NCBI GenBank assembly: GCA_020722365.1 | Contig: DYKY01000001.1 | Span: 15,357-79,356, forward strand | Length of the DNA: 64,000 nucleotides | Direction: 5' to 3' | Origin: Thermoflexus sp. | GTDB lineage: Bacteria; Chloroflexota; Anaerolineae; B4-G1; SLSP01 | Shown here: in pieces, positions 1-64,000 of the stretch | Layout of the letters: every line of letters begins with the position of its first letter | Numbering within the stretch: the stretch's first letter is position 1 | Made by a program: the position numbers and the translations under genes | The notes under the pieces: model-generated | The model's input: the letters and a program-made list of their open reading frames with translations, nothing else | The model's database searches: none | Told to the model about the DNA's origin: nothing

Positions 1-2
1 CG

Positions 3-116
3 CTGGCGTTTATGGAAGCGCGTTACGCGAAAGGGGCAGTCTCTGCCGGGCGCACGTGGACGCGGGACGAACTCTACGAAGAGCGATTAGGTCGCTATGG
101 CAACCTGGCTGATTGA
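3..116 (+). CDS. Partial CDS, C-terminus of a VapB-like antitoxin. The N-terminus lies outside the window.
   Basis: Frame 3 reads ...MEARYAKGAVSAGRTWTRDELYEERLGRYGNLAD* and its stop overlaps the start region of the downstream PIN gene, the typical antitoxin-toxin arrangement. Confidence 0.4.
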   Translation: MAFMEARYAKGAVSAGRTWTRDELYEERLGRYGNLAD

Positions 117-552
117 CACCAACATCCTGATCTACGCCTACGATCAAGCTGCGCCGGAGAAGCAACGACGCGCCATTGATCTCTTGGCCCACATACGCGC
201 AGCGCGCTTGGGCGCTGTCAGCGCCCAGACCCTATCAGAATTCTTTAGCGTCGCAACGCGCAAATTGACACCGCCTTTGACCCCTGCAGAAGCCGAAAAA
301 CAACTTCAAACCTTTGTGGCGCAATGGTCGGTGCTACCTGTAACGGAGAAAGTAGTTTTGGAAGCCGCACGCGGCGCGCGAATGTACCAGTTTCACTTTT
401 GGGATGCCCAAATCTGGGCCGTGGCGCGGCTCAACGGCCTTTCCCTGGTCTTCAGCGAGGATTTCAGCCTCACTGCCGTTATTGAAGGCGTGCGCTTCGT
501 GAACCCCTTTGCGCCGGATTTTGAATGGGCAAATTGGAAAGATAAGCACTAA
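97..552 (+). CDS. vapC: PIN-domain ribonuclease toxin (VapC family).
   Basis: N-terminus WLIDTNILIYAYD and conserved acidic residues of a PIN fold. 151 aa. The upstream antitoxin-like ORF overlaps. Confidence 0.75.
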   Translation: MATWLIDTNILIYAYDQAAPEKQRRAIDLLAHIRAARLGAVSAQTLSEFFSVATRKLTPPLTPAEAEKQLQTFVAQWSVLPVTEKVVLEAARGARMYQFHFWDAQIWAVARLNGLSLVFSEDFSLTAVIEGVRFVNPFAPDFEWANWKDKH

Positions 553-567
553 CAAAATCGGAAAACC

Positions 568-576
568 TGGTATAAT
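568..576 (+). promoter_or_regulatory. Extended -10 promoter element TGGTATAAT upstream of the TPP riboswitch.
   Basis: TGnTATAAT match located ~30 nt upstream of the aptamer. The same 9-mer recurs at 30601-30609 upstream of the GNAT gene. Confidence 0.4.
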
Positions 577-603
577 AGAACTGTAGCACCTTGAAACGAT
601 ATA

Positions 604-700
604 CCGGCCAGGGGAGCCTGAGACGCAGGCTGAGAGGGTATCCGTCAGATACCGACCCTAGAACCTGATCTGGATCATACCAGCGGAGGGAGGCGCACCC
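604..700 (+). promoter_or_regulatory. TPP (thiamine pyrophosphate) riboswitch aptamer (THI element).
   Basis: Hallmark THI-box core CTGAGA (twice) and ...ACCCTAGAACCTGATCTGGATCATACCAGCGGAGGGA, read directly in the sequence. Downstream genes are a thiamine pyrophosphokinase and a thiamine-type ABC importer. Confidence 0.8.
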
Positions 701-708
701 GATAACAA

Positions 709-751
709 CATCCCTGCACAAGCCCTCCGGCCGGCAGGGATGTTTCTTTGT
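709..751 (+). terminator. Intrinsic terminator acting as the riboswitch expression platform.
   Basis: CATCCCTGC...GCAGGGATG forms a 9-bp stem, followed by TTTCTTTGT. Confidence 0.65.
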
Positions 752-784
752 CAACGGATTGAGCGGATTGAAACGGATTTTTTC
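747..784 (+). repeat. Copy (a) of the triple-heptamer motif TTTGTCAACGGATTGA(G/A)CGGATT..ACGGATTTTTT.
   Basis: Three direct (A/G)CGGATT heptamers at ~10-11-bp spacing. Near-identical copies are at 1683-1719 and on the reverse strand at 62463-62503. Each sits upstream of a gene in the same orientation. Confidence 0.7.
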
Positions 785-840
785 TCGGAAGGCAGACTTT
801 CGACCTTCGACTTCTGGCTTTGGACTATTCCGAGGAGACT

Positions 841-1491
841 ATGCGTATTGTAATCTTCGCCAACGGCATCATCGACAATCCCGCCGAAGCCGCCCGGTGG
901 GTGCGGCCCGGCGATTGCGTCGTCGCAGCGGACGGGGGGACGCGGCACGCGCTGGCCGCCGGCCTCACACCCGACCACGTCATCGGCGACCTGGATTCGC
1001 TTTCGCCGGAGCAGCGCGCGCGCCTCGAAACCGCCGGAACGACGCTGCACGTGCATCCGCCCGCCAAGGATGAAACCGATCTTGAGCTGGCGCTGATGTG
1101 GGCGGCGGCGCAACCAGACGTGACGGAGATCGTCATCCTGGGCGCGCTCGGCGGACGCCCGGATCAGGCGCTTGCCAACCTGCTGCTGCTCGCGTTACCG
1201 GCGTTGGCGGGGCGCGAGACCGTCATCGCCGACAATGCGTGGACAATCCGTTGTCTGCGCGGCGGCGAGACAATGACCTTCCGTGGCCGGCCCGGCGACA
1301 CGCTCTCGCTGCTCCCGCTCGGCGGCGACGCTGCCGGCGTCACAACCGAGGGTCTGGTGTATCCGCTGCGCGACGAAACGCTACACTTCGGCCTCACGCG
1401 CGGTGTCAGCAACGTGTTCGACGGCGAGACGGCAACCGTCTCCCTGCGCACCAGCCTTTTATGGTGTTTGCATCAAAACCAGCGATTTTAA
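841..1491 (+). CDS. thiN: Thiamine pyrophosphokinase.
   Basis: VVAADGGTRHALAAGLTPDHVIGDLDSL matches the TPK catalytic-domain signature (AADgG ... GDfDS). RBS GAGGAG precedes the ATG at 841. The ORF track start at 820 is probably too long. Confidence 0.7.
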   Translation: MRIVIFANGIIDNPAEAARWVRPGDCVVAADGGTRHALAAGLTPDHVIGDLDSLSPEQRARLETAGTTLHVHPPAKDETDLELALMWAAAQPDVTEIVILGALGGRPDQALANLLLLALPALAGRETVIADNAWTIRCLRGGETMTFRGRPGDTLSLLPLGGDAAGVTTEGLVYPLRDETLHFGLTRGVSNVFDGETATVSLRTSLLWCLHQNQRF

Positions 1492-1682
1492 CCGCAAATC
1501 ACGCGAATCTTCGCTAATTCCAAGAAAGCGTCATCATGAACGGGTTCACCAGCGGGGACGAAAATTTCATCACGGAGGCACAAAGGCCACAGAGTTTTCT
1601 GTATTTTTCCGTGTTCTCCGTGTCTCAGGGGTTTATTTACAAGGAGTCTCCATGTAGGGAACCACACCAACGAGGACTAAAA

Positions 1683-1719
1683 TTTGTCAACGGATTGAAC
1701 GGATTTTAACGGATTTTTT
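1683..1719 (+). repeat. Copy (b) of the triple-heptamer ACGGATT motif, upstream of the thiamine SBP gene.
   Basis: TTTGTCAACGGATTGAACGGATTTTAACGGATTTTTT. Confidence 0.7.
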
Positions 1720-1770
1720 AACTTTCAACACGCAACTTGTAACTTTCAACTATTTTTGAAGGAGGTTGAG

Positions 1771-2832
1771 ATGAAATCGCGTATTGTATTGATTGTAGTT
1801 GCGCTCCTGCTACTTGCCGGATGCGCGAAAGCGACACCGGAGGCGGCGACAGGCGAACCCCGCGAGCTGCGGGTCATGGTCTACGACAGCTTCAGCGTCA
1901 GCGAAGACGTCATCGCGCGCTTTGAGGCCGAAAACAACGCCACGGTGCAGTTCCTCAAGGCCGGCGACGCCGGCAAAATGCTCAACCAGGCCATCCTTTC
2001 GCGCGACAATCCCCAGGCCGACGTGCTCTACGGCGTGGACAACACCTTCCTCAGCCGCGCGCTGGATGCCGACATCTTTGAGCCGTACAAGGCAAAGAAC
2101 CTCACCGCCATCCCCGAAGCGCTGCACCTGGATGACCACTACCGCGTCGTCCCCACCGACTTCGGCGACGTGTGCCTCAATTACGACAAAGCCTACTTCG
2201 ACGAGCACGCGCTCACGGTCCCGCAAAGCCTGGCGGATCTGACGAAGCCCGAATACAAGGGCCTGCTCGTCGTGGAAAACCCTGCCTCGTCGTCGCCGGG
2301 ACTGGCCTTTCTCATCGCCACCATCGGCGTTTTTGGCGAGGATCGCTATTTGGACTTCTGGGCCGACTTGCGCGCCAACGACGTGCTGGTCGTGGACGGC
2401 TGGGACACCGCGTACTACAACGAGTTCAGCGGCGGCGCGTATAGCGAAGGCATCCGCCCGCTCGTCGTGAGCTACGCCACCAGCCCCGCCGCCGAAGTCT
2501 ACTTCAGCGAAGGGGCGCTCACCGAGCCGCCGACCGGCGCCGTCACCGCGCCCGGCACGTGCTTCCGCCAGATCGAATTTGCCGGCATCCTCAAAGGCGC
2601 GGAAAATCGCGACCTCGCCGAAGCCTTCATCGAATTTCTGCTCAGCGACAATTTCCAGGCCGACATCCCGCTGCAAATGTGGGTCTTCCCCGCTAACCCC
2701 AACGTAACCCTGCCGCAAGTCTTTACCGACTTTGCCCTCGAAGCCGCGGAACCCGCCGAAGTCCCCGCTGCCGCCATCGAAACCAACCGCGAGCAGTGGA
2801 TCGAGGCGTGGGCGGAAGTTGTTCTTAAGTAG
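1771..2832 (+). CDS. thiB: Thiamine/TPP ABC transporter substrate-binding lipoprotein (ThiB/TbpA-like).
   Basis: Signal peptide with lipobox LLLAGC and a periplasmic-binding-protein (iron/thiamine type) fold pattern. GGAGG RBS precedes the ATG at 1771. Lies in the riboswitch-controlled operon. Confidence 0.6.
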   Translation: MKSRIVLIVVALLLLAGCAKATPEAATGEPRELRVMVYDSFSVSEDVIARFEAENNATVQFLKAGDAGKMLNQAILSRDNPQADVLYGVDNTFLSRALDADIFEPYKAKNLTAIPEALHLDDHYRVVPTDFGDVCLNYDKAYFDEHALTVPQSLADLTKPEYKGLLVVENPASSSPGLAFLIATIGVFGEDRYLDFWADLRANDVLVVDGWDTAYYNEFSGGAYSEGIRPLVVSYATSPAAEVYFSEGALTEPPTGAVTAPGTCFRQIEFAGILKGAENRDLAEAFIEFLLSDNFQADIPLQMWVFPANPNVTLPQVFTDFALEAAEPAEVPAAAIETNREQWIEAWAEVVLK

Positions 2833-2850
2833 ACGGTAGACGGTAGACGG
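2829..2850 (+). repeat. Tandem heptamer repeat (GTAGACG)x3 between the SBP and permease genes.
   Basis: GTAGACGGTAGACGGTAGACGG. A related array lies at 63692-63727. Confidence 0.8.
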
Positions 2851-2870
2851 GGGGAGAGAGGGAGCATAAC

Positions 2871-4559
2871 GTGCCTGACAACATCGATCACGAATCACAA
2901 ATCACGAGTCGCAACTCGCAGCTCTTAACTCGCAACTCGCTCCTCGCTCTTCCCCTTCTCTTTCTCCTGCTCTTTTACTTCTACCCGTTGGGCGAAATTT
3001 TCCGCGTGAGCCTCACGTGGGACGCGGGGCCGGCGCCGGATGCGCTGCTTGCACGGCTGTTCGGCCCGGCGACGCTGCGGACACTCGGCTTCACGGCGGG
3101 ACAGGCACTGCTCTCCACGGCGCTGACGCTGCTGCTCGGCCTGCCGGGAGCTTACGTTGTCGCCCGCTACGACTTCCCCGGCAAGCGCCTGCTCAACGCG
3201 CTGACCACCGTGCCGTTCGTGCTGCCCACCGTCGTCGTGGCGGCGGCGTTCACGGCAGTCCTCGGCCCGCGCTCGCCGCTCAATCAAATGCTGATGAACG
3301 CCTTCGACCTCGCGCACCCGCCGCTCGACCTGCGTTACACGCTAGGCGCGATCCTGCTGGCACACGTCTTCTACAACTACACGCTCGTGCTGCGCATCGT
3401 CGGCGGCTTCTGGGCCAACCTCGACCCGCACCTGGAACAGGCCGCGCGCACGCTCGGCGCGTCGCCGTGGCGCGCCTTCGTCGACGTGACGCTGCCCCTG
3501 CTCATGCCCGCGCTCGCCGCCGCCGCCCTGCTCGTCTTCATCTTCTGCTTTACCAGCTTCGGCGTGATCCTCATCCTCGGCGGGCCGCGCTTCGCCACAC
3601 TCGAAGTCGCCATCTACCGCCAGGCCATCGACATGGGCAACTTTCCGCTCGCCGCCGGGCTGTCGTTCGTCCAAATCCTCTGCACCCTCGCATTGACCGT
3701 CGTCTACACCCGGCTGCAAGGCCGGCTGGCCCGTCCTCTGGAATTGCGCCCGCGGTGGATTACACAACGCCGCCCGCGCACATGGGGCGAAATCGCCTTC
3801 GTGCTCGCCAACGTCGGGCTGGGCGCGGCGCTCCTGGGATTGCCGCTCGTGACGCTCGCCGCCCGCTCCTTCGACGCCGGCCTGCGCTACTACACCGCCC
3901 TCTTCGAGAACCCGCGCGGCTCCATCTTCTACGTGCCGCCGGTCGCCGCGGTGGGCAATTCCGTCAAATTTGCGTTGGGGACGATGGCCCTGGCGCTGCT
4001 GCTCGGTGTGCTTACCGCGACGGCGCTCTACCGCCGCAAACAAGGGTGGATGCTGGACGCGCTGTTTATGCTGCCACTCGGCACCTCCGCCGTCACGCTC
4101 GGCCTGGGCTACCTGCTGGCAATGGCGCGCCCGCCGCTGGCCCTGCGCGGTACGCCCGCCCTCATCGTCTTCGGGCACACCCTTGTCGCGCTGCCGTTCG
4201 TCGTGCGCAACGTTATGCCCGCGCTGCAATCGATCCGCCCATCGCTGCGCGAGGCCGCCGCCACGCTCGGCGCGCCGCCGGCCCGCGTCTTTGCGGAAGT
4301 GGACCTGCCCATCGTCTGGCGCGCGCTTGCCGTCGGTGCAGTCTTCGCCTTCACCGTCTCCATGGGCGAATTCGGCGCCACGTCGATGATCGCCCGCCCG
4401 GAACTCCCCACCATCCCCATCGCCATTTACCGCTTCCTCTCCCAGGCCGGCGCGCTCAACTACGGGCAAGCCCTGGCGATGTCCACCCTCCTCATGGCCG
4501 TCTGCGTCGTCGGCTTCGTCGCCATCGAAAGCCTCCGCCCGCCGGGGAGCGAGTGGTGA
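2871..4559 (+). CDS. thiP: ABC transporter permease with duplicated transmembrane domains (ThiP-like, thiamine/iron(III) type).
   Basis: 562 aa with ~12 predicted TM helices and two copies of the ABC permease EAA-like loop. GTG start with a strong RBS GGGAGAGAGGGAG. Confidence 0.65.
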   Translation: MPDNIDHESQITSRNSQLLTRNSLLALPLLFLLLFYFYPLGEIFRVSLTWDAGPAPDALLARLFGPATLRTLGFTAGQALLSTALTLLLGLPGAYVVARYDFPGKRLLNALTTVPFVLPTVVVAAAFTAVLGPRSPLNQMLMNAFDLAHPPLDLRYTLGAILLAHVFYNYTLVLRIVGGFWANLDPHLEQAARTLGASPWRAFVDVTLPLLMPALAAAALLVFIFCFTSFGVILILGGPRFATLEVAIYRQAIDMGNFPLAAGLSFVQILCTLALTVVYTRLQGRLARPLELRPRWITQRRPRTWGEIAFVLANVGLGAALLGLPLVTLAARSFDAGLRYYTALFENPRGSIFYVPPVAAVGNSVKFALGTMALALLLGVLTATALYRRKQGWMLDALFMLPLGTSAVTLGLGYLLAMARPPLALRGTPALIVFGHTLVALPFVVRNVMPALQSIRPSLREAAATLGAPPARVFAEVDLPIVWRALAVGAVFAFTVSMGEFGATSMIARPELPTIPIAIYRFLSQAGALNYGQALAMSTLLMAVCVVGFVAIESLRPPGSEW

Positions 4560-4674
4560 ATGAGCGAATGGGAGAATCAGCGAATAAAAGAATGGGAAAT
4601 CAAGCATCGAGCATCCGGCTTCAAACAACGACAACTCGACTAACGACTATCAGACTAGCGACTACAGGACTAAA

Positions 4675-5727
<1,053 letters not shown>

Positions 5728-5825
5728 CCATCAATCCAGGCTTCCGGCGTCAGCACCGGCAGTAGATCGCGCAACTGCCCCCACCGCTGTCGGTCGCGGA
5801 TTGTGAATTTCCAGGCGAAAAACCC

Positions 5826-5854
5826 TTGACAAAGGGAAAAACCGGCTGTATAAT
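5826..5854 (+). promoter_or_regulatory. Consensus sigma70 promoter (TTGACA-17bp-TATAAT).
   Basis: Exact -35 TTGACA at 5826-5831 and exact -10 TATAAT at 5849-5854, separated by a 17-nt spacer. Confidence 0.7.
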
Positions 5855-5861
5855 CAATTAT

Positions 5862-5875
5862 AGAACATCTGTTCT
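5862..5875 (+). promoter_or_regulatory. Putative LexA operator (Cheo/Gram-positive-type SOS box) number 1.
   Basis: AGAACATCTGTTCT is a perfect GAAC-N4-GTTC palindrome overlapping the predicted +1 of the consensus promoter. Confidence 0.55.
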
Positions 5876-5923
5876 AATAATATCACACCACGCTTTGGCG
5901 TGTTCTTTTTTCGCTTTAGGATT

Positions 5924-5937
5924 AGAACATTTGTTCA
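5924..5937 (+). promoter_or_regulatory. Putative LexA operator (Cheo-type SOS box) number 2.
   Basis: AGAACATTTGTTCA, GAAC-N4-GTTC. A short hairpin plus T-tract (5886-5910) lies between the two boxes. Confidence 0.5.
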
Positions 5938-5947
5938 TAAATAATTA

Positions 5948-6023
5948 AGACTACAAAAGTCTCAGCCCGTACTTCAACGCAAGTATTTGCTTGAACAGGT
6001 GTCGCACAAGACTTTTGTAGTCT
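5948..6023 (+). repeat. 15-bp perfect inverted repeat (AGACTACAAAAGTCT ... AGACTTTTGTAGTCT) with a ~46-nt loop, in the 5'UTR of the FtsK-paralog operon.
   Basis: Read directly in the sequence. The loop contains a smaller hairpin CAAGtatttgCTTG. The RBS GAGGAG and the ATG at 6044 follow. Confidence 0.8.
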
Positions 6024-6043
6024 CAGTATTGTGAGGAGACCCT

Positions 6044-7171
6044 ATGTCACGTTCACTACGTCCTTATTTGGAATACCAGGCCGATCGGGTAGAAGCCGTG
6101 CTGGCCGCGCATCGTACACCGGGACGCGTCACGGGAGGTACAGTCGGGCCTCGGTCGATCCGCTTCTTCTTGAATCCCGCACCGCACATCCGCTTTGCGT
6201 CGATCAAGCGTTTGGCCGATGACCTGGCGCTGGCGATGCAGGTCCCCACCCTCAACGTCGACCGGGGCAAGGAAGGCGTGATTCTGGAATTCTCCAACCC
6301 CAATCCGCGCCCGGTGACGCTGCTCAATCTGTTACCTGAAGCCATGCCTATGCCGGTAGCTACAGCGCTGTTAGGTCTCACCGACGACGGCGCGCCCTTG
6401 CTCGCGCGGCTATCCGCGCCAGAGGTAGCACACATTCTCGTCTCCGGCACTACGGGGTCGGGCAAGTCGGTGCTGTTGCGGACCATAGCGGCGTCGCTGG
6501 CGCTCACCCACACGCCAAGTCTGCTGCAAATGCTGTGCATCGATCCAAAAGGTCGCGCGTTTCCGGCTTTTAACGGCATCCCCCATCTCACCCGTAAGCC
6601 GATTGTCGATGTAGCGGAGGCATTAGAGGCGCTGCGCTCGGTGGTACGCGTGATGGACTCCCGCGACCGGCGTGGCGAAGCGCCGATCGCCAGCCGCAAC
6701 GCTATCGTTTCGCACGATGAAGGGATACAAGGCACATCCATCCCACGCATCGTCATCTTCATCGACGAGCTGGCCGATTTAGTGATGCAGGGCGAAGCGC
6801 CGTTCACCGACACGTTGACACGCCTTGTCCAGCGTGGCAGACAGGCAGGCATCCACGTCATCGCGGCGACACAGCACCCCTCGTCCGCCATCCTCAGCAG
6901 CGTGATGCGGGCGAATTTTCCACTGCGGCTGGTAGGTCGTGTCGTCTCAGCGGATGATGCCAGAGTCGCATCGGGGAGAGCGGGGACAAACGCGCATCTT
7001 CTCAATGGACGCGGGGATTTTCTGGCAGTCAGTGGTGGGGAAAATCCGATTCGATTTCAAGTAGCCTATATCGATGAGAAGGAGCTTAGACAACAAATGG
7101 CAATGCTGAGCGGCACTGTGGCGCCCTATTCAGCACAGTTGCCGGTATTGGCCTATAGGAGTGCAGCATAA
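6044..7171 (+). CDS. Soluble FtsK/SpoIIIE-family DNA-translocase motor paralog (alpha/beta ATPase domains only).
   Basis: Walker A SGTTGSGKSV and Walker B IVIFIDELADL, collinear with the motor domain of the canonical FtsK at 16085-18496 (IDPK..GIPHL.., ATQ..S). Lacks the N-terminal membrane domain and the gamma winged-helix domain. Confidence 0.8.
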   Translation: MSRSLRPYLEYQADRVEAVLAAHRTPGRVTGGTVGPRSIRFFLNPAPHIRFASIKRLADDLALAMQVPTLNVDRGKEGVILEFSNPNPRPVTLLNLLPEAMPMPVATALLGLTDDGAPLLARLSAPEVAHILVSGTTGSGKSVLLRTIAASLALTHTPSLLQMLCIDPKGRAFPAFNGIPHLTRKPIVDVAEALEALRSVVRVMDSRDRRGEAPIASRNAIVSHDEGIQGTSIPRIVIFIDELADLVMQGEAPFTDTLTRLVQRGRQAGIHVIAATQHPSSAILSSVMRANFPLRLVGRVVSADDARVASGRAGTNAHLLNGRGDFLAVSGGENPIRFQVAYIDEKELRQQMAMLSGTVAPYSAQLPVLAYRSAA

Positions 7172-7556
7172 TATGGAAACGCGAGAACCTTTTGGCAAGC
7201 GGTTAGGACGCTTTGTGGCCTTGATCAGCATCGTCTTCACAGTAGCCTTGGTCGTCGTGGTCACACAACGGCTCAGCCAGGATTCGCTGGCATTGTTGAT
7301 CGGGCTGGCGTGCGGCGTGGGGGCAATGCTGCCGACGCTCCTGCTCGGCGTGGTGATCTGGCGGCGTGAAATGCAACAGCAACAGCAAGTATCCCGGATG
7401 CCAATGGCAACGCCGCCAGTGGTCATCGTGACGCCGCAGGGATTGCCAAATTACGGCGTGCAGCAGCCTGCTCTCAGCGATGGAGGCTTTACCTGGCCGT
7501 GGGCCGGCGTGCAGCAGCCGGCTCGGACATTCACGATTGTCGGCGATGAAGAGTAA
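7161..7556 (+). CDS. Small membrane protein with a poly-Gln tract (2 predicted TM helices).
   Basis: Hydrophobic segments FVALISIVFTVALVVVV and LLIGLACGVGAMLPTLLLGVVIW, followed by QQQQQ and a Pro-rich tail. Start and stop overlap the neighbouring genes (operonic). Confidence 0.5.
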   Translation: MQHNMETREPFGKRLGRFVALISIVFTVALVVVVTQRLSQDSLALLIGLACGVGAMLPTLLLGVVIWRREMQQQQQVSRMPMATPPVVIVTPQGLPNYGVQQPALSDGGFTWPWAGVQQPARTFTIVGDEE

Positions 7557-8460
7557 AACGATAAGCGAGGGCACGATGGGCGCACACTTCAGAAATCTGT
7601 ATGAGCGTTTGAAGACAATGCTGGCGCAGCGCGATACGTTTGCGAGCGATGGTGCGTTGCGCGCACTCTTCGCGGAGCCGCGCCTATGCGAATGGCAGGC
7701 AAATCTGCCCTATACCCACAGCCGCGAGCGGCGCGTCGTACAAACCATCCACTATCTGCACGGCCAGTATAACATCGATCACGAGAACGGTCTGGTGTTG
7801 CTACTCCAGGTGCTCAGTGAGCAGGCCGGCCTAGATGACGACTTCCAGTTGGCCATGAGTGATATGGCCGAGCGGGTGCAATATATGATTCACAAAGACA
7901 ACCGCGAACGACTCAACAAGGTGTTATCCGGGCTGGATTTTGACCCAACACTGCAACCGGAAGCACCCTTCGCCGGTCAAGTCATTGCCGGTACGGGCAA
8001 CGTCGTGATGACGTGCATCGACACGCTGAGGCCAGGGGAGGTCTACCGTCTCGGCGTGATCGGCAGCAGTATGGAACACGAAGGCATCTTCGAAGGCGAC
8101 GAGGTAGTGATGCGCGTCTTTTTCAATTCCGAGTGGCCTGGCGAAGGGGACATGATCGTGACCAAGTATCTGCCTTACGGCGCTGAACCGGAGTTTAGCG
8201 CGGATTTCATCGGGACGGACTTGCTGGGACCGACGCTGAAGGTCTTCCACCAGAAAGCCAACGGCGAGTTCCACCTGGGATGGCGCAAGGACAACGTCGC
8301 CTGGACATCCACAGTATGGAAGCGGCTCGCTGCACCAGGCAACGCGCAGATGATTGTGACACGCTACATCGCGCCCATCGGCAAGGTGATCGACGTCAAA
8401 AAGCGGCGCGTGTGGAATTTTGCAATCCGCACAGGTTTGTGGATTTTGGGAGGTGACTGA
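7546..8460 (+). CDS. Two-domain protein: unknown alpha-helical N-terminal domain plus a C-terminal S24 (LexA/UmuD-like) self-cleaving peptidase domain.
   Basis: GVIGSSMEHEGIFEGDEVV matches the catalytic-Ser motif (G-x-S-M ... GD) and MIVTKYL matches the catalytic-Lys motif (VTVKRL in LexA). A candidate Ala-Gly cleavage site sits in FAGQVIA|GTGNV at ~7987-7992. No recognisable winged HTH at the N-terminus. Confidence 0.65.
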   Translation: MKSKTISEGTMGAHFRNLYERLKTMLAQRDTFASDGALRALFAEPRLCEWQANLPYTHSRERRVVQTIHYLHGQYNIDHENGLVLLLQVLSEQAGLDDDFQLAMSDMAERVQYMIHKDNRERLNKVLSGLDFDPTLQPEAPFAGQVIAGTGNVVMTCIDTLRPGEVYRLGVIGSSMEHEGIFEGDEVVMRVFFNSEWPGEGDMIVTKYLPYGAEPEFSADFIGTDLLGPTLKVFHQKANGEFHLGWRKDNVAWTSTVWKRLAAPGNAQMIVTRYIAPIGKVIDVKKRRVWNFAIRTGLWILGGD

Positions 8461-8705
8461 TGCTATTCAATCTAGCAGCGCGCCGTGAACCGATCCGGCT
8501 CATCGCACGGAACCACAACTACTTTCCACAGCGGTTCATGTGGCGCGGGCAACAATACCGCGTGCATTCAGTCATCCGCGCGTGGACGGAGATGAAGCGG
8601 AAAGGGACCTTGTACTTCTTTCGCGTGCGTTGCCCGGAGGGCGTCTTCGATCTGTGCCAGGATTTGTCGCTCAATGCCTGGTATCTGGCACGGCAGGTAG
8701 AGTAG
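8460..8705 (+). CDS. Hypothetical small protein (81 aa).
   Basis: ATG overlaps the upstream stop (TGATG). No recognisable domain. Confidence 0.4.
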   Translation: MLFNLAARREPIRLIARNHNYFPQRFMWRGQQYRVHSVIRAWTEMKRKGTLYFFRVRCPEGVFDLCQDLSLNAWYLARQVE

Positions 8706-8762
8706 GAAGATGGATAGAGATGGGGAGAGAGATAGAGATAGAGGGCGGGATTGGAGGGAAAA

Positions 8763-9002
8763 ATGGACGTAGGATTGTTGTGGCACGATGGTGGTTCGGC
8801 AGATCTGGCGGGGACGTTGGCACAGGCAGCCAAGCGATATCGCGACCGTTTTGGAGACAAACCCAATGTCTGCTACGTGCACCCAACGCTGTTGCCCGAC
8901 GGCGACCGCAAGGTGAACGGCATTCTGGTACGTCCGTCCGCGCGGGTTTTGCGCCACCATTTCTGGCTCGGGCAGGAGAAGGCCGAGCAACCCACAGCGT
9001 AG
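8763..9002 (+). CDS. Hypothetical small protein (~79 aa).
   Basis: GGAGGG RBS precedes the ATG at 8763. Last gene of the same-strand cluster. Confidence 0.35.
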   Translation: MDVGLLWHDGGSADLAGTLAQAAKRYRDRFGDKPNVCYVHPTLLPDGDRKVNGILVRPSARVLRHHFWLGQEKAEQPTA

Positions 9003-9044
9003 CGCGGTTTCCATACCGCGCGCCCACGTTGATGTAGCGTGGCG

Positions 9045-10010
9045 CTATAGACTCGTCAGTTGTACAATCAGCAAATCGAGGGCGGCCTCGGCTTCCAGTA
9101 ACCCCCGCTTGATGGCGAGGTCACTATCCACAAGTAACTGATAAGCTGCGCGCAACTGCTCCGGTGTGAAATGCTGCGCCTGAGCGCGCAATTTTGAGGT
9201 GACAAACGGCTGCAACTTCAACCGGGCGGCAATATCTGTCTCGCCGGCCCGACGATCGTCCAACCAGCGCACCTGGATTAGCAGCCGGAACTGCCGTACG
9301 ATCATCCCGAAAATTCCCAGCGGGTGCTCCCCCACCTCCAATAGCCGGTGTAGATAGAGCGCCGCATTGCGCGGATCGCGTTGACCGATCGCGTCCACCA
9401 TAGAGAAGATTACGTCGGCGCTTTGAATATAAGGCGCCATAACCTTTACATCCTCGACGGTGATGGATTTGTTCTCCCCACAATACAGCATCAGCTTGCG
9501 GACTTCCTGATCCAGCAAGCGCAGATTCGGTCCGATATTCTGGGCTAACAAGGCAGCGGCCTGGAAATCGATGGCGCCCCGGTGCATTTTCGTCCGCTCG
9601 ACGATCCAGCGGGAAAGGTCTTTCGCGTTAGGGACGGCAAAAGCCTGGATGTTTGCGTTCAGTTTTTTGGCCTGCGTCAGGACGGCGTTCTTTGCAGCAA
9701 GCGCCTTACGCTCACTGAAGATCAGAATTGTAGTGGGCGGGAGGTCTGGCAAATATGCGGCGATTTCGTCGATCTCTTGGGCGGCCCGCCCCTTGGTCTG
9801 CGACAACACTTCGCGCGCGATAACAATGCGCACGTCGCCGAGAAAGGGGGTGGCGCCGCATGCCTGGCGCAGCGTGGCGGCTGTCACGGGGCCTGCCAGA
9901 ACCTCTGTATTGAGGTCACGCAAATCCGGCGTCAGACCTGCTTGTTGGACAATCGAAGCGAGGGCCTCTTCGCGCTGAAGATCATTCTCACCGTAGAGCA
10001 GGTGCAGCAT
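9045..10010 (-). CDS. holA: DNA polymerase III delta subunit.
   Basis: N-terminus MLHLLYGEND and the delta-subunit clamp-loader pattern. Start taken at the internal Met; the ORF track extends it upstream to 10166. Confidence 0.7.
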   Translation of the reverse strand: MLHLLYGENDLQREEALASIVQQAGLTPDLRDLNTEVLAGPVTAATLRQACGATPFLGDVRIVIAREVLSQTKGRAAQEIDEIAAYLPDLPPTTILIFSERKALAAKNAVLTQAKKLNANIQAFAVPNAKDLSRWIVERTKMHRGAIDFQAAALLAQNIGPNLRLLDQEVRKLMLYCGENKSITVEDVKVMAPYIQSADVIFSMVDAIGQRDPRNAALYLHRLLEVGEHPLGIFGMIVRQFRLLIQVRWLDDRRAGETDIAARLKLQPFVTSKLRAQAQHFTPEQLRAAYQLLVDSDLAIKRGLLEAEAALDLLIVQLTSL

Positions 10011-10512
10011 CGTAAACCTGGCGGGTGTGGACGCGAATCCGTTGCAACCCACGGTGATAATCGGTAAACACCGAGGCGATTTCCATACCGGCCACGTTGG
10101 CATCAGTGGTGAATGTCCCCTGCACCCACTCCGCCAGCGTGGGGGCCGCCAGCAAGGCCAGTACATTCAGTAAAATAAGATGGGGCAATCGTTCCAGAGT
10201 TTTACCAATGGATGGCTTTTCCCCTCGAATGCCTAACAGCGTCGCCAGCGTGGTCAACGTCGCGGTGACGACCGTATTCGTGCCACAATTGCGATGCACG
10301 CGCAACGCGCTTTCGCCGGCTTTGAGCCGTTTCAATGCCTCCATCACCGCCGGAACGATCTCTTCTGCTGTCAGCGATGTGTAAATCGTAAACCCCCGTG
10401 GGCCGGATATCCCCATGGCCTGTGCGCCGGGATGTCGCTTGCCGAGCAGGTTAAGTGTGGCGTGTTCCAGGGCATGGTTACGCCGAATACGATGGATAAA
10501 GGATAGATTCAT
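9988..10512 (-). CDS. Hypothetical protein (174 aa).
   Basis: ORF with coding-like codon usage. Motif HRNCGTN. No confident family assignment. Confidence 0.4.
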   Translation of the reverse strand: MNLSFIHRIRRNHALEHATLNLLGKRHPGAQAMGISGPRGFTIYTSLTAEEIVPAVMEALKRLKAGESALRVHRNCGTNTVVTATLTTLATLLGIRGEKPSIGKTLERLPHLILLNVLALLAAPTLAEWVQGTFTTDANVAGMEIASVFTDYHRGLQRIRVHTRQVYDAAPALR

Positions 10513-10513
10513 A

Positions 10514-11413
10514 TTAATCTCCTTCTATGAGCGCAGATGGAGCTACCGGTAGCGCGACCGGATGGGCAATGATCAACAACCGGTATGCCAGGCTGTTGTA
10601 AGGGTGGCATGTCACCAGGGTCAGCCGCTCATCGGCAGTGGGTAAGACATAGTGTGCGTTCTGAATGCGCACCTCAACAGGCTGCCCCGCTTCGGGAAGG
10701 AGAAGTTTCTCGGTGACTGTGTACGTGTAGGTCGCGCCATCTTCCGCCTCGATCAGGATAGTCGCGCCAACATCGAGTTTGTACAAATCGCGGAAGACCT
10801 CACCGTTCGACGTGTTGTGCCCATTCAACACGGTGTTACCCGGCGCCCCGATCTTCGCCGACGTCTCGTGCCATCCGGCCACACGTCGATGGGGAACATC
10901 CCATATCGGCTGCTTCACACCTCCAATCTCAATGTATTTCCAGCCAGTGGGGACAATCGGCGCTTCCAGGTCAATATCCGGGATGAAGAGACGCACCGGG
11001 ACAACACCCTCTTCGATGGCCTCTACTGGCAAGGTATACGTGATGACAGGGTTGGCATCTTCGGGATGCGTGTAGGGGACATAAGTTATCGTGGGGAGGG
11101 GGGTCATCTCTGGCACAAGTGTAGGTATGGCCTCTGGCGCAACAACATCCTCAACCGGCGCTTCCTCTTGGAAAGGCAATAGCGGAACGATGACTTCTGG
11201 GGTAGGCGTCACCACTACCGTGACTACCGGAGCTACATCAGAGGCGTGCAACAGCGCATCGATATTCGGCGCCAGGCTCAGGTAGCCTAGCACGATCCCC
11301 ACAAGGAGCAGGCCCGCTCCTCCCCACACTAACAGATTGACGACACTTAACCTTCTGTTATCCATATCCCCCCAACTGAGGGGTATTATAGCCGATTTTT
11401 GAGCGAGCGACAA
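10514..11413 (-). CDS. Sortase-family transpeptidase with an N-terminal TM anchor and a Pro/Thr-rich linker.
   Basis: Active-site motif LTLVTC (TLxTC) and an upstream His in VLNGHNT. Confidence 0.7.
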   Translation of the reverse strand: MSLAQKSAIIPLSWGDMDNRRLSVVNLLVWGGAGLLLVGIVLGYLSLAPNIDALLHASDVAPVVTVVVTPTPEVIVPLLPFQEEAPVEDVVAPEAIPTLVPEMTPLPTITYVPYTHPEDANPVITYTLPVEAIEEGVVPVRLFIPDIDLEAPIVPTGWKYIEIGGVKQPIWDVPHRRVAGWHETSAKIGAPGNTVLNGHNTSNGEVFRDLYKLDVGATILIEAEDGATYTYTVTEKLLLPEAGQPVEVRIQNAHYVLPTADERLTLVTCHPYNSLAYRLLIIAHPVALPVAPSALIEGD

Positions 11414-11418
11414 CTTTT

Positions 11419-11970
11419 TCAGAAGTTTTGATACACTTCAGGCTTGAGCACGCCAATGAAAGGCAGATTGCGGTACTGCTCGGCGAAGTCGAGACCATAG
11501 CCGATAACGAACTCATCCGGCACTTCGAAGCCGACAAAGTCCAACGGCACCTCAACTTGACGGCGGCTCGGTTTGCTGAGCAGCGTGGCTACGCGGATGC
11601 TGGCAGGCCTACGGGCGGCAAAGTTCCGCAAAATGTACGTCAGCGTGTTGCCGGTATCCACGATATCTTCAACAATGATCACGTTGCGCCCCTGCACATC
11701 ACTCGCCAGATCCAGCAGAATCCGCACGGTGCCCGTACTGGTCGTTCCACGCCCATAGCTGGAGATTTCCATGAAGTCGAGTTCGTGGCGGAAGGTGAGA
11801 TGGCGGGTAAAGTCGGCGAGGAACAAAAACGCACCCTTGAGGATGCAGATCAGGATGGGCAAATCATCGTCGGTGTAGATCGCATTCATCTCGGCGGCCA
11901 GCGTGACAACCCGCTCCTTGATCTCGGCTTCGGAAATCAACACTTTTTCAACATCGTCAAGTAGAGACAT
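11419..11970 (-). CDS. hpt: Hypoxanthine-guanine phosphoribosyltransferase.
   Basis: PRPP-binding motif VIIVEDIVDTGNTL and HPRT family length (183 aa). Confidence 0.85.
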   Translation of the reverse strand: MSLLDDVEKVLISEAEIKERVVTLAAEMNAIYTDDDLPILICILKGAFLFLADFTRHLTFRHELDFMEISSYGRGTTSTGTVRILLDLASDVQGRNVIIVEDIVDTGNTLTYILRNFAARRPASIRVATLLSKPSRRQVEVPLDFVGFEVPDEFVIGYGLDFAEQYRNLPFIGVLKPEVYQNF

Positions 11971-12053
11971 CGTGACCTCCTGAAGATAGCCTTCAGCTAT
12001 CAGCTTTCAGCCAGCAGTTTGCTAGCTGAAAGCCGACTGCTGATGGCTGACCG

Positions 12054-12614
12054 CTACTGCTCGTAAACGCTTGGCTTGAGCATCGCAATGTAGGGCAAGG
12101 TGCGGAAACGGTCGGCGTAATCCAGCCCGTACCCCACCACCCACACGTCGGGAATCTGGAACCCCAGGTAATCCACCGCCACCTCGACCTCGCGGCGGTC
12201 GGGTTTGCTCAGGAGGACGGCAGTGCGCAGTGAGGCCGGCTGGCGCGCGCCGAAGATGCGGTACAGGTATTGCAATGTGTAGCCGGTATCGACGATGTCT
12301 TCTACGATCAAGATGTGCCGCCGGGCGACGTCAGCGCGCGTATCCATGATCATCCGCACTGCGCCGGTCGCCGCGGCGCTGTCCTCGTAACTAGAGAGCG
12401 CGATAAAATCGACGCGATGCGGTACGGTGAGCCGCCGTGCGAGATCGGCCATGAATATGAACGAGCCTTTCAGCACGCCGACAAGTAAAAACTCCTCGTT
12501 GCGCAGTCCGGCATAGTCAGTGCTGATGATGTCGGCCATTTGCTGGACACGCTGCTGGATCGTGGCTTCATCCAACAGGATACGCTCCACAGAATTGGGT
12601 AAGATCATGTCCAT
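12054..12614 (-). CDS. hpt: Second hypoxanthine phosphoribosyltransferase paralog.
   Basis: ILIVEDIVDTGYTL. Start is the internal Met (MDMIL). The ORF track fuses it to an out-of-frame upstream extension. Confidence 0.8.
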   Translation of the reverse strand: MDMILPNSVERILLDEATIQQRVQQMADIISTDYAGLRNEEFLLVGVLKGSFIFMADLARRLTVPHRVDFIALSSYEDSAAATGAVRMIMDTRADVARRHILIVEDIVDTGYTLQYLYRIFGARQPASLRTAVLLSKPDRREVEVAVDYLGFQIPDVWVVGYGLDYADRFRTLPYIAMLKPSVYEQ

Positions 12615-12615
12615 G

Positions 12616-13212
12616 TTATTGCTCCTCAGGTTGAGGGCGTTGCGGCGTCTGGTGATGCGCGCGGCAACGCGCTTCGTAGACTTCGCTGGCGCCGACCAGG
12701 ACGACGGGATCGTCGATGTAGGCCGGCTGGCCGGCGATGAGCCGCTGTGTGCGGCTGGCCGGCGCACCGCAGACGACGCAGATCGCCTGCAATTTCTCCA
12801 CGTGCTCGGCAATCGCCAGCAGTTGAGGGATCGGGCCAAAAGGCGCTCCGCGAAAATCCATGTCCAGTCCGGCGCAGATGACACGTTTACCCTGATCTGC
12901 CAGCGTATTGCACACGTCAACGATCCCTGCGTCAAAAAACTGCACCTCGTCGATGGCGATGACATCAGCAGTCGCATCCAGATGGGCCAGCAGTTCTGCG
13001 CTATCGTTGACGGGGATCGCATTCTCCTGCAACCCGTTATGCGAGGCGATGGCCTTATCCGTGTAGCGCAGATCGATGGCAGGTTTGAAGACCTGAATCT
13101 TTTGGCGGGCAATCACCGCCCGGCGCAAACGACGAATGAGTTCCTCGGTTTTGCCGCTGAACATGCTCCCACAGATGACCTCGATTGATCCGCTACGACC
13201 GTCTTGATTCAT
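12616..13212 (-). CDS. tdk: Thymidine kinase.
   Basis: P-loop [13 protein letters not shown] and C-terminal zinc-ribbon cysteines. Its stop lies 2 nt from the hpt start. Confidence 0.85.
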
Positions 13213-13318
13213 ACGAAGCTCCTGCTTATGGATTTTTACCCTGTCCTTCCCAAAGGCCACATTCGGCGGGAATACAAAACCGTGCGGAGAAGAAAACTCG
13301 TGGAAAACAGAAAATGAA

Positions 13319-13346
13319 ACGAGGCAGGGGATGTCCCCTGCCTCGT
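13319..13346 (-). terminator. Intrinsic terminator downstream of rpmE.
   Basis: GAGGCAGGGGAtgtCCCCTGCCTC stem, followed by a T-rich run on the minus strand. Confidence 0.6.
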
Positions 13347-13353
13347 CGGTAAA

Positions 13354-13842
13354 CTATGCGGCGGTTGCCATTTCCCTGGTGACTTCATCGCCTGGAAGGA
13401 TGTAGCCACGCGCGCGCAAACCCTTTTTCAGATCGGCCAGACCCTTGAGGCCCAGACCCTTGATTTCGGTCAGCCCGTCGTCGCCTTTCTCTTCCAAAAT
13501 GGCAAGCAGGTCGCCGACTTTCTCCAGACCGGCGTCGGCCAGCACTTTCTCCATCCGCCGCCCCAACTCAAGCGTGCTGATGGCCAGTTCAGGGGAAACG
13601 CGTGCGGACTTGCGCTGCTCAAGCTGCTGGAGCGCCTCTTCACGGGCTTGCAGGCGGCGCATAAAGCGATCGACCTGACCTTCGGTGTCCACGATGCGCT
13701 GCTCACCGGTGAAGTACGGGTGGCACTTCGCGCATACGTCAGTGTGCAACTCTGGCACTGTCGCGCCAATCGTCCACACCTCACCGCAAGCACAAATGAC
13801 TTTCGCCTCGGGATACCATGTGGGATGAATCTGCGGTTTCAT
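13354..13842 (-). CDS. rpmE: 50S ribosomal protein L31 fused to a ~90-aa C-terminal extension resembling the RNA polymerase alpha C-terminal domain (HhH).
   Basis: N-terminal 70 aa [38 protein letters not shown] is canonical zinc-ribbon L31. The extension [58 protein letters not shown] matches the alpha-CTD pattern (LELSVRS.N.L...GI.TVGDL....E.EL.KI.N.GKKSL.EIK..L). Confidence 0.7.
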
Positions 13843-14102
13843 GCTGCCACACCTCCTTCAGCAACGACAACGTTCACCCGCTTGCGCCCGTGGACAACGT
13901 CGTACTTGACGCGCCCATCGGCCATTGCGAAGAGGGTGTAGTCCTTGCCCATGCCCACGTTGACGCCGGGCTTGATATGCATTCCCACCTGACGCACGAT
14001 GATATTGCCGGTAATAACGGCTTCCCCACCGTATTTCTTGACCCCGCGCCGCTTGGCGCGACTGTCGCGACCGTTCGTTCCAGTTGCCTTCTTGCGTGCC
14101 AT
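13839..14102 (-). CDS. rpmA: 50S ribosomal protein L27.
   Basis: [29 protein letters not shown] is the canonical L27 N-terminus. Confidence 0.9.
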
Positions 14103-14106
14103 TGTG

Positions 14107-14421
14107 CTATGCTCCCTTCACAATATCGTCAACGCGCAGACGCATGTAAGTCTGGCGATGACCCTGGCGACGGCGATATCGCTCTTTGGGACGATATTTG
14201 AAGATGCGAATTTTGGGACCGCGGAATTCGTCCATGACGGTAGCGCGCACGACCGCGCCCTCGACCGTCGGCTGCCCCACCAACACATGCTCACCGTCAT
14301 CCAACAAATAAACCTGATCCAGTTCCACCTGTGCGCCCACCGGGTACGGAAGCCGCTCGACAATGAGGTCGCTTCCGACGCTGGCCTTGTACTGGTGTCC
14401 TCCCGATTTGATCACTGCGTA
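14107..14421 (-). CDS. rplU: 50S ribosomal protein L21.
   Basis: [17 protein letters not shown].. L21 signature. Start at the internal Met; the longer ORF-track call to 14625 is probably leader. Confidence 0.85.
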
Positions 14422-14644
14422 CACGTTTTCCTCCCTGATCCACAAGCCTATGGTCATAGGCCCTAATACAAAACATGAGCCGACCCCTTGAAGGTTCGGC
14501 TGTCGGGTCATTATAGCTAAGTCGATGAATTTGTCAAACCCCATCGTGCGAGAATGAAACACACCCAAATCAGATTCGGCAACTTGTCTTTTGGCCCTTT
14601 CGGTGTACAAAGCGTGTGATCTCATGGTTTTTACCCCTTGTTAT

Positions 14645-14658
14645 AGAATATATGTTCT
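14645..14658 (+). promoter_or_regulatory. Degenerate Cheo-type LexA box upstream of radA.
   Basis: AGAATATATGTTCT (GAAT-N4-GTTC, 1 mismatch to GAAC-N4-GTTC), 29 nt upstream of the radA ATG. Confidence 0.3.
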
Positions 14659-14686
14659 AGTACAATAAGGGGAGGAGGACAATTCA

Positions 14687-16069
14687 ATGGCGAAACGGGA
14701 AAGTCGCTGGGTCTGCCAGCAATGCAACTGGAGCTACGCGCGACATATGGGCAGGTGTCCCAACTGCGGCGCGTGGGATTCCCTGGTTGAAGTCCCACTG
14801 GAGACGGGGGATAGCGGTACAACAGCATCAGCGCCGCGCAGCGCGCAACGCCCGCAGCCGTTAAGCCAGGTCGATCTCGGCGCGGTGGACCGCATTCCGG
14901 TACTGATGAACGAGTTCTCTCGCGTGCTCGGCGGTGGGTTGGTTCCCGGCTCTATCGTGCTGATCGGCGGTGAACCGGGGATCGGCAAGTCGACGCTGCT
15001 GCTGCAAGTCGCTGCCGCGCTTGGCTCGACCGAGCATCCCGTGCTCTACGTCTCCGGGGAAGAATCCCCCCGGCAGATCAAAATGCGCGCTAAACGCCTG
15101 GGCATTGAGGGCGATCCGCTGTACCTGCTGTCGGAAACCGAGGCCGGCGCCATCCTCGCCCAGGCCGGCGCGATGCAACCCACACCGCAAGCGTTGGTCG
15201 TCGATTCCATCCAAACCGTACACAACGAGGATATGACGTCAGCGGCGGGCAGCGTGAGCCAGGTGCGCGAGTGCGCGGTCAGCTTTCAACGCTGGGCGAA
15301 GGAAAGCGGTGTGCCTGTCTTCGTGGTAGGTCACGTCACCAAACAAGGCTCGATTGCCGGGCCAAAGGTCTTGGAGCATATCGTCGACACGGTGTTGTAT
15401 CTGGAAGGCGACCCCTTCCACACCTACCGGCTGCTGCGCAGCGTGAAGAACCGCTTCGGCGCGACTTCCGAGGTGGGTGTGTTCGAGATGCAAGAGAAGG
15501 GCCTCGTCGAGGTCGCCAATCCTTCGGAAACGTTCCTGGCCGAGCGCATGGTGAACGTGCCGGGATCGACCATCGCCGTCACCATGGAAGGGACGCGTCC
15601 GCTCCTGGTCGAGATTCAGGCGTTGGCGAGCCACACCAGCTTCGGCAACCCGCGCCGCACCGTCAACGGCCTGGACTTCAACCGGCTGCTGCTCACCGTC
15701 GCCGTGCTCACCCGCCGGGTGGGGCTGCGGCTGGACGAGCAGGACATCTTCGCCAACGTCGTGGGTGGGTTGCAAATCGAGGAGCCGGCCGCCGACCTCG
15801 CCGTGGCGGTGGCGCTGGCTTCGAGTCTGCGCGACCAGCCCGTTCCGGCGGACATAGCGGTGGTCGGTGAAGTGGGACTTTCCGGCGAAGTGCGTTCGGT
15901 GAGCCAGTTGGAATCCCGGATGAGCGAGGCTGCGCGTCTGGGCTTCACCAAGATCGTCATCCCGCGAAGCATGCAGCGCAAGCAGTTGCGCCCGCCCGAC
16001 GGGTTAACCCTGATCCCGGTGCGCTCGGTGGGCGAAGCCATCGAAGCTGCGCTAGGGCCAAAACGATAA
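14687..16069 (+). CDS. radA: DNA repair protein RadA/Sms.
   Basis: N-terminal C4 zinc finger (CQQCNW..CPNCGAW), RecA-like P-loop GEPGIGKST, KNRFG motif and C-terminal Lon-like domain. Confidence 0.9.
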   Translation: MAKRESRWVCQQCNWSYARHMGRCPNCGAWDSLVEVPLETGDSGTTASAPRSAQRPQPLSQVDLGAVDRIPVLMNEFSRVLGGGLVPGSIVLIGGEPGIGKSTLLLQVAAALGSTEHPVLYVSGEESPRQIKMRAKRLGIEGDPLYLLSETEAGAILAQAGAMQPTPQALVVDSIQTVHNEDMTSAAGSVSQVRECAVSFQRWAKESGVPVFVVGHVTKQGSIAGPKVLEHIVDTVLYLEGDPFHTYRLLRSVKNRFGATSEVGVFEMQEKGLVEVANPSETFLAERMVNVPGSTIAVTMEGTRPLLVEIQALASHTSFGNPRRTVNGLDFNRLLLTVAVLTRRVGLRLDEQDIFANVVGGLQIEEPAADLAVAVALASSLRDQPVPADIAVVGEVGLSGEVRSVSQLESRMSEAARLGFTKIVIPRSMQRKQLRPPDGLTLIPVRSVGEAIEAALGPKR

Positions 16070-16084
16070 CGAGACATAGAGATT

Positions 16085-18496
16085 ATGACGAAAAGAAGCA
16101 CTTCTTCACGCTCAAACGGCCGCTCCACGTCACGCGGGCGCTCGTCATCGGGCAATCGGCGCACCACGCGCAAGAAACCGCGCGAATCGCTGTGGAATCG
16201 CCTGAGCGCCGAGCAAAAGCTGGACATTGTTGGCTGGATCCTGTTTTTCCTGGCCCTGCTCACAATCCTGAGCTTTATCTCGGCGCAGCAGGGCGCGCTG
16301 ACCGAATGGTGGATTTCGCTCCTGGCACAGACGTTCGGGTGGGGAATGTACGTCGTGCCGCTGTTCTTCGGCGGAGTAGGACTGTGGCTCATCCTGCGCC
16401 GCTTCGAGGATCGCCTTCCAAAAATCGATCCTGAACAGATCGTAGGCGTGATCGCCGGATTCTTTGTCGCGTTGATGACGCTGCATCTCATCACCAGTTT
16501 TGCGTGGCCGCAGATCAACTTCTACCGTCTGGGGGAAGGCGGCAGCGGCGGCGGATTGATCGGCGCGTTGATGCTGGATGTGAGCGTCAAGGCGCTCGGC
16601 AAAGTTGGCGCCACAATCTTCCTCATCCTGGTCTGGATGGTCATCGTGACGTTCATCGCCGGCATCTCGCCCGCCGACGCGGTCCGCCTGCTGAGCGAGC
16701 TCGCCGAGAGGCGGCGAACCACTGGACAGCAGAATATCCCGCCGTGGGATGTGACGCAACTGTCCCTGCCGCCTGACGCGATGACGCCGACAGGCCCCCC
16801 TGCCGGTCCGAAAATCCTCGGTGGCGGCGCCGAAGCGGAATCGTCGAAAGCAGCGCCAGGCCGCAAGAAGAAAGAGGATGAAATCCGCATTAACGTGGCA
16901 GCCCGTCCCACGAACGGCAACGGCGCTCTGGAATTCGAAGGGCCGACGCTGGTGGTAGGGGCGCAGGCGTGGCGCTTGCCGAGCGTTGTCGATGTGCTGG
17001 AAGAGGGCAGCGAGCAATACTACAGCGAGGACCTGATCCGCAAACAAGTCCGCGTCATCGAGAAGACGCTGGAAAGCCTGGGCGCGCCCGTGCGCGTGCG
17101 TGAAATTAACCAGGGGCCGGTGGTCACGCAGTTTGGCACGGAACCGCTCTTTGTCACGGCGCGTACCGGACGTACAACCAAGGTCAAAGTCAGCAAGATC
17201 ACCAGCCTGGCGGATGATCTGGCGCTGGCGCTTTCGGCACGCAGCATCCGCATCCAGGCCCCGATCCCCGGCAAAGGGCTGGTGGGCATTGAGGTGCCCA
17301 ATGAGGAGCCGGCTGTGGTCTCGTTGCGCGACATCATGGAATCAGAGGCTTTCGACAAGCTCAAGGGCCGTCTACGCCTGGGTCTGGGACAGGATGTCTC
17401 CGGGCAGGCGGTGGCGGCGGATCTGCGCGCGATGCCCCACATGCTCATCGCCGGCGCGACAGGCGCGGGCAAGTCGGTGTGCGTGAACTCCGTCATTGCG
17501 GCGCTGCTGTTGCAAAACACGCCGGACACGCTGCGGATGCTGATGGTCGATCCCAAACGGGTCGAACTGACGCAGTACAACGGCATTCCCCATCTATTGT
17601 CACCGGTGATCGTGGACGTAGAACGGGTCGTACCCGCGTTGAAGTGGGTGATGCGCGAGATGGACAGCCGTTACCGTCGCTTCGCACAAGTTGGCTCACG
17701 CAACATCGAGGACTTCAACCAACGCGTGAGCAAAACGACAGGCGAAGCCCCCATCCCCTACATCACCGTGCTGGTGGATGAGTTGGCCGACCTGATGCTC
17801 CAGTCACCGGAAGAGACAGAGCGCGTGCTGTGCCGCCTGGCGCAGATGGCGCGCGCTACGGGCATCCACCTCATCATCGCCACACAGCGCCCCAGCGTGG
17901 ACGTGGTGACGGGGCTGATCAAGGCCAACTTCCCCTCGCGGGTGGCCTTTGCCGTGGCCTCGTCGGTGGACTCGCGCGTGATCCTGGATATGCCGGGGGC
18001 GGAGCGGCTCTTGGGACGCGGCGATATGCTCTTCATGCCGCCGGACGCCAGCCAACCGCTGCGCCTGCAAGGGGCTTTTGTCTCCGACCACGAGCTGGAT
18101 CGCCTGATCAATTTTTGGCGCAAAGCCGTAGAGCCGGGCAAGTCACCGCGGCAAGTGGACTTCCCCAAACCGATGGCTGCCGCCTACACCGACGAGATCG
18201 CACCGGCCCAACCGGCGCTCTTCCCCGACTTCGAGGAAGAGACGAAACTTGCCGGCCAATTCGAGGATGAACTGCTGCCCACCGCCGTGGAGATTTTCCT
18301 GGCTGAAAACCGGGCGTCAGTCTCCCTGCTGCAACGCCGCATGCGCATTGGCTACACGCGCTCCGCGCGGCTGGTGGAGCAACTGACCGACATGGGGATC
18401 GTGATGCTGGAGACCGAGGGGCAGTTCCGCAAAATCAACCGGGCCGTGGCGGAGTCGCTGCTGCAATCGCTGTATCCGGGAGAGAACGAGACATAG
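16085..18496 (+). CDS. ftsK: DNA translocase FtsK (full length: N-terminal TM domain, Pro-rich linker, motor, gamma domain).
   Basis: 4 N-terminal TM helices, Walker A AGATGAGKSV, Walker B VLVDELADL and a gamma-domain-like C-terminus ..RASVSLLQRRMRIGYTRSARLVEQLTDMGIV. Confidence 0.9.
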   Translation: MTKRSTSSRSNGRSTSRGRSSSGNRRTTRKKPRESLWNRLSAEQKLDIVGWILFFLALLTILSFISAQQGALTEWWISLLAQTFGWGMYVVPLFFGGVGLWLILRRFEDRLPKIDPEQIVGVIAGFFVALMTLHLITSFAWPQINFYRLGEGGSGGGLIGALMLDVSVKALGKVGATIFLILVWMVIVTFIAGISPADAVRLLSELAERRRTTGQQNIPPWDVTQLSLPPDAMTPTGPPAGPKILGGGAEAESSKAAPGRKKKEDEIRINVAARPTNGNGALEFEGPTLVVGAQAWRLPSVVDVLEEGSEQYYSEDLIRKQVRVIEKTLESLGAPVRVREINQGPVVTQFGTEPLFVTARTGRTTKVKVSKITSLADDLALALSARSIRIQAPIPGKGLVGIEVPNEEPAVVSLRDIMESEAFDKLKGRLRLGLGQDVSGQAVAADLRAMPHMLIAGATGAGKSVCVNSVIAALLLQNTPDTLRMLMVDPKRVELTQYNGIPHLLSPVIVDVERVVPALKWVMREMDSRYRRFAQVGSRNIEDFNQRVSKTTGEAPIPYITVLVDELADLMLQSPEETERVLCRLAQMARATGIHLIIATQRPSVDVVTGLIKANFPSRVAFAVASSVDSRVILDMPGAERLLGRGDMLFMPPDASQPLRLQGAFVSDHELDRLINFWRKAVEPGKSPRQVDFPKPMAAAYTDEIAPAQPALFPDFEEETKLAGQFEDELLPTAVEIFLAENRASVSLLQRRMRIGYTRSARLVEQLTDMGIVMLETEGQFRKINRAVAESLLQSLYPGENET

Positions 18497-18504
18497 GGGG
18501 ATTT

Positions 18505-18930
18505 TTACGAATGGAGTCTGGCCAGAAACTCGCCCACCTGGACGACCTCGACGGCCAATACATTCAGCCTGGCGACCAAGTCGGCGTCATCGTAGAGGTC
18601 ACGGTCAGATGTCACCAGGAAACAGGGAGCGGCGGCTACAGCCGTAGCAATCACGATGTCGTCTTTGGGATCGCGGCAGGAAGGGAAATCGACGGCGGGA
18701 TCGATAAACAGCGCCAAAGAACGCAACAACGCCACAAACGCTCGCCCCTTACCGGGAGATAGAAAACGCTGCACCTTTGGTCGTTCCATCACACCCGCAA
18801 ATTCATCCACTACCGCAGACGAAACAACCAGAGTGAACTCCCTTTGACGCCATGCCCGATACAATGGCAACTGTTGGCCGGAGGCCGCCATTCTGAGAAG
18901 CAAGTTGGTATCCACAACTGCGTGCATCAA
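18505..18930 (-). CDS. PIN-domain toxin (VapC-like).
   Basis: MMHAVVDTNLLL.. PIN N-terminus and conserved acidic residues. Confidence 0.7.
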   Translation of the reverse strand: MMHAVVDTNLLLRMAASGQQLPLYRAWRQREFTLVVSSAVVDEFAGVMERPKVQRFLSPGKGRAFVALLRSLALFIDPAVDFPSCRDPKDDIVIATAVAAAPCFLVTSDRDLYDDADLVARLNVLAVEVVQVGEFLARLHS

Positions 18931-19235
18931 TCGATCTCTTGGCGTGCCTCGTGAATTAATGCCACTAACTCGTCATCGCTTATATCGGCGACATCCGTAT
19001 CAGCGAACTCGCGCGCAGCAATGGCTTCGTATTCCTCAAACGGTCGTCGCCATTCCTCGGGAGAGAGGGCGGCCAGACGGCGCTCTTGCTCTTCAAGATC
19101 AGGGACAGTCTGGGCCTGCGTGGCAATCACCAACACCTCACTGCCTGGAGGCAGAAGACGCGCTTCAGCAGACCGGCGCAAGCGCACTAGCCCGTTTTTC
19201 TCAACCACACCTCGATAAGCAGCCAAAACGCCCAT
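18927..19235 (-). CDS. Putative cognate antitoxin (AbrB/SpoVT-like?).
   Basis: Small ORF overlapping the PIN start by 4 nt, with an acidic C-terminus. Family assignment is tentative. Confidence 0.45.
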   Translation of the reverse strand: MGVLAAYRGVVEKNGLVRLRRSAEARLLPPGSEVLVIATQAQTVPDLEEQERRLAALSPEEWRRPFEEYEAIAAREFADTDVADISDDELVALIHEARQEID

Positions 19236-19454
19236 ACGACACCTCCCACTTCCTTTTGCCAACCTCGCGGTCGATCCGTCTAAAATCATTATAACACCGG
19301 CGGAAGAAACCACCAAACTGCGGAGATCGTCAACGACGGCCCGTTAACGACGGACATTATCGTCCCAAGCCATCTCGCCTATTGGACGAGGAGGCGACCC
19401 GTGCTAGAATACGGGCAAACGATGTAGAATCGAGGGGGGCTTTCGGAGCAGACA

Positions 19455-20114
19455 ATGCCAACACCAATTCCGTTCGACAAAATTCAGGGCTGGTTCTTCG
19501 ATTTAGACGGCACGCTGATGGACACCGACGATCAAACGGTGGAGAGGCTGGCGCAGCGACTGCGCTTCCTCGGCGACGCGCGCGCACGCCGCCTGGCCCG
19601 GCGCATGGTCATGGCCGGGGAAACGCCGATGAACTACGCGATAACGGCAGTCGATATGGTGGGACTGGACGCTGTGCTCTTCGGCGTCCGGCGCATGATG
19701 CACGCACACACCCATCCCACGTTTCGCCTCATCGAAGGGGTGAAGCCGCTGTTGGCACATCTGGCCGAACGCGCGACGCTGGCGGTGGTGTCGACGCGCT
19801 CCGCCGAGGATGCCGCCGAATTCTTACGACAACATGACCTCACTGATTTCTTTAAACTTACCGTGACCAACGCGACGACGAAGCGCCTCAAACCGCATCC
19901 AGAACCGGTACTGTACGCGGCGAAACAGTTGGGGCTATCGCCGGAGGTCTGCGTGATGGTCGGCGATACAACCATGGACATCCTTTCGGGGCGGCGCGCA
20001 GGGGCATGGGCGATTGGCGTGCTCTGTGGCTTCGGCGAAGAGGCCGAGTTATGGCGGGCCGGCGCGCACCTGGTGTTGCCGTCTACGGCGGATTTGTTGG
20101 GGCTTGTGGAATAG
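19455..20114 (+). CDS. HAD-superfamily hydrolase (subfamily IA, phosphoglycolate-phosphatase-like).
   Basis: Motif I FDLDGTLMDT and C-terminal motifs MVGDTTMDILSGRRAG. Confidence 0.8.
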   Translation: MPTPIPFDKIQGWFFDLDGTLMDTDDQTVERLAQRLRFLGDARARRLARRMVMAGETPMNYAITAVDMVGLDAVLFGVRRMMHAHTHPTFRLIEGVKPLLAHLAERATLAVVSTRSAEDAAEFLRQHDLTDFFKLTVTNATTKRLKPHPEPVLYAAKQLGLSPEVCVMVGDTTMDILSGRRAGAWAIGVLCGFGEEAELWRAGAHLVLPSTADLLGLVE

Positions 20115-20130
20115 GTCGTATGTTTTTATC

Positions 20131-20178
20131 AGCAGATTGAGCAGATTGAGCAGATTTTTGTGGCTGACAAAAAATCTA
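20131..20178 (+). repeat. Tandem 9-mer (CAGATTGAG)x3 followed by an inverted repeat (AGATTTTTGTggctgACAAAAAATCT), likely a bidirectional terminator.
   Basis: Read directly in the sequence between convergent genes (HAD on +, NYN on -). Confidence 0.6.
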
Positions 20179-20201
20179 CTCCATTTGCTGGTTCGAAATC
20201 T

Positions 20202-21299
20202 TCAACGGTCGCCATGGCCGTATAGGCGCAGCCACAGTTCCTCATCTTCGTTCGAGAGGCCGCTTGGCTCCTCATCTTTCGTCGGAATGAGTTGCCGCTT
20301 GCGCTTGACCAGCCTGGTCTGCGAGGGCTTGGATGGGTCCGCCGCAGGTTGACGCTTGCCCGGCTTTTCCGGCGTTGCCGCGGGCGAAGAAACAGAGGCT
20401 TCAGGTTCGCCGCCGAAAATCTCCAGCCAGGTTTCAACTTCCTCAGCAGAAAGCGCCCCGTGCTTTTTCACGACCGGCGGTTTGGGCTGGCGCGGTTTTG
20501 CCTGAGGTTTGGATTCTGGCGGTGGAACACTCTCCGGCGCATCGTGAAAGACTTCCAGCCAGGATTCCACCTCTTCGGGGGAGACCTCATCAGGCTTTCC
20601 TCCATACCCGGCAGGCTTTTCCCGTTTGGGCGGCGGAGGTAGAGATTCCCCCATTTGCTCGGCGATGGAACGCGTAGTGCGCGATGGCGGCATCTGTGGT
20701 GTGGCCTGTTCCAACGCGCGCTGTTTGGCTCGCTGCGCTTGCTTCTTGGAAACGGCATGCACGGCGGGCGGCGCCGGCTCCGGTACGGGTGCGACCTCCG
20801 GTGCAACAGATGCCGCTGATACAGCGTTATCCTCTGCCGCAGCGTGAGCCTCAAAGACCTCCAACCACGCTTCCACTTCCACCGCAGGCACGCCTTCCGG
20901 CTTTTCCTTCTCCACTTCCAACGTTTGGTTCAGCCGCTCCACGAACTCCTGCGCCGACAGCGTCTTTGCGCCGGTCATCCGCGCGTTGTCCAGCACCTCG
21001 CGATCGGACGAAACCACCGTCCAGTTGGGTGCATCGGGCAGCGCGCTCAACCGCTCCTTGATGATGCGGTCCGCCGTGCTGTAATGCCGCGCCGCAAAGA
21101 CGACGCGCACTTCCGGCGAAGAAAGCACCCGTGATGGCCCGCCCGGAATGCCGCCGTCGAAAACGACAATGGCCTTGCGCCGCTCGCGCCCGCTCCAGGC
21201 GCGCAGCTTCACGACCAGTTTGGCCTCATCGTCTGGGTCCTCCAGATCGATATCCGGCAGAGCGGCGATCACGTTATGTCCGTCGATCAAAAAGGGCAT
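20202..21299 (-). CDS. NYN/YacP(Rae1)-like PIN-fold nuclease domain protein with a long disordered C-terminus carrying four acidic W-L-E-V/I-F repeats.
   Basis: N-terminus MPFLIDGHNVIAA...VVFDG...VVFAARHYSTADRII is NYN/YacP-like. The C-terminus contains VEVEAWLEVFEA, EEVESWLEVFHD, EEVETWLEIFGG and DEELWLRLYGHG. Confidence 0.6.
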   Translation of the reverse strand: MPFLIDGHNVIAALPDIDLEDPDDEAKLVVKLRAWSGRERRKAIVVFDGGIPGGPSRVLSSPEVRVVFAARHYSTADRIIKERLSALPDAPNWTVVSSDREVLDNARMTGAKTLSAQEFVERLNQTLEVEKEKPEGVPAVEVEAWLEVFEAHAAAEDNAVSAASVAPEVAPVPEPAPPAVHAVSKKQAQRAKQRALEQATPQMPPSRTTRSIAEQMGESLPPPPKREKPAGYGGKPDEVSPEEVESWLEVFHDAPESVPPPESKPQAKPRQPKPPVVKKHGALSAEEVETWLEIFGGEPEASVSSPAATPEKPGKRQPAADPSKPSQTRLVKRKRQLIPTKDEEPSGLSNEDEELWLRLYGHGDR

Positions 21300-21311
21300 A
21301 GCAGTCCCCTT

Positions 21312-22289
21312 TTACTGCACCGCAAATTGCACAAATCGTTGCATCCTGTGCTCGTCGCTCACACCGGCAAAGGCTTTCCGCAAAGCGGCATACGCCTCGC
21401 GGGTGATGTAGAGCGGTTTTGCCAGTTCCGCCTCTATAGCAGGTTCGGTAGGTTTCTCCCGGAGAACGAGGGCTGCATTGGCGCGTTCGATAATCGCCGC
21501 GCTGACCGTATCCGTGTGCGTATCACCCAGGAGTTCGTTGAGGATAAGTGCCGTCGTTGATGTGACCCACACGCGAATCAGGTTATTCTCGACTTCCTCG
21601 CCCTGTACACAGAAGTAATAGAGGTTAGGATCGTTCGGCGGCGGCACGTCGAAATAAGGCTGAATCTTCGCGCCCGCGCTGGTCGTAATGGAGTAGCGTT
21701 TGATGCCGGTTGCGTTCTCGTACACCCACAGGTTCTTGCTCGGTTTCCGGTTGCCGCTTCTGCGTTCGTGCCATTCCGCCCAGTAATCGTCTGGGTTGGG
21801 AGGCAGCATGTCCGTCTCGAAGTACAGGAATTCCACCAAGTCGCCTTGCCACAGCAGCCAGCCGGTGCGCATATCCGGTTCTGCATCAGGTGTGTTTTGG
21901 GCGACCCTTTGCCGCCGCTGCTCAATCAGGTCGGCATACTGTTGGAGAATCTCCCGCGCTATCACTGTCGGCTCCCCTTCGGTTGTAGGAATCCGGATAG
22001 AGCGCGTCGCCGCAGGGTGCATAAGTTGTGTTCCGCAGTATTCCTTTATGGATTTCCCTGACCTCACGCAGAGCATTTTGTGCTCCACGCCCAGCGCGCC
22101 GTGCATCACGTCTATGTGGAGATTGCTCCATCCTTCGTTGGGGATGCCCTTGGCGGCGCAGTAGACGTAGGCCCAATCGCCTTCCTCGAACTTCCGCCCC
22201 ATCATGACAGCAACTCTGGACGCGAGAAACCGGTGCGCCGCCGTTAGCTCGGCTGCCGAAAAGGCTGGACGTGTGTCTGGGCGTTTCAT
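21312..22289 (-). CDS. Type II restriction endonuclease (PD-(D/E)xK fold, candidate).
   Basis: Translationally coupled (ATGA overlap) downstream of a DNA methyltransferase. Candidate catalytic motif HIDVMHGALGVEHKM (D..E.K). Confidence 0.5.
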   Translation of the reverse strand: MKRPDTRPAFSAAELTAAHRFLASRVAVMMGRKFEEGDWAYVYCAAKGIPNEGWSNLHIDVMHGALGVEHKMLCVRSGKSIKEYCGTQLMHPAATRSIRIPTTEGEPTVIAREILQQYADLIEQRRQRVAQNTPDAEPDMRTGWLLWQGDLVEFLYFETDMLPPNPDDYWAEWHERRSGNRKPSKNLWVYENATGIKRYSITTSAGAKIQPYFDVPPPNDPNLYYFCVQGEEVENNLIRVWVTSTTALILNELLGDTHTDTVSAAIIERANAALVLREKPTEPAIEAELAKPLYITREAYAALRKAFAGVSDEHRMQRFVQFAVQ

Positions 22290-24247
22290 ATCATCCTCCC
22301 TTGACCACGTTGATTGGCGATTTCTGACCGCACAACATCTACGAGTATCTTACGGAACTCTTCATAACTGACGTCAATCATCTCTTCGGCCTCCAGCCGT
22401 GCTTTGAGCCACAGCGCATACAGCTTGCGGCTATCCACTTCATCTTCCCGTTCGACGTGCAGATAATGAACGACGAAGTCTTCAGGCGTTTGGGTGAGAG
22501 CGTTCTTCACAAACGCGCGGATCGCGGCTTTGGTCGCACCGTTGTTACGCAGGGCGGGCGCAGCAGAAGTTGTGTGGGCTTCTTTCTGACAATGGAGTAA
22601 CAAATCGTAACCAACAGCATTTGGCGAAACGAACTGTTTAAACGTCCCGTGCTTTTTGTCGAGCGTTTGGGTGGTCTCGATGCTGAAGCCGCTGGCGGCC
22701 AATGCTTGTTGGAGCGCCGCCCAGACTTTGGCCGACGAGTTGTGGAACATCACGGTGAGCCAGCGCCCCGGTTTGAGCACACGCTGCATCTCGCCGAACG
22801 CTTCCGTCATAAGGGAGCGATACTCGTCCAGCGATTTCCCCTGCACGCGGTTGATGATCGCCTCTTTCTCAACGTTTGTGAAGACGCCCAACCAGGATTC
22901 CCACAGGTAGTTCATCTCCGAATAGTTGATGTTGCCGCCAAAGGGCGGATCGGTGAAAATGTAGTCAATCGTACCGTCCGGTATGGCGCTCAAGTCCGTC
23001 GCGCTCTGCGTGGAGATACAGAACGGGCCAGCGGGCAACGGATTCCAGGTCGCAAAGTATTTCTGGATCGTCTTGGCCTTCCGTTCGAAGACCTGGAAGA
23101 CGTTCTGCTCGTTGAAAATCATCGGCACGTTGTAATTGGCGGTGTTGCTGCTGCCGCCCCAAAAGCGGAATTCCGACAGTTGCGTGACCCGCTGGTAAAG
23201 CGAGGTGACGGTGTACATCAGTTTCACCCCCTCCTCTGCGTCGGGCCAACGGCGGGCGATGTCCCACAAGCGCGCCATCACCCGCAGTTGCCGCGTGGTA
23301 TACAAGGCGTCAATCGAGGTCAGCCCGTGCGAAACCGGCTGCCGCGTGTTGAGTCCCGGTAGAAAGGCGTTGGTAGGATACCATAATTCTCCGGGGACGC
23401 CGTCCACCTCCAACGTCTTGAGCAGCGCCAGGTCGTGTGCATCGGGCGTGGCGGTGGACTCGCGCCGGTCGGAATCGCAACAATGATAGCCCACTTGCAC
23501 CGGATAGGGTTGCGTGCGGTGCAGATGGCTTTTTTTTAAGAGTTTGCCGCAATGAGGGCACGCGAATTCCGTCTTAATTTTGCTTTTGCGCACGTCGGCG
23601 TGTTCGTCGCGGGCCACGTCCCACAGCACGAATTCCTGGTGGCAGTGCTTGCAGAGCAAGCCATAACTCCACACCATATAGTTCATCGGTACCAGTTTAC
23701 CGCACGTGCGACAGTGTGTGCCGTATACCGTTAACGCCTCATCTGCCGTGGCCGCGAGAACGGCTTCGAACGCTGCTCTGTAGCGCGCCGCATCCATAGG
23801 CGTGACGAAGTTGAACGCAATAAAGGTCGCCGCCGGAGAGAGGTCTATGAGAATGGGGATACGTCCGGTTTGCAGCGCCGCCACGCCGGTCATCCCCGAG
23901 CCGCAAAACGGATCAAGCACCAGCCCTCCCGGCGCGGCGTAATGCTCGATCAAGCGCGCAATGGCCTGCGGTGGGACTTTAGTGTGATACGTGTGCGCGT
24001 CGTAGACGTATGTGTTCTTCCCCGCGACGAGTTCCTCGGGCAGCGGCCTGAGCGTGTACGTCGTCGGCGCGAGTGCGTGCTCACGAACAAACTCCGCAAG
24101 CGCGTCGTTCGCGCCAGGTGAATAGGCCCGACTCTCAAAGTCGCGCAGGGTGCGCGGCGCAACACGCAGGTCCAGCGCACGAGCATGCTCAATTTCGAAA
24201 AGGCGTGGCTGTGTAATCACATGCAAGGTCTCTTTCTTAAGTAGCAA
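22286..24247 (-). CDS. DNA methyltransferase (alpha-class N6-adenine/N4-cytosine type, probably m6A) with a Cys-rich zinc-finger target-recognition region.
   Basis: Motif I LDPFCGSGMTG near the N-terminus, motif IV FTDPPFGGN near the C-terminus, with CxxC...CxxC pairs in between. Confidence 0.7.
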   Translation of the reverse strand: MLLKKETLHVITQPRLFEIEHARALDLRVAPRTLRDFESRAYSPGANDALAEFVREHALAPTTYTLRPLPEELVAGKNTYVYDAHTYHTKVPPQAIARLIEHYAAPGGLVLDPFCGSGMTGVAALQTGRIPILIDLSPAATFIAFNFVTPMDAARYRAAFEAVLAATADEALTVYGTHCRTCGKLVPMNYMVWSYGLLCKHCHQEFVLWDVARDEHADVRKSKIKTEFACPHCGKLLKKSHLHRTQPYPVQVGYHCCDSDRRESTATPDAHDLALLKTLEVDGVPGELWYPTNAFLPGLNTRQPVSHGLTSIDALYTTRQLRVMARLWDIARRWPDAEEGVKLMYTVTSLYQRVTQLSEFRFWGGSSNTANYNVPMIFNEQNVFQVFERKAKTIQKYFATWNPLPAGPFCISTQSATDLSAIPDGTIDYIFTDPPFGGNINYSEMNYLWESWLGVFTNVEKEAIINRVQGKSLDEYRSLMTEAFGEMQRVLKPGRWLTVMFHNSSAKVWAALQQALAASGFSIETTQTLDKKHGTFKQFVSPNAVGYDLLLHCQKEAHTTSAAPALRNNGATKAAIRAFVKNALTQTPEDFVVHYLHVEREDEVDSRKLYALWLKARLEAEEMIDVSYEEFRKILVDVVRSEIANQRGQGRMI

Positions 24248-24534
24248 ACTTTACTCTCTGCATCTACGAACTACACGGCGTGACAACTCTTAACAATTTT
24301 CTTTAACGCACTCAACTACCACCAACACCTCCCCAACAGCGTCTCTGCGTGCAGGTCCAGATTGTTGGCGCAACGCCAGCGACAGGAAGGCGTCTTTTTC
24401 TGCAACCGACCCGCCCCCTCAACGTAATCCTATTATAATCAGGGATACCATTTCCCACAAACCGATTTGCCCCTTACGCAGCCCTGACTATAATGCTCTT
24501 AAGTTCACTCGTTAAATCTGTTGACAAAGGAGGC

Positions 24535-25011
24535 ATGATGTCCGACGATAAAATGCAATACCCGGAGCGCGCCGGTGACGTGGGCACGTTGATGGGATGG
24601 TTGAAAGACTTCTTCGGCCATTTCCGCCTGGCCTGGGAATTGTTATGGGATGAGCGCGTCCCATTTGTCACCAAGATCATCCCCATTCTCACGCTCCTCT
24701 ACGTCATCTCACCCGTGGACCTTGTCTCGGGTTTGGCATTTCCAGGAATCGGTGCATTGGATGATCTGACGATTTTCCTGATCGGGATGCGGCTCTTTGT
24801 CGATGTGTGCCCGCCGGCCCTGGTAACCGAACACCAGGCAAAGGACCAACTCGAAATGAGCGCCGCACCGCAGGACGAAGAGCAACCGGCTTCATCGACG
24901 TGGAGGGTTCCACCTACAGCCCAGATCATCGATTTGGAAGCCGAAGAAGTCTCCGGCACAGCCGCAACCGCCGAAGAACCCCCCAAACCGCCCCTCCCCC
25001 ACGTGTGGTAG
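24535..25011 (+). CDS. DUF1232/YkvA-family membrane protein.
   Basis: IIPILTLLYVISPVDLVSGLAFPGIGALDDLTIFLIGMRLF matches the family pattern (LYxISPiDlIPDfIPgiGyLDD). RBS AAAGGAGG. Confidence 0.6.
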   Translation: MMSDDKMQYPERAGDVGTLMGWLKDFFGHFRLAWELLWDERVPFVTKIIPILTLLYVISPVDLVSGLAFPGIGALDDLTIFLIGMRLFVDVCPPALVTEHQAKDQLEMSAAPQDEEQPASSTWRVPPTAQIIDLEAEEVSGTAATAEEPPKPPLPHVW

Positions 25012-25012
25012 T

Positions 25013-26527
25013 ATGAAAACGCTAGTCGAATGTGTCCCCAACTTTAGCGAGGGCCGGCGCGCCGACGTGATTGCGGCGATCGTGGAGGCAATGCGAGCCG
25101 TGCCTGACGCGCGCGTGCTGGACGTCGAATCCGACGCGGACCACAACCGCTCGGTGGTGACACTGGTGGGGCCGCCGGGCGCCGTGCAGGAAGCCGCGTT
25201 CCAGGGGATCAAGACCGCAGCGGCGTTGATCGACCTGGACGTGCATCGCGGCGAACATCCCCGGCTGGGCGCGACGGACGTGGTGCCGTTCGTGCCGGTC
25301 AGCGGCGTGACGATGGCGGATTGTGTGGCGCTCGCCCGTGACCTGGGCCGCCGCGTGGGCGAGGAATTGGGCATCCCGGTGTATTTGTACGAGCAGGCAG
25401 CGCTGCGCCCGGAGCGCGTCAATCTCGAAGACGTGCGGCGCGGCGAATATGAGGCGCTCAAGGCCGAGATCGGCAAGAACCCCGCCCGCGACCCGGATTT
25501 CGGACCGGCGGCGGTGGGCAAGGCCGGGGCGACGATCATCGGCGCGCGGCCTTTCCTGGTGGCGTTCAACACTTACCTCAACACAGACAATGTCAGCATC
25601 GCGCAGAAGATCGCGCGGGCGTTGCGCCACTCCAACGGCGGCTACCGCTACGTCAAAGCGATGGGACTGCTCGTCGCGGGGCAGGCGCAGGTCTCGATGA
25701 ACCTGACCAACTTCACGCAGACGCCGATCCACCGCGTGGTGGAAACGATCCGCAGCGAGGCGGCGCGCTACGGCGTCGCGGTCACGCACACGGAGCTGGT
25801 GGGGCTGATTCCGCAGCAGGCGCTCGTCGACGCGGCGCAGTGGCACTTGCAGCTCGACCTCTTTGAGCCGGGACAAATCCTGGAGAACAAACTCGCGGCG
25901 CTTGACGAAGGCGCGCCGGTCGGCTTTTTGGACGCGGTGGCGGCGAACTCTGCCGCGCCCGGCGGCGGCGCAGTCGCGGCGCTGGCAGGCGCATTGGCGG
26001 CGGCGCTCGTGGCGATGGTCGGGCGGCTGACGGTGGGCAAACGCCGTTACGCCGACGTGCAAGACGAAGCCGCCGAGGCCGTGACGCGGGCGGAGAAACT
26101 CCGTGCCGTGCTCACCGCCGCTATGGACGAGGACAGCGCCGCCTTCGACGCAGTCATGGCAGCTTACAAACTGCCCAAGGTCACCGAGAAAGAACAACGC
26201 GCCCGCGATGCGGCAATCCAGACCGCGACGGCCCACGCCACCGAAGTTCCGCTGGCGACGGCGCGGGCGGCGCTTGAGGCGCTGGAACTCGCGCTGCTCG
26301 TCGCCGGCAAGGGCAACGTCAACGCGGCTTCCGATGCCGCCACCGCCGCGTGGATGGCGATGGCGAGTATCCAAAGCGCGGCGCTCAACGTGCGGGTCAA
26401 CGCCGCCAGCCTCCAGGATGCAGTCCAGAAAGACACCTGGCTCACCGAACTGAACGCCATTGACGCGCGCGCGCAAACGCTGCTCAAAGAGGTACAGACG
26501 GTCGCGGCGCAACGCGCGGGAATATAA
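25013..26527 (+). CDS. ftcD: Bifunctional glutamate formimidoyltransferase / formiminotetrahydrofolate cyclodeaminase (FTCD-like).
   Basis: N-terminus MKTLVECVPNFSEGRR (formiminotransferase) and a C-terminal cyclodeaminase domain with SAAPGGGAVAALAGALAAAL. Confidence 0.8.
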   Translation: MKTLVECVPNFSEGRRADVIAAIVEAMRAVPDARVLDVESDADHNRSVVTLVGPPGAVQEAAFQGIKTAAALIDLDVHRGEHPRLGATDVVPFVPVSGVTMADCVALARDLGRRVGEELGIPVYLYEQAALRPERVNLEDVRRGEYEALKAEIGKNPARDPDFGPAAVGKAGATIIGARPFLVAFNTYLNTDNVSIAQKIARALRHSNGGYRYVKAMGLLVAGQAQVSMNLTNFTQTPIHRVVETIRSEAARYGVAVTHTELVGLIPQQALVDAAQWHLQLDLFEPGQILENKLAALDEGAPVGFLDAVAANSAAPGGGAVAALAGALAAALVAMVGRLTVGKRRYADVQDEAAEAVTRAEKLRAVLTAAMDEDSAAFDAVMAAYKLPKVTEKEQRARDAAIQTATAHATEVPLATARAALEALELALLVAGKGNVNAASDAATAAWMAMASIQSAALNVRVNAASLQDAVQKDTWLTELNAIDARAQTLLKEVQTVAAQRAGI

Positions 26528-26589
26528 TAGCGGCAAATCTTGGGACGCTGATTTGCGCAGATACACGCAGATCATCCCAAAAACAACAC

Positions 26590-26622
26590 AAAGCCCCACT
26601 GGGATCAGTGGGGCTTTTGTAT
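26590..26622. terminator. Bidirectional intrinsic terminator between convergent ftcD and manA.
   Basis: AAAGCCCCACTGGGatcaGTGGGGCTTTTGTATT. Confidence 0.75.
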
Positions 26623-26657
26623 TGAATCTTACGCTTCCAGATGCATATCCAGCCACC

Positions 26658-27923
26658 TCAATCAAAAATCGGGACTTCGACCCTAAACAGTTCGACCGAT
26701 GCTTCCGTGCTCAACTGGAATTCACGCAGACAAGCAGGAATCAGGATAGATTGACCTTGCGGCAAAATAATCCTGCCATCTTCGGAACTAGTGTTCCAAC
26801 CCACAACAACTTTGCCTTTAGTCACCAAAAACAACTTGAGCTTATTTTCAGTCGTCTCTTGTCGCGTCGTTGACGAACTGAGTGTTAGTCTACTGACACG
26901 AAACTCAGAGACAGGCGTTTGATATATTTTTTCTTCTACATCCGGATCATTTCCCAAGACCGAAAGGGAAGCAGGAGTATAATCGATGACGTTGATCAGA
27001 TTTTCAGGATCCGTAAATTTATCCGTCAAACCAACACGCACAACATTGTCAGAGTTAGCCATACATTCAACAATATTGCCTTTTATGTACGCATGCGGAG
27101 TCCCTGCATCGGTGAAGAGTCCTTGCCCCTCCGTAAGGTGAACCAAATTCAACAAGAACATCGCGAAGAGTCCCACATCCGGCCCGGTATACTTTGCCCG
27201 AAGACTTAGAAAGAGAATCTCAATCTCTTCCAAGGAAGAAGATTTGCTCAGCCGTTCAGCTAACTGCTCAATAGCACGCACTAATTCTTTCTGGTAGTCA
27301 ATGGAATTCTTGATCAGCGTCGAGAACAAAGTCTGGATGAGTGTCTGCTGCTTTCGGGAGCCTAAAGGCGCCGGACTAAGCACGCTGGCGCACACGCTTT
27401 TTCCGATAAAATTAGCGATCTCCGGGTAACGGCTTAGGGTTTCTTGAATATCAGCAAAGGGCTTGATCCCCATCAAGGCCGTTAACGAATCAAGTGCGAT
27501 GGCTAGCTCGGGTTTGTGATTCGCATCGGGATAGTGTATAGGATCATGCAGATGCAGAGCGTTTGCCTGTGCCTTGTTGGGATGCACTTGTATGGATAAG
27601 GATTCACCCGCAGATAGTACCTTAAATAAATAGGGTAGTTTATTTGAAAACCTGTTCGCGATCTTGCTTCCCAGAATTTGTACCGGGTATGCATTGATCC
27701 ATTGATCCAAAGGGATTCCCATTTCCCCAACCACGATGTTGGATGGGGCTTTGGGATGAGCGCCTATCCACAATTCAGCATACGGTAATTCGGGTTCCGG
27801 TTGAAAACCTAGTAGATTCGGGATAAAGGCCTGGTCCCCACGGGTACCCCAGGCATAGTGTTGAATCCTGTTTTTCAATAAGTATGGGCGCGCTTCAACA
27901 TAGGGGAGCGTATCGAGAATCAT
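26658..27923 (-). CDS. manA: Mannose-6-phosphate isomerase, class I.
   Basis: YAELWIGAHP and LPYLFKVLSAGESLSIQVHP motifs. GC content is markedly lower (~43-45%) than flanking DNA. Confidence 0.8.
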   Translation of the reverse strand: MILDTLPYVEARPYLLKNRIQHYAWGTRGDQAFIPNLLGFQPEPELPYAELWIGAHPKAPSNIVVGEMGIPLDQWINAYPVQILGSKIANRFSNKLPYLFKVLSAGESLSIQVHPNKAQANALHLHDPIHYPDANHKPELAIALDSLTALMGIKPFADIQETLSRYPEIANFIGKSVCASVLSPAPLGSRKQQTLIQTLFSTLIKNSIDYQKELVRAIEQLAERLSKSSSLEEIEILFLSLRAKYTGPDVGLFAMFLLNLVHLTEGQGLFTDAGTPHAYIKGNIVECMANSDNVVRVGLTDKFTDPENLINVIDYTPASLSVLGNDPDVEEKIYQTPVSEFRVSRLTLSSSTTRQETTENKLKLFLVTKGKVVVGWNTSSEDGRIILPQGQSILIPACLREFQLSTEASVELFRVEVPIFD

Positions 27924-27967
27924 GATATTGCCTCTGATTGATGATCCGGTTAATGCTTTCTTCGCGG

Positions 27968-28780
27968 TTATGTTTCCAAAGCGTAAATATCGCGCCGGGA
28001 CCAACCGGACAACGCGGCGACTTCGCGCGCGGCCTGCGACCGCGAAAGCCCTGCCGCGATGCGATCTGCCAGGGCCATGCACACTTCCTCAGTCCCCCAC
28101 CGGGCCGCATCCTCCGGCGCGCCGGCGATCACAAGCGTGTACTCGCCACGCGGCGGGATTTCTGCAACGTGGACCAACGCGCCCGCCACGTCGCCGCGCC
28201 AGACCTCTTCGTAGTGCTTGGTCAACTCGCGGCACAAGGCGATGGTGCGATTGCCCAAGACAGCATACAGCGCCTCGAGCGTCGCGCGCAGGCGATGCGG
28301 GGCTTCGTAACACACCAGCGTTGCCCGGAGCGCCGCCACTTCCGCGAGGCGCGCCTCCCGCTCGGACTTCTTGCGGGGTAGAAATCCCAGAAAGCAGAAG
28401 CTATCCGTGGGCAGACCCGACACGACCAGCGCCGCCGTGTGCGCCGATGGACCGGGGACCGGAACGACCGGAATCCCCTGCGCGATGGCGGCCTGGATCA
28501 ACGGGTAGCCCGGATCAGAGATGCCGGGCATACCAGCTTCCGAGATCAACGCCACATCGCTGACGGTCAACGTCTCCAGAATCGCGTCGAGCTTGTAACG
28601 TTCATTTCCCTCAAAAAAGGACGTGACCGGCGTACGGATCGCGTGGCGGGCGAGCAGAATACGCGCCTTACGCGTGTCTTCCGCCGCGATGAGCTGCACA
28701 TCCTGGAGAATGCGCACTGCGCGCAAGGTGATGTCCTCCAGATTGCCAATAGGCGTGCCAACGATGTACAGCGTCCCCAT
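27968..28780 (-). CDS. rsmI: 16S rRNA (cytidine1402-2'-O)-methyltransferase.
   Basis: MGTLYIVGTPIGNLEDITLRA...AEDTR tetrapyrrole-methylase-fold RsmI signature. Confidence 0.85.
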   Translation of the reverse strand: MGTLYIVGTPIGNLEDITLRAVRILQDVQLIAAEDTRKARILLARHAIRTPVTSFFEGNERYKLDAILETLTVSDVALISEAGMPGISDPGYPLIQAAIAQGIPVVPVPGPSAHTAALVVSGLPTDSFCFLGFLPRKKSEREARLAEVAALRATLVCYEAPHRLRATLEALYAVLGNRTIALCRELTKHYEEVWRGDVAGALVHVAEIPPRGEYTLVIAGAPEDAARWGTEEVCMALADRIAAGLSRSQAAREVAALSGWSRRDIYALET

Positions 28781-28787
28781 GCACGAC

Positions 28788-29483
28788 CTAATGATTCTTG
28801 GTAAAAGTGATCACCGCCAGCGATTGCGAGCAAAGACCAGAGAAATCCAGGGCAATCTCTTGTGAAACCGGCAGATGATTCGGGTTGTTCTTGTCATGAA
28901 TCTGCACGCGGAACACGCCTCTGAGTTCCTGCGGATTGTTGAGGAGGAACTGCTCCCATCCCGAATCGCCGTAGTTTTGTTTGTCGCCGGAGTTGACAAC
29001 CACGTCGATGCCGCCGCCCCAGACATGAATGGGATAGCCGCGCAGGTGATTACCGTCGATATCGACGACGGTGCCAGCGATCCCCAACCAGTTGCAGCCG
29101 TAGAGCGGCGTCTCGTACACAATCTCATAGGTGAAGGGCCAGGGTGAACGGGTAACGCGCGGCGTCGGCGTCGGCGTGTTCGTCGGCGTGGCGGACGGTG
29201 TGATGGGGGTCGGTGTGCGGGTCGGCGTCGGTGTAAAAGTTGCCGGCGGCGTTGGTGTGATGGTGGGCGTGGGGGTCGGCGTCCACGTTGCTATCGGCAG
29301 GCTCTCCGGCGTCGGGGACGGCGTGTTGGTGGCGACGACGGCAATCTGCCGCGGGGGCGGCGGGAAGGGGTTGAAAGGCAGGTAGGGATTGATCGCGATC
29401 ATGATATAGCAAAGGACCGTGATGAGGGTCAAAGCCAGCATCACCAGACTTAGAACATTGAACAACCGATCTCTGCTTCCCAT
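28788..29483 (-). CDS. Membrane-anchored protein with a Pro/Thr-rich linker and a C-terminal globular domain.
   Basis: N-terminal TM segment, then TPTPTPTITPTPPATFTPTPTRTPTPI linker. 10-nt gap to the upstream PPIase gene. Confidence 0.5.
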   Translation of the reverse strand: MGSRDRLFNVLSLVMLALTLITVLCYIMIAINPYLPFNPFPPPPRQIAVVATNTPSPTPESLPIATWTPTPTPTITPTPPATFTPTPTRTPTPITPSATPTNTPTPTPRVTRSPWPFTYEIVYETPLYGCNWLGIAGTVVDIDGNHLRGYPIHVWGGGIDVVVNSGDKQNYGDSGWEQFLLNNPQELRGVFRVQIHDKNNPNHLPVSQEIALDFSGLCSQSLAVITFTKNH

Positions 29484-29492
29484 GGTTCTCTC

Positions 29493-30446
29493 CTACGGTG
29501 TGGATGAAACAAAACGTTCGATGGTCGCTGCTGCGCGCAGTCCTTCCAGCCACTCCCGGGAGGCTTTTTCGCGCAGCAGGCGCATATGCTCAGGGTCGAT
29601 TTCCATATCAGGGACTCTTTCAACAAGCTGGACGATGTGGTACCCCATACTGCTCTGGATTACATCACTGAACTGCCCTGGCTGGAGGGCGAAAGCCGCC
29701 GCCTCCACTTCCGGGGCAATCAGGATCCCCTTCGGGAAGAGGCCAAGATCGCCGCCGGTATCGCGGGTACTGGTATCTTGCGAATACGTACGCGCCAGGC
29801 TCACAAAGTCGTCGCCGGCCTGGAGTTGGCTAAGGATTTGAAGCGCCTCCTCCTCGGTGTTGACAAGGATGTGTCGCGCGTGGATGTGCTCGCCGTGCGT
29901 GGGCACAGCCTCGACGGCGCGGTTGGCCATCTGCGTGGCGATCATATCGCGGCGCAGCCGGACGCGGAATTCCTCCGATGACATGCCCTGATCGGTGAGC
30001 CACTGTTGGAACGCCTCCTCCCCGGTTTCCTCACGGAGCGTCTGGATGGTGCTGTCGAGTTCTTCATCGGTGATGGTGACGCCCGCAGCCTGGGCAGCCT
30101 GCTCAATCAGTACCTGGTTGATCATCATTTCCAATACCAGCGTGCGTCCCTGCTCCAACGCATCCTGGCCTTCAGCGGTGGAGGTGTCCTGGCCCGCCGC
30201 CGCCATCGATTCCACGTAGAGTGCTACCTCGCGCTCGTAATCGGCGAGGAGAATGGGCTGTCCGTTGACCAAAGCCGCCTGTGGTTCCGGCGTCGGCGAA
30301 GGCGTCATTGTTGGGGTGACAGGAGTAGGCGTGTTCGGCGCCGGTGCGTCGACAGTCTGTGGGGTCAGGGTTAGGTCGGTACACGCGGTCAAGATAAGCG
30401 TCCCCAACAACGCCGCCCACAACCACACGCGAATTTGTTTCATCGG
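29493..30446 (-). CDS. Parvulin-type peptidyl-prolyl cis-trans isomerase lipoprotein (PrsA/SurA-like).
   Basis: Lipoprotein signal LLGTLILTAC and parvulin core HILV...GGDLGLF. Confidence 0.7.
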   Translation of the reverse strand, partial: PMKQIRVWLWAALLGTLILTACTDLTLTPQTVDAPAPNTPTPVTPTMTPSPTPEPQAALVNGQPILLADYEREVALYVESMAAAGQDTSTAEGQDALEQGRTLVLEMMINQVLIEQAAQAAGVTITDEELDSTIQTLREETGEEAFQQWLTDQGMSSEEFRVRLRRDMIATQMANRAVEAVPTHGEHIHARHILVNTEEEALQILSQLQAGDDFVSLARTYSQDTSTRDTGGDLGLFPKGILIAPEVEAAAFALQPGQFSDVIQSSMGYHIVQLVERVPDMEIDPEHMRLLREKASREWLEGLRAAATIERFVSSTP

Positions 30447-30600
30447 GTTTCCTCCTCGAATGTAAGTCGAAAGTTCAAAGTCGAACGTCCAAAGTCTGCA
30501 AGTCAAGGCGCTACTTTTGACGGCCTGCTTTGATTCTTTCTCATTATAGACTGAGGCGCAGTTAACGCAATCTACGCGCTGAAGCAAACTTCGCTCAAAA

Positions 30601-30609
30601 TGGTATAAT
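30601..30609 (+). promoter_or_regulatory. Extended -10 TGGTATAAT upstream of the GNAT gene.
   Basis: Identical 9-mer to the one at 568-576. Confidence 0.35.
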
Positions 30610-30668
30610 TTCACCTAACCTGGATAGACCGAAACCCAAAAGAGCCTTCGACAACAGGAACAGTAGAG

Positions 30669-31634
30669 ATGACAGTAGTTAACGTGAGAGCGCACAGCGG
30701 CGTCAGGCCGGTGGATCCACAACGGGACGCGCTGGCGATTGTCGATCTGATTGCGCTCGGCTTTGAGAACGAGCTAGACCCACAAGGGCTGAAGATGCTA
30801 ACGCAGATGCGCCAGGCTGCACAGCGTCGTGCGTTGTCTTCAATGGGACTGAGCACAGACCTGGAACCAACCGGCTTTGTGTGGGTCGAAGAAGGGCGCA
30901 TTGTCGGCAATCTATCGCTGCGCTACGCGCTCCCAAGCCGCAGCCGAGGCCAGATGATCGGCAACGTGGTCGTTCACCCAGAGTACCGGGGGATGGGCAT
31001 CGGGCGCGCGATGGTCGAAGCGGCTGTTACCGCGGCACAGCAACAAGGCGCGCGGTGGATCGGCCTGGAGGTGCGGGGGGACAACCCCGTGGCATGTGGG
31101 TTGTATGCGCGCATAGGCTTCGAGGCGGTGGGACGGCAACTGCACCTCCTCCGGCCGGCGAACGTCACCTGGCCCAACGGGATGGACACAGCTTTAGTAT
31201 GGCGGGCCAGCAAGCCAAAGGATCGTCTCCTGTGGATGCGATTGGCCGACGAAATCTACAGTCGACGCCAGAAGTGGGTGCTCGAAATCCGGCCTAACGA
31301 ATACACCTACGGTGGCTTCGAACGCAAGCTCGATCTGTGGTTTTCCGGCGAGCGCGAAGAGGCCTGGCTGCACGGCGAAACCGAGGCGCGGCTGGCCTTA
31401 CGCGTCAAAACCGACAGGCGTAGCCGGTTTCACGTTTGGGATATGCTCGTTCACTCACAAATGGGGGAAACTGGCGCGCGAGCGATTGTCGCGCAAGCGC
31501 TACACACAACGCGGCAGTTTGCGCCATGGCCGGTGATCGCACTTATCGCCGATCAGGAAGTGCTGGCGCAAGCTCTGTACGATGTGGGCTTCAAATTGCA
31601 CCGTTCCCTGGTACAGATGGTGTTGGAACTATAA
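30669..31634 (+). CDS. GNAT-family N-acetyltransferase with an extra C-terminal domain.
   Basis: Acetyl-CoA-binding motif VVVHPEYRGMGIGRAMVEAAV. Confidence 0.7.
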   Translation: MTVVNVRAHSGVRPVDPQRDALAIVDLIALGFENELDPQGLKMLTQMRQAAQRRALSSMGLSTDLEPTGFVWVEEGRIVGNLSLRYALPSRSRGQMIGNVVVHPEYRGMGIGRAMVEAAVTAAQQQGARWIGLEVRGDNPVACGLYARIGFEAVGRQLHLLRPANVTWPNGMDTALVWRASKPKDRLLWMRLADEIYSRRQKWVLEIRPNEYTYGGFERKLDLWFSGEREEAWLHGETEARLALRVKTDRRSRFHVWDMLVHSQMGETGARAIVAQALHTTRQFAPWPVIALIADQEVLAQALYDVGFKLHRSLVQMVLEL

Positions 31635-32362
31635 AGCGCGCTGGCGCAAGGCTTCGTAGAGAGCCAATGAGCCGGCGACGGCGGCGTTGAGCGAATTGAT
31701 CTGTCCGCGCATAGGGATGGATACCAACCAATCGCAACGCTCGCGAACCAGTCGCCGCAGTCCCGCGCCCTCGCTACCCACGACGATGGCCAGCGGCAAC
31801 GTCATGTTCGTCTCCACGTAGGATCGCGCGCCGGGTGCATCTTCCAATCCGGCAATCCACACATCGAGCGCCTTGAGCCGCTCGATTTCTTTCGCCAGGT
31901 TGGTTACTTGCGCCACAAGGAGATGTTCCACGGCCCCCGACGAGGTATTGACCGTAGCGGGGGTGACGCCGGGCGCGCGGCGCTCCTGAATCATAACACC
32001 GTGCACACCCACAGCCTCGGCGGTGCGCAACAAACTTCCCAGGTTGTGAATATCCTGAATCAAATCGAGGAGCAAGAGCAACGGAGGTTCCTGTCGTGCG
32101 CGGGCCAGGTCCAATATGGCGTGGACGTCGGCATAGGGATAAGCGGAGGTTTCCAACGCCACGCCCTGGTGTTCCTCGTGGCCAAGGGTGCGCTCGAGAA
32201 GCTGGCGGGAACATTTCTCGATAGGGATGCGCCGTTGCTGCGCTGCGGCCGTAATCGCGTCGATGATGGGCGCGCGGGCGGCGCCCTCAAGCAAGAGCAA
32301 GCGCGTGGGCTGCCGGCGTCCGGCGCGCAGCGATTCGTGAACCGCCTGCCGCCCGAAGAGCC
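31629..32362 (-). CDS. rlmB: 23S rRNA (guanosine-2'-O)-methyltransferase RlmB (SpoU/TrmH family).
   Basis: SPOUT C-terminal motifs LVVGSEGAGL and INSLNAAVAGSLALYE. Probable GTG start (MREWLFGRQAVHESL) just downstream of the cysS stop. The ORF track extends upstream out of frame. Confidence 0.7.
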
Positions 32363-32385
32363 ACTCGCGCACGGGCGTTACCTCG

Positions 32386-33834
32386 TCAGACCAGCCGCCA
32401 TGTCGTCTCGTCGGGGCCGTCTTCGATGAGAATCCCCAGTTCCGCCAGACGGCTGCGGATAGCATCCGCCCGGCCCCACTCCCGCGCCTCACGGGCCTGC
32501 TGCCGCAGTTCCAGCAAGAACGCCACCAAACCTGCGACGGTCGCCCCGCCTTCGCGCTCTTCCAGGTCGTCGGGCACAATGCCAAGAACCTTGCCCCCCA
32601 AATCGCGGAAGATGCGGTCCATCGCCGCCAATGTGCCCATAGCGTGATGCGGATTCTCGTCCAGATGACGGTTGACTTCCTTGACAAACTCGAACAAGGT
32701 CGCCAGCGCCTGTGGAGTGTTAAAATCGTCATCCATCGCCGCCTGGAAATCCTCACGGTAGTCATCCAGACCGCCAACCTGAGCTAAAACGGCCGTCCCC
32801 GCCGCCGAGGCAGCGTCTTTCATTGCATAGCGGAGCTTGCGCACGGTGTTGTGCAGACGGCCAATGCCACGTTGCGCCGCCTGGAGTGCATCACGGCTGA
32901 AATCGACCGGCCCCCGGTAGTGGCTACTGAGGATGAAATATCGGATCGCCTCGGCGGAGTACAGGCTAAGCGCATCCTTGATTGTGAGGAAGTTGCCCAG
33001 GCTTTTGCTCATCTTCACGCCGTTGACCGTCAGTGAACCGACGAGCAGCCAGTAATTAGCGAAAGGCACCGCATTGTGGGCTTCGGCCTGTGCGATTTCG
33101 CACTCGTTGTGAGGGAAGATGTTTTCCAGACCGCCGCCGTGGATATCGAAGGTTTCGCCCAGGTATTTGGTTGCCATCACCGAACACTCGATGTGCCAGC
33201 CGGGATAACCTTCGCCCCATGGACTGGGCCAGCGCATCAGATGTTCAGGATCAGCACGTTTCCAGAGTGCAAAGTCGGCAGGATGGCGCTTTTCCTCACG
33301 CACTTCGACACGTGCGCCAGCCTGCTGCTCGTCAACCTGACGTTGGGAGAGCTTGCCGTATTCCGGAAACTTTTCAACAGAGAAGTAAACGTTGCCGTCC
33401 ACCTCGTAAGCGTAACCACGGGTGAGCAGGTCCTCAACCCAGACGACGATCTCGGGGACGTGACACGTAGCGCGCGGAGCGATGTTGGGCCGGAGGACGC
33501 CCAACGCATCCATGTCATTGTTGAAGCTGGTGATGTAGGTCTCAACAAGTTCCATAGGCTCAACGCGGTCGCGGCGCGCGCCCCGGCTAATGCGATCCTC
33601 GCCGTTGCCCAGCAGGTGCCCCACATCGGTGAAATTGCGCACGTACCGGACGTTATAGCCGAGATAGCGCAGATAACGCACGATCGTGTCCATGGCAACG
33701 TATGTCTTGGCATGTCCGAGATGGGCGTGATCGTACACCGTCGGTCCGCAGGCATACAAGCTAACATGCTCTGGACGGAGTGGTTTGAAGCGCTGCACTT
33801 CACGGCTGAGGTAGTTGTAAACTCTGAGGGCCAT
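32386..33834 (-). CDS. cysS: Cysteine--tRNA ligase.
   Basis: HIGH motif HLGHAKTY and KMSKS motif KMSKSLGN. Confidence 0.9.
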
Positions 33835-33851
33835 AATCCGCAACTCCCCAG

Positions 33852-34940
33852 TTATTCACCGTTGCCGGGCCGGGCAAAAATCATCCTCCCGGCCGCCGTT
33901 TGCAGAATTTTGCTCACGGTCACGTCAATGGTTTGGCCGATAAAGCGCATACCCTCTTCGACCACAACCATAGTGCCATCGTCAAGATACCCCACCCCCT
34001 GATTCTGCTCTTTCCCGGCCTGGAGGACGTGAATCGCAAAACTCTCCCCCGGAAGCAGGACGGTCTTGACGGCATTCGCCAATTCGTTCACATTGAGCAC
34101 GGGGACGGCCTGAAGTTCAGCCACGCGGTTGAGATTGTAGTCATTAGTGAGAATGGAGCCGCCCATCTCTTTCGCCAGCGCGATGAGCTTATCGTCCACC
34201 TCGCGCACACCCGGGGCGTCGGCATCGGTGAGACGCACCGGCACAGGGGAGTCCTCCTGTAATCGTCGCAAGATTTCCAGCCCGCGTCGTCCACGATTGC
34301 GGCGCAATGTGTCGGCGGAGTCGGCCACGTGCTGCAATTCGTTCAACACAAACAGCGGTACAATCAATTCGCCCTGGATAAAACCGGTGCGACAAATATC
34401 GGCAATCCGCCCATCGATGATGACGCTGGTATCCAGCAACACCGCCGGTTTACATTGCGCTTCGGTTTCACTGACGGTGATAGCCGGGGGCTCGCCGTGA
34501 AAAATGCGTCCACGCAGGGCTTGTAACAGGTCGGGGCGCATCATTGCGATCGTCAAACCGATGTAGCCAAAGGCAGCCGCAACGATGAAAGGAAGAAACT
34601 GTCCCAGGGGCCGTGGCAGCAGTGATAGGGGGTAAGCTGCGATAGCGCCCAAAGCCAGGCCCAGGAACAAGCCCACCGTCGCCGAGAAGATGACATGCGC
34701 CGGGAGTTGTTGGATGACTCGACGCAGTCGAGTGAAAGGCTTCAGCGTCAGCCTTGGCATAAAGATGAAACCGAAAAGCGCCCCAATAACGCCGCCAGCG
34801 ATGGTGACGTAGAGGTGAATCGCTTGAGGAATTGAGGGAATTTGAACAATTTGAATGCCTAGTGCTGCTCCTGCCGAACCAAAAACAATGACACCGATGA
34901 TGCGGAGTATAAAGGTTATCTCCATAAATAATATCTCCAT
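33852..34940 (-). CDS. yacL: PIN/TRAM-domain membrane protein (YacL-like).
   Basis: N-terminal TM helices, central PIN (VLLDTSVIIDGRI) and a C-terminal TRAM-like beta domain. Sits immediately upstream of cysS, as in Bacillus. Confidence 0.65.
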   Translation of the reverse strand: MEILFMEITFILRIIGVIVFGSAGAALGIQIVQIPSIPQAIHLYVTIAGGVIGALFGFIFMPRLTLKPFTRLRRVIQQLPAHVIFSATVGLFLGLALGAIAAYPLSLLPRPLGQFLPFIVAAAFGYIGLTIAMMRPDLLQALRGRIFHGEPPAITVSETEAQCKPAVLLDTSVIIDGRIADICRTGFIQGELIVPLFVLNELQHVADSADTLRRNRGRRGLEILRRLQEDSPVPVRLTDADAPGVREVDDKLIALAKEMGGSILTNDYNLNRVAELQAVPVLNVNELANAVKTVLLPGESFAIHVLQAGKEQNQGVGYLDDGTMVVVEEGMRFIGQTIDVTVSKILQTAAGRMIFARPGNGE

Positions 34941-35175
34941 AAAGAGCAATAGTGGTAGCAATGAGATAGACATATAAATGCATTTTAAGTTGCTTACGGT
35001 CAATCTTAGCACGGTCATAAGAAAAGTCAAAACATTGACATTATCAAAATTTTCGCTATAGTCGAGGTTGAGATCGTTTGCAGGATAACCCATCCGAAAA
35101 CTCTCCATCGATTTGCCGGAAACGCCGGCAAGAAGAATTCTCGGATAGAGGCTTAATCTTTACAGGAGTGAGAAA

Positions 35176-35424
35176 ATGGCACGATGTCCCGAATGTAACA
35201 GCAAATTGGTCATCCCGCCTGATATAGCGCGGTGGGATCGTATTTTCTGCGAAGCATGTGGCACTGAACTCGAAGTTGTGGATGTCAATCCTCTGGAACT
35301 CGAGGCAGTCTACGATTTCGAGGATGACGACAATGCACTGGATGAGCTAGAGGAAGATGAAGACGATCTGGAATGGGAAGAAGAAGATGATGATGATGAT
35401 GAAGATGAAGAAGACGAATGGTAG
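35176..35424 (+). CDS. LysW-like zinc-ribbon protein with a ~40-aa polyacidic C-terminal tail ending in EDEW.
   Basis: MARCPECNSKL...FCEACGTELEVVDVNPLELE parallels LysW (CPECGAEL...CEDCGAELEVVGLDPLRLE). Then comes DDDNALDELEEDEDDLEWEEEDDDDDEDEEDEW. Confidence 0.5.
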   Translation: MARCPECNSKLVIPPDIARWDRIFCEACGTELEVVDVNPLELEAVYDFEDDDNALDELEEDEDDLEWEEEDDDDDEDEEDEW

Positions 35425-35466
35425 AGGCTTCTAGCCGTCAGCCTATGCAAATTGTGACGCTACAGC

Positions 35467-35502
35467 GAACAGGCCATCGAGATTTCGATGGCCTGTTCAT
35501 TT
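35467..35502. terminator. Intrinsic terminator after the LysW-like gene.
   Basis: GAACAGGCCATCGAgatttTCGATGGCCTGTTCATTT. Confidence 0.7.
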
Positions 35503-35517
35503 GGTTGGCTGAAGTGA

Positions 35518-37152
35518 CTACATCGCCCGGCGTGATAGGAAGAAGAGCGCGCCCACAGCGACAGCCAGGATCACGACGATGATGCCGGTGATACGCAAAA
35601 CCGTGTTGAGCACGCGGGTAATGCTGCCAGGTTTCTCGGTATCGGCAGTGGTCTTGGCCGGTTCAGGCGTCCCAGAACTCTCAGGCTGGGTTTCGGCCTC
35701 CGCGGTAGCGCCCTCGTCCTGCGCGTAGCCCAGGTTGAGCGAAGAAACCTGCCCGGCGGTCAGAGGGATATTCCATTGTCCGGTATCGGTAAGTTTATAA
35801 CCAGAAGGCGGTGTGTGACGCAGAATGTAGTTGCCCGGCTCAAGGTTCTGGAAACAATAAGGCTCGGAGATTCCATCAGTTCTGTAGGTTCCTGCCGGCC
35901 CAGACATGCCTACGAGGGTGATTTCAGCATTCGGCAACGCCATCTCGCCCTCTTGCCGGAACATGTCGTTATTTTCGTCAAAATACGCCAGTACACACAG
36001 CGAAGTTGTATCACCGGCGGGTGCAGCCGGTAGACTGCCGGCAGCGGCAGGGGTTGCTGTTTCCGCGGGCGCCGGCTCAGTCGGTTGAACGGTCGTCTCA
36101 GGCTGCGTTTCAGGTGTTGTAGTGGGCGCAGCAAGCGGCTTCCCGGAGATGATCACTTCCTGACCGACAACCAGGAAGTCATCGATGACGGTGCCCGCAT
36201 TGAGACGCCGTAACTCGTCCAGGTCTACACCATACTGGATCGCCAGGCCGAGCATCGTATCGCCAGGAACGACAATGTGGACGACCGAGCCATCAGGCCG
36301 TGGCGTGGGTGTAGACTGTGGCACGATGGGGACAGGAGTAGGTTGCACCTCCGAGGTCGGCGGCGGGGGTTCGGGGGTTGACGTGGCAGGCGTGCCTTGC
36401 GAAACCACTTTCAAGATCATATTGTCCGTATATGCATCGTTGTGCGTGTTCGGCCATTTCCCAAAGGAATTCGTGAAGAATGTCACCGCACCGCTCGCGC
36501 CGACGGTAGCCTGTACCGGTCCCACCAACCCAAATTTGTCGTAGTGATAGTAGGGCGAACTCCAAACGATGTTAGGACTATAAGGGTCCGTGCCGCCGTT
36601 GGGGTCGATACCAACCCGAAAGTAGAAGGAATACGGATCGCCACAGGATGTAGCAGGCCCGCTAGATTCAGCACATGACCAGGCGTGAGCATAGTAAGAT
36701 GCTTCAACAACAGTTCCGGGTGCAACGTTGCGCACCACCTGAAAATGACCGGCGTTCTGTTTTCTACTATACGTAAAACACAAAGTGGCATAGTACCCAC
36801 TGTAAATGCGAAGTGGGTCCAAGAACGGTGGTTCTTTGGGAATGACTTTACACTCTGGGCGGCCATAATCGCCTTCCTGCCACCAGGTGACCCACCCCTC
36901 TGGTGTGTAAATTTCACCCCACTGCGTCCCGTTGAAGGTATCGCGCGTCCAGTTATTGGGGTTGGGCGAAGAATTGTCCATAGGCCGGCCAATCCCCTCA
37001 ATTCCTGGATTGACTAACAGGTTCGTGCCAATCTCTTGCTGCAGGGGCGCATTGAGCTCGCGTGCAGCCGCCAGTGGAACCAGAATCAGCGTGGACAAGG
37101 TGAGCGCCAATAACAACAGCGCCCCCAATCCTTTCAAGCTTTTCTTTCTCAT
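35518..37152 (-). CDS. Secreted, C-terminally membrane-anchored LysM-domain protein.
   Basis: Signal peptide. LysM core VVHIVVPGDTMLGLAIQYGVDLDELRRLNAG. Pro/Thr-rich linkers. C-terminal TM GIIVVILAVAVGALFFL. Confidence 0.6.
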   Translation of the reverse strand: MRKKSLKGLGALLLLALTLSTLILVPLAAARELNAPLQQEIGTNLLVNPGIEGIGRPMDNSSPNPNNWTRDTFNGTQWGEIYTPEGWVTWWQEGDYGRPECKVIPKEPPFLDPLRIYSGYYATLCFTYSRKQNAGHFQVVRNVAPGTVVEASYYAHAWSCAESSGPATSCGDPYSFYFRVGIDPNGGTDPYSPNIVWSSPYYHYDKFGLVGPVQATVGASGAVTFFTNSFGKWPNTHNDAYTDNMILKVVSQGTPATSTPEPPPPTSEVQPTPVPIVPQSTPTPRPDGSVVHIVVPGDTMLGLAIQYGVDLDELRRLNAGTVIDDFLVVGQEVIISGKPLAAPTTTPETQPETTVQPTEPAPAETATPAAAGSLPAAPAGDTTSLCVLAYFDENNDMFRQEGEMALPNAEITLVGMSGPAGTYRTDGISEPYCFQNLEPGNYILRHTPPSGYKLTDTGQWNIPLTAGQVSSLNLGYAQDEGATAEAETQPESSGTPEPAKTTADTEKPGSITRVLNTVLRITGIIVVILAVAVGALFFLSRRAM

Positions 37153-37413
37153 TGTTTTGTGCCTCCTTAAATTTAGTTCACAGCACAGTGTTTTGGTTCG
37201 TCCATCCCCTTACAGAACACAACCGCCAGCGTCGCAGTCAAGTCAGCGCCGGCGGTAGGGCCTAACCCGCGAAATCTTGCCCAACGAGTAAGAAAATGGG
37301 CGTCACCGGCCCTCTCCGTTCTGGCTCGTTCAGGTTAGGATGACGAAGTCGCAGTGTGTTTAACAACACTCACGAAAATTATAGCATAGCGATAGGTGTT
37401 GTCAAACACAACC

Positions 37414-38352
37414 TCACTTGCCAACTTTTTGCGCATAGGTGGTGAAAAGGTCGCCCAGGTTGATCCGCAGCGCCACTTCGCGCAGTTTCAGCCACGTCAC
37501 CAGGCGCTCCAAAGGGCGTCCCACCAAGGGCAATAGCGCCGTCACCCGGCTCGCCAGATAACCCGCTTGCAGATAACGGCCCTGCGCCCCCATCCATCGC
37601 ACACGGAATCCGGCCTTGTTCAGCATAGCGACCAACGTATGGCGTGAGAAGTAGAACAGGTGCATTTCCATATACCAGGGCCAACGCCGGCCCATCAAGC
37701 GCGAGAAGAGGCTATCGATGTCCATCGTATGGACGACAAGCAGACCACCAGGTTCGAGCGCGCGCCACGCGGCCTGCAATGTACTGAATGGATCGGGGAC
37801 ATGTTCGATCACGTCCCACATCGTAACCACACTGAAATGACCGGCGGGAAAATCGGCGTTTTCGAGCGTGCCCAGGTGCATCTGCAGGCCCTGCGCGCGG
37901 GCTTGTTCGACCGCCCATGTGCTCGGTTCAATGCCCCAGGCATCCCACCCATGGCGCATCGCAATGTCCACAAAGACACCAGTATGCGCCCCCACATCGA
38001 GCAACCGACGCCCATTGGCGGGGCCGGTAAAGCGTTCCATAGGCCGCAGATGGTGTTCGAAGGTCAACACGCGCCCCTCGCGTTCTTCGACGTACAGGGG
38101 GTCTTGCACGGCTTCGTAGATGTCAAGCACCTCAGCGCTTTGCGGTCTGGGATCAGCATAGACAAATCCGCACTGGTTACATGCGACGATGGGGCCGTGA
38201 TAACCATAACCGCCACTGGTGCAAGCGTAGGAATTCCAGTCGGCATGCTTTTGGCGATCGAGGGTGGAAGGGATGCGCACCACGTAATCATCCGCCCCGC
38301 ACAGGTTACAGCGGATGTGCTCCAGCGGAGGCTCGGGTTCGAGGGACGTCAT
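37414..38352 (-). CDS. Class I SAM-dependent methyltransferase with an N-terminal zinc ribbon.
   Basis: CNLCGADDY...C..C pairs, then motif [12 protein letters not shown]. Confidence 0.7.
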
Positions 38353-39104
38353 GCCGCCTTCCCCAACAGGCGCATGCGGAAGAGACGCAGGACGGTATAG
38401 AGCGCCTTTACAATCTCGTTCCGCGATATTTTGGACACACCCTGTTGGCGGTTCTGGAAAATGATGGGGACTTCACCGACGTTCCAACCGGCACGTTGCA
38501 CCCGGTAAAGCATTTCGATAAGAAAAGAATAGCCGTTGGAGAAAATCTGGTCGAGGGCAATGGACTCTAACACTTGGCGGCGATAACAACGAAAACCGGC
38601 GGTCGTATCGTGCGCTTGCAGACCAAGTAACACCCGAGCGAAGGCGTTCGCCCCCCAGCTCAGCATCTTGCGGGGCAACGTACACTCGATGGCGGCGCCG
38701 CCCGGCACGTAGCGGCTGCCGATCACCAGATCGTAGCCCTGCCCAATCTTGGCAACCATATCGGGAATGTTTTTGGGCGGATGCGAGAAGTCGGCGTCCA
38801 TCGTGATGATGAGATCGTACCCGGCAGCGATCGCCTTGTGGAAGCCGGCAATGTACGCCGTGCCCAAGCCCAGCTTGCCGGCGCGGTGAATGCCATGGAC
38901 GCGGCCCGGATGCTCATCCGCCAGCCGCTCGGCGATGGCGCCGGTGCCGTCAGGCGAGTTGTCATCGACGATAATAACGTCAACGACAACGGGCAACGCG
39001 AGAAGCTGGGTGACGAGCGCTTCGATGTTCTCTTTTTCGTTATAGGTTGGGACGATGACGGTTGTTTTCATTGGTTTTTCCATAGATTTATTCAGGGAAG
39101 ACAA
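38349..39104 (-). CDS. GT2 glycosyltransferase, polyprenol-phosphate mannose/glucose synthase (Dpm1-like).
   Basis: [17 protein letters not shown]...[10 protein letters not shown]. Confidence 0.75.
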
Positions 39105-39487
39105 GTGAAACCTTGTTCGGCGAAATGACGGTCAAAGGTGAAAACCTGACGAATGCCTAAATGCCGCATCAGAGCGAAGCTGGTACAATCCACAAGGCTA
39201 AGCTGTCGTTGACGATGGGTCAGCAAAACATTCACCGCCAGATTGTGCATGTCAACGTCTATCCACTCGATATGGAGTGGGCCCAGCATATCTTCGTGCA
39301 GTGTCGCCACGGCATCCACGCCCAAGCGATGCTGCACCAAAGCCGTAGTCTCAAGCACAATGTAATTACTGGTAATGAACTGCGCATCCTGAGTTAGCCA
39401 CGTTCGCCAGGCTGCGCCCGCCGAAATGTGAAAACGATCCCCGCGATTCAAAATCGCCAGAAATGCAGATGTGTCAACGAAAATCAC
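39092..39487 (-). CDS. vapC: PIN-domain toxin VapC.
   Basis: [13 protein letters not shown]... PIN fold. 4-nt overlap with the upstream RHH gene. Confidence 0.7.
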
Positions 39488-39747
39488 AGCGCGGCATCCT
39501 CGTAAGCTTGTACCAGATAGAGATCGTGATTCTCTGCCAAATCGGGCAGCTCACTATGATAGCGTCCCACAGCCGCAATAGCGCGACGCCGGCGTTCATC
39601 CGAGGAAACCACCACCTCGCGCTTAGTCTGCAACAGCATATCCACCGCCTCGCGCACCAGTTCGGCTACGGCGACTTGATAGTGGGCCGACAATTCTTTC
39701 AGCACGCGATATTGTTGTTCTTCCAACTGGATTTGGGTACGGATCAT
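39484..39747 (-). CDS. vapB: Ribbon-helix-helix antitoxin (VapB/CopG-like).
   Basis: MIRTQIQLEEQQYRVLKELSAHYQVAVAELVREAV is an RHH pattern. Confidence 0.6.
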   Translation of the reverse strand: MIRTQIQLEEQQYRVLKELSAHYQVAVAELVREAVDMLLQTKREVVVSSDERRRRAIAAVGRYHSELPDLAENHDLYLVQAYEDAAL

Positions 39748-39932
39748 GGCACTCCTTGCTATGATAACATGCTTACACTTTTGCCATCATGATACCATAA
39801 ATACTCGAGACTACATAGCTACTACCGCTCTCCAATATTGAATGCATGACACAGTATGCATTGTAACGTGTTGGGGGAATTCGGCAAGGAGGGAATTATC
39901 AAGACATGCAAGTGGTATGTGAATATGGTGCG

Positions 39933-40742
39933 TCATCGGTTTAGCCGTCGGTACAGAGGAAGCATCAGTCTCAATAACCATTGAGAAACTCGTCCATAAT
40001 GTTTGGCATAGAAATATATCAGACTATCATAGTAAGCGTTTTGTGCTTTTGGATTCTTCTTTAGGCTCTGTCCACCTAAGTGAACAATCTCAACCTGGGG
40101 ATTGTAATATACTTTCCAACCGGCCTTGCGGATGCGCAAACACCAATCATTATCCTCGAAGTACATGAACATATTCTCATCCAGCAATCCTGTCTGTTCG
40201 ATGGCGGCGCGACGCGCCAGCAGACACGCGCCGGAAACCCAATCTACGGGTTGTGTTTGTTCCGTCGCCCAATCGTGGAGATGACGGTGCAAGGCCACTT
40301 GGTTGAAACCACGCCGCAGTAGATAACCCGGCGTAGGATCGCCGCCAAAAGCGTAGGGCTGCGGCGTCCCATCCGGGCGTAACAGGCGTGGACTGACGGC
40401 GCCGGCTTCCGGGTGGGTGTCCATAAAGCGCACCAGGGTGCGCAACGATCCCGGTTTGACGATGGTATCGCTGTTGAGCAGCAAAATGTAGGATACATCT
40501 GCGTTGACGGCGCGAATCCCCAGATTGTTGCCGCGCGCAAAGCCCAGGTTTTCCGCACTGCGGATAAGTTGCACGTCCGGGAAGTCGCGCGCGACCATGT
40601 CGGCGCTGCCGTCGGTGGAGGCGTTGTCTACGACGATGATGTGGTAATCCAGGCCGGCCGCGCCGTCCGGGATGGAGTGCAGGCAGGCGGCGAGGAGGTC
40701 GGCGGTGTTCCAGGAGAGGAGGAGGAGGGCGAGGGTTGTCAT
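39933..40742 (-). CDS. GT2 glycosyltransferase (rhamnosyl/galactosyl-transferase-like).
   Basis: LSWNTADLLAACL...IIVVDNASTDGS, DxD-containing GT-A fold. Confidence 0.7.
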   Translation of the reverse strand: MTTLALLLLSWNTADLLAACLHSIPDGAAGLDYHIIVVDNASTDGSADMVARDFPDVQLIRSAENLGFARGNNLGIRAVNADVSYILLLNSDTIVKPGSLRTLVRFMDTHPEAGAVSPRLLRPDGTPQPYAFGGDPTPGYLLRRGFNQVALHRHLHDWATEQTQPVDWVSGACLLARRAAIEQTGLLDENMFMYFEDNDWCLRIRKAGWKVYYNPQVEIVHLGGQSLKKNPKAQNAYYDSLIYFYAKHYGRVSQWLLRLMLPLYRRLNR

Positions 40743-41680
40743 GAGGGTTGCGCTTTATGGGCGCTCAGCACATAAGTTTCGCCACGTACCCCTATGTGTT
40801 GGACCAACCAATCGTCCAGTTTACGCAACCGCCGGGCCAGTTTGATTTCGCGTTCACGTGAACCAAGCCGGAGATGACCGGCTACTACATTGGCGAACGC
40901 CTGGGGGGTTTGGTAACTTTCCACGACAAAATGTTGGCGAATGAGGTCAATGGCCTCCGAGCCGGTAATATCTTCAAAAGGCGAGCGGGGCGGCAGAACA
41001 AAAGCGGCCGGCGCTTGACGGTTAGGAAGAAGATATTTGTAAACTCGCGCCATCAAACGGTTGAAGATGTGCAGGGGCTTGCGCCAATAAGGGACTTCGG
41101 TGGGGAGGATGAACAAGAAAAAGTAGCGCAATAAGCGCCCGGCGAGCGAAGGTTCCATGTGATCCAGACAAATCAACGCGCCGCCGGGTTTCAGGGATTT
41201 TTCGATTTGCGCCATCAGGCTGGGCAAATCCAACACGTGGTGGAACGCCGCGATTGCCAATACCACGTCATAGGTATTCGCCGCCAATCCTAGCCGATTA
41301 AGATCGCCCACAAACAAGTTGACCGCGCCGGGCCAATGTTCAGCTTGATGGCGGGTCGCAATTTGCCGCATACCTTCTCGCACCAACCCCCAGGAAATAT
41401 CTACTCCATCTACACGGCAGCCCCGGCGGGCTAACTGGATGGCAAGATCGCCACTGGCGCAGGCCAATTCCAGGATATGTTTCCCGCGCGCCACCGCCAG
41501 GTCGAGGGTGTGCGCAAGTAGGTCCCCGGCGACGACCGCGGCCAGTTCTGGATCCCGCGTCGCAGCCAGACTCATATCTACCTCGCCACGCGCCCGACGC
41601 TCCCAGAAGTCCGCTTCTTGACGGAGCATTTCGTAGTATGCAGGTGTACCAATATCGTCGGTTGAGATTTTGTTTGGCAT
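40739..41680 (-). CDS. Class I SAM-dependent methyltransferase.
   Basis: Motif I ILELACASGDLAIQLA. Confidence 0.65.
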   Translation of the reverse strand: MPNKISTDDIGTPAYYEMLRQEADFWERRARGEVDMSLAATRDPELAAVVAGDLLAHTLDLAVARGKHILELACASGDLAIQLARRGCRVDGVDISWGLVREGMRQIATRHQAEHWPGAVNLFVGDLNRLGLAANTYDVVLAIAAFHHVLDLPSLMAQIEKSLKPGGALICLDHMEPSLAGRLLRYFFLFILPTEVPYWRKPLHIFNRLMARVYKYLLPNRQAPAAFVLPPRSPFEDITGSEAIDLIRQHFVVESYQTPQAFANVVAGHLRLGSREREIKLARRLRKLDDWLVQHIGVRGETYVLSAHKAQPS

Positions 41681-41702
41681 AAGCCTTCCTTAAATTGGGA
41701 AA

Positions 41703-42857
41703 TTATCCGGCATTGATAAGCTGCAAAATCGTAGTGACGCGCTGCTGCCAATCGTGGGCAGCCGCCACAGCCTCCGCTTGCTGATGGAAAACGCAGGCTG
41801 CGGTATTCTGGGCAACCTGGAGGGCGGCGGCTACCCATGCCTGGGGTGAATCGGCCAGCGTACACCAGTCCGCATAACGGGCCAGTTCTTGCGTTGCCGT
41901 CGCCACAACCGGCACTCCCGCCGCCGCATATTCAAACAACTTAACGGGGTTCACGGCCTGTGTCAATGGCCCTATTTTAAACGGGATCAAAGCCACATCG
42001 AAGCCGGCCAGGTATTCGGGCAATTGGGTATAGGGGCGCGGCCCCAGGATATGCAGATTAGCCGGTAATGAGGTGGGTGGGGGGATTTCCCATGGGCCGA
42101 TAACAATCACACTGCTATGCGGGGCAGCTTGCGCCAGGGCCATCATGCTGTCTAAGTCAGTCCACGGCCCAATGGTCCCAATGTAGCCGAAACGCGGATG
42201 CGGGTAGGTCTGTAGATCGGCAGCTTCGGTCAACCCGGCGCGCGCACGGGAAAAATGTGCTACATCCACACCGTTTGGAATCAGGTGGGTGTTGGCATTG
42301 ATCTGGCGGCATTTTTCTAGCAGGGGCTGTGCTGTCGCCAGTACGAGATCGGCGCGGCGGAGTAAATCGCGCTCCATCGCGGTGATGAGGGCGTGTTCCT
42401 GTCCGCTGAAAAAACCAGGGTAGTTATCCATGCAATCGAAGACTACCCGGCGCTCATGCAAATGGCCCATAAGATCAACATCGGTGGGGAAAGACAGCCA
42501 GAGCAAGGGGGCGGAGATAGCCAGGCGGCGCATGATCGGACGTAATTGAGCCGCCAACCACCGCTGATTCAGGCGGTTAATGTTCCGCGCCCGACGGCTA
42601 AAGGGCAAGGCCGGGGCAGGAGTGAAGAGCCACAAGGATTCACCCAATGACTCCAGGGTGGGTCGCCAACGCCGTCGCGTCGTTTGGCGCATCGTTCGCC
42701 AAATGTGCGTGGCAAAGGAGTAGCTGACCGGATTTACATACAGGACCCGGTGGGTCGCAGCCAGCCGTTCGGCCAGATGCTGTGGGCGTTGTTTGATGCT
42801 GCGCCAATCGTTGACGCCACAAAAAACGATGTCATTCATACGCGCGGCCCAGCCCAC
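41703..42857 (-). CDS. Glycosyltransferase, GT-B fold (GT1/GT4-like).
   Basis: Length and C-terminal GT-B pattern. Tentative. Confidence 0.5.
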   Translation of the reverse strand: MGWAARMNDIVFCGVNDWRSIKQRPQHLAERLAATHRVLYVNPVSYSFATHIWRTMRQTTRRRWRPTLESLGESLWLFTPAPALPFSRRARNINRLNQRWLAAQLRPIMRRLAISAPLLWLSFPTDVDLMGHLHERRVVFDCMDNYPGFFSGQEHALITAMERDLLRRADLVLATAQPLLEKCRQINANTHLIPNGVDVAHFSRARAGLTEAADLQTYPHPRFGYIGTIGPWTDLDSMMALAQAAPHSSVIVIGPWEIPPPTSLPANLHILGPRPYTQLPEYLAGFDVALIPFKIGPLTQAVNPVKLFEYAAAGVPVVATATQELARYADWCTLADSPQAWVAAALQVAQNTAACVFHQQAEAVAAAHDWQQRVTTILQLINAG

Positions 42858-43975
42858 CAGTTTTCAAGTATATCTACAATACGTTTTGCGGTCTGACCGT
42901 CGCCATACGGATTGCTGGCCTGGGCCATCGCGCTATAGGCGTGTTGATCGGAAAGCAGATGGGTGGTTTCCCTGACGATTGACTCCGTATCTGTGCCCAC
43001 CACGCGCAGGGTGCCGGCGGCAATGCCCTCAGGACGCTCGGTAACGTTGCGCAATACCAGCACCGGCTTTCCCAGACTTGGCGCTTCTTCCTGAATGCCG
43101 CCCGAATCGGTGAGAATCAGATAGGCGCGTTGCATCAGATGAACAAACGGTTCGTAATCCAGCGGCTCGACCAGGTGGACGCGCGCGACCTGGCTTAACT
43201 CGGCCTCCACGATTTGCCGCACAACCGGGTTTTTATGGACGGAAAAAACTATAACGATATCGTTGAAAGCCTGCACCAACTGCCGGATGGCTGCGCAGAT
43301 ATTCCGAATAGGTTGGCCCCAGTTTTCCCGGCGGTGGGCCGTGACCAGAAGCACGCGTGCTCGATCAAAATTCAGGCTATTCAAAGGCGCGGTATCGAAC
43401 GTGTAAGGACGGTGTGCGACGGACAAAAGCGCATCAATGACAGTATTCCCGGTAACGTAAATGTGGGCGTCGGGTATATTTTCGCGCAAGAGGTGCTCGC
43501 GGGCTGCTGGTGTAGGCGCAAAGTGCAGGTCGGCCAAAACGCTGGTGAGCCGCCGATTCATTTCTTCCGGGAAGGGTTGGAATTTGTCGTAGGTGCGCAA
43601 ACCCGCCTCGATGTGGCCGATGGGGATTTTGAGATAGTAAGCTGCCAATGAGGCCGCCAAGACTGTCGTTGTGTCGCCTTGCACCAACACAATGTCGGGG
43701 CGCTCTGTTTCCAGAATCGGCTTGAGGCTCAGCATGGCCTGCGTCGTGATCTCGAAGGGGCTTTGTCCGGCGCGCATCAGGTCTAAATCGTAATCGGGCG
43801 TGATGGCAAACAGGCGCAAGACCTGATCGAGCATCTCGCGGTGTTGCGCAGTAACCACCACAACCTGGCGCAAGCGGTCGGGGCGTTGGGCGAGGCATTG
43901 AATGACCGGCGCCATCTTAATGGCCTCGGGGCGGGTGCCGAAAATGGTCATGACCTTAACTAACTTTGACAGCAT
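42836..43975 (-). CDS. wecB: UDP-N-acetylglucosamine (or UDP-2,3-diacetamido-hexuronate) 2-epimerase, non-hydrolysing (WecB/WbpI family).
   Basis: MTIFGTRPEAIKMAPVI N-terminus and full-length epimerase_2 pattern. Confidence 0.8.
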   Translation of the reverse strand: MLSKLVKVMTIFGTRPEAIKMAPVIQCLAQRPDRLRQVVVVTAQHREMLDQVLRLFAITPDYDLDLMRAGQSPFEITTQAMLSLKPILETERPDIVLVQGDTTTVLAASLAAYYLKIPIGHIEAGLRTYDKFQPFPEEMNRRLTSVLADLHFAPTPAAREHLLRENIPDAHIYVTGNTVIDALLSVAHRPYTFDTAPLNSLNFDRARVLLVTAHRRENWGQPIRNICAAIRQLVQAFNDIVIVFSVHKNPVVRQIVEAELSQVARVHLVEPLDYEPFVHLMQRAYLILTDSGGIQEEAPSLGKPVLVLRNVTERPEGIAAGTLRVVGTDTESIVRETTHLLSDQHAYSAMAQASNPYGDGQTAKRIVDILENWWAGPRV

Positions 43976-44894
43976 ACACCTCCAGAGTATGTCCCAGCCC
44001 GGCCATTTCCAGAGGGCTTAATGCCATCTCTTTCAATCGAATCAGGGCTTGGATGGGTGCACTTTGCAAAACGGGTGCTGGCTTACTGATTCCAGGGTGA
44101 GACTGAGATACCGCCGTAGCTACAGAGGTGTTCTTACCAAATATCCGACGAAATGAAGGGTCAACTTTGCGGGTGCGAATATGGGATATTCGAAAACCGG
44201 CAGATTTCAACGCAAATGTAAGTGTCTGGGGTGTAAAGAAGAGCAAATGTTCCCTTGATACATGATAGCCATACCAATCTGGCCCTTCTTGACGCGCGCG
44301 CAGACTGGCGGCATTAGGCGTCGAAAGGGCAACAACGCCGCCGGGTTTAAGGATCCGCGCTATTTGACCGAGTTCATCAAGTGGAGAACGAACATGTTCG
44401 ATTACTTCCCACAAGGTGACAACATCCACTGATGCATCAGGCAAATCTGCTGTTTGCAAAGTTCCGCCGATGACGTCCAATCCAGATTCGCGCGCTATTT
44501 TAACTGCCGGCGCAGATAATTCGACCCCCAACGGTTGCCATCCCGCTTTACCAGCAAGTAACAAAAACCTGCCAAACGCACATCCCACATCCAATAGTGT
44601 GCCGCGTTGCGGGTGCAAGCGAGCAAGCTCATGAAGCCGATCCTGTTCCACTTTTGAAGCAATAAGCGGGCCAACCTTGTAGATTGAATAGCCAATCTGA
44701 GTTCCTACATGGGCTTCGAAGTAATCTGCTTTTTGGTAGATAGAATTCAATGCTTCTTCTGAAGGAAATGGATGAACACAACAAAGTGAACAGTTACAGC
44801 AACGAACAATCGTCCGTCCATCTGTTTCCCGGACTATGAGTTCGGCTTTATTTCCGTTACATAGTACACATGAAAATGTTGATTCTATAGCCAT
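43956..44894 (-). CDS. Class I SAM-dependent methyltransferase with an N-terminal Cys-rich zinc ribbon.
   Basis: CVLCNG...CCNCSLCC, then LLDVGCAFGRF. Confidence 0.7.
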   Translation of the reverse strand: MAIESTFSCVLCNGNKAELIVRETDGRTIVRCCNCSLCCVHPFPSEEALNSIYQKADYFEAHVGTQIGYSIYKVGPLIASKVEQDRLHELARLHPQRGTLLDVGCAFGRFLLLAGKAGWQPLGVELSAPAVKIARESGLDVIGGTLQTADLPDASVDVVTLWEVIEHVRSPLDELGQIARILKPGGVVALSTPNAASLRARQEGPDWYGYHVSREHLLFFTPQTLTFALKSAGFRISHIRTRKVDPSFRRIFGKNTSVATAVSQSHPGISKPAPVLQSAPIQALIRLKEMALSPLEMAGLGHTLEVYAVKVS

Positions 44895-44896
44895 CT

Positions 44897-46192
44897 CTAT
44901 TCTGCTATCTCGGTTAGAACTGTCGCAAGTCGCCGGGTAAGCATACGCCGATCAAAACGGGTCAACAACGTCTCCGATGAGCAGTAGTCATCAGGCTGAG
45001 TATACACCGTTTCAAACATCGTTAACAATGCCTCGGCAATGGCAGCGGCGTCATCTGGCAGGGCAACTGTGCCAATTTGTTCCTGAGCAACAATGTCGCT
45101 AATCAGGCCAGACGGCGCCAGCGCCAGAATGGGGCGGCGGGCTGCCAGGTATTCGAAAAACTTGTTCGTAAACGTCATGCGCGCCAATTCTGTGTTGGGC
45201 AAGACAAGCAACAAGACGTGAGCCTGGCGCATGGTTGCGATGGCTACATCATGCGTGACAAAACCGGCAATATCCACATAATTTTCCAGTCCTTTGAGCC
45301 GGGCATGGTAATCAGGCGCAATCTGCCCAACAAATCTAACTGACACAGCGTTGCGAAAATCGGCACTTTGCTCTAACGCCAGTCGCAATCCTTCTGGGAA
45401 GGCGTTATTCACTTGTGGGCCGAGAATAGTCCCTGCATACGTTATCACAAACTTGTTACCCGTCACGGGTGGCGGCGGGCCGATAAAATCTTCCGGGTCA
45501 AAGCCATTGGTGATGGTGAGACATTTTGAGGCCACTTGCGGCCCGAAAACTTGCTGGGTTTGCTGCATCAGAGGTTCTGTGACCATCACCGCGCGGTCAC
45601 AGGTCTCTAGGATCCGTCGCTCGATCCGGCGCTGGCGCGCAAAGTGCCCGCCGCCCAGCGCGCGCAATGCCGGGTTCCCTACCGTCCAGGCATCCCGGAA
45701 GTCGGCCACCCACGGCAACCTATGATGTATGTGCAATTTATGTCCAATCAGATGCACAGAATTGGGGGGCGACGTTGTCAGCAGCGCATCACATGGGAAT
45801 TCTTGCAACGCCTGTAGGCAGGTTTGATAGGCTTTTTCAACCCAAAGCACGTTGGTGTCGGGGACGAAAGCCCGGCGCAACGCCTGCACGAGATGTTGTT
45901 TGCCGCGCGCGCCTTTCCCTGGTTTACCAGACGGTTCCGCGATCGGTAGGGCCGTTTTTGGGGAAGGAGGGCGTATCATCTGTAGCCACTTCGGCCATCC
46001 TACTCGATAAACTGGCAGACCTGATGGTATATCCCGGACGAGACTTTCATCCGGGTTCCAGTCTGTATCTGAACACACCACTACCGGCTGCCAGCCAAAT
46101 TCCGGCAGGTATTTAGCAAATTTGGTCACGCGGATGGCGCCGGTGCCACCTTGTGGGGGAAAGTCGAAGGAGACGATCAGAACGCGCTTCAT
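44897..46192 (-). CDS. GT4-family glycosyltransferase.
   Basis: GT-B fold with E..E C-terminal motif. 431 aa. Confidence 0.6.
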   Translation of the reverse strand: MKRVLIVSFDFPPQGGTGAIRVTKFAKYLPEFGWQPVVVCSDTDWNPDESLVRDIPSGLPVYRVGWPKWLQMIRPPSPKTALPIAEPSGKPGKGARGKQHLVQALRRAFVPDTNVLWVEKAYQTCLQALQEFPCDALLTTSPPNSVHLIGHKLHIHHRLPWVADFRDAWTVGNPALRALGGGHFARQRRIERRILETCDRAVMVTEPLMQQTQQVFGPQVASKCLTITNGFDPEDFIGPPPPVTGNKFVITYAGTILGPQVNNAFPEGLRLALEQSADFRNAVSVRFVGQIAPDYHARLKGLENYVDIAGFVTHDVAIATMRQAHVLLLVLPNTELARMTFTNKFFEYLAARRPILALAPSGLISDIVAQEQIGTVALPDDAAAIAEALLTMFETVYTQPDDYCSSETLLTRFDRRMLTRRLATVLTEIAE

Positions 46193-47391
46193 GATATCGC
46201 AAACCCTTCTCGCAACCGCCGCGCCGCCTCATGCAGCGTGACTTCTTTCTTGGCAAAATTGAAGCGCACGCGGGTTCTGCCCCCTGAACCGGCGTAGAAA
46301 CTCGATCCTGGCACTACCGCGACGCCAACCTCACGCGCAATGTATTCGGCGAAGGCCCGGTCGTTACTCCATTCCGGCAAATACGTCTCGCCGCGCTGCC
46401 AGGTCAAGTCGCCAAAGTCGGCCATCACGTAGTAAGCGCCTTCGGGCCGGCAATAGGGCATTGCGGCCGCGTCCAGCGCTGCCAGCAGGAGCTCACGGCG
46501 CGCGCTATATTGCGCTCGCATATCAACATAATAGGATTCCGGCAAGCCCAATGCGACACAGCCGGCCGCTTGAAAAGGCGCGGGGGCGCACACGGTGAGG
46601 TAATCATGGACTTTGCGAATGAGCGCAGTCAACGGTTCAGCCGCCACTGCCCAACCCACCCGCCAGCCGGTCACGGCATACGTCTTCCCCAGGCCGCAGA
46701 TGGTCACTGTGCGATCCTGCATCCCCGGCAGGCTGCCAATGCTGATATGGCGGCGTCCATCATAGAGAATGTGTTCGTAGATTTCATCGGTGACGGCGAT
46801 TACCCCAAATTCCTGGCACAGCGCCGCGATGGTTTCTAATTCGGGTTGGGTGAAGACCCGTCCGGTAGGGTTGTGAGGGGTATTGAGCAAAATTAGCCGG
46901 GTGCGCGTGTTAAATGCCGCGCGCAGTTCATCTGGATCAAAGGTGTAGGTCGGCTCGCGCAAAGGCACAAAGCGTGGGCGCGCGCCGGCCATCTGGCAGT
47001 CAGGGACATAATTTTCATACCAGGGTTCCAGAATGATGACTTCGTCGCCGGGTTCGGTCAGGGCCAGCAGCGTTGACATAATGGCTTCGCTGACGCCACA
47101 TGTCACCGTGACCTCGGTTTCGGGATCGGCCGGGATGTGATTGTAGCGGGCCGATTTCGTGGCAATCGCTGCGCGAAAGTCCGGTGAGCCAAACGGGAAG
47201 GTGTATTGGTTGTCGCCGCTCTGAATGGCGGTTACCGCCGCGGCCAGGACCGCCGGCGGGGAATCAAAGTCCGGCAGTCCTTGCGATAGATTGACGGCGT
47301 CGGTTTCGTCTCCCAGGCGCGTCATCTCCCGGATGACGGATTCCTGGAAGGGCGCAGTACGGCGTGAGAATGGCTTGTGCTGGATGCTCAT
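46189..47391 (-). CDS. PLP-dependent aminotransferase, class I/II (AspB/methionine-aminotransferase-like).
   Basis: Fold-type I pattern with the PLP lysine in ICGLGKTYAVTGWRVGW. Confidence 0.7.
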   Translation of the reverse strand: MSIQHKPFSRRTAPFQESVIREMTRLGDETDAVNLSQGLPDFDSPPAVLAAAVTAIQSGDNQYTFPFGSPDFRAAIATKSARYNHIPADPETEVTVTCGVSEAIMSTLLALTEPGDEVIILEPWYENYVPDCQMAGARPRFVPLREPTYTFDPDELRAAFNTRTRLILLNTPHNPTGRVFTQPELETIAALCQEFGVIAVTDEIYEHILYDGRRHISIGSLPGMQDRTVTICGLGKTYAVTGWRVGWAVAAEPLTALIRKVHDYLTVCAPAPFQAAGCVALGLPESYYVDMRAQYSARRELLLAALDAAAMPYCRPEGAYYVMADFGDLTWQRGETYLPEWSNDRAFAEYIAREVGVAVVPGSSFYAGSGGRTRVRFNFAKKEVTLHEAARRLREGFAIS

Positions 47392-47406
47392 ACGCTCCTC
47401 CCCCGC

Positions 47407-48510
47407 TCAGGCGTAAAATTGGCGGATGGTTTCGATCACATAGGCGACGTTTTCATCACTGATTTCAGGGTTCATGGGTAAGGAAACGACCTCACGACAG
47501 ATCGCTTCAGTTTCAGGACACTGCGGCGTCTCTAGCCCCAACCCCTTGTGTTCCCACATAGGCTTGGGCCAGTGAATCAACGTTTCAACGCTATTTTCTT
47601 TGAGATGGCTGACCAGCGCGTCCCGCTGCGGTGTGCGGATGACGTAGTTCTGATAAATGTCGTGGTAGGCGTCGCCCGCAAAATGCGGCAAGCGTAAGTC
47701 GCCCACGTCAGACAAGCCGTCCCGGTACAACTCGGCCACTTCTCGCCGGCGCATGAGCCATTGCGGCAGATGGCGCAATTTGACATCCAACACCGCCGCG
47801 TGCAGATTGTCCAGCAAACAGGAGAAACCGTGATAGTGATACTCGCCAGTCTCGCGGTCTTCGCCGTTGTAGCGCAGGCGGGCGATCTTGGTGGCGATTT
47901 CTTCGTCATCCGTGGTGACGATCCCGGCGTCGCCCAACGCCCCCAACACTTTGAAAGGATAAAAGCTGAAGCAGCCGGTCAATCCGAAGGACCCGGCCAT
48001 TTTGCCTTTGAACGTTGCGCCCAACGCCTGGGCCGCATCCTCAACGACGATCAGATTGTGCTTTGCCGCAGCCGCCATCAGTCGTTCCATATCGCAGATG
48101 CGTCCGTTCAGGTGGACGGGCATCACGGCTTTGGTTTTGGGGGTAATAGCGCGCTCCATAGCATCCATGTCCATGTTGTAATCTTCGGTTACATCCACCA
48201 ACACCGGGGTTGCTCCTACCAGGACAATGGCCGATACGCTGGCGACAAAGGTGTGCGCCGGCACAATCACTTCGTCGCCTGGCCCAATCCCGGCGGCGAT
48301 CAGCGAAAGGTGCAGGGCGTGAAACCCGCTATTCAGGCCCACGGCATAGCGTGTCCCGACGAAATCGGCCAGATTTTGTTCAAACTGCTTGAGGTCTTTG
48401 CGATAAATCAAATCGCCTCGGCCCAGCACATCCTGAATTGTGCCATCTATTTCGGCCTTCATGCGTTGGTAATGGACATTGGGTTCAACAAAACGGACTT
48501 TGTAAGCCAT
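47407..48510 (-). CDS. DegT/DnrJ/EryC1/StrS-family sugar aminotransferase.
   Basis: GDEVIVPAHTFVASVSAIV and PLP-Lys region. Start at the internal Met MAYKV. Confidence 0.75.
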   Translation of the reverse strand: MAYKVRFVEPNVHYQRMKAEIDGTIQDVLGRGDLIYRKDLKQFEQNLADFVGTRYAVGLNSGFHALHLSLIAAGIGPGDEVIVPAHTFVASVSAIVLVGATPVLVDVTEDYNMDMDAMERAITPKTKAVMPVHLNGRICDMERLMAAAAKHNLIVVEDAAQALGATFKGKMAGSFGLTGCFSFYPFKVLGALGDAGIVTTDDEEIATKIARLRYNGEDRETGEYHYHGFSCLLDNLHAAVLDVKLRHLPQWLMRRREVAELYRDGLSDVGDLRLPHFAGDAYHDIYQNYVIRTPQRDALVSHLKENSVETLIHWPKPMWEHKGLGLETPQCPETEAICREVVSLPMNPEISDENVAYVIETIRQFYA

Positions 48511-48535
48511 TGGGGTCTCCTCGTTCTGCAAAATT

Positions 48536-49513
48536 TTAACGATTAAGCAATTTCTGTACTGCTGTGATGATATCTTTCGCAGCAGGATAATAGACTTTTT
48601 CCAACGATGCACTCATCGGCGCCGGTGTATCCGGCAAGGCGACGCGCAGAATCGGCGCTTTCAAAGACGCAAACACCTCGCAGACGACTCTGGCAGCGAC
48701 TTCGGCGGCAAAACCGCATGTTAACCACGCCGCATCCGCTACCACCAGCCGTCCGGTTTTGGCGACCGATTGAAAAATCAAGGCATCATCCAGGGGTTTC
48801 AGGGTGCGCACGTCAATCACTTCAATTTCAATGCCGGCGCCGGCCAGGTCTGCGGCCGCCTTCAGCGCTTCCTGGGTCATATAGGATGTTGCCACGACGG
48901 TCACGTCGCTTCCAGAACGCCGCAGGGCGGCTTTGCCAATCGGAACTTCATACAATTCTTCCGGCACGTCATCGCTATAGGCATACAACCAACGGTCGTC
49001 TATGTAAATGACCGGGTCTTCGTCGCGGATGGCGGCGATCAACAACCCTTTAGCGTCGTAAGCTGTGGCGGGCATCACCACTTTCAGGCCGGGGATGTGC
49101 GCGTAGAGCGCCTGGAAAGCCTGGGAGTGTTGCGCCGCTTGTTCGCCGCCCCGGTTGATGATAGCGCGCATCACGACCGGGACGCCGATATGCCCCCCGA
49201 ACATATAGCGCCAGTTGGCTGCCTGATTGACGATTTGTTCCACGGCCAGCAAAGCAAAGTCCATACGCGGGTGGATGACCACCGGTCGCATACCGGCCAA
49301 CGCGGCGCCGATGGCGGCCCCGGTCACCGCATTCTCCGAGATGGGGGTGTCGAAGACCCGTTCCGGGCCAAAACGATCTTTCAGACCGGTGGTGGTATTG
49401 CCCACATACCACGGGCTATTCACACCCTGTCCCAGCAAGAAAACGGAAGGATCCGCTTCCATCATTTGGCGAGTCGCTTCGTTAATGGCTAAGCCATAAG
49501 ACAGTTCTCTTAA
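48536..49513 (-). CDS. TPP-dependent dehydrogenase E1 component, beta subunit-like (transketolase C-terminal type).
   Basis: MLRELSYGLAINEA...FDTPISENAVTGAAIGAALAGMRPVV. Confidence 0.7.
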   Translation of the reverse strand, partial: LRELSYGLAINEATRQMMEADPSVFLLGQGVNSPWYVGNTTTGLKDRFGPERVFDTPISENAVTGAAIGAALAGMRPVVIHPRMDFALLAVEQIVNQAANWRYMFGGHIGVPVVMRAIINRGGEQAAQHSQAFQALYAHIPGLKVVMPATAYDAKGLLIAAIRDEDPVIYIDDRWLYAYSDDVPEELYEVPIGKAALRRSGSDVTVVATSYMTQEALKAAADLAGAGIEIEVIDVRTLKPLDDALIFQSVAKTGRLVVADAAWLTCGFAAEVAARVVCEVFASLKAPILRVALPDTPAPMSASLEKVYYPAAKDIITAVQKLLNR

Positions 49514-49523
49514 CATAGCACTC

Positions 49524-50531
49524 CTATGGGGCAAACACGTAGTCGTGGAGGGTGTTTGGGTCTGGATACGGACTTTGACGCGCAAAGGCAATGGCCGCGG
49601 CGACTTCATCCGTTACGCATTGCCGCAGGTGGGTCACGTCGGCGTGGGTCAAGACACCCTGATGGAGCAGGCGGGTCTCGAAAGATTGGATGGGACAACG
49701 CGCTTGCCACTCGGCCAGTTCTTCCGGGCTACGCAGTCCTTTGTCAATATCGTAATTCGGCCCTACATGCCCCCGCCAGCGATAGGTGCGACATTCGATG
49801 AACGTTGGCCCATGGCCTTGCCGCGCGCGAGCTACCGCTTCACTTGTGGTGTGATACACAGCCAAAATATCGTTTCCATCTATACGTGGAGCCGGCATCC
49901 CATGGACAGCCGCCAGTGCGTCCAGATTATCAGCCGGCCGGCGATCCCGAATATGCACATGGCTGGAATACAAATTATTCTCGCAGACAAAAATCACCGG
50001 AGCTTTGCGAAACGCAGCGAGGTTGAGCGACTCATAGAAGCCGCCTTCTTCGGTAGCGCCGTCGCCAAAAAAGACCACGGCAACTTTGGCCGTTCCCTGC
50101 ATTGCACAGGCGATGGCCGCGCCAACGGCCAGCGGCAAGCCGGCGCCGACCATCGCCGATGTTCCCGGCAGACCCACTTCAGGGGCCGCGATATGCATTG
50201 AGCCGCCGCGCCCCCTGGAACAGCCGGTTTCTTTGCCTAAAACCTCGGCGACCATCGCCCGCAGATCGCCACCCTTGGCCAGGTAATGCCCATGCGAGCG
50301 ATGATTCCCAAAAATATAATCGTCGGTTTCGAGCGCTTGACAAACGCCCACGGCAACCGCTTCTTCGCCAATGTAGAGGTGAACGGGACAGCGAATTTCG
50401 CCCGCCGCGACCATATCGGCCAGCCGCTCCTCGGTTTCGCGGATGCGGAGCATTGCGACGTACATAGAACGCAGCATTTCAGCGGGAATGTCAGTTGTGC
50501 TTTCTGCTTGGGTGGATAAATGTGTTTGCAT
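49524..50531 (-). CDS. TPP-dependent dehydrogenase E1 component, alpha subunit-like.
   Basis: TPP-binding motif GDGATEEGGFYESLNLAA. Confidence 0.7.
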   Translation of the reverse strand: MQTHLSTQAESTTDIPAEMLRSMYVAMLRIRETEERLADMVAAGEIRCPVHLYIGEEAVAVGVCQALETDDYIFGNHRSHGHYLAKGGDLRAMVAEVLGKETGCSRGRGGSMHIAAPEVGLPGTSAMVGAGLPLAVGAAIACAMQGTAKVAVVFFGDGATEEGGFYESLNLAAFRKAPVIFVCENNLYSSHVHIRDRRPADNLDALAAVHGMPAPRIDGNDILAVYHTTSEAVARARQGHGPTFIECRTYRWRGHVGPNYDIDKGLRSPEELAEWQARCPIQSFETRLLHQGVLTHADVTHLRQCVTDEVAAAIAFARQSPYPDPNTLHDYVFAP

Positions 50532-50541
50532 ACGGGTAGCC

Positions 50542-51507
50542 TTAATCTATTTTGAGTTTTTCGTCGAAACCGTACTTTTTATACCATTCGATGTAGGCAC
50601 GCAGGCCGGCTTCAAACGTGTAAGTAGGCGTCCAACCCAAAAGTTGTTGCGCTTTCGTTGCATCGGCAATCAGGCGGTTGACTTCGCCAATCCGGGCGCC
50701 TACGTAGACCGGCTCAATTTGGCCTTTCTTTCCGCAAAATTCGATAATCATATTCGCCAGATCGACGATACTGATCTCGCTGCCGGTACCGAAATTGATC
50801 GGTTCAGGAATGGGATCGGGATGATGCAGAATCAAGTCATAGGCATTGACGGTGTCTTCTATGTAGGTGTAATCGCGTGTCTGCCGGCCGTCGCCAAAAA
50901 TCATCGGGGGGACATTGCTGAGCACGCGCCGGGTGAAGATGGAGATGACGCCGCCGTAGCCCAGGTCGCGCTGGCGCGGGCCAAACACGTTGAAGGGTCG
51001 GACAATGGTAATGTCCATTCCATAAGTCTGAATATAGGCGTGGCACATACGGTCGGCGGCGATTTTACTGGCGCCATAGGGGTGCGGCGCGTTGAGGGGA
51101 TGCGATTCGTTGATGGGTACCTGGAGCGCCGAGCCATAGACCTCGCTGCTGGAGGCATAGATAACTTTGCGGGTGTCGTAGAGCCTGGCGGCTTCCAACA
51201 CATTCTGCGTTCCCAGGACATTGATATCATAGGTCAGGCGTGGTTCAATGTACGAGCGGTCCACATGCACTTGCGCCGCCAGGTGTAACACCACCTCAAC
51301 ATCCCGCATCAACTTTTCCAGCAAATCAAAGTCGCGGATGTCGCCTTTGACCAACTTGAAATTGCGATAATCCAGGAGATGCCGGACATTCATCAAATTG
51401 CCGCTCAGGAAATTGTCCAGGCAGACGACCGTGTGTCCCGCTTTGGTGTATTTGTCACATAAGTGGCTGCCGATGAAGCCGGCGCCGCCGGTGATTAAAA
51501 GTTTCAT
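50542..51507 (-). CDS. NAD-dependent nucleotide-sugar epimerase/dehydratase (SDR family).
   Basis: Rossmann motif ITGGAGFIGSHL and catalytic YxxxK (YGASK). Confidence 0.8.
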   Translation of the reverse strand: MKLLITGGAGFIGSHLCDKYTKAGHTVVCLDNFLSGNLMNVRHLLDYRNFKLVKGDIRDFDLLEKLMRDVEVVLHLAAQVHVDRSYIEPRLTYDINVLGTQNVLEAARLYDTRKVIYASSSEVYGSALQVPINESHPLNAPHPYGASKIAADRMCHAYIQTYGMDITIVRPFNVFGPRQRDLGYGGVISIFTRRVLSNVPPMIFGDGRQTRDYTYIEDTVNAYDLILHHPDPIPEPINFGTGSEISIVDLANMIIEFCGKKGQIEPVYVGARIGEVNRLIADATKAQQLLGWTPTYTFEAGLRAYIEWYKKYGFDEKLKID

Positions 51508-51545
51508 GCTGTACTCCTTTGTTCCCTTGGGGTAGAAATGTGTTT

Positions 51546-52802
51546 CTATGTGCGTTCTGAAACGAGTTCATTCAAAACCTGGGCAATCCGTTCCATGTTT
51601 TTGCTGTTCTCAAATTGAGCGATGTAGGCTTGATCGGATTGGAAGTTTCTAAATTCTCCATGGCGCCATTGCGCAAAGATATTTTGTAATTGCTGCTTCA
51701 TTTTTGCGCGGTCGAAAGAAAGGACAAACCCGGCCTGGGCTTCACGGATGAGACGCGCCGGGTCACCCTCTGCTGGCAATAACCCTAGAATGGGCCTATT
51801 CATCCGCATATATTCGTACAGTTTGGTGGGCGTCCACTGGGCATACGGCGGCATCACTACGAAGACGAAATCTCCGCCCATCGCAAATGATAACGCCTTT
51901 CGCCGGGGCAGATTGAGAATACATATCGTATTAGGTTGCTTCAAGGAATGAGCCGCTGTTGCTCCCCGCCCAATGAAAAACACCTCTGCGGTCGGTTCTA
52001 GTTCATTAACCACGCTGAGAAAAGTACGAATGGATTCTTCAAAAGCCGGGTAATAAGTACCAAGAAAGGAAATGGTGATTCTATCCGATGGCGCTGGACG
52101 GGGTGTCAGGCCAGCAAAGGTGGTCTCTTCATAGCCATTGGTGACAATGGCGACTTTGTCTTCGGGGATATGATACAGGTCTGCCCAGCGTTGTTTAACA
52201 TGCCAATGCACCACCACTATCTTGTCAGCAGTCTGTAGAATTTGACTTTCCGCCCTTCGAATCTGGCGCTTATACCACCAGCGCAACGGCGCTATGAGAC
52301 CGCGGTCCAGTTCTGCATTGAGAAAATCATTGACGGCCCACCCGTCTTGGAAATTGGCGACCCAGGGAATGTCAAATTCTTGTCTCAAGCGCATAGCCAC
52401 AAAGGCGGTGGTAAAAATGGGGGAGACGCTATAAATGACATCTATTTTCTCGCGCTGGAGGATATCCCGGGCCGCTTGATATGCTGGGCGCAGCCAGGCT
52501 TGATAAGAGTCAGGGAAATCGGCTGCGATTTTTAGCTTGCGGCGCGTATAGGACAACCAGCGTGGCGGCTCATAGTGACCAACGCGACACACTTCGGTTT
52601 CCGCAGGGATTTCTTTCAGAGTGCTGTACTCCTTGTCATAACTGACGCTTTCAGCAGCCGAAAGAATAATGGGGCGCCAACCGAGCGGCGGCAGGTATTT
52701 AGCAAACGCCAGTCCGCGCCAACTTGAAGCGAGGGGGGAAAAAGTATAGTCAATATACAATAATTTTTTCATTGATCGTACTGCCCTCAAATATTGGCCC
52801 AT
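51546..52802 (-). CDS. Glycosyltransferase (GT-B, GT4-like).
   Basis: Length and composition. Tentative. Lower GC than the genome average. Confidence 0.45.
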   Translation of the reverse strand: MGQYLRAVRSMKKLLYIDYTFSPLASSWRGLAFAKYLPPLGWRPIILSAAESVSYDKEYSTLKEIPAETEVCRVGHYEPPRWLSYTRRKLKIAADFPDSYQAWLRPAYQAARDILQREKIDVIYSVSPIFTTAFVAMRLRQEFDIPWVANFQDGWAVNDFLNAELDRGLIAPLRWWYKRQIRRAESQILQTADKIVVVHWHVKQRWADLYHIPEDKVAIVTNGYEETTFAGLTPRPAPSDRITISFLGTYYPAFEESIRTFLSVVNELEPTAEVFFIGRGATAAHSLKQPNTICILNLPRRKALSFAMGGDFVFVVMPPYAQWTPTKLYEYMRMNRPILGLLPAEGDPARLIREAQAGFVLSFDRAKMKQQLQNIFAQWRHGEFRNFQSDQAYIAQFENSKNMERIAQVLNELVSERT

Positions 52803-54283
52803 AATCGGGTGAATTTCTCGGACGCGTTCCGCAGATAGGCGAAAACTGTTGCTTGTTCTGATTCAGTCAAGACTTTACTTACAAAGGCGAGTGCGATGAA
52901 AAGCAGCCCACTGACCGTTAGTTTAACCAAGAGCGAGAGTACTGGCGCGGTTAGGTTGAGACTATAACCCACGCCGAGGGTGATGAAGACGCATACCGCG
53001 AGGCGAGCTAACGTCTTCCAATCATGCCCGACAGGATAGATTCTTTCCATCCACAGATAGAGTAATCCGTCTAGCAGCAAATAGGCGGCTACAGTCGTTA
53101 ATGCTGCACCAAGCGCGCCCATGATTGGTAGAACTAGAAAATTGATACCGATATTAAAACCGGCGGCTATGATGCAGATTATCGAAGTCACTTCCGGCTT
53201 TTTGACTAACAGACCCGCCAGTGAGCCAGAGATTGTCGCAAAATATAACAGATAGGCAAACGTTACCAGAGGCACAAATCGCACCGCTTCCAGATATTGC
53301 GGGTTGGCGCCAAAGGTGGTCACGAAAATTCGCACCAAGTCGCCGCTGCCCAGGCTAATCATCAAGTAGACGAAGCTGCCAATCAGACAGTAATAGACCA
53401 ACAGTCGCCGCAATAAGGCTTTAATGTCCGTCTCCGCATTGCGCGCTGCATAGCCAAAAAAGAAAGGGTCAATCAAAAGACTGGCCGGCGCTGCCAGCAC
53501 AATCCGAAAGATGTTGGCTAAATTGTAGGAGAGGGAATAAACTCCCACCACCCCCGCCCCGGCGAAGCGCAGCAGCAACAGCCGGTCGGACACTTCCAAA
53601 CCCCATACTGCCAACCCACTGAATATAAAGGGGAGCCCGAGTCGCAGCAATTGTTTGAACAGCCCTAAATCAAAATTGAAACGCACATAGCGCCTGGAAA
53701 ACAATCCCATCAGAACTAAAGTTAGCCCACTGGCGATGGCGCCAGATTCAAAATACCCTTCCACACCGCGTTGCCCGTATACAATGAAAAGCAATTTCAG
53801 AACAAAATCGGCCAGAAACCCGAACAGGGAGAAGCCCACATACATCCCGGCTTTTTTCTCCAGTCGGAAAAGGTTATAAGGCACATTCTGCAACTGGGTG
53901 AAAATAAAGACCCATCCCAATCTTTGGATGGCGCCTTCATTACCACTGGCCTGGAACAGTAATCGGCAGATCAAAGTGGATTGGGTAAGCAGAAACAATC
54001 CACCTAACCCCGAAACCACAATATACCATAACCAGGTGGTTCCCACCAGCTTTTTTAATTGCGCCCCCTCCATTTCGTAATACAGTCGCACCAGGCCATT
54101 GAGCACCCCGGCGCTGAGAACGAGGCTGGTTAAGCCCATGATGGTGGTGAGAACTGAAATAATTCCATAATCGGCTGCCGGAAAGAAGCGCAAGTAGAGG
54201 GGCAACATAATAAACCGCAGCGCGGTCTGGAGAATGTTTCCCACTCCGTAGGTCAGAAACTTGTTGAGGATATTTTTGAGCAT
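52787..54283 (-). CDS. wzx: Oligosaccharide flippase (Wzx/MOP-superfamily polysaccharide transporter).
   Basis: 498 aa, ~12-14 TM helices, typical polysaccharide biosynthesis protein N-terminal pattern. Confidence 0.65.
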   Translation of the reverse strand: MLKNILNKFLTYGVGNILQTALRFIMLPLYLRFFPAADYGIISVLTTIMGLTSLVLSAGVLNGLVRLYYEMEGAQLKKLVGTTWLWYIVVSGLGGLFLLTQSTLICRLLFQASGNEGAIQRLGWVFIFTQLQNVPYNLFRLEKKAGMYVGFSLFGFLADFVLKLLFIVYGQRGVEGYFESGAIASGLTLVLMGLFSRRYVRFNFDLGLFKQLLRLGLPFIFSGLAVWGLEVSDRLLLLRFAGAGVVGVYSLSYNLANIFRIVLAAPASLLIDPFFFGYAARNAETDIKALLRRLLVYYCLIGSFVYLMISLGSGDLVRIFVTTFGANPQYLEAVRFVPLVTFAYLLYFATISGSLAGLLVKKPEVTSIICIIAAGFNIGINFLVLPIMGALGAALTTVAAYLLLDGLLYLWMERIYPVGHDWKTLARLAVCVFITLGVGYSLNLTAPVLSLLVKLTVSGLLFIALAFVSKVLTESEQATVFAYLRNASEKFTRLWANI

Positions 54284-54289
54284 GGCGGG

Positions 54290-55018
54290 CTACGGTTTCC
54301 AGGCCAGACGGTGTTTTTCTACATCCAATACATTTTGTAGGTCAAGCCCTTTGCTGCCTATCCATAGACCACCACCGGAGCCCAAACTGGCGTCCGTGAA
54401 CAAGGTTTGGTATAAATAAGGTTCTAACGGCTTGTAATAATACTTGCGGTTAGCGTCATGGAGAACCACCACGCCAGTCTCTTTGATCAGAGCGTAAGCT
54501 TTAACTAAACAGTCTTTGCGCGCTCTTCCATCTACCAGGATGAAGTCAAACGGGCCGAACGCGGTAGGAAACTCGATATAATCTTTCAGATCGGTATAGC
54601 TACCATCTTCATCTTCATCGCTCCACGGCAAATGGTTAGGGGAAACATGGAAGATTTCTATCTTGGGGCCATTTTTTGAGCGTTTTTTGAAAATGCGGAG
54701 AACTCTATCCAGCGTCTCGAAGCCTGTCCGGGTGAGTTGCCCCCGCAGATAAACACAGCGCCAGCCTTCTGCATCATGCGTTTCCTGGACGGGCGTTGCA
54801 TTCATCAGGCGCAGCATAAACTGCTGCCATCCATGGTTATGCTCTACTGCCATCCACTCCGCACTTTCTGGGATGAGCTGTGAAAAATAGAGCGTACTAT
54901 ACCCTGAGCCCCACTCTAAACACCGGGCCGGGTGGAGCTTTCGCAGGATTTCTTCAACAATGGCAATCTCTTTATCGGCCATGTAGGGTTTGATGGGGAT
55001 CGTGTTGAGTAATTTCAT
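54290..55018 (-). CDS. Putative class I SAM-dependent O-methyltransferase (macrocin-O-MT/TylF-like).
   Basis: CLEWGSGYSTLYF motif-I-like. Tentative. Confidence 0.45.
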   Translation of the reverse strand: MKLLNTIPIKPYMADKEIAIVEEILRKLHPARCLEWGSGYSTLYFSQLIPESAEWMAVEHNHGWQQFMLRLMNATPVQETHDAEGWRCVYLRGQLTRTGFETLDRVLRIFKKRSKNGPKIEIFHVSPNHLPWSDEDEDGSYTDLKDYIEFPTAFGPFDFILVDGRARKDCLVKAYALIKETGVVVLHDANRKYYYKPLEPYLYQTLFTDASLGSGGGLWIGSKGLDLQNVLDVEKHRLAWKP

Positions 55019-55027
55019 ATTGAAATA

Positions 55028-55861
55028 TCAAAACTTCTGAAAGATTAGAATGCGCATATCGGTATAGCGCGCCGGCATGGGAGCGAACAACCTGTCCCAC
55101 GGCTCAAAAAAAGCCAATAAGGCTCGCTTGATTCGTTGCCCCATGCTAGGGTGTGCCGCCGACGTGGTGACGGCCTGCCCCTCTGTGGAGGACGTGACCT
55201 GTGGGGATTTGGGACGTCGCCGGGCCACTTGCGCCATGAACCAACGGTAGAAACGGACTCCTAACCGAGGCATTCCATATTCCAATATCAAGCGGCAACC
55301 GGCTTGATTAAAGGTGTCTATATAGTCCTGCCGCGACCGGATCACGATGTAGGGGCTGGGATTCCGTTGGGCGACTTTGATCGGCGAAAAATCCATCACC
55401 AGAATATGTCCCCTGGGTTGCAGCACGCCAGTCATACGGCTGATGGCCTGCGAGAAGCTACCCGGCTCAAGGATGTGTTGCAGAACGTTGACACCTATCA
55501 CTAGATCGAAGGACGCCGCCGGCAAATCCAGCTCTTCCAGACTGGTCGCCAGGAGCTTTACCTTGGGATTGCTCGCAAACCGTTGCCGGGTGTAGGCGAT
55601 GGTTTCGGGGCTTAAATCAATGCCGGTGATTTCCGGTTGATAATAGTCAGAGAACCGCGCGATCATGTCGCCAGTGCCACATCCCACGTCCAGGATTTTC
55701 GTATGGGCTGTGATAGAAACCCCGGCGCGGGTCAGGGCGCGTTGAAGCGCCTCCAGCCGCCGCTGCTGGTCATACGCGTAGAGAATCGGATCACTCTCCC
55801 CCGTATGACCGTGCGTTCTAAATCGGCCATCCCAAAAAAGTTTCGGATTGAAACCATTCAC
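55028..55861 (-). CDS. Class I SAM-dependent methyltransferase.
   Basis: Motif I ILDVGCGTGDM. Confidence 0.7.
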   Translation of the reverse strand: MNGFNPKLFWDGRFRTHGHTGESDPILYAYDQQRRLEALQRALTRAGVSITAHTKILDVGCGTGDMIARFSDYYQPEITGIDLSPETIAYTRQRFASNPKVKLLATSLEELDLPAASFDLVIGVNVLQHILEPGSFSQAISRMTGVLQPRGHILVMDFSPIKVAQRNPSPYIVIRSRQDYIDTFNQAGCRLILEYGMPRLGVRFYRWFMAQVARRRPKSPQVTSSTEGQAVTTSAAHPSMGQRIKRALLAFFEPWDRLFAPMPARYTDMRILIFQKF

Positions 55862-56976
55862 GGGTTGTATGCCTCCAGCAAGGCTTGATAGATACGCTCG
55901 ACTTTAGCCATTTCGGTATAATAGTCGTTGCGTTCCAGGATAACCTGGCGATTAAAGGCCCCAAACACACGTCTGATGGCTGCACTTTCCAGGAGATAGA
56001 CAATTTTGTCCGCCAGTATTGCCGGATTGCGTAAGGGAACTAAAAAACCACCTTTGCCCTCTGCCACCCACTGGCGATTATCTCCAAAATCCGTGATGAC
56101 GACCGGCAGCGCACATGCCATCGCTTCGGCGGTGCTGGCCGCCAGCCCCCCATCGGAGAGGGAAGTGGAAACGTAGACGTCGGAGAGTGTCAGATAATCC
56201 GGCAATTCGTGATTGGGAATGGCTCCCACAAACTTGAGCTGTTCAGCGATGCCCAAAGTGCTTGCCAATTGTTCCAGTTGAGTGCGCAGCGCCCCATTGC
56301 CGGCAATAATGAAGCGCGCGTCGGGAACTTTCTCCAGAACCAATGGCGCTGCCCGTACCAGCGATTCAATATCATAGATGGGGTTGAGGCTGCGCAAGGA
56401 AATCACGACCGGGCAGTGTGGCGCTATTCCCAACCGCGCACGCAAAGCGTCGTTCTGCGGCGCGGGACAGAATCTTTTGGTGTCCACGCCGAAGTAAATC
56501 ACCCGAATTTTGGCTTGAGCCGCCCCCAATGCCGTCATGGTTTCTACCAGGTGGTCGGCATCACAGGTGATGAAATCGGCGTTTTTTAGCGCAAATTTAA
56601 CGCTCCACTTGAAAAACCATGATTCACCGGGCTTGACGACCACGTCGGATCCCCAGGGCGTGATCACAAAGGGATGAAACTGACATAATGCGCCCCAGAA
56701 GCCATAGCCTAGCGCGTCATGGGCGTGGAGGAGGTCGGGTTTGAGCTTACGGATGTTCCGATAAATTTGCAGAACTTGAAAAGCCAGATTGATGCCTCTA
56801 ACCGGAGTATTCCCTATTTTTAGTGGCTGCAAAAGGTGTAGCCTGACATCCGCCGGCGGGTTGGCGCCGAAGGGCTTTTGCGAAATTAAATGGACTTCAT
56901 GACCAACGTCGGCGAAATACTTAACCCACCTTTGTGTATGAATCGAACTGGCATCAGCAAGATAACAGAGTTTCAC
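55858..56976 (-). CDS. GT4-family glycosyltransferase.
   Basis: GT-B fold, 372 aa. Confidence 0.6.
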   Translation of the reverse strand: MKLCYLADASSIHTQRWVKYFADVGHEVHLISQKPFGANPPADVRLHLLQPLKIGNTPVRGINLAFQVLQIYRNIRKLKPDLLHAHDALGYGFWGALCQFHPFVITPWGSDVVVKPGESWFFKWSVKFALKNADFITCDADHLVETMTALGAAQAKIRVIYFGVDTKRFCPAPQNDALRARLGIAPHCPVVISLRSLNPIYDIESLVRAAPLVLEKVPDARFIIAGNGALRTQLEQLASTLGIAEQLKFVGAIPNHELPDYLTLSDVYVSTSLSDGGLAASTAEAMACALPVVITDFGDNRQWVAEGKGGFLVPLRNPAILADKIVYLLESAAIRRVFGAFNRQVILERNDYYTEMAKVERIYQALLEAYNP

Positions 56977-56982
56977 AGCGCC

Positions 56983-57210
56983 TCACTCAGTCACAATCGC
57001 CGTCTGCGCTCCGTGTGATCCCGAACCGACGCCCAGGTTCACATCCGGCTGCGGCAGATCCAGCTCGGCGAAGAACACTGCCGACATATTCTCATCATAG
57101 TGCTGCCCGGTATGCACCAGGATTTCGGTATGATTCTGCCGCAGGGCGCGACTTACCGGCCCGGCCTTAATGAATTGCGGGCGCGCACCGACGATGGAAA
57201 CTATTTTCAT
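56983..57210 (-). pseudogene. Truncated N-terminal fragment (~75 aa) of a UDP-GlcNAc 2-epimerase.
   Basis: [23 protein letters not shown]...[12 protein letters not shown] matches a WecB N-terminus but terminates after ~75 codons. An intact wecB is at 42836-43975. Confidence 0.6.
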
Positions 57211-57223
57211 CACGAATGCATCC

Positions 57224-57733
57224 TCATACCACACACCGACAACCACATTCCAGATCCAATGTGACAGGCGAGAGATAATGATCGGTTTTTTCGCGCCGAA
57301 AGTGTAACACCAGAGAGGTATAGGGGTCAAACACCACGACATCTTTGATGCCTTGCGCCAGATAAAAACGTGGCGCAAATTCCAGGTCTTTGGCCTCATA
57401 CCCTTTACTCACGACCTCAATCACCGCTTCCGGTATCAGGGTGATGGCGGTTTCTTCTTCCGCAGGTCTGCTGCAAAAGATGGCAATATCTGGCCGCTTC
57501 AGGGAACCATCGGGAAAAGTAACATAAACATCCGAAATGTGCAGACAGGCACACCCTTCGGCTACGGTATGTGGTCGAGGCGTGGGTTGAATCGTCGCGC
57601 GAATACGATCAATCGCTTCTTGATGTTTCCACACCGGGTGCGCTTCCCACAAAGGCAATCCCCCTACGATTTCCAGGCGCACGCCCACATCATCGGCTTG
57701 TTGAAATAGATGTTCCAGACTGCTTTGCGCCAT
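57224..57733 (-). CDS. Uma2-family (DUF820) PD-(D/E)xK endonuclease-like protein.
   Basis: 169 aa. Motifs ...EAVIEVVS...[13 protein letters not shown] typical of Uma2. Confidence 0.6.
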
Positions 57734-57749
57734 AACGTTTGTATCTCTC

Positions 57750-59069
57750 TTACCCTTGCCCCACCCGCCGGTAAATCAACCCGGCTCGCTGCGCCTGTTC
57801 CGCACTGAACGCGCCGCGTCCATCCACCACAATCGGCGTGGTTAGCGCGGCCCGGAGTGCGCGCAGGTCTATGTTCTGATACTCCGTATGTTTGACCATC
57901 ACCACGACCGCATTGCATCCCTGCGCCATCGCCAGCACGTTGCCCTGATAACCCGGCACGAAGGGGTCATGAACCAGCACCTCCGCACTCCATTCCCGCA
58001 ACCACGTCGCCAGCACCTCGCTGGGACTGTTGCGCGTATCGTCGGAGTCTTCCAGGTAAGCGTAGCCCAACACCAGAATGCGCGTCTCTTCCAACTCCTT
58101 GCCGGCGATCTCCAGGGTCTCTTCCAGCAATTTGAGGATGTGCAACGGCATCCCATCATTGACGGCGCGCGCGGCCGGGATGAGCCGAATGGGAATTTTG
58201 TTCCACGCTTCGTAGGCCAGCAGCCACGGGTCTTTGGTGATGCAGTGTCCGCCGACGCCGGCGCCCGGATAGAGCATCATCCGCCCTGGCGACTTGTTCA
58301 CCAGCTCGCGCACTTTCCACACATCCCCGCCGACCGCCTCGCAGATCAACGCCACTTCATTGGCAAAGGCGATGTTCACGTCACGGTAGGCGTTCTCCAC
58401 CGTCTTCACCAGCTCCGCCGTCACGCAATCCGCCGGGTCGAGATCCGCCTGGACGATGTGACGATAGAGTGCGATCATCGTTTGCGCCGTTTCCGGCGTT
58501 TCACCGCCGCAGACGCGACTCACGCCGCGCAAATTGGCGAGCAACTTCCCCGGCATCACCCGCTCTGGGCAATGACCGAGGTAAAAATCAACGTTGGCGC
58601 GCTTGCCGGACGATTCTTCCAGCAAAGGTTTGACCAGGCGCGCCATCGTGCCGGGCGCGATGGTCGATTCAACAATAATCAGCGCACCGGACTGCAACAC
58701 CGGGCCGAGATCGCGCAAGGCGCTCCGCAAGGCAACGTACTGCGGCACGTGCTGCTCATCCACTGGCGTCTCCACACTGATGGTGACGACATCGCAATCG
58801 TGCAGGTCAGCATACTGCGTGGTTGTGTGCAGCCGCCCCTCCGCAACAACCGTTGCCAACAGCTCAGCCAGCCCCGGCTCGCGTCCCTCGATAGGCGAAA
58901 TCCCGGCGTTGATCGCATTCACGCGCTCCGCCTTGAGGTCCACGCCTACCACGTTGAATCCTGCCTCGGCGAACAGACACGCCACCGGCAATCCCACGTA
59001 CCCCAGCCCGATTACACCGAGCCGGGCAGTCTGCGTAGAAATTCTCTGCTGCAAAAAATCCAAACTCAC
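57750..59069 (-). CDS. UDP-N-acetyl-D-glucosamine/mannosamine 6-dehydrogenase (WbpA/WecC family).
   Basis: N-terminal NAD motif LGVIGLGYVGLPVA and the UDP-glucose/GDP-mannose dehydrogenase family pattern. Confidence 0.8.
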   Translation of the reverse strand: MSLDFLQQRISTQTARLGVIGLGYVGLPVACLFAEAGFNVVGVDLKAERVNAINAGISPIEGREPGLAELLATVVAEGRLHTTTQYADLHDCDVVTISVETPVDEQHVPQYVALRSALRDLGPVLQSGALIIVESTIAPGTMARLVKPLLEESSGKRANVDFYLGHCPERVMPGKLLANLRGVSRVCGGETPETAQTMIALYRHIVQADLDPADCVTAELVKTVENAYRDVNIAFANEVALICEAVGGDVWKVRELVNKSPGRMMLYPGAGVGGHCITKDPWLLAYEAWNKIPIRLIPAARAVNDGMPLHILKLLEETLEIAGKELEETRILVLGYAYLEDSDDTRNSPSEVLATWLREWSAEVLVHDPFVPGYQGNVLAMAQGCNAVVVMVKHTEYQNIDLRALRAALTTPIVVDGRGAFSAEQAQRAGLIYRRVGQG

Positions 59070-59070
59070 C

Positions 59071-60075
59071 CTACACCTCGATCACGCACTGCGTTTTACC
59101 AGATTCGACGACCGCCAATGCCAGACGTAAAGCAACCAATCCGTCAACGCCACTTACCGGCACAGGAGTGTTGTTCAGCACCGCAGATGTGAAGGCTTCC
59201 AGTTCGGCCCGTAAAGGCTCGTAACGTTGGATGGGATAACGCACCATCCGCCCCTCACGCACACCCTTAAGGATGCTGAGATGGTTCCAGGCCGAGCCAC
59301 TCACTTCGGCGTTCTCGTAGAAGAAGAGATCTTGCATAAGATCATCAGCGCGGAACATCCCCTTCTCACCGAGCACCACAACCTCGCGCACCTTTTGCGG
59401 CGTCAGCCAGTTGATGTCCAACACGCCGGTCATCTCATTGTCGAAGCGCAAGAGTGCCGTCACCAAATCCTCGTGCTCCGTGTGAATACGCTGCTCCGTC
59501 TCGGCAAAGACGCGCACCGGCTCGGCTCCACTGATGAAGCGCATCAAGTCCAGATCGTGCGGTGCCAGATCAATAACCACGCCCACATCCCGCACGCGGG
59601 GTGGAAACGGTCCCACGCGCCGGCACACGATCTGGAAAATCTTCCCCAATTCACCTGCCGCCAGGTGCGCCTTCAACGCCTGGATTGCCGGGCTGAAGCG
59701 CATGATATGGCCGACCATCAAGCGCCGCCCAAGCGCCTCGGCATAGTCGATGAGCGTCTGCGCCTCCTCCACAGTTGCAGCAATCGGCTTCTCGACCAGC
59801 ACATCGGCGCCGGCGCGCATCGCCATTTCCGCCACTTCCCGGTGGTAGCGCGTCGGGACGGCAACCGTGACCACATCCGGTTGCTCGTGTTCCAGCAGTT
59901 CGCGGTAATCCACGTAGGCCGGGACACCATGCTTGGCAGCGATCTGTTGCCCCATCTGTGGATTGACGTCCGCCACGCCAACAAGTTTGGTTTGGGCGAT
60001 CTCCGTGTAGACACGCGCATGATGCTGTCCCATCGCGCCAACGCCGATGACAGCGGCTTTCAAGTGTGCGCTCAT
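59071..60075 (-). CDS. Gfo/Idh/MocA-family oxidoreductase (WbpB-like UDP-GlcNAcA 3-dehydrogenase).
   Basis: AVIGVGAMGQHHARVY Rossmann N-terminus. Adjacent to the DegT aminotransferase and an LbH acetyltransferase. Confidence 0.7.
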   Translation of the reverse strand: MSAHLKAAVIGVGAMGQHHARVYTEIAQTKLVGVADVNPQMGQQIAAKHGVPAYVDYRELLEHEQPDVVTVAVPTRYHREVAEMAMRAGADVLVEKPIAATVEEAQTLIDYAEALGRRLMVGHIMRFSPAIQALKAHLAAGELGKIFQIVCRRVGPFPPRVRDVGVVIDLAPHDLDLMRFISGAEPVRVFAETEQRIHTEHEDLVTALLRFDNEMTGVLDINWLTPQKVREVVVLGEKGMFRADDLMQDLFFYENAEVSGSAWNHLSILKGVREGRMVRYPIQRYEPLRAELEAFTSAVLNNTPVPVSGVDGLVALRLALAVVESGKTQCVIEV

Positions 60076-61156
60076 TCGCCCTCCATAAAGCCGTTAACCG
60101 CCGTGACGATGACATCCAAATCGGTTTGAGTCAACGCCGGATGCACCGGCAGCGAGAGCACTTCTTCTGTGGCCCGCTCGGCTTCCGGCAAGTGCTGGGC
60201 GTAGCCCAACTGCTGCGTGTAATACGTCTGCTGGTGAATTGCCACGGGATAGTAGATGCCGAATCCGATCCCGTTTGCCTTGAGATGCTCTATCAATGCA
60301 TCGCGACGACCATCAGGGACGCGGATGGTGTACTGGTGGAACACGTGAACGTACCCGTCAGGCGTAACCGGGACGCCAACCCCGCGCAGATTCGCGTTGA
60401 GATAGCGCGCATTGGCGATGCGGGCCGCGTTGAATTGCTCCAGTTTGTGGAGCTGCGCCAACCCAATGGCCGCGTGAACATCGGTCATGCGAAAATTGAA
60501 GCCGAGTTCGTCGTGGTAATAGCGCCGTCTCATCCCATGCTGGCGAATGACCTGGCAGTTCTCGGCAATGCGCGCGTCGTTGGTGGTGATCATACCACCT
60601 TCCGCCGAGGTAATATTTTTGGTGGGATAGAGCGAGAACGTACCCGTTCCCCACGCGCCAGCGCGCTTGCCGTGCAGAGACGCTCCGTGGGATTGGCAGG
60701 CGTCCTCGATCACAACCAGACCATACTTGTCGGCCAAAGTCTGAATCGCGTCCATGTCGGCCATCAGCCCGAACAAGTGCACCGGTAAAATCGCCTTCGT
60801 GCGCGGTGTGATGGCAGCCTCGATCTGCGCCGGGTCCAGGTTGAACGTCGCCGGATCGATGTCCACGAAGACCGGCCTGGCTCCGGTGAACAAGACGCTG
60901 TTCGCCGATGCAATGAACGTAAACGGCGAGGTGATGACCTCATCCCCAGGGCCGATGTCGTGCGCCAGCAGCGCCACGTGCAGCGCCGTCGTCCCGCTGC
61001 TGGTCGCAATCGCATACTGCACGCCGCACATCGCAGCGAAAGCTTCCTCGAAAGCCTTGACTCGTGGCCCTTGCGCCAGCATACCGGAATCCAAAACTTC
61101 AAGAACTGCTTGTTTTTCTTCATCCCCGATGAGGGGTTTTGCAATGGAAATCACTG
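60072..61156 (-). CDS. DegT/DnrJ/EryC1-family aminotransferase (WbpE-like).
   Basis: GDEVITSPFTFIASANSV and PLP-Lys in FSLYPTKNITS. Probable GTG start with a GGAGG RBS. Confidence 0.75.
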
Positions 61157-61762
61157 TGCCTGCCTCCAGATTTTTAATGGGATAGAAAGCATTTCGTGAC
61201 AGTCGGGACACTGCGCGACGATTCTGTCCTCTTCTTCGTGGTCTGCGACCAACCGGTGTCCGCACGCGCACACAAACCCGATCAGCCGCGCCGGATTGCC
61301 GACGACCAACCCGTGCGCGGGCACATCTTTGGTGACGACAGCGCCCGCGCCCACCATCGCCCACTCGCCAACAACGACCTTGGGCAAGATCGTAGAATTC
61401 GCACCGAGCGCCGCCCCGCGCTTGATCACGATCCGCCCCAACACCCAATCGTCGGCGGCTTTCAACGACCCGTCGGAATTCACCGCACGCGGGAAATTGT
61501 CGTTGGTGAAGCACACGTGCGGGCCAACGAAGACGCCATCTTCGATCTCGACGCCGTGGTAAATCGAGACGTAGTTCTGCACCTTGACGTTGTCGCCAAT
61601 CCGCACGCCAAAGTCCACGTAGACGCCCTTGCCGAGGATACAGTTTTGGCCGATCTGCGCATCCTCGCGCACCTGGCACTGATGCCATATGCTGGTACCG
61701 GAACCGATGTGCGCCTTGTCCGAAACGTCCGCCGTAGGGTGAATTCTCACATTGTCATGCAT
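61151..61762 (-). CDS. Left-handed beta-helix (hexapeptide-repeat) N-acetyltransferase (WbpD-like) with a C-terminal zinc ribbon.
   Basis: Hexapeptide repeats IGSGTSIWHQCQVREDAQIGQNCILGKGVYV and C-terminal CACG...CPDC. Confidence 0.7.
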   Translation of the reverse strand: MHDNVRIHPTADVSDKAHIGSGTSIWHQCQVREDAQIGQNCILGKGVYVDFGVRIGDNVKVQNYVSIYHGVEIEDGVFVGPHVCFTNDNFPRAVNSDGSLKAADDWVLGRIVIKRGAALGANSTILPKVVVGEWAMVGAGAVVTKDVPAHGLVVGNPARLIGFVCACGHRLVADHEEEDRIVAQCPDCHEMLSIPLKIWRQAQ

Positions 61763-61763
61763 A

Positions 61764-62387
61764 CTACCCCCGCTCCTCCAACAACCCCCGTATCCGCGCC
61801 GCCACCATCTCGATCGCCACCTCGTTGAAGCCGCCCTCGGGGATGATCACGTCGGCATAACGCTTGCTCGGCTCGACGAACTCCTGATGCATCGGGCGTA
61901 CCGTCGCCATATACTGTGCAATGACCGACTCGAACGTCCGCCCCCGCTCCTGCATATCGCGCTGGAGGCGGCGAATCAAGCGGATGTCACTGGCCGTATC
62001 GATGAAGAGCTTCACGTCAAACAACCTGCGCAATTCCGGCTCGGCAAAAATGAGGATGCCTTCCACCAGCACGATCGGAGCCGGCTCCACGTGGATGGTC
62101 TCATCGGTGCGCACGTGCCGGGTAAAATCATAGACCGGGATTTCGGCAGGATAGCCGTTGCGCAGCAAAGTCAGATGTTCGATCATCAGGCTCGTTTCCA
62201 GCGCATCCGGATGATCGAAGTTCAGGCTTTGGCGTTCCTCCAACGTCAGGTGACGTAAATCCTTGTAATAGGCATCGTGCGGGATACACGCGATGTGCTC
62301 CGCGCCGACGCGCTCCAGGATGCGGTTCGCCACCGTCGTCTTGCCAGACCCGGTTCCCCCCGCCACACCAATGATAATCGAACGCAT
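61764..62387 (-). CDS. udk: Uridine kinase.
   Basis: P-loop GVAGGTGSGKTT and the Udk family pattern. Confidence 0.85.
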   Translation of the reverse strand: MRSIIIGVAGGTGSGKTTVANRILERVGAEHIACIPHDAYYKDLRHLTLEERQSLNFDHPDALETSLMIEHLTLLRNGYPAEIPVYDFTRHVRTDETIHVEPAPIVLVEGILIFAEPELRRLFDVKLFIDTASDIRLIRRLQRDMQERGRTFESVIAQYMATVRPMHQEFVEPSKRYADVIIPEGGFNEVAIEMVAARIRGLLEERG

Positions 62388-62462
62388 AGACCCTCCCTTC
62401 AGACAGTCGGGTAGTCTTGAGTCAAGTAGTCTTGAGTAGCCGAAATTTCCAGATCGCGTTTT

Positions 62463-62503
62463 GGCTGAAAAATCCGCTCGGTCCGTTCAATCCGTTGACA
62501 AAT
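62463..62503 (-). repeat. Copy (c) of the triple-heptamer CGGATT motif (reverse strand), upstream of udk.
   Basis: Reverse complement reads TTTGTCAACGGATTGAACGGACCGAGCGGATTTTTCAGCC. Confidence 0.65.
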
Positions 62504-63512
62504 CCTCAGCGTCTGGCTCTACGATTGCCGGTTGCGTAGGCGCTTTGCGGCGGAGATGATAGTGCCCGAGAACGGCAATCAACAAGGCTAACATCCCTAC
62601 CGCTTCCAACGGCGCACCGGGATTGTATACCGCTTCATAACGCGGGAGCGCATCCCGTTGTATCTCAAGCCGAACATCGTCGGCAAACAATGCCCCGTCG
62701 TCCTGCAACGTCGTCTCCACAAGCAGTTTGCCATCGGCGCTGCGGTAGACCTGCACCTGGATCGGGGCGTCGGTCTCGCGCAGCCGGCTGATGCGAAAAA
62801 CATAACCCACCTGGGGCAGCGCAAAATAAGCTTCGGGCGCCTCGCCGGTCAACGCCAGGCGCACCTGATCCTGTGGTTCGTCGCGCGCCGAGGGTGACAG
62901 AGGCAAAACCTGCCCCTGTTCATCGAACGCCTGCACAATCAACCCCACACTGTTTCCTTTGGGAACAAAGTATAGCCCATATTGCCCTGTCCGCAACAGC
63001 ATAAACCGGCTGGGGGAAACATCGTCGCGGGCCGGCAATGTCAATCCGCGCTCCGGGATAGTGATAGGCGTCGCGGGCCAGGCGATCACGTCCGACTGCT
63101 TCCAGCCCCATACCGTCTGTATTCCCCATCCCGCGATAATGAGCACGCCGGCCACACATGCCAGGACCTGGAGCCGGCGACTGGATCGCGTCCTCTCTTT
63201 CCAGTGTTCAAACAGGTCATCGAAGCGCGCAGCGACGATCAATGCCAGCCAGGCAAGGAGCGCGCGCATCCACAGCGACGTGCGCACCGTGAGCAAGCCG
63301 ACCGTTGCCAGCGGTGTGGTCCACATCTTGAGGGTTGGGCGCAGCCCGGCCAGCCAGCGTGCGTAAACGGGACTGGTGGAGATCGACACTGGAGCCTGGG
63401 GGAGAAACAACACGATGGCCTGGATGACCAATAGTGCGATGAGGGCTTCGACCAGTCTTCTATCCGCACCGAGCCATTGCCACACCTGGTTGAGTATCTG
63501 TCGCGCCCGCAT
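62487..63512 (-). CDS. Integral membrane protein (possibly ResB/Ccs1-like).
   Basis: N-terminal TM helices and a large extracytoplasmic domain. Start taken at MRARQIL. The ORF-track N-terminal extension overlaps the tRNA and is rejected. Confidence 0.4.
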   Translation of the reverse strand: MRARQILNQVWQWLGADRRLVEALIALLVIQAIVLFLPQAPVSISTSPVYARWLAGLRPTLKMWTTPLATVGLLTVRTSLWMRALLAWLALIVAARFDDLFEHWKERTRSSRRLQVLACVAGVLIIAGWGIQTVWGWKQSDVIAWPATPITIPERGLTLPARDDVSPSRFMLLRTGQYGLYFVPKGNSVGLIVQAFDEQGQVLPLSPSARDEPQDQVRLALTGEAPEAYFALPQVGYVFRISRLRETDAPIQVQVYRSADGKLLVETTLQDDGALFADDVRLEIQRDALPRYEAVYNPGAPLEAVGMLALLIAVLGHYHLRRKAPTQPAIVEPDAEDLSTD

Positions 63513-63568
63513 AGTTCCCTTCGCTATTGAGCTACAAAAAAGGTCCCGTCGACTCCGGGGCCGGAGAG

Positions 63569-63641
63569 AGCCACCCTTGGGAATTGAACCCAAAACCTGG
63601 CGCTTACGAAGCGTCTGCTCTGCCGATTGAGCTAGGGTGGC
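63569..63641 (-). tRNA. tRNA-Thr (anticodon CGU).
   Basis: Cloverleaf folded by hand: 7-bp acceptor stem GCCACCC/GGGTGGC, D-arm GCTC..GAGC, anticodon loop TTCGTAA, T-arm TTGGG-TTCAATT-CCCAA. One A:C mismatch in the anticodon stem. Candidate TTGCCA-17-TATAAT promoter upstream on the minus strand. Confidence 0.75.
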
Positions 63642-63691
63642 GATTACAAACGCCATTATACTCAGAACTACGCATATGGCAAGCTGATTCA

Positions 63692-63727
63692 GTAGACGGT
63701 AAACAGTAGACGGTAGACGAGTAGACG
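63692..63727 (+). repeat. Degenerate tandem heptamers (GTAGACG family).
   Basis: AGTAGACGGTAAACAGTAGACGGTAGACGAGTAGACG. Same unit as at 2829-2850. Confidence 0.75.
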
Positions 63728-63889
63728 AAACGTAAGCCCGGCGATACTGCAACTTTGTCCCATAATCGACGTAATAAGGATGTCGAAAATGGCATTTGTG
63801 CCGTCCGAGGCAACTTTTGACAAAGTGACCATTCGACGTTACACTTAAGCAAGATAGATCAAAAGCATATCACGCGGGAGGTAAACACA

Positions 63890-64000
63890 ATGGCAACCTT
63901 ATTGGAAAAAGTATCCACGCTGATTTCGGCGAATCTCCATTCCCTGGTCGATAGGGCGCTCAAGAACAACAGTGTCGCCGTGATCGATCAATACATCCGC
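63890..64000 (+). CDS. pspA: PspA/IM30 (Vipp1) family protein, N-terminal fragment. Continues beyond the window.
   Basis: MATLLEKVSTLISANLHSLVDRALKNNSVAVIDQYIR parallels the PspA N-terminus (..F.RF.DIVNANINALLDKAEDPEKMIRQ.IR). Candidate promoter TTGACA-17-TACACT upstream. Confidence 0.5.
   Translation, partial: MATLLEKVSTLISANLHSLVDRALKNNSVAVIDQYIR

What the first reader, a model, noticed from the sequence alone, without database searches (positions are those of the whole stretch)
20202..21299. NYN/YacP-like nuclease with four tandem acidic 'EE-x-E-x-WLEVF' peptide motifs in a disordered tail
After the PIN-fold NYN domain comes a ~220-aa Pro/Lys-rich low-complexity region. It carries VEVEAWLEVFEA, EEVESWLEVFHD, EEVETWLEIFGG and DEELWLRLYGHG at roughly regular spacing. 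Repeated short amphipathic motifs of this kind usually act as multivalent docking peptides (ribosome, clamp or chaperone binding). YacP/Rae1 homologs are ribosome-associated endonucleases. The gene sits directly next to an R-M pair.
Basis: seen in the sequence. Interest (0 to 1): 0.5.

Follow-up and report, generated by a model that had tools for sequence, protein, structure and literature searches.

The report
Rae1-like nuclease with repeated docking helices
This gene encodes a relative of the ribosome-associated RNA-cutting enzyme Rae1 whose short C-terminal helix has been multiplied to four conserved copies on a flexible tail, probably as a multi-point anchor; the restriction-modification genes next to it are an unrelated, strain-specific insertion.

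Summary
ORF 20202-21299 (-) encodes 365 aa: a YacP/Rae1-type NYN nuclease domain (aa 1-133, catalytic Asp conserved), then a 233-aa mostly disordered tail with four copies of 'KP-x-x-h-S-x-x-E-V-x-x-W-L-x-h-F-G'. All four tail Trp lie in the motif. No shuffle of 200,000 gave even three matches.

The motifs are conserved islands (0.65-0.71 column identity) in variable linkers (0.28-0.43), across orthologs down to 43% identity.

New here: related Anaerolineae have 155-170-aa YacP proteins with exactly one such motif at the extreme C-terminus. Others have 2, 3, 4 or 5 copies, and candidate division KSB3 has a two-copy form. So the tail is an amplification of the clade's single C-terminal module.

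A motif profile searched against 1.84 billion proteins found only 70 hits. Every full-length hit is a YacP NYN protein, so this is not a shared docking peptide.

The R-M linkage is refuted: 0 of 83 other loci carry it.

The function is inferred, not shown: an N-capped amphipathic acidic helix that tethers the nuclease to the ribosome or another partner, with copy number giving avidity. Homology to the Bacillus Rae1 C-terminus (IFEKWRRG) was not demonstrated.

Verdict: new variant of a known kind, moderate interest.

The parts
20202..21299 (-). Complete gene, 365 aa: YacP/Rae1-family NYN endoribonuclease with a four-motif C-terminal tail
   Evidence: ORF. There are 218 full-length homologs, with 99-100% coverage down to 43% identity.
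20901..21299 (-). NYN (PIN-like) nuclease domain, aa 1-133. Catalytic Asp D6 and D77 correspond to B. subtilis D7/D81; D48, S97-S98-D99 and N9 are also invariant.
   Evidence: Pfam PF05991, 58.3 bits. phmmer to PDB 5mq8 aligns D6/D77 with D7/D81. Invariant columns. The D7N D81N catalytic mutant is described in PMC10351889. AF2 pLDDT is about 90. Foldseek best hit is 5mq8, TMq 0.64.
20850..20903 (-). Motif 1 (aa 133-150, KPEGVPAVEVEAWLEVFE). It is positionally equivalent to the single C-terminal motif of the 155-170-aa relatives.
   Evidence: Predicted helix 139-150/160.
20646..20687 (-). Conserved island 'PSRTTRSIAEQMGE' (aa 205-218). E214, Q215 and G217 are nearly invariant. It may be a degenerate motif copy (IAEQMG versus WLEVFG) or a separate short motif.
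   Evidence: column identity 0.61 against 0.28-0.38 in the flanking linkers. Not detected by the repeat HMM.
20514..20600 (-). Motif 2 (aa 234-262, GKPDEVSPEEVESWLEVFHDAPESVPPPE), net charge -8
   Evidence: (33.3 bits, the best-scoring unit). Predicted helix 241-252.
20412..20471 (-). Motif 3 (aa 277-296, VKKHGALSAEEVETWLEIFG)
   Evidence: Predicted helix 285-295.
20286..20327 (-). Conserved basic island (aa 325-338, PSQTRLVKRKRQLI), net charge +5, predicted helix 326-337
20214..20261 (-). Motif 4 (aa 347-362, GLSNEDEELWLRLYGH), the C-terminal variant 'LS.ED.ELW.RL[FY]G'. It has the highest model confidence of the four.
   Evidence: Predicted helix 350-360, block pLDDT 87.

Best explanation
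The gene encodes a catalytically competent member of the YacP/Rae1 family of NYN endoribonucleases. Its C-terminal partner-docking helix has been amplified from one copy to four.

Each unit has three parts:
- a short extended 'KP' segment;
- a Ser N-cap of the 'S-x-x-E' capping-box type;
- a roughly 12-residue amphipathic acidic helix with V, W, L and F on one face (positions i, i+3, i+4, i+7), closed by a Gly C-cap.

The units are separated by variable, Pro-rich, mostly basic disordered linkers.

The most likely mechanism is by analogy with B. subtilis Rae1, which cleaves mRNA about 12 nt upstream of the A site of stalled or collided ribosomes. On this reading, the helices are the elements that tether the nuclease to its platform, most probably the ribosome or a ribosome-bound protein. 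Several copies on a roughly 230-aa flexible tail would then raise avidity, or allow one molecule to contact more than one binding site, for example neighbouring ribosomes in a queue.

Shown here:
- family membership, intact active site and repeat architecture;
- conservation of the motifs;
- a copy-number series from 1 to 5;
- exclusivity of the motif to YacP proteins;
- irrelevance of the R-M neighbours.

Inferred only: RNase activity, ribosome association, and that the helices bind a partner in trans.

The confidence of 0.5 is for the whole statement. Taken separately, I put the identity and architecture part at about 0.9 and the trans-docking/avidity mechanism at about 0.4-0.5.
For: Family and active site:
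- Pfam PF05991.
- PDB 5mq8/5mq9 (Rae1) are the only sequence hits and the top structural hits.
- D6/D77, equivalent to catalytic D7/D81, are invariant.

Repeat reality and selection:
- 0 of 200,000 shuffles reached 3 matches.
- Motif islands have 0.65-0.71 column identity against 0.28-0.43 in linkers.
- Each position keeps its own flavour across the clade, for example M2 '...FHD.PES..PPP' and M4 'LS.ED.ELW.RLFG'.

Origin by amplification:
- Among 80 GTDB species loci there are 155-170-aa proteins ending in one motif, and proteins with 2, 3, 4 and 5 copies.
- The 4-copy clade is monophyletic, while other multi-copy forms nest among single-copy ones (NJ tree).
- A 2-copy form occurs in KSB3/Moduliflexus.

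Motif specificity:
- A local HMM over 8,165 six-frame ORFs hit only the NYN genes.
- A profile search over 1.84e9 proteins gave 70 hits. All full-length ones carry the NYN domain.

Helical propensity: AF2 places helices exactly at the motifs in an otherwise low-confidence tail.

Biology of the family: PMC12407103 and PMC13622287. The latter states that how Rae1 recognises collided ribosomes is unknown.
Against: - No binding partner is identified, and nothing here tests RNase activity or ribosome association.
- The Anaerolineae proteins are distant from B. subtilis Rae1: 22-27% identity, and hhalign aligns only residues 3-84. Transfer of function is therefore an inference.
- The motif profile does not align with the Bacillaceae C-terminus 'KP..KI.LS.EV..IFEKWRRG' beyond 'EKP'. 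The shared EV..hh..h pattern is only suggestive.
- An acidic helix would not bind rRNA directly, so it needs a basic protein surface that has not been identified.
- Motif 1 alone is not modelled as docked to anything (pLDDT 62-67). That result is neutral.
- No translation-related synteny was seen. The conserved neighbour is a divergent DUF1232 gene.
Confidence: 0.5

Rival explanations
1. Cis-acting latch or autoinhibition. The acidic amphipathic helices fold back onto the basic RNA-binding face of the protein's own NYN domain, or onto that of a second molecule, and keep the nuclease off until a signal displaces them. Extra copies make the off-state tighter or drive oligomerisation.
For: - Motif 4 reaches block pLDDT 87 in the full-length model, unusually high for a free helix in a disordered tail.
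- In B. subtilis Rae1 the C-terminal segment is ordered in the wild-type crystal (174 residues, 5mq8). Only 159 residues are ordered in the W164L mutant (5mq9), so a C-terminal aromatic residue can anchor that segment.
- The motifs are strongly acidic, with net charges from -2 to -8.
Against: - Motif 1, the copy next to the domain, is not confidently docked when modelled alone with the domain (pLDDT 62-67).
- One domain can hold only one helix at a time, so repeated independent expansions to 3-5 copies are hard to explain by a simple latch.
- Model coordinates could not be inspected, so docking of motif 4 is unverified.
Confidence: 0.2
2. Self-association or condensate scaffold. Alternating acidic helices and basic Pro-rich linkers make a blocky polyampholyte. 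It could multimerise or phase-separate, possibly with RNA, and so concentrate the nuclease.
For: - The charge pattern alternates: motifs -2 to -8, linkers 0 to +5.
- The tail is disordered.
- The motif is found on no other protein family, which is compatible with homotypic interaction.
Against: - Sequence-specific invariance of W, L, F and the capping residues goes beyond what charge patterning needs.
- Single-copy 155-aa forms keep the same motif with no linkers.
Confidence: 0.1
3. Accessory of the adjacent restriction-modification or defence module, for example an abortive-infection RNase co-operating with the MTase and the 325-aa gene.
For: In this strain the three genes are co-directional and tightly packed. 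There is a 12-bp gap between the 325-aa ORF and the NYN start. They probably share the ancestral NYN promoter.
Against: - The MTase and the 325-aa gene are absent from 83 of 83 other loci, including orthologs of 82-90% identity that have DUF1232 directly upstream.
- The NYN protein matches no PADLOC model.
- The NYN gene is a conserved chromosomal gene with stable DUF1232, HAD and FtsK neighbours.
Confidence: 0.02
4. Neutral low-complexity expansion. The tail is replication-slippage debris with no function.
For: The linkers are poorly conserved and vary in length. No DNA-level tandem repeat was looked for, and none is evident from the protein spacing.
Against: - The four motifs and two further islands are maintained across at least 48 species-level genomes down to about 43% identity, each with position-specific variants.
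- Several lineages expanded independently.
Confidence: 0.03

Closest known systems
Bacillus subtilis Rae1/YacP (PDB 5mq8; ribosome-associated endoribonuclease 1)
   Same: - Same Pfam family (PF05991) and the same fold; it is the top Foldseek hit.
- The catalytic Asp pair is conserved.
- Both have a short conserved segment after the domain that begins with 'EKP' and ends in an amphipathic helix with aromatic residues near the C-terminus.
   Different: - Rae1 is 170 aa with one C-terminal element, 'LS.EV..IFEKWRRG', basic at its end. This protein is 365 aa with four acidic 'S..EV..WL..FG' helices on a disordered tail.
- Identity is only 22-27%.
- Profile-profile alignment covers residues 3-84 only, and the two C-terminal motifs are not demonstrably homologous.
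- Gene context differs.
Single-motif YacP proteins of other Anaerolineae (Phototrophicaceae, Aggregatilineales and others; loci L055-L086)
   Same: Same NYN subfamily (MPYLIDGHNLIA...; 45-58% identity over the domain) and the same motif, '[ST]..E[VI]..WL..FG'.
   Different: They are 155-170 aa. The motif occurs once, at the extreme C-terminus, with no Pro-rich linkers. The window protein is the four-copy derivative.
Two-copy YacP proteins of candidate division KSB3 / Ca. Moduliflexus (P0165, P0345, P0346, P0356)
   Same: NYN_YacP domain followed by 'DRVN.xLS..EVQEWL..FG' twice. The BLASTP alignment to the window protein runs through the motifs.
   Different: - Different phylum.
- N-terminus of the 'VDGYNYIG' type, which is more Bacillus-like.
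- Two copies, with a basic linker between them.
- Different neighbours: topA, xerC, hslVU.
SmrB (E. coli) and Cue2 (yeast): collision-sensing nucleases with separate ribosome-tethering elements
   Same: The architecture is analogous: a small endonuclease domain plus peptide or domain modules that hold it on ribosomes. SmrB and Cue2 are discussed as functional analogues of Rae1 in PMC13622287. That SmrB uses an N-terminal hook and Cue2 several ubiquitin-binding CUE domains is from my own knowledge.
   Different: The nuclease fold is unrelated (SMR versus NYN), and so are the tethering modules. For the present protein the tethering role is only a hypothesis.

Membership tests
YacP-like NYN domain family (Pfam PF05991) / Rae1 | Significant match to the family profile, above the curated threshold | tested here: met
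   58.3 bits against a gathering score of 24.6, E 1.2e-15, aa 4-133 matching profile positions 2-137 of 166. No NCBIfam model matched.
YacP-like NYN domain family (Pfam PF05991) / Rae1 | NYN/PIN-like fold resembling the Rae1 crystal structure | tested here: met
   The AF2 domain has pLDDT about 90. The Foldseek top hits are 5mq8_A and 5mq9 (E 6e-7, TMq 0.64, prob 1.00); the next hits have E above 4e-3.
YacP-like NYN domain family (Pfam PF05991) / Rae1 | Catalytic acidic residues (B. subtilis D7 and D81; the D7N D81N mutant is inactive) | tested here: met
   D6 and D77 align with D7 and D81. They are invariant in 31 orthologs, together with D48 and D99. The mutant is described in PMC10351889.
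YacP-like NYN domain family (Pfam PF05991) / Rae1 | Bacillaceae-type C-terminal element 'KP..KI.LS.EV..IFEKWRRG' (P147, I151, E162, W164, R165, R166, G167 invariant in 20 Bacillaceae) | tested here: inconclusive
   phmmer extends the pairwise alignment through motif 1. However, hhalign of the motif profile against the B. subtilis C-terminus aligns only 'EKP', and the full-length profile-profile alignment stops at residue 84. The shared pattern EV..hh..h is my reading.
YacP-like NYN domain family (Pfam PF05991) / Rae1 | Translation-dependent mRNA cleavage about 12 nt upstream of the A site of stalled or collided ribosomes; association with ribosomes | not testable with these tools
   Defined experimentally for B. 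subtilis only (PMC12407103, PMC13622287).
Restriction-modification / anti-phage defence accessory | Conserved genomic linkage to the R-M genes | tested here: not met
   tblastn of the MTase and the 325-aa protein against 89 loci gave hits only in L001-L003, which are the same strain as the window. The orthologous loci L004-L006 lack the cassette.
Restriction-modification / anti-phage defence accessory | Match to a known defence-system protein model | tested here: not met
   PADLOC gave 0 families for the NYN protein. Only the MTase matched (PglX|PglXI, MTase_II).
Array of short linear motifs in a disordered region (multivalent docking tail) | Short conserved islands embedded in poorly conserved, disordered, length-variable linkers | tested here: met
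   Column identity is 0.65-0.71 in the motifs against 0.28-0.43 in the linkers. pLDDT is below 60 between the motifs. Copy number varies from 1 to 5 among relatives.
Array of short linear motifs in a disordered region (multivalent docking tail) | An identified binding partner or pocket for the motif | not testable with these tools
   No PDB chain carries a comparable peptide (the only hit is a chance match to adiponectin). The motif occurs on no other protein family, so no shared-client logic points to a partner.

The most novel reading that the evidence does not exclude
The 'S-x-x-E-V-x-x-W-L-x-x-F-G' helix is the element through which this branch of Rae1-type nucleases recognises the ribosome. 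Its copy number (1 to 5, expanded independently in several lineages and in two phyla) would then tune selectivity for queues of collided ribosomes. One molecule would bind the same site on two or more neighbouring ribosomes, so that avidity itself acts as the collision sensor.
Probability: 0.15. Interest if true: 0.7.

Novelty: new variant of a known kind. Interest (0 to 1): 0.42.

Why it matters
How Rae1 finds stalled or collided ribosomes is an open question. A 2026 preprint (PMC13622287) states that there is no structure of ribosome-bound Rae1 and that its mode of recognition is unknown.

This family offers a natural experiment. The same nuclease domain carries one, two, three, four or five copies of a sharply defined 12-residue helix, and that helix occurs on no other protein. 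This singles the helix out as the candidate adaptor. It also gives ready-made reagents: peptides, copy-number variants and W/F point mutants for pull-downs, polysome co-sedimentation and cryo-EM.

If instead the helix proves to be a cis-latch, that would reveal a regulatory principle for NYN RNases.

The practical value is modest. The organisms are uncultured Anaerolineae from sludge and sediment metagenomes, and every functional statement is still inference.

Tried and rejected
1. Pfam scans of the four isolated motif peptides at E up to 10 found nothing. The precomputed PF27535.1 hit on homolog P0104 could not be reproduced with the local Pfam copy.

2. I tried three ways to link the motif to the Bacillus Rae1 C-terminus. 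The motif profile against the B. subtilis peptide aligned only 'EKP'. The single-copy Anaerolineae profile against a Bacillaceae profile stopped at residue 84. The local repeat HMM did not hit B. subtilis YacP. I therefore do not claim homology, only positional and pattern similarity.

3. I looked for the motif on other proteins. There were none among 8,165 six-frame ORFs of the window plus 86 loci, none in the window itself, and none among the 70 hits from 1.84e9 representative proteins. The exceptions are short fragments of the same family and one eukaryote-like false positive, P0159.

4. The PDB profile search for a crystallised analogue of the peptide returned only a chance match to adiponectin.

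5. I modelled aa 1-158 to see whether motif 1 docks on the domain. Its confidence was low (62-67), so the result is uninformative.

6. Synteny gave no functional clues. The four-copy clade keeps a divergent DUF1232 gene and often HAD and FtsK. A single-copy locus has NERD, DnaJ, DsbA and RsgA neighbours. The KSB3 locus has topA, xerC and hslVU. There is no consistent translation-related operon.

7. The papers most likely to describe the Rae1 C-terminus (PMC5412759, PMC6152456) are not held. Literature searches found no description of a repeated tail.

8. The window contains no tmRNA gene.

Full report
OBSERVATION

The ORF at 20202-21299 on the minus strand exists as described and encodes 365 aa. 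Pfam places a YacP-like NYN domain at aa 4-133 (PF05991, 58.3 bits, cut-off 24.6). The remaining 233 aa contain four matches to W[LM]xx[FY], at W145, W247, W291 and W356. These are the only four tryptophans in the tail. None of 200,000 shuffles of the tail gave three or more matches. No other reading frame of the 64-kb window carries the motif.

CONSERVATION

A search of 5.8 billion proteins returned 218 homologs. Those named are Anaerolineae/Chloroflexota metagenome-assembled genomes. Coverage is 99-100% down to 43% identity, so the tail is part of the conserved protein.

In an alignment of 31 homologs, the W, L and F of every motif are invariant. So are K133, K235-P236, K279 and L283 upstream of the motifs.

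Aligning 221 units from 81 proteins gives the full unit: (E)K-P-x-x-[VIL]-S-x-x-E-V-x-x-W-L-x-[VI]-F-G. I read this as follows:
- a Ser N-cap with an S-x-x-E capping box;
- a 12-residue amphipathic helix with V, W, L and F on one face and Glu on the other;
- a Gly C-cap.

AlphaFold2 puts helices at 139-160, 241-252, 285-295 and 350-360 in an otherwise low-confidence tail.

Motif segments have 0.65-0.71 mean column identity, close to the 0.78 of the domain. Linkers have 0.28-0.43. The motifs are acidic (net -2 to -8), and the linkers are neutral to basic and Pro-rich. Two further islands are conserved: 'RSIAEQMG' (aa 205-218) and a basic helix 'RLVKRKRQLI' (aa 325-338).

WHERE THE REPEATS CAME FROM

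Scanning one genome per GTDB species gave 532 relatives, of which 80 loci were kept. All are Chloroflexota. Translating them shows a copy-number series:
- About 30 proteins of 155-170 aa (Phototrophicaceae, Aggregatilineales, some Anaerolineaceae) consist of the NYN domain plus exactly one motif at the extreme C-terminus, for example '...VSKDEVDEWLDIFGGD-COOH'.
- Other proteins have 2, 3, 4 or 5 copies and are 291-392 aa long.

In a rough neighbour-joining tree of the domain, the four-copy proteins, including this one, form one clade. The other multi-copy forms are nested among single-copy forms, which suggests several independent expansions. That tree has no support values.

Within the four-copy clade each position has its own signature, for example M2 '...FHD.PES..PPP' and M4 'LS.ED.ELW.RL[FY]G'. 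The amplification is therefore old, and each copy is maintained.

IS THE MOTIF USED BY OTHER PROTEINS?

A 30-column profile of 83 units was scored against 1.84 billion representative proteins. Only 70 reached E of 0.001 or better. Every full-length hit contains the NYN domain. The hits without it are fragments of 46-199 aa that carry the same linker signatures, plus one unrelated eukaryote-like repeat.

A local HMM over 8,165 six-frame ORFs of all fetched DNA hit only the NYN genes.

The hits include other YacP subfamilies with two or three copies. One of these belongs to candidate division KSB3 / Candidatus Moduliflexus, a different phylum. Yet other YacP proteins have an unrelated basic C-terminus (P0372 and P0373).

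The C-terminal module of YacP proteins is therefore variable. This particular module is specific to a Chloroflexota/KSB3 branch.

RELATION TO Rae1

The only PDB sequence hits are B. subtilis YacP/Rae1, 5mq8 and 5mq9. They are also the top structural matches. D6 and D77 align with D7 and D81, the residues mutated in the catalytic-dead Rae1 (PMC10351889), and they are invariant.

The pairwise phmmer alignment runs on through 'EKPEGVPAVEVEAWLEVFE', matched to 'EKPAGKIALSEE-VLKTFEK'. In 20 Bacillaceae the C-terminus 'KP..KI.LS.EV..IFEKWRRG' is among the most conserved parts of the protein. The existence of a W164L crystal form with fewer ordered residues (159 against 174) hints that this aromatic residue matters.

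The profile methods, however, do not confirm homology of the two C-terminal elements. I therefore treat the resemblance (EKP, then S..EV, then hydrophobic positions i, i+3/4 and i+7, near the C-terminus) as a lead only.

Overall identity to Rae1 is 22-27%.

NEIGHBOURHOOD

The MTase (22286-24247) and the 325-aa ORF (21312-22289) lie immediately upstream on the same strand. They are found only in contigs of the same strain (L001-L003).

Orthologs of 82%, 73% and 52% identity have a DUF1232 gene directly and divergently upstream instead. None of the 83 other loci contains either R-M gene.

The DUF1232-MTase intergenic region of the window still carries the sequence that precedes the NYN start codon in the relatives. 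The cassette was therefore inserted between the old promoter/RBS region and the NYN gene. The NYN protein matches no PADLOC defence model.

A PIN_3 toxin pair (18505-19316) is a second strain-specific insertion.

MECHANISM

B. subtilis Rae1 cleaves mRNA about 12 nt upstream of the A site of stalled ribosomes (PMC12407103). It also feeds collided ribosomes into trans-translation. How it recognises them is unknown, and no ribosome-bound structure exists (PMC13622287).

The best-supported reading of the present protein is a Rae1-type nuclease whose adaptor helix is present four times on a flexible tail. That arrangement would give avidity, or the ability to contact several equivalent sites.

Three findings support an adaptor role:
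- strict conservation of a small amphipathic surface;
- persistence of the helix as the only appendage in the minimal 155-aa proteins;
- repeated independent amplification.

The partner is unknown.

A cis-latch or autoinhibition model is the main rival. In its favour, motif 4 has pLDDT 87 in the full-length model. Against it, motif 1 is not confidently docked when modelled with the domain alone, and a latch does not need up to five copies. Self-association through alternating charge blocks is a weaker rival. Neutral expansion and an R-M accessory role are contradicted by the data.

VERDICT

The R-M association is incidental.

The protein is a new architectural variant of a known enzyme family. 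I found no description of it in the literature I could search. It is of moderate interest, because it points to a specific and easily testable candidate for the unknown recognition element of Rae1-like nucleases.

Noticed in passing
window 21312-24247 (-): Strain-specific R-M-like cassette. It comprises a 653-aa split N6/N4 methyltransferase (PADLOC PglX|PglXI 1.7e-136, MTase_II) and a 325-aa partner, overlapping by 4 bp. The partner has no Pfam, NCBIfam, PDB or PADLOC match and may be an uncharacterised restriction endonuclease. The cassette is inserted between the ancestral promoter/RBS region and the NYN start codon.
   Followed up: partly
window 18505-19316 (-): A PIN_3 toxin (141 aa) with an upstream 102-129-aa ORF overlapping by 4 bp; this looks like a toxin-antitoxin pair. 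It lies between the HAD and FtsK genes here, but is absent from the orthologous loci L004 and L005, where HAD abuts FtsK. This is a second strain-specific insertion within 5 kb.
   Followed up: partly
window 20646-20687 and 20286-20327 (-): The tail has two further conserved islands besides the four motifs: 'RTTRSIAEQMG' (E214, Q215, G217 nearly invariant) and a basic predicted helix 'RLVKRKRQLI'. 'IAEQMG' has the same h-h-E-x-h-G pattern as 'WLEVFG', so it may be a decayed fifth copy.
   Followed up: partly
window 24493-25011 (+); L004-L006 and many GTDB loci: A DUF1232 (YkvA-like) gene is the conserved, divergently transcribed neighbour of the four-copy NYN gene across the clade, down to about 37% identity. 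Its function is unknown.
   Followed up: partly
L087/L088 (P0165); P0345, P0346, P0356: Candidate division KSB3 / Ca. Moduliflexus carries YacP proteins with two copies of the same motif ('DRVN.xLS..EVQEWL..FG'). Both phyla are filamentous sludge bacteria. Whether this reflects horizontal transfer or common ancestry was not examined.
   Followed up: partly
P0372, P0373: Another YacP subfamily (about 173 aa) ends in a basic 'GW.PTT.KKGPSRRL.K...' tail instead of the acidic helix. The C-terminal module of YacP nucleases is interchangeable between lineages.
   Followed up: no
L039 3956-5046: In one MAG the four-copy gene is split by a frameshift: the NYN domain plus motif 1 are in one frame, and motifs 2-4 are in another. 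It is either a pseudogene or an assembly error.
   Followed up: no
P0092 (607 aa), P0104: P0092 is the same protein with a 260-aa Cys-rich N-terminal extension, probably a miscalled start or a fusion. P0104 carries a precomputed Pfam hit, PF27535.1, that the local Pfam copy does not reproduce.
   Followed up: no
PDB 5mq9 versus 5mq8: The deposited B. subtilis Rae1 W164L mutant structure has 159 ordered residues against 174 in the wild type. The Trp of the Bacillus C-terminal element therefore seems to be needed to order that segment. The paper describing it was not available.
   Followed up: no

Follow-up and report, generated by a model that had tools for sequence, protein, structure and literature searches.

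The small gene at positions 35176..35424 (plus strand, ATG to TAG, stop included) of the 64-kb window, by which we mean the whole stretch of DNA analysed, encodes an 82-aa protein, MARCPECNSKLVIPPDIARWDRIFCEACGTELEVVDVNPLELEAVYDFEDDDNALDELEEDEDDLEWEEEDDDDDEDEEDEW, which by its sequence appears to have the fold of the carrier protein LysW but to fail as a LysW/ArgW carrier. Together with its relatives (the acidic family), it seems to form an undescribed, Anaerolineae-restricted subfamily of the LysW fold whose members are acidic and end in Trp. The reading that we prefer, to which we would give somewhat less than an even chance, is that of a 'dead carrier' turned binding protein, which would act by non-covalent dock-and-plug or tethering on a basic partner. 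To our knowledge, every LysW-type carrier described so far serves as a covalent swinging arm, be it for lysine, arginine or certain secondary metabolites; if this reading is true, the acidic family would be a clear example of a carrier fold taken over for a role other than carrying.

Expression signals surround the gene on both sides. A predicted sigma-70-type promoter (TTGACA-16-TATAGT, 35035..35062, plus strand), identified by scanning and by conservation in eight genomes, matches the consensus at 11 of 12 positions, and a palindrome, GTCAA-N4-TTGAC, overlaps its -35 hexamer. When eight related genomes are aligned, both promoter hexamers and the palindrome are kept while the surrounding DNA diverges, as is a CAGGAG/GAGGGG element at the ribosome-binding site, which in the window reads AGGAG and lies 7 nt 5' of the ATG (35164..35168, plus strand). 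Downstream, scanning and folding located a GC-rich hairpin with a 14-bp stem (35467..35498, no strand assigned; -42.5 kcal/mol, z = -4.4 relative to shuffles), a predicted intrinsic terminator which, lying between convergent genes, possibly serves both of them as a bidirectional terminator. The first-pass annotation had given the gene a terminator of its own, which is borne out by this hairpin, and the gene, having its own predicted promoter as well, appears to be a monocistronic unit. An Rfam scan of 34.0-37.5 kb found nothing relevant. Over codons 1-66, dN/dS relative to close orthologues is 0.03-0.12, so that the gene is under strong purifying selection; these values, together with the kept consensus promoter, ribosome-binding site and terminator, argue that the gene is real.

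The N-terminal resemblance to LysW, also noticed by the first-pass annotation, proved robust in sequence and structure comparisons alike. Residues 1-43 (35176..35304, plus strand) make up a predicted LysW-type Cys4 zinc-ribbon globular domain with C4, C7, C25 and C28 as its cysteines, all four invariant among 32 aligned family members. The protein matches the Pfam model PF21344 (Zn_ribbon_LysW) with an E-value of 1.7e-11 (44 bits vs a cut-off of 27), phmmer connects it to LysW chains in the PDB (E 2.7e-6 for Thermus thermophilus LysW, 3wwl, and 9.1e-6), and hhalign of the family profile against 18 canonical LysW sequences gives a probability of 99%, over residues 1-46 only. Identity between the ribbon and LysW is 39% over 38 columns. 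With the AF2 model as the Foldseek query (pLDDT 81-89 in the ribbon, about 58 in the tail), the six best PDB matches are all LysW chains, superposed at an rmsd of 1.0-1.6 Å over 36-39 residues and drawn from complexes with LysY, LysZ, LysX or ArgX. By these alignments and the model, the N-terminal domain is a homologue of LysW and a genuine LysW-fold zinc ribbon. No NCBIfam or Pfam model matches the full length of the 82-aa protein.

Beyond the ribbon, residues 44-82 (35305..35421, plus strand) form a tail that is predicted to be disordered and consists of 39 residues, 28 of them D or E (72%); the computed charge at pH 7 is about -33. The protein ends in ...EEDEW-stop, with the codon of Trp82 (TGG, 35419..35421, plus strand) followed directly by TAG, in agreement with the first-pass description of a long polyacidic tail that ends in Trp and not in the reactive Glu. 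This terminus is a property of the family: 49 of 50 distinct family sequences end in Trp, and in 43 of the 50 the residue just before it is D or E. A second Trp, Trp67 (codon at 35374..35376, plus strand), stands in a near-invariant column inside an internal L-[ED]-W-[DE][DE] motif that most family sequences keep; an internal tail Trp is found in all but two of the 50 (those of loci L052 and L062). Further conserved hydrophobic anchors in the tail are Y46, F48, L55 and L58, and the thermophilic (Thermoflexales-like) subgroup has additional Trp/Phe anchors, LEWEEEEEWEEEDLFDEDLEEEEEW. Across the 50 sequences the tail varies from 30 to 60 residues, with 58-72% D/E, and the spacer from the internal Trp to the C-terminal end from about 6 to 36 residues, the tail being conserved in composition and not by position. 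Free length and spacing combined with fixed terminal and internal Trp residues are what characterizes short anchor motifs strung along a flexible linker. Nothing in the canonical LysW profile corresponds to the tail, the hhalign match stopping at residue 46, and because the profile-profile alignment ends there, a descent of the internal LEW[DE][DE] from the ancestral EDWGE is not demonstrable.

The first-pass annotation had called the gene an orphan, which is right in that it has no lys-cluster neighbours; the gene nevertheless belongs to a conserved, Anaerolineae-wide family present in about 50 species. A word-indexed search through 5.8 billion proteins brought up 45 relatives, and the labels of the close ones all denote Anaerolineae or Chloroflexota MAG proteins, either 'hypothetical' or automatically named LysW. 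In a scan of one genome per GTDB species, 50 species carried a family gene, all of them Chloroflexota/Anaerolineae MAGs, including Thermoflexales; five Asgard-archaeal loci returned by the same scan (L063-L067) encode unrelated basic zinc-ribbon proteins that merely have MARCPEC in common and were set aside. Fifteen alignment positions are invariant (M1, A2, C4, P5, E6, C7, D21, C25, C28, E31, L32, E33, P39, L40 and E43) and a further ten nearly so (R3, L11, V34, L42, V45, L55, D56, L58, W67 and W82). The near-invariant C-terminal Trp of an Anaerolineae-wide family is more informative than the orphan status of a single gene. Searches with tblastn found no match in phages and, in plasmids, a canonical Deinococcus LysW as the sole match, with none from the acidic family; the PADLOC defence models matched neither the LysW-like protein nor its two neighbours. 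By these searches the protein does not fit the anti-phage defence or anti-defence (DNA-mimic) proteins of mobile elements.

LysW and ArgW are recognized by three to four Zn-binding Cys and an EDWGE motif, the latter being read by a GSWGR motif in the ligase; the substrate is attached to the gamma-carboxyl of the terminal Glu, which is essential, and the E54A mutant of LysW has lost function and is auxotrophic (PMC10433800). All 27 canonical LysW sequences that we inspected end in EDWGE, with a core of 53-62 residues. The protein of the acidic family has the three to four Zn-binding Cys, and lacks both the EDWGE end and the terminal Glu; since the window protein stops after acidic-acidic-Trp, the reactive Gly-Glu is missing. 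It scores 30.9 bits against TIGR01206 (cut-off 53.2) and 27.9 bits against NF041070 (cut-off 75). The missing end and the scores under both curated cut-offs argue that it is not a LysW/ArgW carrier.

Seen against LysW/ArgW (TIGR01206, K05826; PDB 3wwl, 5k2m and 3vpb), the acidic family has the same Cys4 fold, the same ELEVV and PLxLE signature and likewise a globular part with an acidic surface, from which a flexible, acidic C-terminal arm with a Trp extends. The LysW/ArgW arm, however, has about 10 residues and ends in EDWGE, whereas that of the window protein has 39 (30-60 in the family) and ends in [D/E]-Trp, and the acidic family has conserved surface residues of its own (MARCPEC, RWDR). 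Streptomyces-type AmCPs of secondary metabolism have a terminal Glu and lie in a biosynthetic gene cluster with LysX/Z/Y/J homologues, neither of which holds for the acidic family.

Genes of the lysine pathway were likewise not found nearby. ATP-grasp, AA_kinase, Semialdhyde_dh and M20 domains are absent from the 40 window proteins of at least 219 aa and from both flanking genes; no lysX, lysZ, lysY, lysJ or lysK lies within 10 kb on either side of the gene in about 46 informative species loci; and a six-frame regex scan of the 64-kb window and of 1.2 Mb of related loci returned no EDWGE-ended ORF and no real LysX motif. The earlier observation that the gene has no lysX, lysZ or lysY neighbours thus holds for the window proteins scanned and extends to about 46 related loci. 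A query with the canonical T. thermophilus LysW returned Thermus, Deinococcus and other lineages, and no named LysW from Anaerolineae.

That the protein would be a dead carrier turned binding protein is the reading best supported by these observations taken together: a homology limited to residues 1-46, a disordered tail, fixed Trp anchors and missing carrier hallmarks, to which are added strong purifying selection, stand-alone expression signals and the lack of ligase neighbours. The ribbon keeps the conserved acidic ELEVV/PLELE surface, by which LysW probably docks on basic patches of its partner enzymes. In the mechanism that we propose, the zinc ribbon would still be an acidic module that docks on a basic protein surface, while the short reactive EDWGE arm would have been replaced by a disordered polyanionic arm of 30-60 residues with a Leu-Glu-Trp-acidic motif in its interior and a [D/E]-Trp that is obligatory at the C-terminus. 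This arm would sweep a basic groove, either a nucleic-acid-binding or a juxtamembrane surface, and the Trp side chains and the terminal carboxylate would insert into hydrophobic pockets of the partner, so that the LysW-like protein would plug, tether or regulate it. Candidate partners are a nucleic-acid enzyme, LysW-dependent enzymes or basic cytoplasmic segments of envelope proteins. Three elements of this mechanism are inferred: that binding is non-covalent, what kind of partner is bound, and how that partner would be regulated.

Acidic tails with a terminal aromatic residue occur in SSB (...DDDIPF) and in phage T7 gp2.5 and gp4, and acidic tails are also found in the delta subunit of Firmicutes RNA polymerase; such disordered polyanionic tails mimic nucleic acid on a basic surface, and in SSB and gp2.5 the last aromatic residue and its free carboxylate are the key anchor. 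These tails sit on OB-fold or other domains and that of the acidic family on a LysW ribbon, so the likeness is by analogy only. A precedent for the dock-and-plug mechanism, again by analogy, is the endogenous gyrase inhibitor YacG, whose unstructured tail places Trp40 and Trp59 in hydrophobic pockets of gyrase and thereby excludes DNA (PMC4083091). Like the acidic family, YacG combines a small Cys4 zinc finger with a tail, unstructured when free, that has two Trp; the likeness is functional, without homology, and the best 25 of 27 Pfam matches at E <= 1 do not include the YacG model, PF03884. YacG has a short and only mildly acidic tail with no C-terminal Trp, whereas that of the acidic family is long and Trp-ended, and no link to gyrase is seen for the acidic family.

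The neighbourhood itself (LysM protein, sortase with tail-anchored protein, class A PBP) points to the cell envelope and not to nucleic-acid enzymes, which weighs against the reading that we prefer. Upstream lies a YacL-like membrane PIN + TRAM protein gene (33852..35108, minus strand; Pfam PIN/TRAM and YCF81_N), whose homologues align from about residue 60 and whose true start is probably near 34,93x. Downstream is the gene of a LysM + SdrD_B/SpaA-like protein of 544 aa (35518..37152, minus strand; Pfam), secreted or anchored, with a highly conserved C-terminal TM-LSRR anchor and a cytoplasmic tail of only 4-6 residues. The first-pass annotation had placed the small gene between convergent genes, but both neighbours are on the minus strand, so that it is divergent from the PIN/TRAM gene and convergent only with the LysM gene. 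In related genomes the usual order is SurA-like, GNAT, rlmB, cysS and YacL-like PIN/TRAM on one strand, usually followed by the LysW-like gene on the other strand and then by a convergent LysM/SdrD_B protein of about 545 aa. The neighbours are housekeeping or cell-envelope genes, and no biosynthetic cluster surrounds the gene.

We examined the downstream context in the 50 species loci, four of which have too little downstream DNA to judge, leaving 46 that are informative. A convergent LysM gene stands 67-264 nt downstream in 38 of them, including lineages in which the upstream PIN/cysS block has been replaced; in seven its place is taken by a convergent gene for a tail-anchored protein of 81-86 aa with a polybasic N-terminus and a C-terminal TM, and in six of these the next gene encodes a sortase that has a basic cytoplasmic extension of about 100 aa; and one locus has neither neighbour. 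Further metagenomic loci again have the tail-anchored protein and the sortase, in at least five different upstream contexts, and a class A PBP gene is found directly upstream of the gene of a more distant relative. In the reverse test, a metagenome scan seeded by the LysM protein alignment, just 22 of the 61 LysM-family loci that were informative had a small LysW-like gene, most LysM homologues of 35-45% identity being without one, and locus L164 reads LysM-PIN-cysS with a gap that holds no small LysW-like gene. From the 22/61 count and L164, the LysM and PIN adjacency would be largely inherited synteny round a site of gain or loss, and it is weak evidence of a functional pair; the same observations make it less likely that the gene and that of the LysM protein form a two-gene module. 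The PIN/TRAM protein as the target of an antitoxin-like inhibitor lost support, that neighbour having been replaced in several lineages in which the small gene persists. The link to the tail-anchored protein and sortase, seen in the thermophilic clade, is more robust to rearrangement, yet is itself only an adjacency of convergent genes.

These neighbours are the ground for an alternative that we consider unlikely, in which the protein would be a cytoplasmic partner of cell-envelope machinery whose polyanionic tail would bind polybasic cytoplasmic segments (in the tail-anchored protein the N-terminus with MSKK-RRR, in the adjacent sortase the basic N-extension, or those of other envelope proteins), so that a cytoplasmic signal would be linked to surface-protein anchoring or to work on the peptidoglycan. 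It draws on the LysM neighbour in 38 of the 46 informative loci, on the basic tail-anchored protein, with or without a sortase, in seven of the 46 and in the metagenomic loci with their at least five upstream contexts, and on the more distant relative encoded directly downstream of a class A PBP. Convergent genes, however, do not share a transcript, the LysM family extends beyond the association (22/61, and L164 without the small gene), so that synteny is largely inherited, and the cytoplasmic tail of the LysM protein is only 4-6 residues long.

A search with the family profile (HMMER, 1.84 billion representatives) placed the acidic family in a wider landscape of LysW-like proteins, with 1052 matches at E < 1e-3 and 68 at E < 1e-10. 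Among 150 listed matches are the family itself, many proteins of 120-140 aa with two LysW ribbons and basic tails, and at least 11 single-ribbon sequences with an acidic linker of 40-60 residues and a W-x-E end. Uncharacterized long-tailed proteins labelled LysW in IMG (for example P0222, P0245, P0247 and P0267) have a single ribbon and a poly-D/E linker of 40-60 residues, but they keep a D/G-W-[DEGN]-E end with the terminal Glu, which the acidic family does not, and ribbon identity between the two types is only about 40-50%. Long acidic linkers are therefore compatible with a canonical end, and the special feature of the acidic family is its Trp terminus and not its long linker. This weighs against the dead-carrier reading to the extent that a long acidic linker would not, alone, preclude carrier function. 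At least 20 of the 150 listed matches end in Trp, 12 of them outside the family; these 12 of 142 non-family listed matches compare with about 1% expected by composition, and non-canonical LysW-like proteins seem to have arrived at a C-terminal Trp repeatedly.

There is a small chance, slighter than that of the envelope partner, of a genuine carrier (AmCP) of another pathway, which a ligase encoded elsewhere would load at the alpha-carboxylate of the terminal Trp, at a Glu of the tail, or once an enzyme has added a Glu to the C-terminus. In its favour are the ability of RimK-family ligases to use alpha-carboxylates, the retained LysW fold and acidic docking surface (ELEVV, PLELE), the [DE][DE]W terminus, which equals the first three residues of EDWGE, and the other LysW-like proteins that pair very long acidic linkers with a W-x-E end. 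Against it, the terminal Glu is essential in characterized carriers, E54A being auxotrophic (PMC10433800), whereas 49 of 50 family members stop at Trp; ligase or pathway genes are absent within 10 kb on either side in about 46 loci and in the 64-kb window, and the scores fall under the curated cut-offs. The 'carrier for a different pathway' offered by the first-pass annotation is for these reasons disfavoured: EDWGE and terminal Glu are lacking, TIGR01206 and NF041070 are missed, and the gene is never beside a ligase.

Equally improbable, in our estimate, is a non-reactive decoy or regulator of LysX/Z/Y/J/K that would occupy the LysW-docking surface and the EDW-binding pocket of LysW-dependent enzymes and so throttle lysine or ornithine synthesis. 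Fold and acidic-acidic-Trp tip are retained, as this requires, and the genus does have the pathway: in the PMC8129789 supplement, T. hugenholtzii JAD2 has a contiguous lysW-lysX-lysY-lysZ-lysJ-lysK-LYS21 cluster, KEGG module M00031 stands at 100% in most Thermoflexus MAGs, and there is at least one K05826 entry. The acidic paralogue is carried by the Thermoflexus sp. MAG of locus L038 and by Thermoflexales MAGs. By these data the two coexist at the level of the genus Thermoflexus only, which fits a 'paralogue beside canonical carrier', with T. hugenholtzii and its MAGs having the complete lysWXYZJK (PMC8129789) and the L038 MAG the paralogue. The condition that the first-pass annotation had set for its own refutation, a complete canonical lysW cluster elsewhere, therefore applies to Thermoflexus at genus level. 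The genus-level limit counts against the decoy, as does the absence of T. hugenholtzii itself from the 50 species recovered by the pattern scan; the thermophilic-clade members were traced to hot-spring metagenomes and MAGs, and none of them to JAD2. Family genes are also never linked to lys genes, and the tail is 3-6 times longer than reach to a LysW-type active site demands.

The decoy, the chaperone-like acidic protein and the DNA mimic suggested by the first-pass annotation are all three candidate roles. More doubtful still than the decoy is a general polyanion with no specific partner, serving as a cation (Zn/Ca/Mg) buffer or as a non-specific 'electrostatic chaperone' for basic proteins. 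The charge of about -33, the disordered tail and the strong consensus-like promoter would suit it, but it has no need for an invariant C-terminal Trp or a conserved internal LEW motif, nor for the highly conserved ribbon surface (M1-A2-R3, W20-D21-R22). Very unlikely, finally, is a new carrier or tag system with its enzyme encoded elsewhere and the C-terminal [D/E]-Trp as the site of new covalent chemistry, which could be ligation to the Trp alpha-carboxylate or an enzymatic extension restoring a W-x-E end, and which, given the persistent LysM, sortase and PBP neighbours, could serve a cell-envelope-linked Anaerolineae pathway.

Knowing the partner would show what a gene conserved in a large bacterial class, most of it uncultured, is for. 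There are many small acidic zinc-ribbon proteins without a known function; a conserved, Trp-tipped paralogue without the carrier end should be of note to specialists in amino-group carrier proteins. Some non-canonical LysW-like proteins are automatically annotated as 'lysine biosynthesis protein LysW', which can mislead pathway reconstruction from Chloroflexota MAGs. As a separate observation on gene number, another lineage has four LysW-like genes in tandem.

The PIN/TRAM (YacL/Ycf81-like) protein encoded divergently upstream of the LysW-like gene was taken as a mechanical open reading frame (window 33852..35108, - strand) whose 5' end is over-extended. Some of its close relatives begin to align at residues 10-50, and alignments to homologues beyond the closest relatives mostly begin only at about residue 60, which places the predicted true start near 34,93x and would give an intergenic region of about 240 nt. 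The region at window 35010..35062 contains GTCA half-sites in several copies, as well as a palindrome, GTCAA-N4-TTGAC, that overlaps the -35 element; both are kept in an alignment of eight genomes and possibly form an operator. In both the window and the related locus L017, the 5' UTR of the LysW-like gene holds an additional insert, about 80 nt long, which contains a GCCGG-AAAC-GCCGGC hairpin.

That the distant lineage represented by L164 (4506-5830) has the gene order LysM, PIN/TRAM, cysS, with a gap of about 250 nt that holds no LysW-like open reading frame, suggests that an older syntenic block either acquired or lost the small gene. In the window, the GC3 of the LysW-like open reading frame is 0.42, as against 0.6-0.8 in the neighbouring genes, and the DNA encoding the acidic tail (window 35305..35421) is a microsatellite-like run of GAA, GAT and GAC. 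Triplet slippage in such a run probably accounts for the free variation in tail length between species.

The convergent LysM/SdrD_B protein (window 35518..37152, - strand), with orthologues in the related loci L004-L062, ends in a signature that is near-invariant across about 40 species, GG[VI]T.VLN.VLR[IV][ST]G.IV..LA.AV..LF.LSRR. This signature, made up of a motif, then a transmembrane helix, then a basic cluster, looks like an undescribed C-terminal sorting or anchoring signal, a role that is predicted here.

In every case from the thermophilic, Thermoflexales-like clade, the LysW-like gene is convergent with a gene for a tail-anchored protein of 81-86 aa, which lies downstream of it (L033, L038-L040, L044, L047, L068, L071-L080, L084-L086 and L168-L172). 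This protein has the N-terminus MSKK.RRR..TRPRLS and a C-terminal transmembrane segment, and found no match in Pfam or NCBIfam. A sortase gene comes next, with L036 as the sole exception, and the sortase of this clade bears a basic cytoplasmic N-terminal extension of about 100 aa; in L068 and L069 it is followed by a prepilin peptidase. The window itself has a stand-alone sortase without the long extension (10514..11413, - strand), 24 kb away from the LysW-like gene.

Other LysW-like proteins also depart from the canonical form. L087 (7787-9072), like L088 and L089, holds four small zinc-ribbon genes in tandem (57-68 aa) with no ligase nearby, another non-canonical expansion of the LysW fold. 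A more distant W-acidic relative (...DDDEWEEEDWEEED; L081/L082, 4798-8252) is convergent with a WD40 protein gene and has a co-directional class A penicillin-binding protein gene (1016 aa) directly upstream. A large group of proteins of 120-140 aa (P0146-P0169 and others in the representative protein library) combines two tandem LysW-type ribbons with lysine/arginine-rich tails, and some members also have a C-terminal Trp.

Elsewhere in the window, an N6/N4 DNA methylase adjoins a protein of 325 aa that matches no Pfam family, with a YacP-like NYN protein further on (20202..24247, - strand). A long polysaccharide or glycan biosynthesis cluster (37414..61688, - strand) encodes, among other proteins, glycosyltransferases, methyltransferases, a UDP-GlcNAc 2-epimerase, DegT-type aminotransferases, a Wzx-like flippase and a UDP-glucose dehydrogenase.

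Follow-up and report, generated by a model that had tools for sequence, protein, structure and literature searches.

The locus is a cell-surface glycan cluster of an uncultured Anaerolineae bacterium. Its content is mostly ordinary, the unusual part being an E1 alpha/beta pair, which from sequence very likely represents a sugar-modifying ThDP enzyme and not a metabolic dehydrogenase. With its neighbours, the pair probably builds a carbon-branched amino sugar of a type hitherto known only from actinomycete antibiotics; many uncultured phyla have such E1-like pairs in their sugar clusters. Gene content, synteny, the clade membership of the pair and gene decay were observed directly. Taken jointly, the best explanation is a Wzx-dependent surface glycan drawing on diacetamido-glucuronate, UDP-ManNAc and a C-branched amino sugar, a combination that is modestly favoured.

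A survey of the 64-kb stretch of DNA analysed (the window) placed 26 tightly packed genes at 37414-62387, all on the minus strand (Table 1). Intergenic gaps are at most 38 bp, with one exception of 185 bp upstream of vapB. The initial annotation had described a unidirectional surface-glycan cluster, and both descriptions held. Its LbH, DegT, GFO/MocA, NDP-sugar dehydrogenase, E1 pair, second DegT, class I aminotransferase, Wzx, GT2 and GT4 genes were all recovered. A uridine kinase gene, possibly co-transcribed, precedes LbH, the first gene of the glycan set, by 1 bp. Just downstream of the methyltransferase gene at the left end, a promoter-like site (12/12) at 37405-37378 marks the start of a new transcription unit.

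Table 1. Features of the glycan cluster, from left to right in the window.
Feature	Position	Strand	Evidence
Zn-ribbon + class I SAM methyltransferase, left end of cluster	37414..38352	-	Methyltransf_23, 105 bits; CxxC...CxxC
GT2, Dpm1/ArnC-like polyprenol-phosphate sugar synthase	38349..39104	-	Glycos_transf_2, 116 bits
VapB-like antitoxin + PIN/VapC toxin	39484-39747 + 39092-39487	-	PIN, 47.9 bits; antitoxin ORF read directly
GT2 glycosyltransferase	39933..40742	-	Glycos_transf_2, 78.4 bits
Class I SAM methyltransferase	40739..41680	-	Methyltransf_11, 61.2 bits
GT4, weakly TuaH-like	41703..42857	-	Glyco_trans_1_2, 38.5 bits; TuaH model, 93 bits, below cut-off
WecB-type non-hydrolysing UDP-GlcNAc 2-epimerase, intact	42836..43951	-	TIGR00236, 509 bits (cut-off 210)
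Zn-ribbon + class I SAM methyltransferase	43956..44894	-	Methyltransf_23, 102.7 bits; CxxC...CxxC
GT4	44897..46192	-	Glyco_trans_1_4, 41.3 bits
Class I (amino-acid/2-oxo-acid) aminotransferase	46189..47391	-	PF00155, 211 bits
DegT aminotransferase 2 (DegT2)	47407..48510	-	PF01041, 358.6 bits; PLP lysine in SFYPFK
E1 beta	48536..49516	-	Transket_pyr, 120 bits; Transketolase_C, 129.5 bits
ThDP-dependent E1 alpha, clade without E2	49524..50531	-	E1_dh, 239 bits; GDG...NN at residues 156-186
Extended SDR, probable NDP-4-keto sugar generator (4,6-dehydratase/decarboxylase type)	50542..51507	-	GDP_Man_Dehyd, 250 bits
GT4-like, N-terminal domain alone recognised	51546..52772	-	Glyco_transf_4, 51.8 bits; start per L086 gene call
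Wzx-type flippase	52787..54283	-	Polysacc_synt_3, 50.9 bits; Polysacc_synt, 46.9 bits; ~10 hydrophobic segments
Probable class I SAM methyltransferase (Methyltransf_24/YrrM-like)	54290..55018	-	PF13578, 22 bits, below cut-off
Class I SAM methyltransferase	55028..55861	-	Methyltransf_25, 74.8 bits
GT4	55858..56976	-	Glycos_transf_1, 104.7 bits; Glyco_trans_4_2, 101.4 bits
Truncated 2-epimerase, first 75 codons	56983..57210	-	PF02350 model positions 5-55 only; sequence read directly
Uma2-family endonuclease	57224..57733	-	PF05685, 62.7 bits
NDP-N-acetylhexosamine 6-dehydrogenase (WecC/Cap5O/WbpA family)	57750..59069	-	TIGR03026, 380 bits, above cut-off
GFO/MocA oxidoreductase, probable UDP-GlcNAc(A) 3-dehydrogenase	59071..60075	-	NF040723, 316 bits
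DegT-family sugar aminotransferase 1 (DegT1, WbpE-like role)	60072..61154	-	PF01041, 446 bits
LbH sugar N-acetyltransferase (WlbB/WbpD-like)	61151..61762	-	Hexapep, 93 bits
Uridine kinase (PRK family)	61764..62387	-	PF00485, 143.9 bits

The E1 pair could be taken for a conventional E1 of pyruvate or acetoin dehydrogenase, present in a glycan cluster by chance and served by E2 and E3 encoded elsewhere. E1 beta (326 aa by the L086 gene call) exceeds the NCBIfam cut-off of the PDH E1-beta subfamily (342.6 vs 321), and human PDH E1 alpha is the nearest solved structure. However, E1 alpha stays below both NCBIfam PDH equivalog cut-offs. The pair retains the ThDP motif and the catalytic His255, shows clade-specific changes and falls into a clade without an E2 partner, split from the rest with a neighbour-joining bootstrap of 200/200 in a tree that left out AviB1, Plm8 and KbDH. 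None of the 35 members of this clade shows an E2 motif nearby. Among 85 related E1 loci, 14 carry DegT beside E1, none of these with an E2 motif; the motif occurs in 31 loci, none of them with DegT. Within two genes of E1, the 33 loci without E2 contain DegT (15), SDR (13), Bac_transf (9), methyltransferases (9) and Polysacc_synt_2 (8), and no E2 family is found among the 25 families listed. The same count in 31 control loci yielded 2-oxoacid_dh, E3_binding and Biotin_lipoyl 27 times each. The 33 loci come from a wide range of bacterial phyla plus a single archaeal MAG, their typical E1 neighbours being DegT aminotransferases, SDR/PglF-type dehydratases and PglC-type transferases. The order SDR-E1 alpha-E1 beta-DegT, in part followed by an aminotransferase, is repeated in the closest relative (L001), in L002/L003 and in the archaeal MAG (L007), where SDR, E1 and DegT keep their order at identities as low as 55%. 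A PglC-type transferase precedes E1 alpha, E1 beta, DegT and the aminotransferase in L018 (Bacteroidales) and L044 (Omnitrophota). A misplaced metabolic E1 is barely conceivable against this clade membership, these sugar-enzyme neighbours in many phyla and this conserved order, and the sugar-modifying role suggested at the outset is supported.

The substrates and products of all pathways in the cluster are inferred. For the E1 cassette (SDR, E1 alpha, E1 beta, DegT2 and class I aminotransferase), the proposed product is a carbon-branched amino sugar. The SDR would supply an NDP-4-keto sugar. Its gene (50542-51507), immediately upstream of E1 alpha, is absent from the initial annotation. The protein reaches 250 bits with the LegB model (cut-off 475) and 222 bits with RmlB. 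The motif YASSSEVYG aligns with STDEVYG of RmlB and STSEVYG of UXS, not with the epimerase motif, and YGASK is present; overall the protein is most like 4-epimerases (7ys8, 4zrm), the dehydratase/decarboxylase likeness being confined to the active-site motif. The E1-like enzyme, acting without E2, would decarboxylate pyruvate and transfer the resulting C2 unit, an acyl-anion equivalent, to the keto group of the sugar, forming a C-acetyl branch. DegT2 would then aminate the ketone of this branch, leaving a 1-aminoethyl group. To our knowledge, no polysaccharide carries a C-(1-aminoethyl) branch. The C2 branch of the kibdelomycin sugar undergoes transamination (PMC12247030; PMC10055692), and the conservation of DegT beside E1 suggests a similar transamination of the acetyl branch. 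DegT2 shares 56-60% identity with E1-linked DegTs from four other phyla, versus 38% with DegT1, and on sequence grounds belongs to a set of orthologues inherited along with the E1 pair. It is most like ring C3-aminotransferases and could aminate the sugar ring, not the branch. The class I aminotransferase (best PDB match Rv0858c, 258 bits; kynurenine aminotransferase/glutamine transaminase K and YbdL rank next) possibly provides pyruvate and glutamate.

LbH, DegT1, GFO/MocA oxidoreductase and NDP-sugar dehydrogenase fit, at family level, a diacetamido-uronic acid pathway of the archaeal/GnnA type, with UDP-2,3-diacetamido-2,3-dideoxy-glucuronate as the predicted product. The steps would likely follow the archaeal order, with 3-oxidation of UDP-GlcNAc first, followed by transamination, N-acetylation and C6 oxidation. 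The top PDB entry for LbH is 3mqg (134.6 bits), followed by other 3-amino-sugar N-acetyltransferases. DegT1 matches perosamine synthase (288 bits) and WbpE (258 bits). Its listed 538-aa ORF is over-extended; the PF01041 match begins at residue 187, and the L001 homologue has 360 aa. The GFO/MocA oxidoreductase scores 316 bits with the archaeal UDP-GlcNAc 3-dehydrogenase model NF040723 (cut-off 450), and 130 bits with 7bvj versus 61 bits with the GFO-family entry 3q2k, presumably a WlbA (WbpB-type) structure. It is thus nearer to UDP-GlcNAc 3-dehydrogenases than to 3q2k. The dehydrogenase matches 4r16 (298 bits), 3g79 (297 bits) and Cap5O (232 bits) and is closest to WecC/Cap5O-type enzymes. 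Equivalog-level NCBIfam scores are all below cut-off for GFO, DegT, dehydrogenase, SDR and E1 alpha.

The initial annotation counted a 2-epimerase at the right end and read a complete five-enzyme set for UDP-ManNAc(3NAc)A, combined with a YerE-like E1 pair, for a highly methylated glycan containing a branched sugar of the yersiniose type. This reading is unlikely. The Wbp-like four-gene block exists, but its own epimerase is a 75-codon stub, ending 6 bp ahead of the GT4 start (55858..56976) and 72% identical to the N-terminus of the full-length epimerase that L002/L003 encode at this point. The adjoining Uma2 gene has no counterpart in L001 and is inserted relative to it; stub and Uma2 are both found in the independent assembly L086 (99.994% identical). 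The sole intact 2-epimerase, a WecB-family protein encoded 13 kb from the stub, could in principle take the diacetamido uronate, yet it is a diverged paralogue scoring as a generic WecB and would rather supply UDP-ManNAc. L001 keeps the four-gene block without an epimerase. The gluco product is likely because the 2-epimerase once next in the block is dead; the manno configuration is not secured.

Stub, Uma2 and a VapBC pair (39092-39747), which breaks into the left end and is lacking in L001, hint at decay of the locus, and L001 has lost WecB independently, leaving a 5' remnant. A silent locus no longer making its original glycan is nevertheless highly improbable. The other 20-odd genes are full-length intact ORFs whose start and stop codons overlap or almost touch, and the proteins share 71-95% identity with L001, which indicates purifying selection and glycan remodelling, not loss. 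The shared gene order runs from LbH to GT2 (39933..40742), the last gene of the common block; the Dpm1/ArnC-like GT2 falls outside. The reported low GC in mid-cluster was confirmed by windowed GC (0.514 for 50500-57000 versus 0.576 for the window), the lowest 6.5-kb stretch of the 64 kb (mean 0.574, sd 0.025). The dip is not a recent insertion, because L001 has the same one.

The four GT4 and one of the two GT2 would build up the unit on a carrier lipid, with the initiating transferase encoded elsewhere, and Wzx would flip it. PGT, Wzy and Wzz were found neither in the window, as stated before, nor within 10 kb past its right end. The Dpm1-like synthase was confirmed in GT2 38349-39104, its best NCBIfam matches (Dol-P hexose transferase, ArnC, AglJ, PpgS) all being below cut-off. 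Instead of six SAM methyltransferases, four clear ones (37414, 40739, 43956, 55028) and one probable (54290-55018) were counted; four or five may modify the unit. The probable one has LEWGSGYST and FILVDG motifs, and proteins homologous to it carry the names SAM methyltransferase or YrrM, some with PF13578. Both zinc ribbons (37414-38352, 43956-44894) were verified, and gene 43956..44894 has the lowest GC3 of the cluster (0.39).

Alternatively, the E1 pair might act with the class I aminotransferase to convert an amino acid via its 2-oxo acid into an aldehyde or acyl unit, and not branch a sugar. The unit would become a substituent that is not a carbohydrate, such as an N-acyl or aminoalkyl group carried by a 4-amino sugar from SDR and DegT2, replacing the usual PglD-type acetylation. 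The aminotransferase belongs to the broad amino-acid/2-oxo-acid type and accompanies the pair in L001-L003, L018 and L044, and the pair often stands in a PglF/PglE/PglC-like context, where an acetyltransferase is expected. Also in favour, branching enzymes of YerE's ThDP family use functionalised 2-oxo acids that neighbouring genes provide (PMC9306805). However, many E1-DegT loci lack the aminotransferase, ThDP-dependent N-acylation in the absence of a redox partner has no precedent known to us, and the characterised two-subunit enzymes accept pyruvate as only donor and form C-C bonds (PMC12247030). Such a substituent is quite unlikely.

Of the YerE analogy, the idea of C2 branching matches the preferred explanation, a C-branched amino sugar, while the enzyme family does not. 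YerE is a single-chain ThDP enzyme of the acetolactate-synthase type (PMC9306805; PMC12247030), whereas E1_dh and a transketolase-like beta chain are combined here, and an aminotransferase takes the place of an adjacent YerF-like ketoreductase. Nearest among known enzymes are the two-subunit E1-like proteins AviB1/B2 and Plm8/9, which attach a pyruvate-derived C2 branch to NDP-keto sugars (PMC4802897), and KbDH, for which C2 branching of an NDP-keto sugar was tested in vitro (PMC12247030).

The surface-glycan locus spans window positions 37414 to 62387, and every gene-sized ORF with a family match in this interval lies on the minus strand. Between neighbouring genes there is either an overlap or a gap of no more than 38 bp; the sole exception is a gap of 185 bp upstream of a small antitoxin gene. 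Gene families were assigned by Pfam and NCBIfam scans, which recovered most of the genes listed in the initial annotation: the Wbp-like block, the glycosyltransferases, Wzx, the E1 pair, two DegT aminotransferases and the class I aminotransferase. An extended SDR and a VapB/VapC pair were missing from that list. Six SAM methyltransferases had been counted, two of them with zinc ribbons. CxxC...CxxC patterns are visible at the N-termini of the 37414 and 43956 gene products, while the count comes to four clear enzymes and a probable fifth, with no sixth found. Among homologues of the fifth, the assigned names are SAM methyltransferase or YrrM, and PF13578 is present in several. A 538-aa ORF at the site of the aminotransferase DegT1 is over-extended, since the DegT domain starts at residue 187. 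The methyltransferase gene and the Dpm1/ArnC-like GT2 gene at 37414-39104 sit beyond VapBC and outside the block common to the window and its closest relative locus, L001; they may be a separate module. Overall, this is a genuine surface-glycan cluster, mosaic in make-up and for the most part ordinary.

Genes of the surface-glycan cluster, in window coordinates
Feature	Position	Strand	Basis or remark
LbH acetyltransferase	61151-61762	-	Pfam/NCBIfam
DegT aminotransferase (DegT1)	60072-61154	-	Pfam/NCBIfam
GFO/MocA oxidoreductase	59071-60075	-	Pfam/NCBIfam
NDP-sugar dehydrogenase	57750-59069	-	Pfam/NCBIfam
Uma2-family endonuclease	57224-57733	-	precedes epimerase stub
2-epimerase stub, 75 codons	56983-57210	-	ends 6 bp before GT4 start
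GT4 genes, four	55858, 51546, 44897, 41703	-	Pfam/NCBIfam
GT2 genes, two	39933 and 38349	-	Pfam/NCBIfam; 38349 gene Dpm1/ArnC-like
SAM methyltransferases, four clear	37414, 40739, 43956, 55028	-	
Probable fifth SAM methyltransferase, 242 aa	54290-55018	-	below Pfam cut-off
Wzx flippase	52787-54283	-	PF13440 and PF01943; ~10 hydrophobic segments
Extended SDR	50542-51507	-	directly upstream of E1 alpha
E1 alpha (E1a)	49524-50531	-	E1_dh, 239 bits
E1 beta (E1b)	48536-49516	-	Transket_pyr and Transketolase_C
DegT aminotransferase (DegT2)	47407-48510	-	Pfam/NCBIfam
Class I aminotransferase	46189-47391	-	Pfam/NCBIfam
WecB-type 2-epimerase, intact	42836-43951	-	TIGR00236, 509 bits
VapB/VapC pair	39092-39747	-	interrupts left end of cluster

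The E1 pair consists of separate alpha and beta subunits. A YerE-like single polypeptide (TPP_enzyme_N/M/C) is ruled out, since the two proteins are E1_dh and transketolase-like. E1 alpha keeps the catalytic His and the ThDP motif (GDG...NN, residues 156-186) and carries clade-specific substitutions, e.g. GDGxxN to E161 and Tyr to His210. Against TIGR03182 it scores 318 bits, under the cut-off of 393.85. The window holds no E2, at variance with a canonical 2-oxo acid dehydrogenase E1 operon. A scan of the genome collection with E1 alpha yielded 80 further loci at 42-57% identity. Window proteins were mapped on the E1 loci by tblastn, and the E2 catalytic motif DHRxxDG was sought within 6 kb. 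DegT and E2 were mutually exclusive beside the E1 genes: none of the 14 loci with a DegT had the E2 motif, and none of the 31 loci with the motif had a DegT. A neighbour-joining tree of the E1 alpha sequences of these loci separated a 35-member clade without E2, the window included, from an E2-linked group in 200 of 200 bootstraps. The E2 motif was found near none of the 35 members. For AviB1, Plm8 and KbDH-alpha, no solved structure was found.

On each side of the E1 pair, two genes were classified in 33 loci without E2 and in 31 E2-linked controls. The former group is flanked by DegT (15), SDR epimerase/dehydratase (13), Bac_transf (9), methyltransferases (9) and Polysacc_synt_2 (8), besides radical SAM (10), SIS (6) and GT2/GT4; no E2 family is among the 25 families listed. 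In the controls, 2-oxoacid_dh, E3_binding and Biotin_lipoyl occurred 27 times each, and no sugar family was present. The glycan loci that carry the clade without E2 belong to Chloroflexota, Planctomycetota, Nitrospirota, Acidobacteriota, Bacteroidales, Omnitrophota, CPR lineages and a Nitrososphaeria MAG. The order SDR-E1a-E1b-DegT is exactly repeated in L001, in the E1-bearing loci L002/L003 and in L007, the locus of the Nitrososphaeria MAG. The L007 cassette (7880-13039, GT4-SDR-E1a-E1b-DegT) encodes an SDR 72% identical to the Anaerolineae SDR and an E1 alpha with just 55% identity, which suggests either cassette transfer between domains or mis-binning. L018 (Bacteroidales) and L044 (Omnitrophota) show the order GT2, PglC-type transferase, E1a, E1b, DegT, (methyltransferase), class I aminotransferase. 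The E1-linked DegTs share 56-60% identity over five phyla and 38% with DegT1, and the PLP lysine is present in all. Radical SAM and SPASM domains (10 and 8 of 117 neighbours) and the six SIS-domain proteins, present in L014, L015, L074 and other loci of the clade, hint at further, different sugar-modifying cassettes built around the E1 enzyme.

Two-subunit E1-like enzymes transfer a pyruvate-derived C2 unit onto C3 or C4 of NDP-keto sugars; Plm8/9, AviB1/B2, the aldgamycin and kosinostatin enzymes and KbDH-alpha/beta belong to this group (PMC4802897, PMC12247030). KbDH-alpha/beta was tested in vitro (PMC12247030). The branch ketone is later reduced, methylated, oxidised or, in kibdelomycin, transaminated (PMC12247030, PMC10055692). 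In the window, a comparable sequence of reactions would start with the formation of a keto sugar by the SDR. This protein carries the motifs YASSSEVYG and YGASK, the former aligning with STDEVYG (RmlB) and STSEVYG (UXS). Its best overall matches are 4-epimerases, whose motif is longer and Glu-less. Because the active-site motif matches dehydratases and decarboxylases, the SDR is a plausible source of an NDP-keto sugar, by 4,6-dehydratase, decarboxylase or 4-oxidase chemistry. The E1 pair would then add a C-acetyl branch in a ThDP-dependent reaction, and DegT2 would transaminate the branch. The class I aminotransferase, of a broad 2-oxo-acid type, may supply pyruvate and glutamate, or another 2-oxo-acid donor.

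We tentatively regard the SDR-E1a-E1b-DegT cassette, whether or not it includes the class I aminotransferase, as a possible widespread route to C-branched sugars, probably with a 1-aminoethyl branch. These sugars would enter the surface glycans of numerous bacterial phyla, most of them uncultured, and of one or more archaeal lineages, in many cases as the first sugar of a PglC-type transfer. Envelope C-branched sugars have so far been attributed to YerE-type enzymes, and descriptions of two-subunit E1-like enzymes are limited to antibiotic pathways. One review places LPS branching with YerE-like enzymes and the two-subunit family with secondary metabolites (PMC12247030). The literature search on E1 components in O-antigen, capsule or Wzx clusters yielded nothing relevant. 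It is credible that the cassette is new relative to the described enzymes and more widespread than the literature consulted suggests, though an in-silico survey of ~120 clusters with such enzymes, cited in PMC12247030, may already include some of the loci reported here. If the reading is true, two-subunit ThDP-dependent sugar branching would no longer be an oddity of actinomycete antibiotics but a general trait of prokaryotic envelopes. Should the chemistry hold, a new class of envelope sugar is predicted, together with many new ThDP carboligases that form tertiary alcohols and are of biocatalytic interest.

The UDP-2,3-diacetamido-2,3-dideoxy-uronate pathway is represented by WbpA/B/E/D/I in P. 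aeruginosa, WlbA-D in Bordetella and MMP0350-0353/0357 in Methanococcus maripaludis. The same four enzyme families form one block here, and LbH acetyltransferase, DegT1, GFO oxidoreductase and NDP-sugar dehydrogenase fit the pathway at the level of protein families. Their order, acetyltransferase-aminotransferase-oxidoreductase-dehydrogenase, is presumably the gene order of M. maripaludis. The NDP-sugar dehydrogenase belongs to the NDP-N-acetylhexosamine 6-dehydrogenase family (TIGR03026, 380 bits, over the cut-off of 189.8), with WecC/Cap5O-type UDP-ManNAc dehydrogenases as its nearest structures. For the LbH protein, the best structural match is the WlbB-type 3mqg, followed by other 3-amino-sugar N-acetyltransferases; DegT1 scores alike against C3 and C4 aminotransferases. 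In contrast to the Wbp/Wlb systems, the oxidoreductase resembles UDP-GlcNAc 3-dehydrogenases more closely than it does WlbA/WbpB. Its best NCBIfam model is the archaeal UDP-GlcNAc 3-dehydrogenase (316 bits, under the cut-off of 450), and it matches 7bvj, which we take to be GnnA, with 130 bits versus 61 bits for 3q2k, presumably a WlbA. This preference suggests that the steps run as in archaea, starting with modification of the 3-position and ending with C6 oxidation.

A 2-epimerase at the right end, completing the gene set for UDP-ManNAc(3NAc)A, had been part of the initial annotation. The dedicated epimerase, WbpI/WlbD in the known pathway, is reduced to a stub of 75 codons ending in GAQTAIVTE, with the Uma2 gene before it, and the intact WecB is a diverged paralogue; the set is incomplete. 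Since the dedicated epimerase is dead and L001 is devoid of one, gluco-configured UDP-GlcNAc3NAcA is the likely product of the module. The manno form would need the generic WecB to accept UDP-GlcNAc3NAcA. Alternatively, WecB and the WecC-like dehydrogenase could supply ManNAc or ManNAcA.

L001, from a JGI bioreactor metagenome with proteins named Anaerolineae, is the closest relative among the loci retrieved. Its gene order matches the window from LbH through the GT2 at 39933; next in L001 comes a histidine kinase gene. Blastn revealed three colinear blocks (61153-57748, 56979-43869 and 42839-39937) with 73-84% identity. Two stretches are specific to the window in this comparison, the Uma2 gene with the stub and the body of WecB. 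An intergenic remnant in L001 (16578-16664) preserves ~30 codons from the 5' end of WecB. This gene is therefore an ancestral one that L001 has lost by deletion, and a gain specific to the window genome is ruled out. The other 2-epimerase is completely gone from L001. In L002/L003, a full-length epimerase stands at the same position just upstream of GT4, and the stub shares 72% identity with its N-terminus, which identifies the stub as the remnant of a cluster epimerase. An origin as a copy of the WecB 5' end was rejected on account of the poor DNA alignment and a tblastn search with the stub, which gave no match at the WecB locus (E<10). The window and L001 lineages each lost 2-epimerase genes independently. 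2-Epimerases are being lost in the lineage while the remaining cluster is maintained at 71-95% protein identity. The Uma2 gene and the stub are not assembly artefacts, since an independent assembly (GCA_973415095.1), 99.994% identical to the window over 16.6 kb, carries both. The low GC content initially ascribed to 50500-57000 was reproduced: 0.514 is the lowest value of any 6.5-kb stretch of the window (mean 0.574, sd 0.025). L001 dips over the same genes, so the dip arose before the two lineages separated. The shared dip and the single colinear block covering 56979-43869 led to rejection of a recent insertion with the stub as its boundary. Surface-glycan loci commonly show low GC in the variable Wzx and glycosyltransferase core.

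An initiating phosphoglycosyltransferase (PGT), Wzy and Wzz had been reported as missing from the window, and none appeared among the scanned or the hydrophobic ORFs. Strong hydrophobicity is confined to the ORFs of an ABC permease, FtsK, Wzx, a PIN-membrane protein and one unknown protein. PglC-type proteins as tblastn queries had no match in the window. The flanking DNA had been proposed as a place to search; the 10 kb past the right end contain genes for transporters, VWA proteins and PspA, and none for a PGT, Wzy or Wzz. Compared with Wzx/Wzy-dependent assembly, the locus has the flippase and lacks the other three components. The other large ORFs of the window are housekeeping genes. An Rfam scan detected no regulatory RNA within the cluster, and promoter and terminator scans stayed at background level, bar one perfect promoter-like site at the left boundary. 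This site (37405-37378, minus strand, 12/12, TTGACA-16-TGnTATAAT) immediately follows the last cluster gene, and a gene for a LysM/SdrD_B/SpaA-domain surface protein (35518-37152) is located downstream of it. A sortase gene (10514-11413, minus strand) is consistent with surface proteins anchored on a monoderm-type wall.

Elsewhere in the window, a TPP riboswitch (600-708, plus strand, 69 bits) precedes a small ORF and an ABC transporter (permease 2871-4559, ATPase 4675-5727); these genes likely serve thiamine-related uptake. That the riboswitch shares the window with a ThDP-dependent glycan enzyme is probably a coincidence. A tRNA-Thr(CGU) (63568-63641, minus strand) lies within the 5' part of a 421-aa ORF (62487-63752), which is therefore over-called; the independent assembly has a 341-aa membrane protein with no function assigned at this site. 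The minus-strand gene 33852-35108 encodes a membrane-anchored PIN nuclease (418 aa, ~5 hydrophobic segments, C-terminal PIN domain). A further minus-strand block (20202-24247) comprises a 653-aa N6/N4 DNA methylase-like protein, a 325-aa protein without family match and an NYN/YacP-like nuclease, and may be a restriction-modification or defence module. Two FtsK/SpoIIIE-family genes are present on the plus strand, one truncated-looking (6044-7171, 375 aa) and one full-length (16085-18496, 803 aa).

The E1 component of pyruvate/acetoin dehydrogenases (alpha2beta2) shares the fold families, the catalytic His and the ThDP motif with the pair described here, which differs by the lack of E2/E3 nearby, its distinct clade and the clade-specific substitutions. 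YerE and ErwE/MygE perform a ThDP-dependent, acyloin-type addition of a 2-oxo-acid-derived unit to a keto sugar for a surface glycan (PMC9306805). They are single-chain enzymes of the decarboxylase/acetolactate-synthase superfamily followed by a reductase, whereas here an E1_dh and transketolase-like pair is followed by an aminotransferase. The initial analogy to YerE holds for the proposed chemistry, but not for the enzyme family. Relative to the bacillosamine cassette PglF-PglE-PglD-PglC, the loci L018, L044, L005 and others pair E1 with a PglC-type small transferase, a DegT and PglF-type/SDR dehydratases; the E1 pair occupies the place of the PglD acetyltransferase, and the PglC-type gene is absent from the window. 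The alpha-KADH2 branching enzymes of avilamycin (AviB1/B2), paulomycin (Plm8/Plm9) and kibdelomycin (KbDH) are likewise heterodimeric E1 proteins with the ThDP motif and no E2, and here too the gene beside the pair encodes a candidate NDP-keto-sugar maker. The likeness lies in subunit make-up and gene context. The transaminated branch of kibdelomycin is paralleled by the aminotransferase adjoining the E1 pair. The known alpha-KADH2 cases come from actinomycete antibiotic clusters, whereas the pair described here is part of a Wzx-type glycan locus in Chloroflexota, with relatives in many uncultured phyla.
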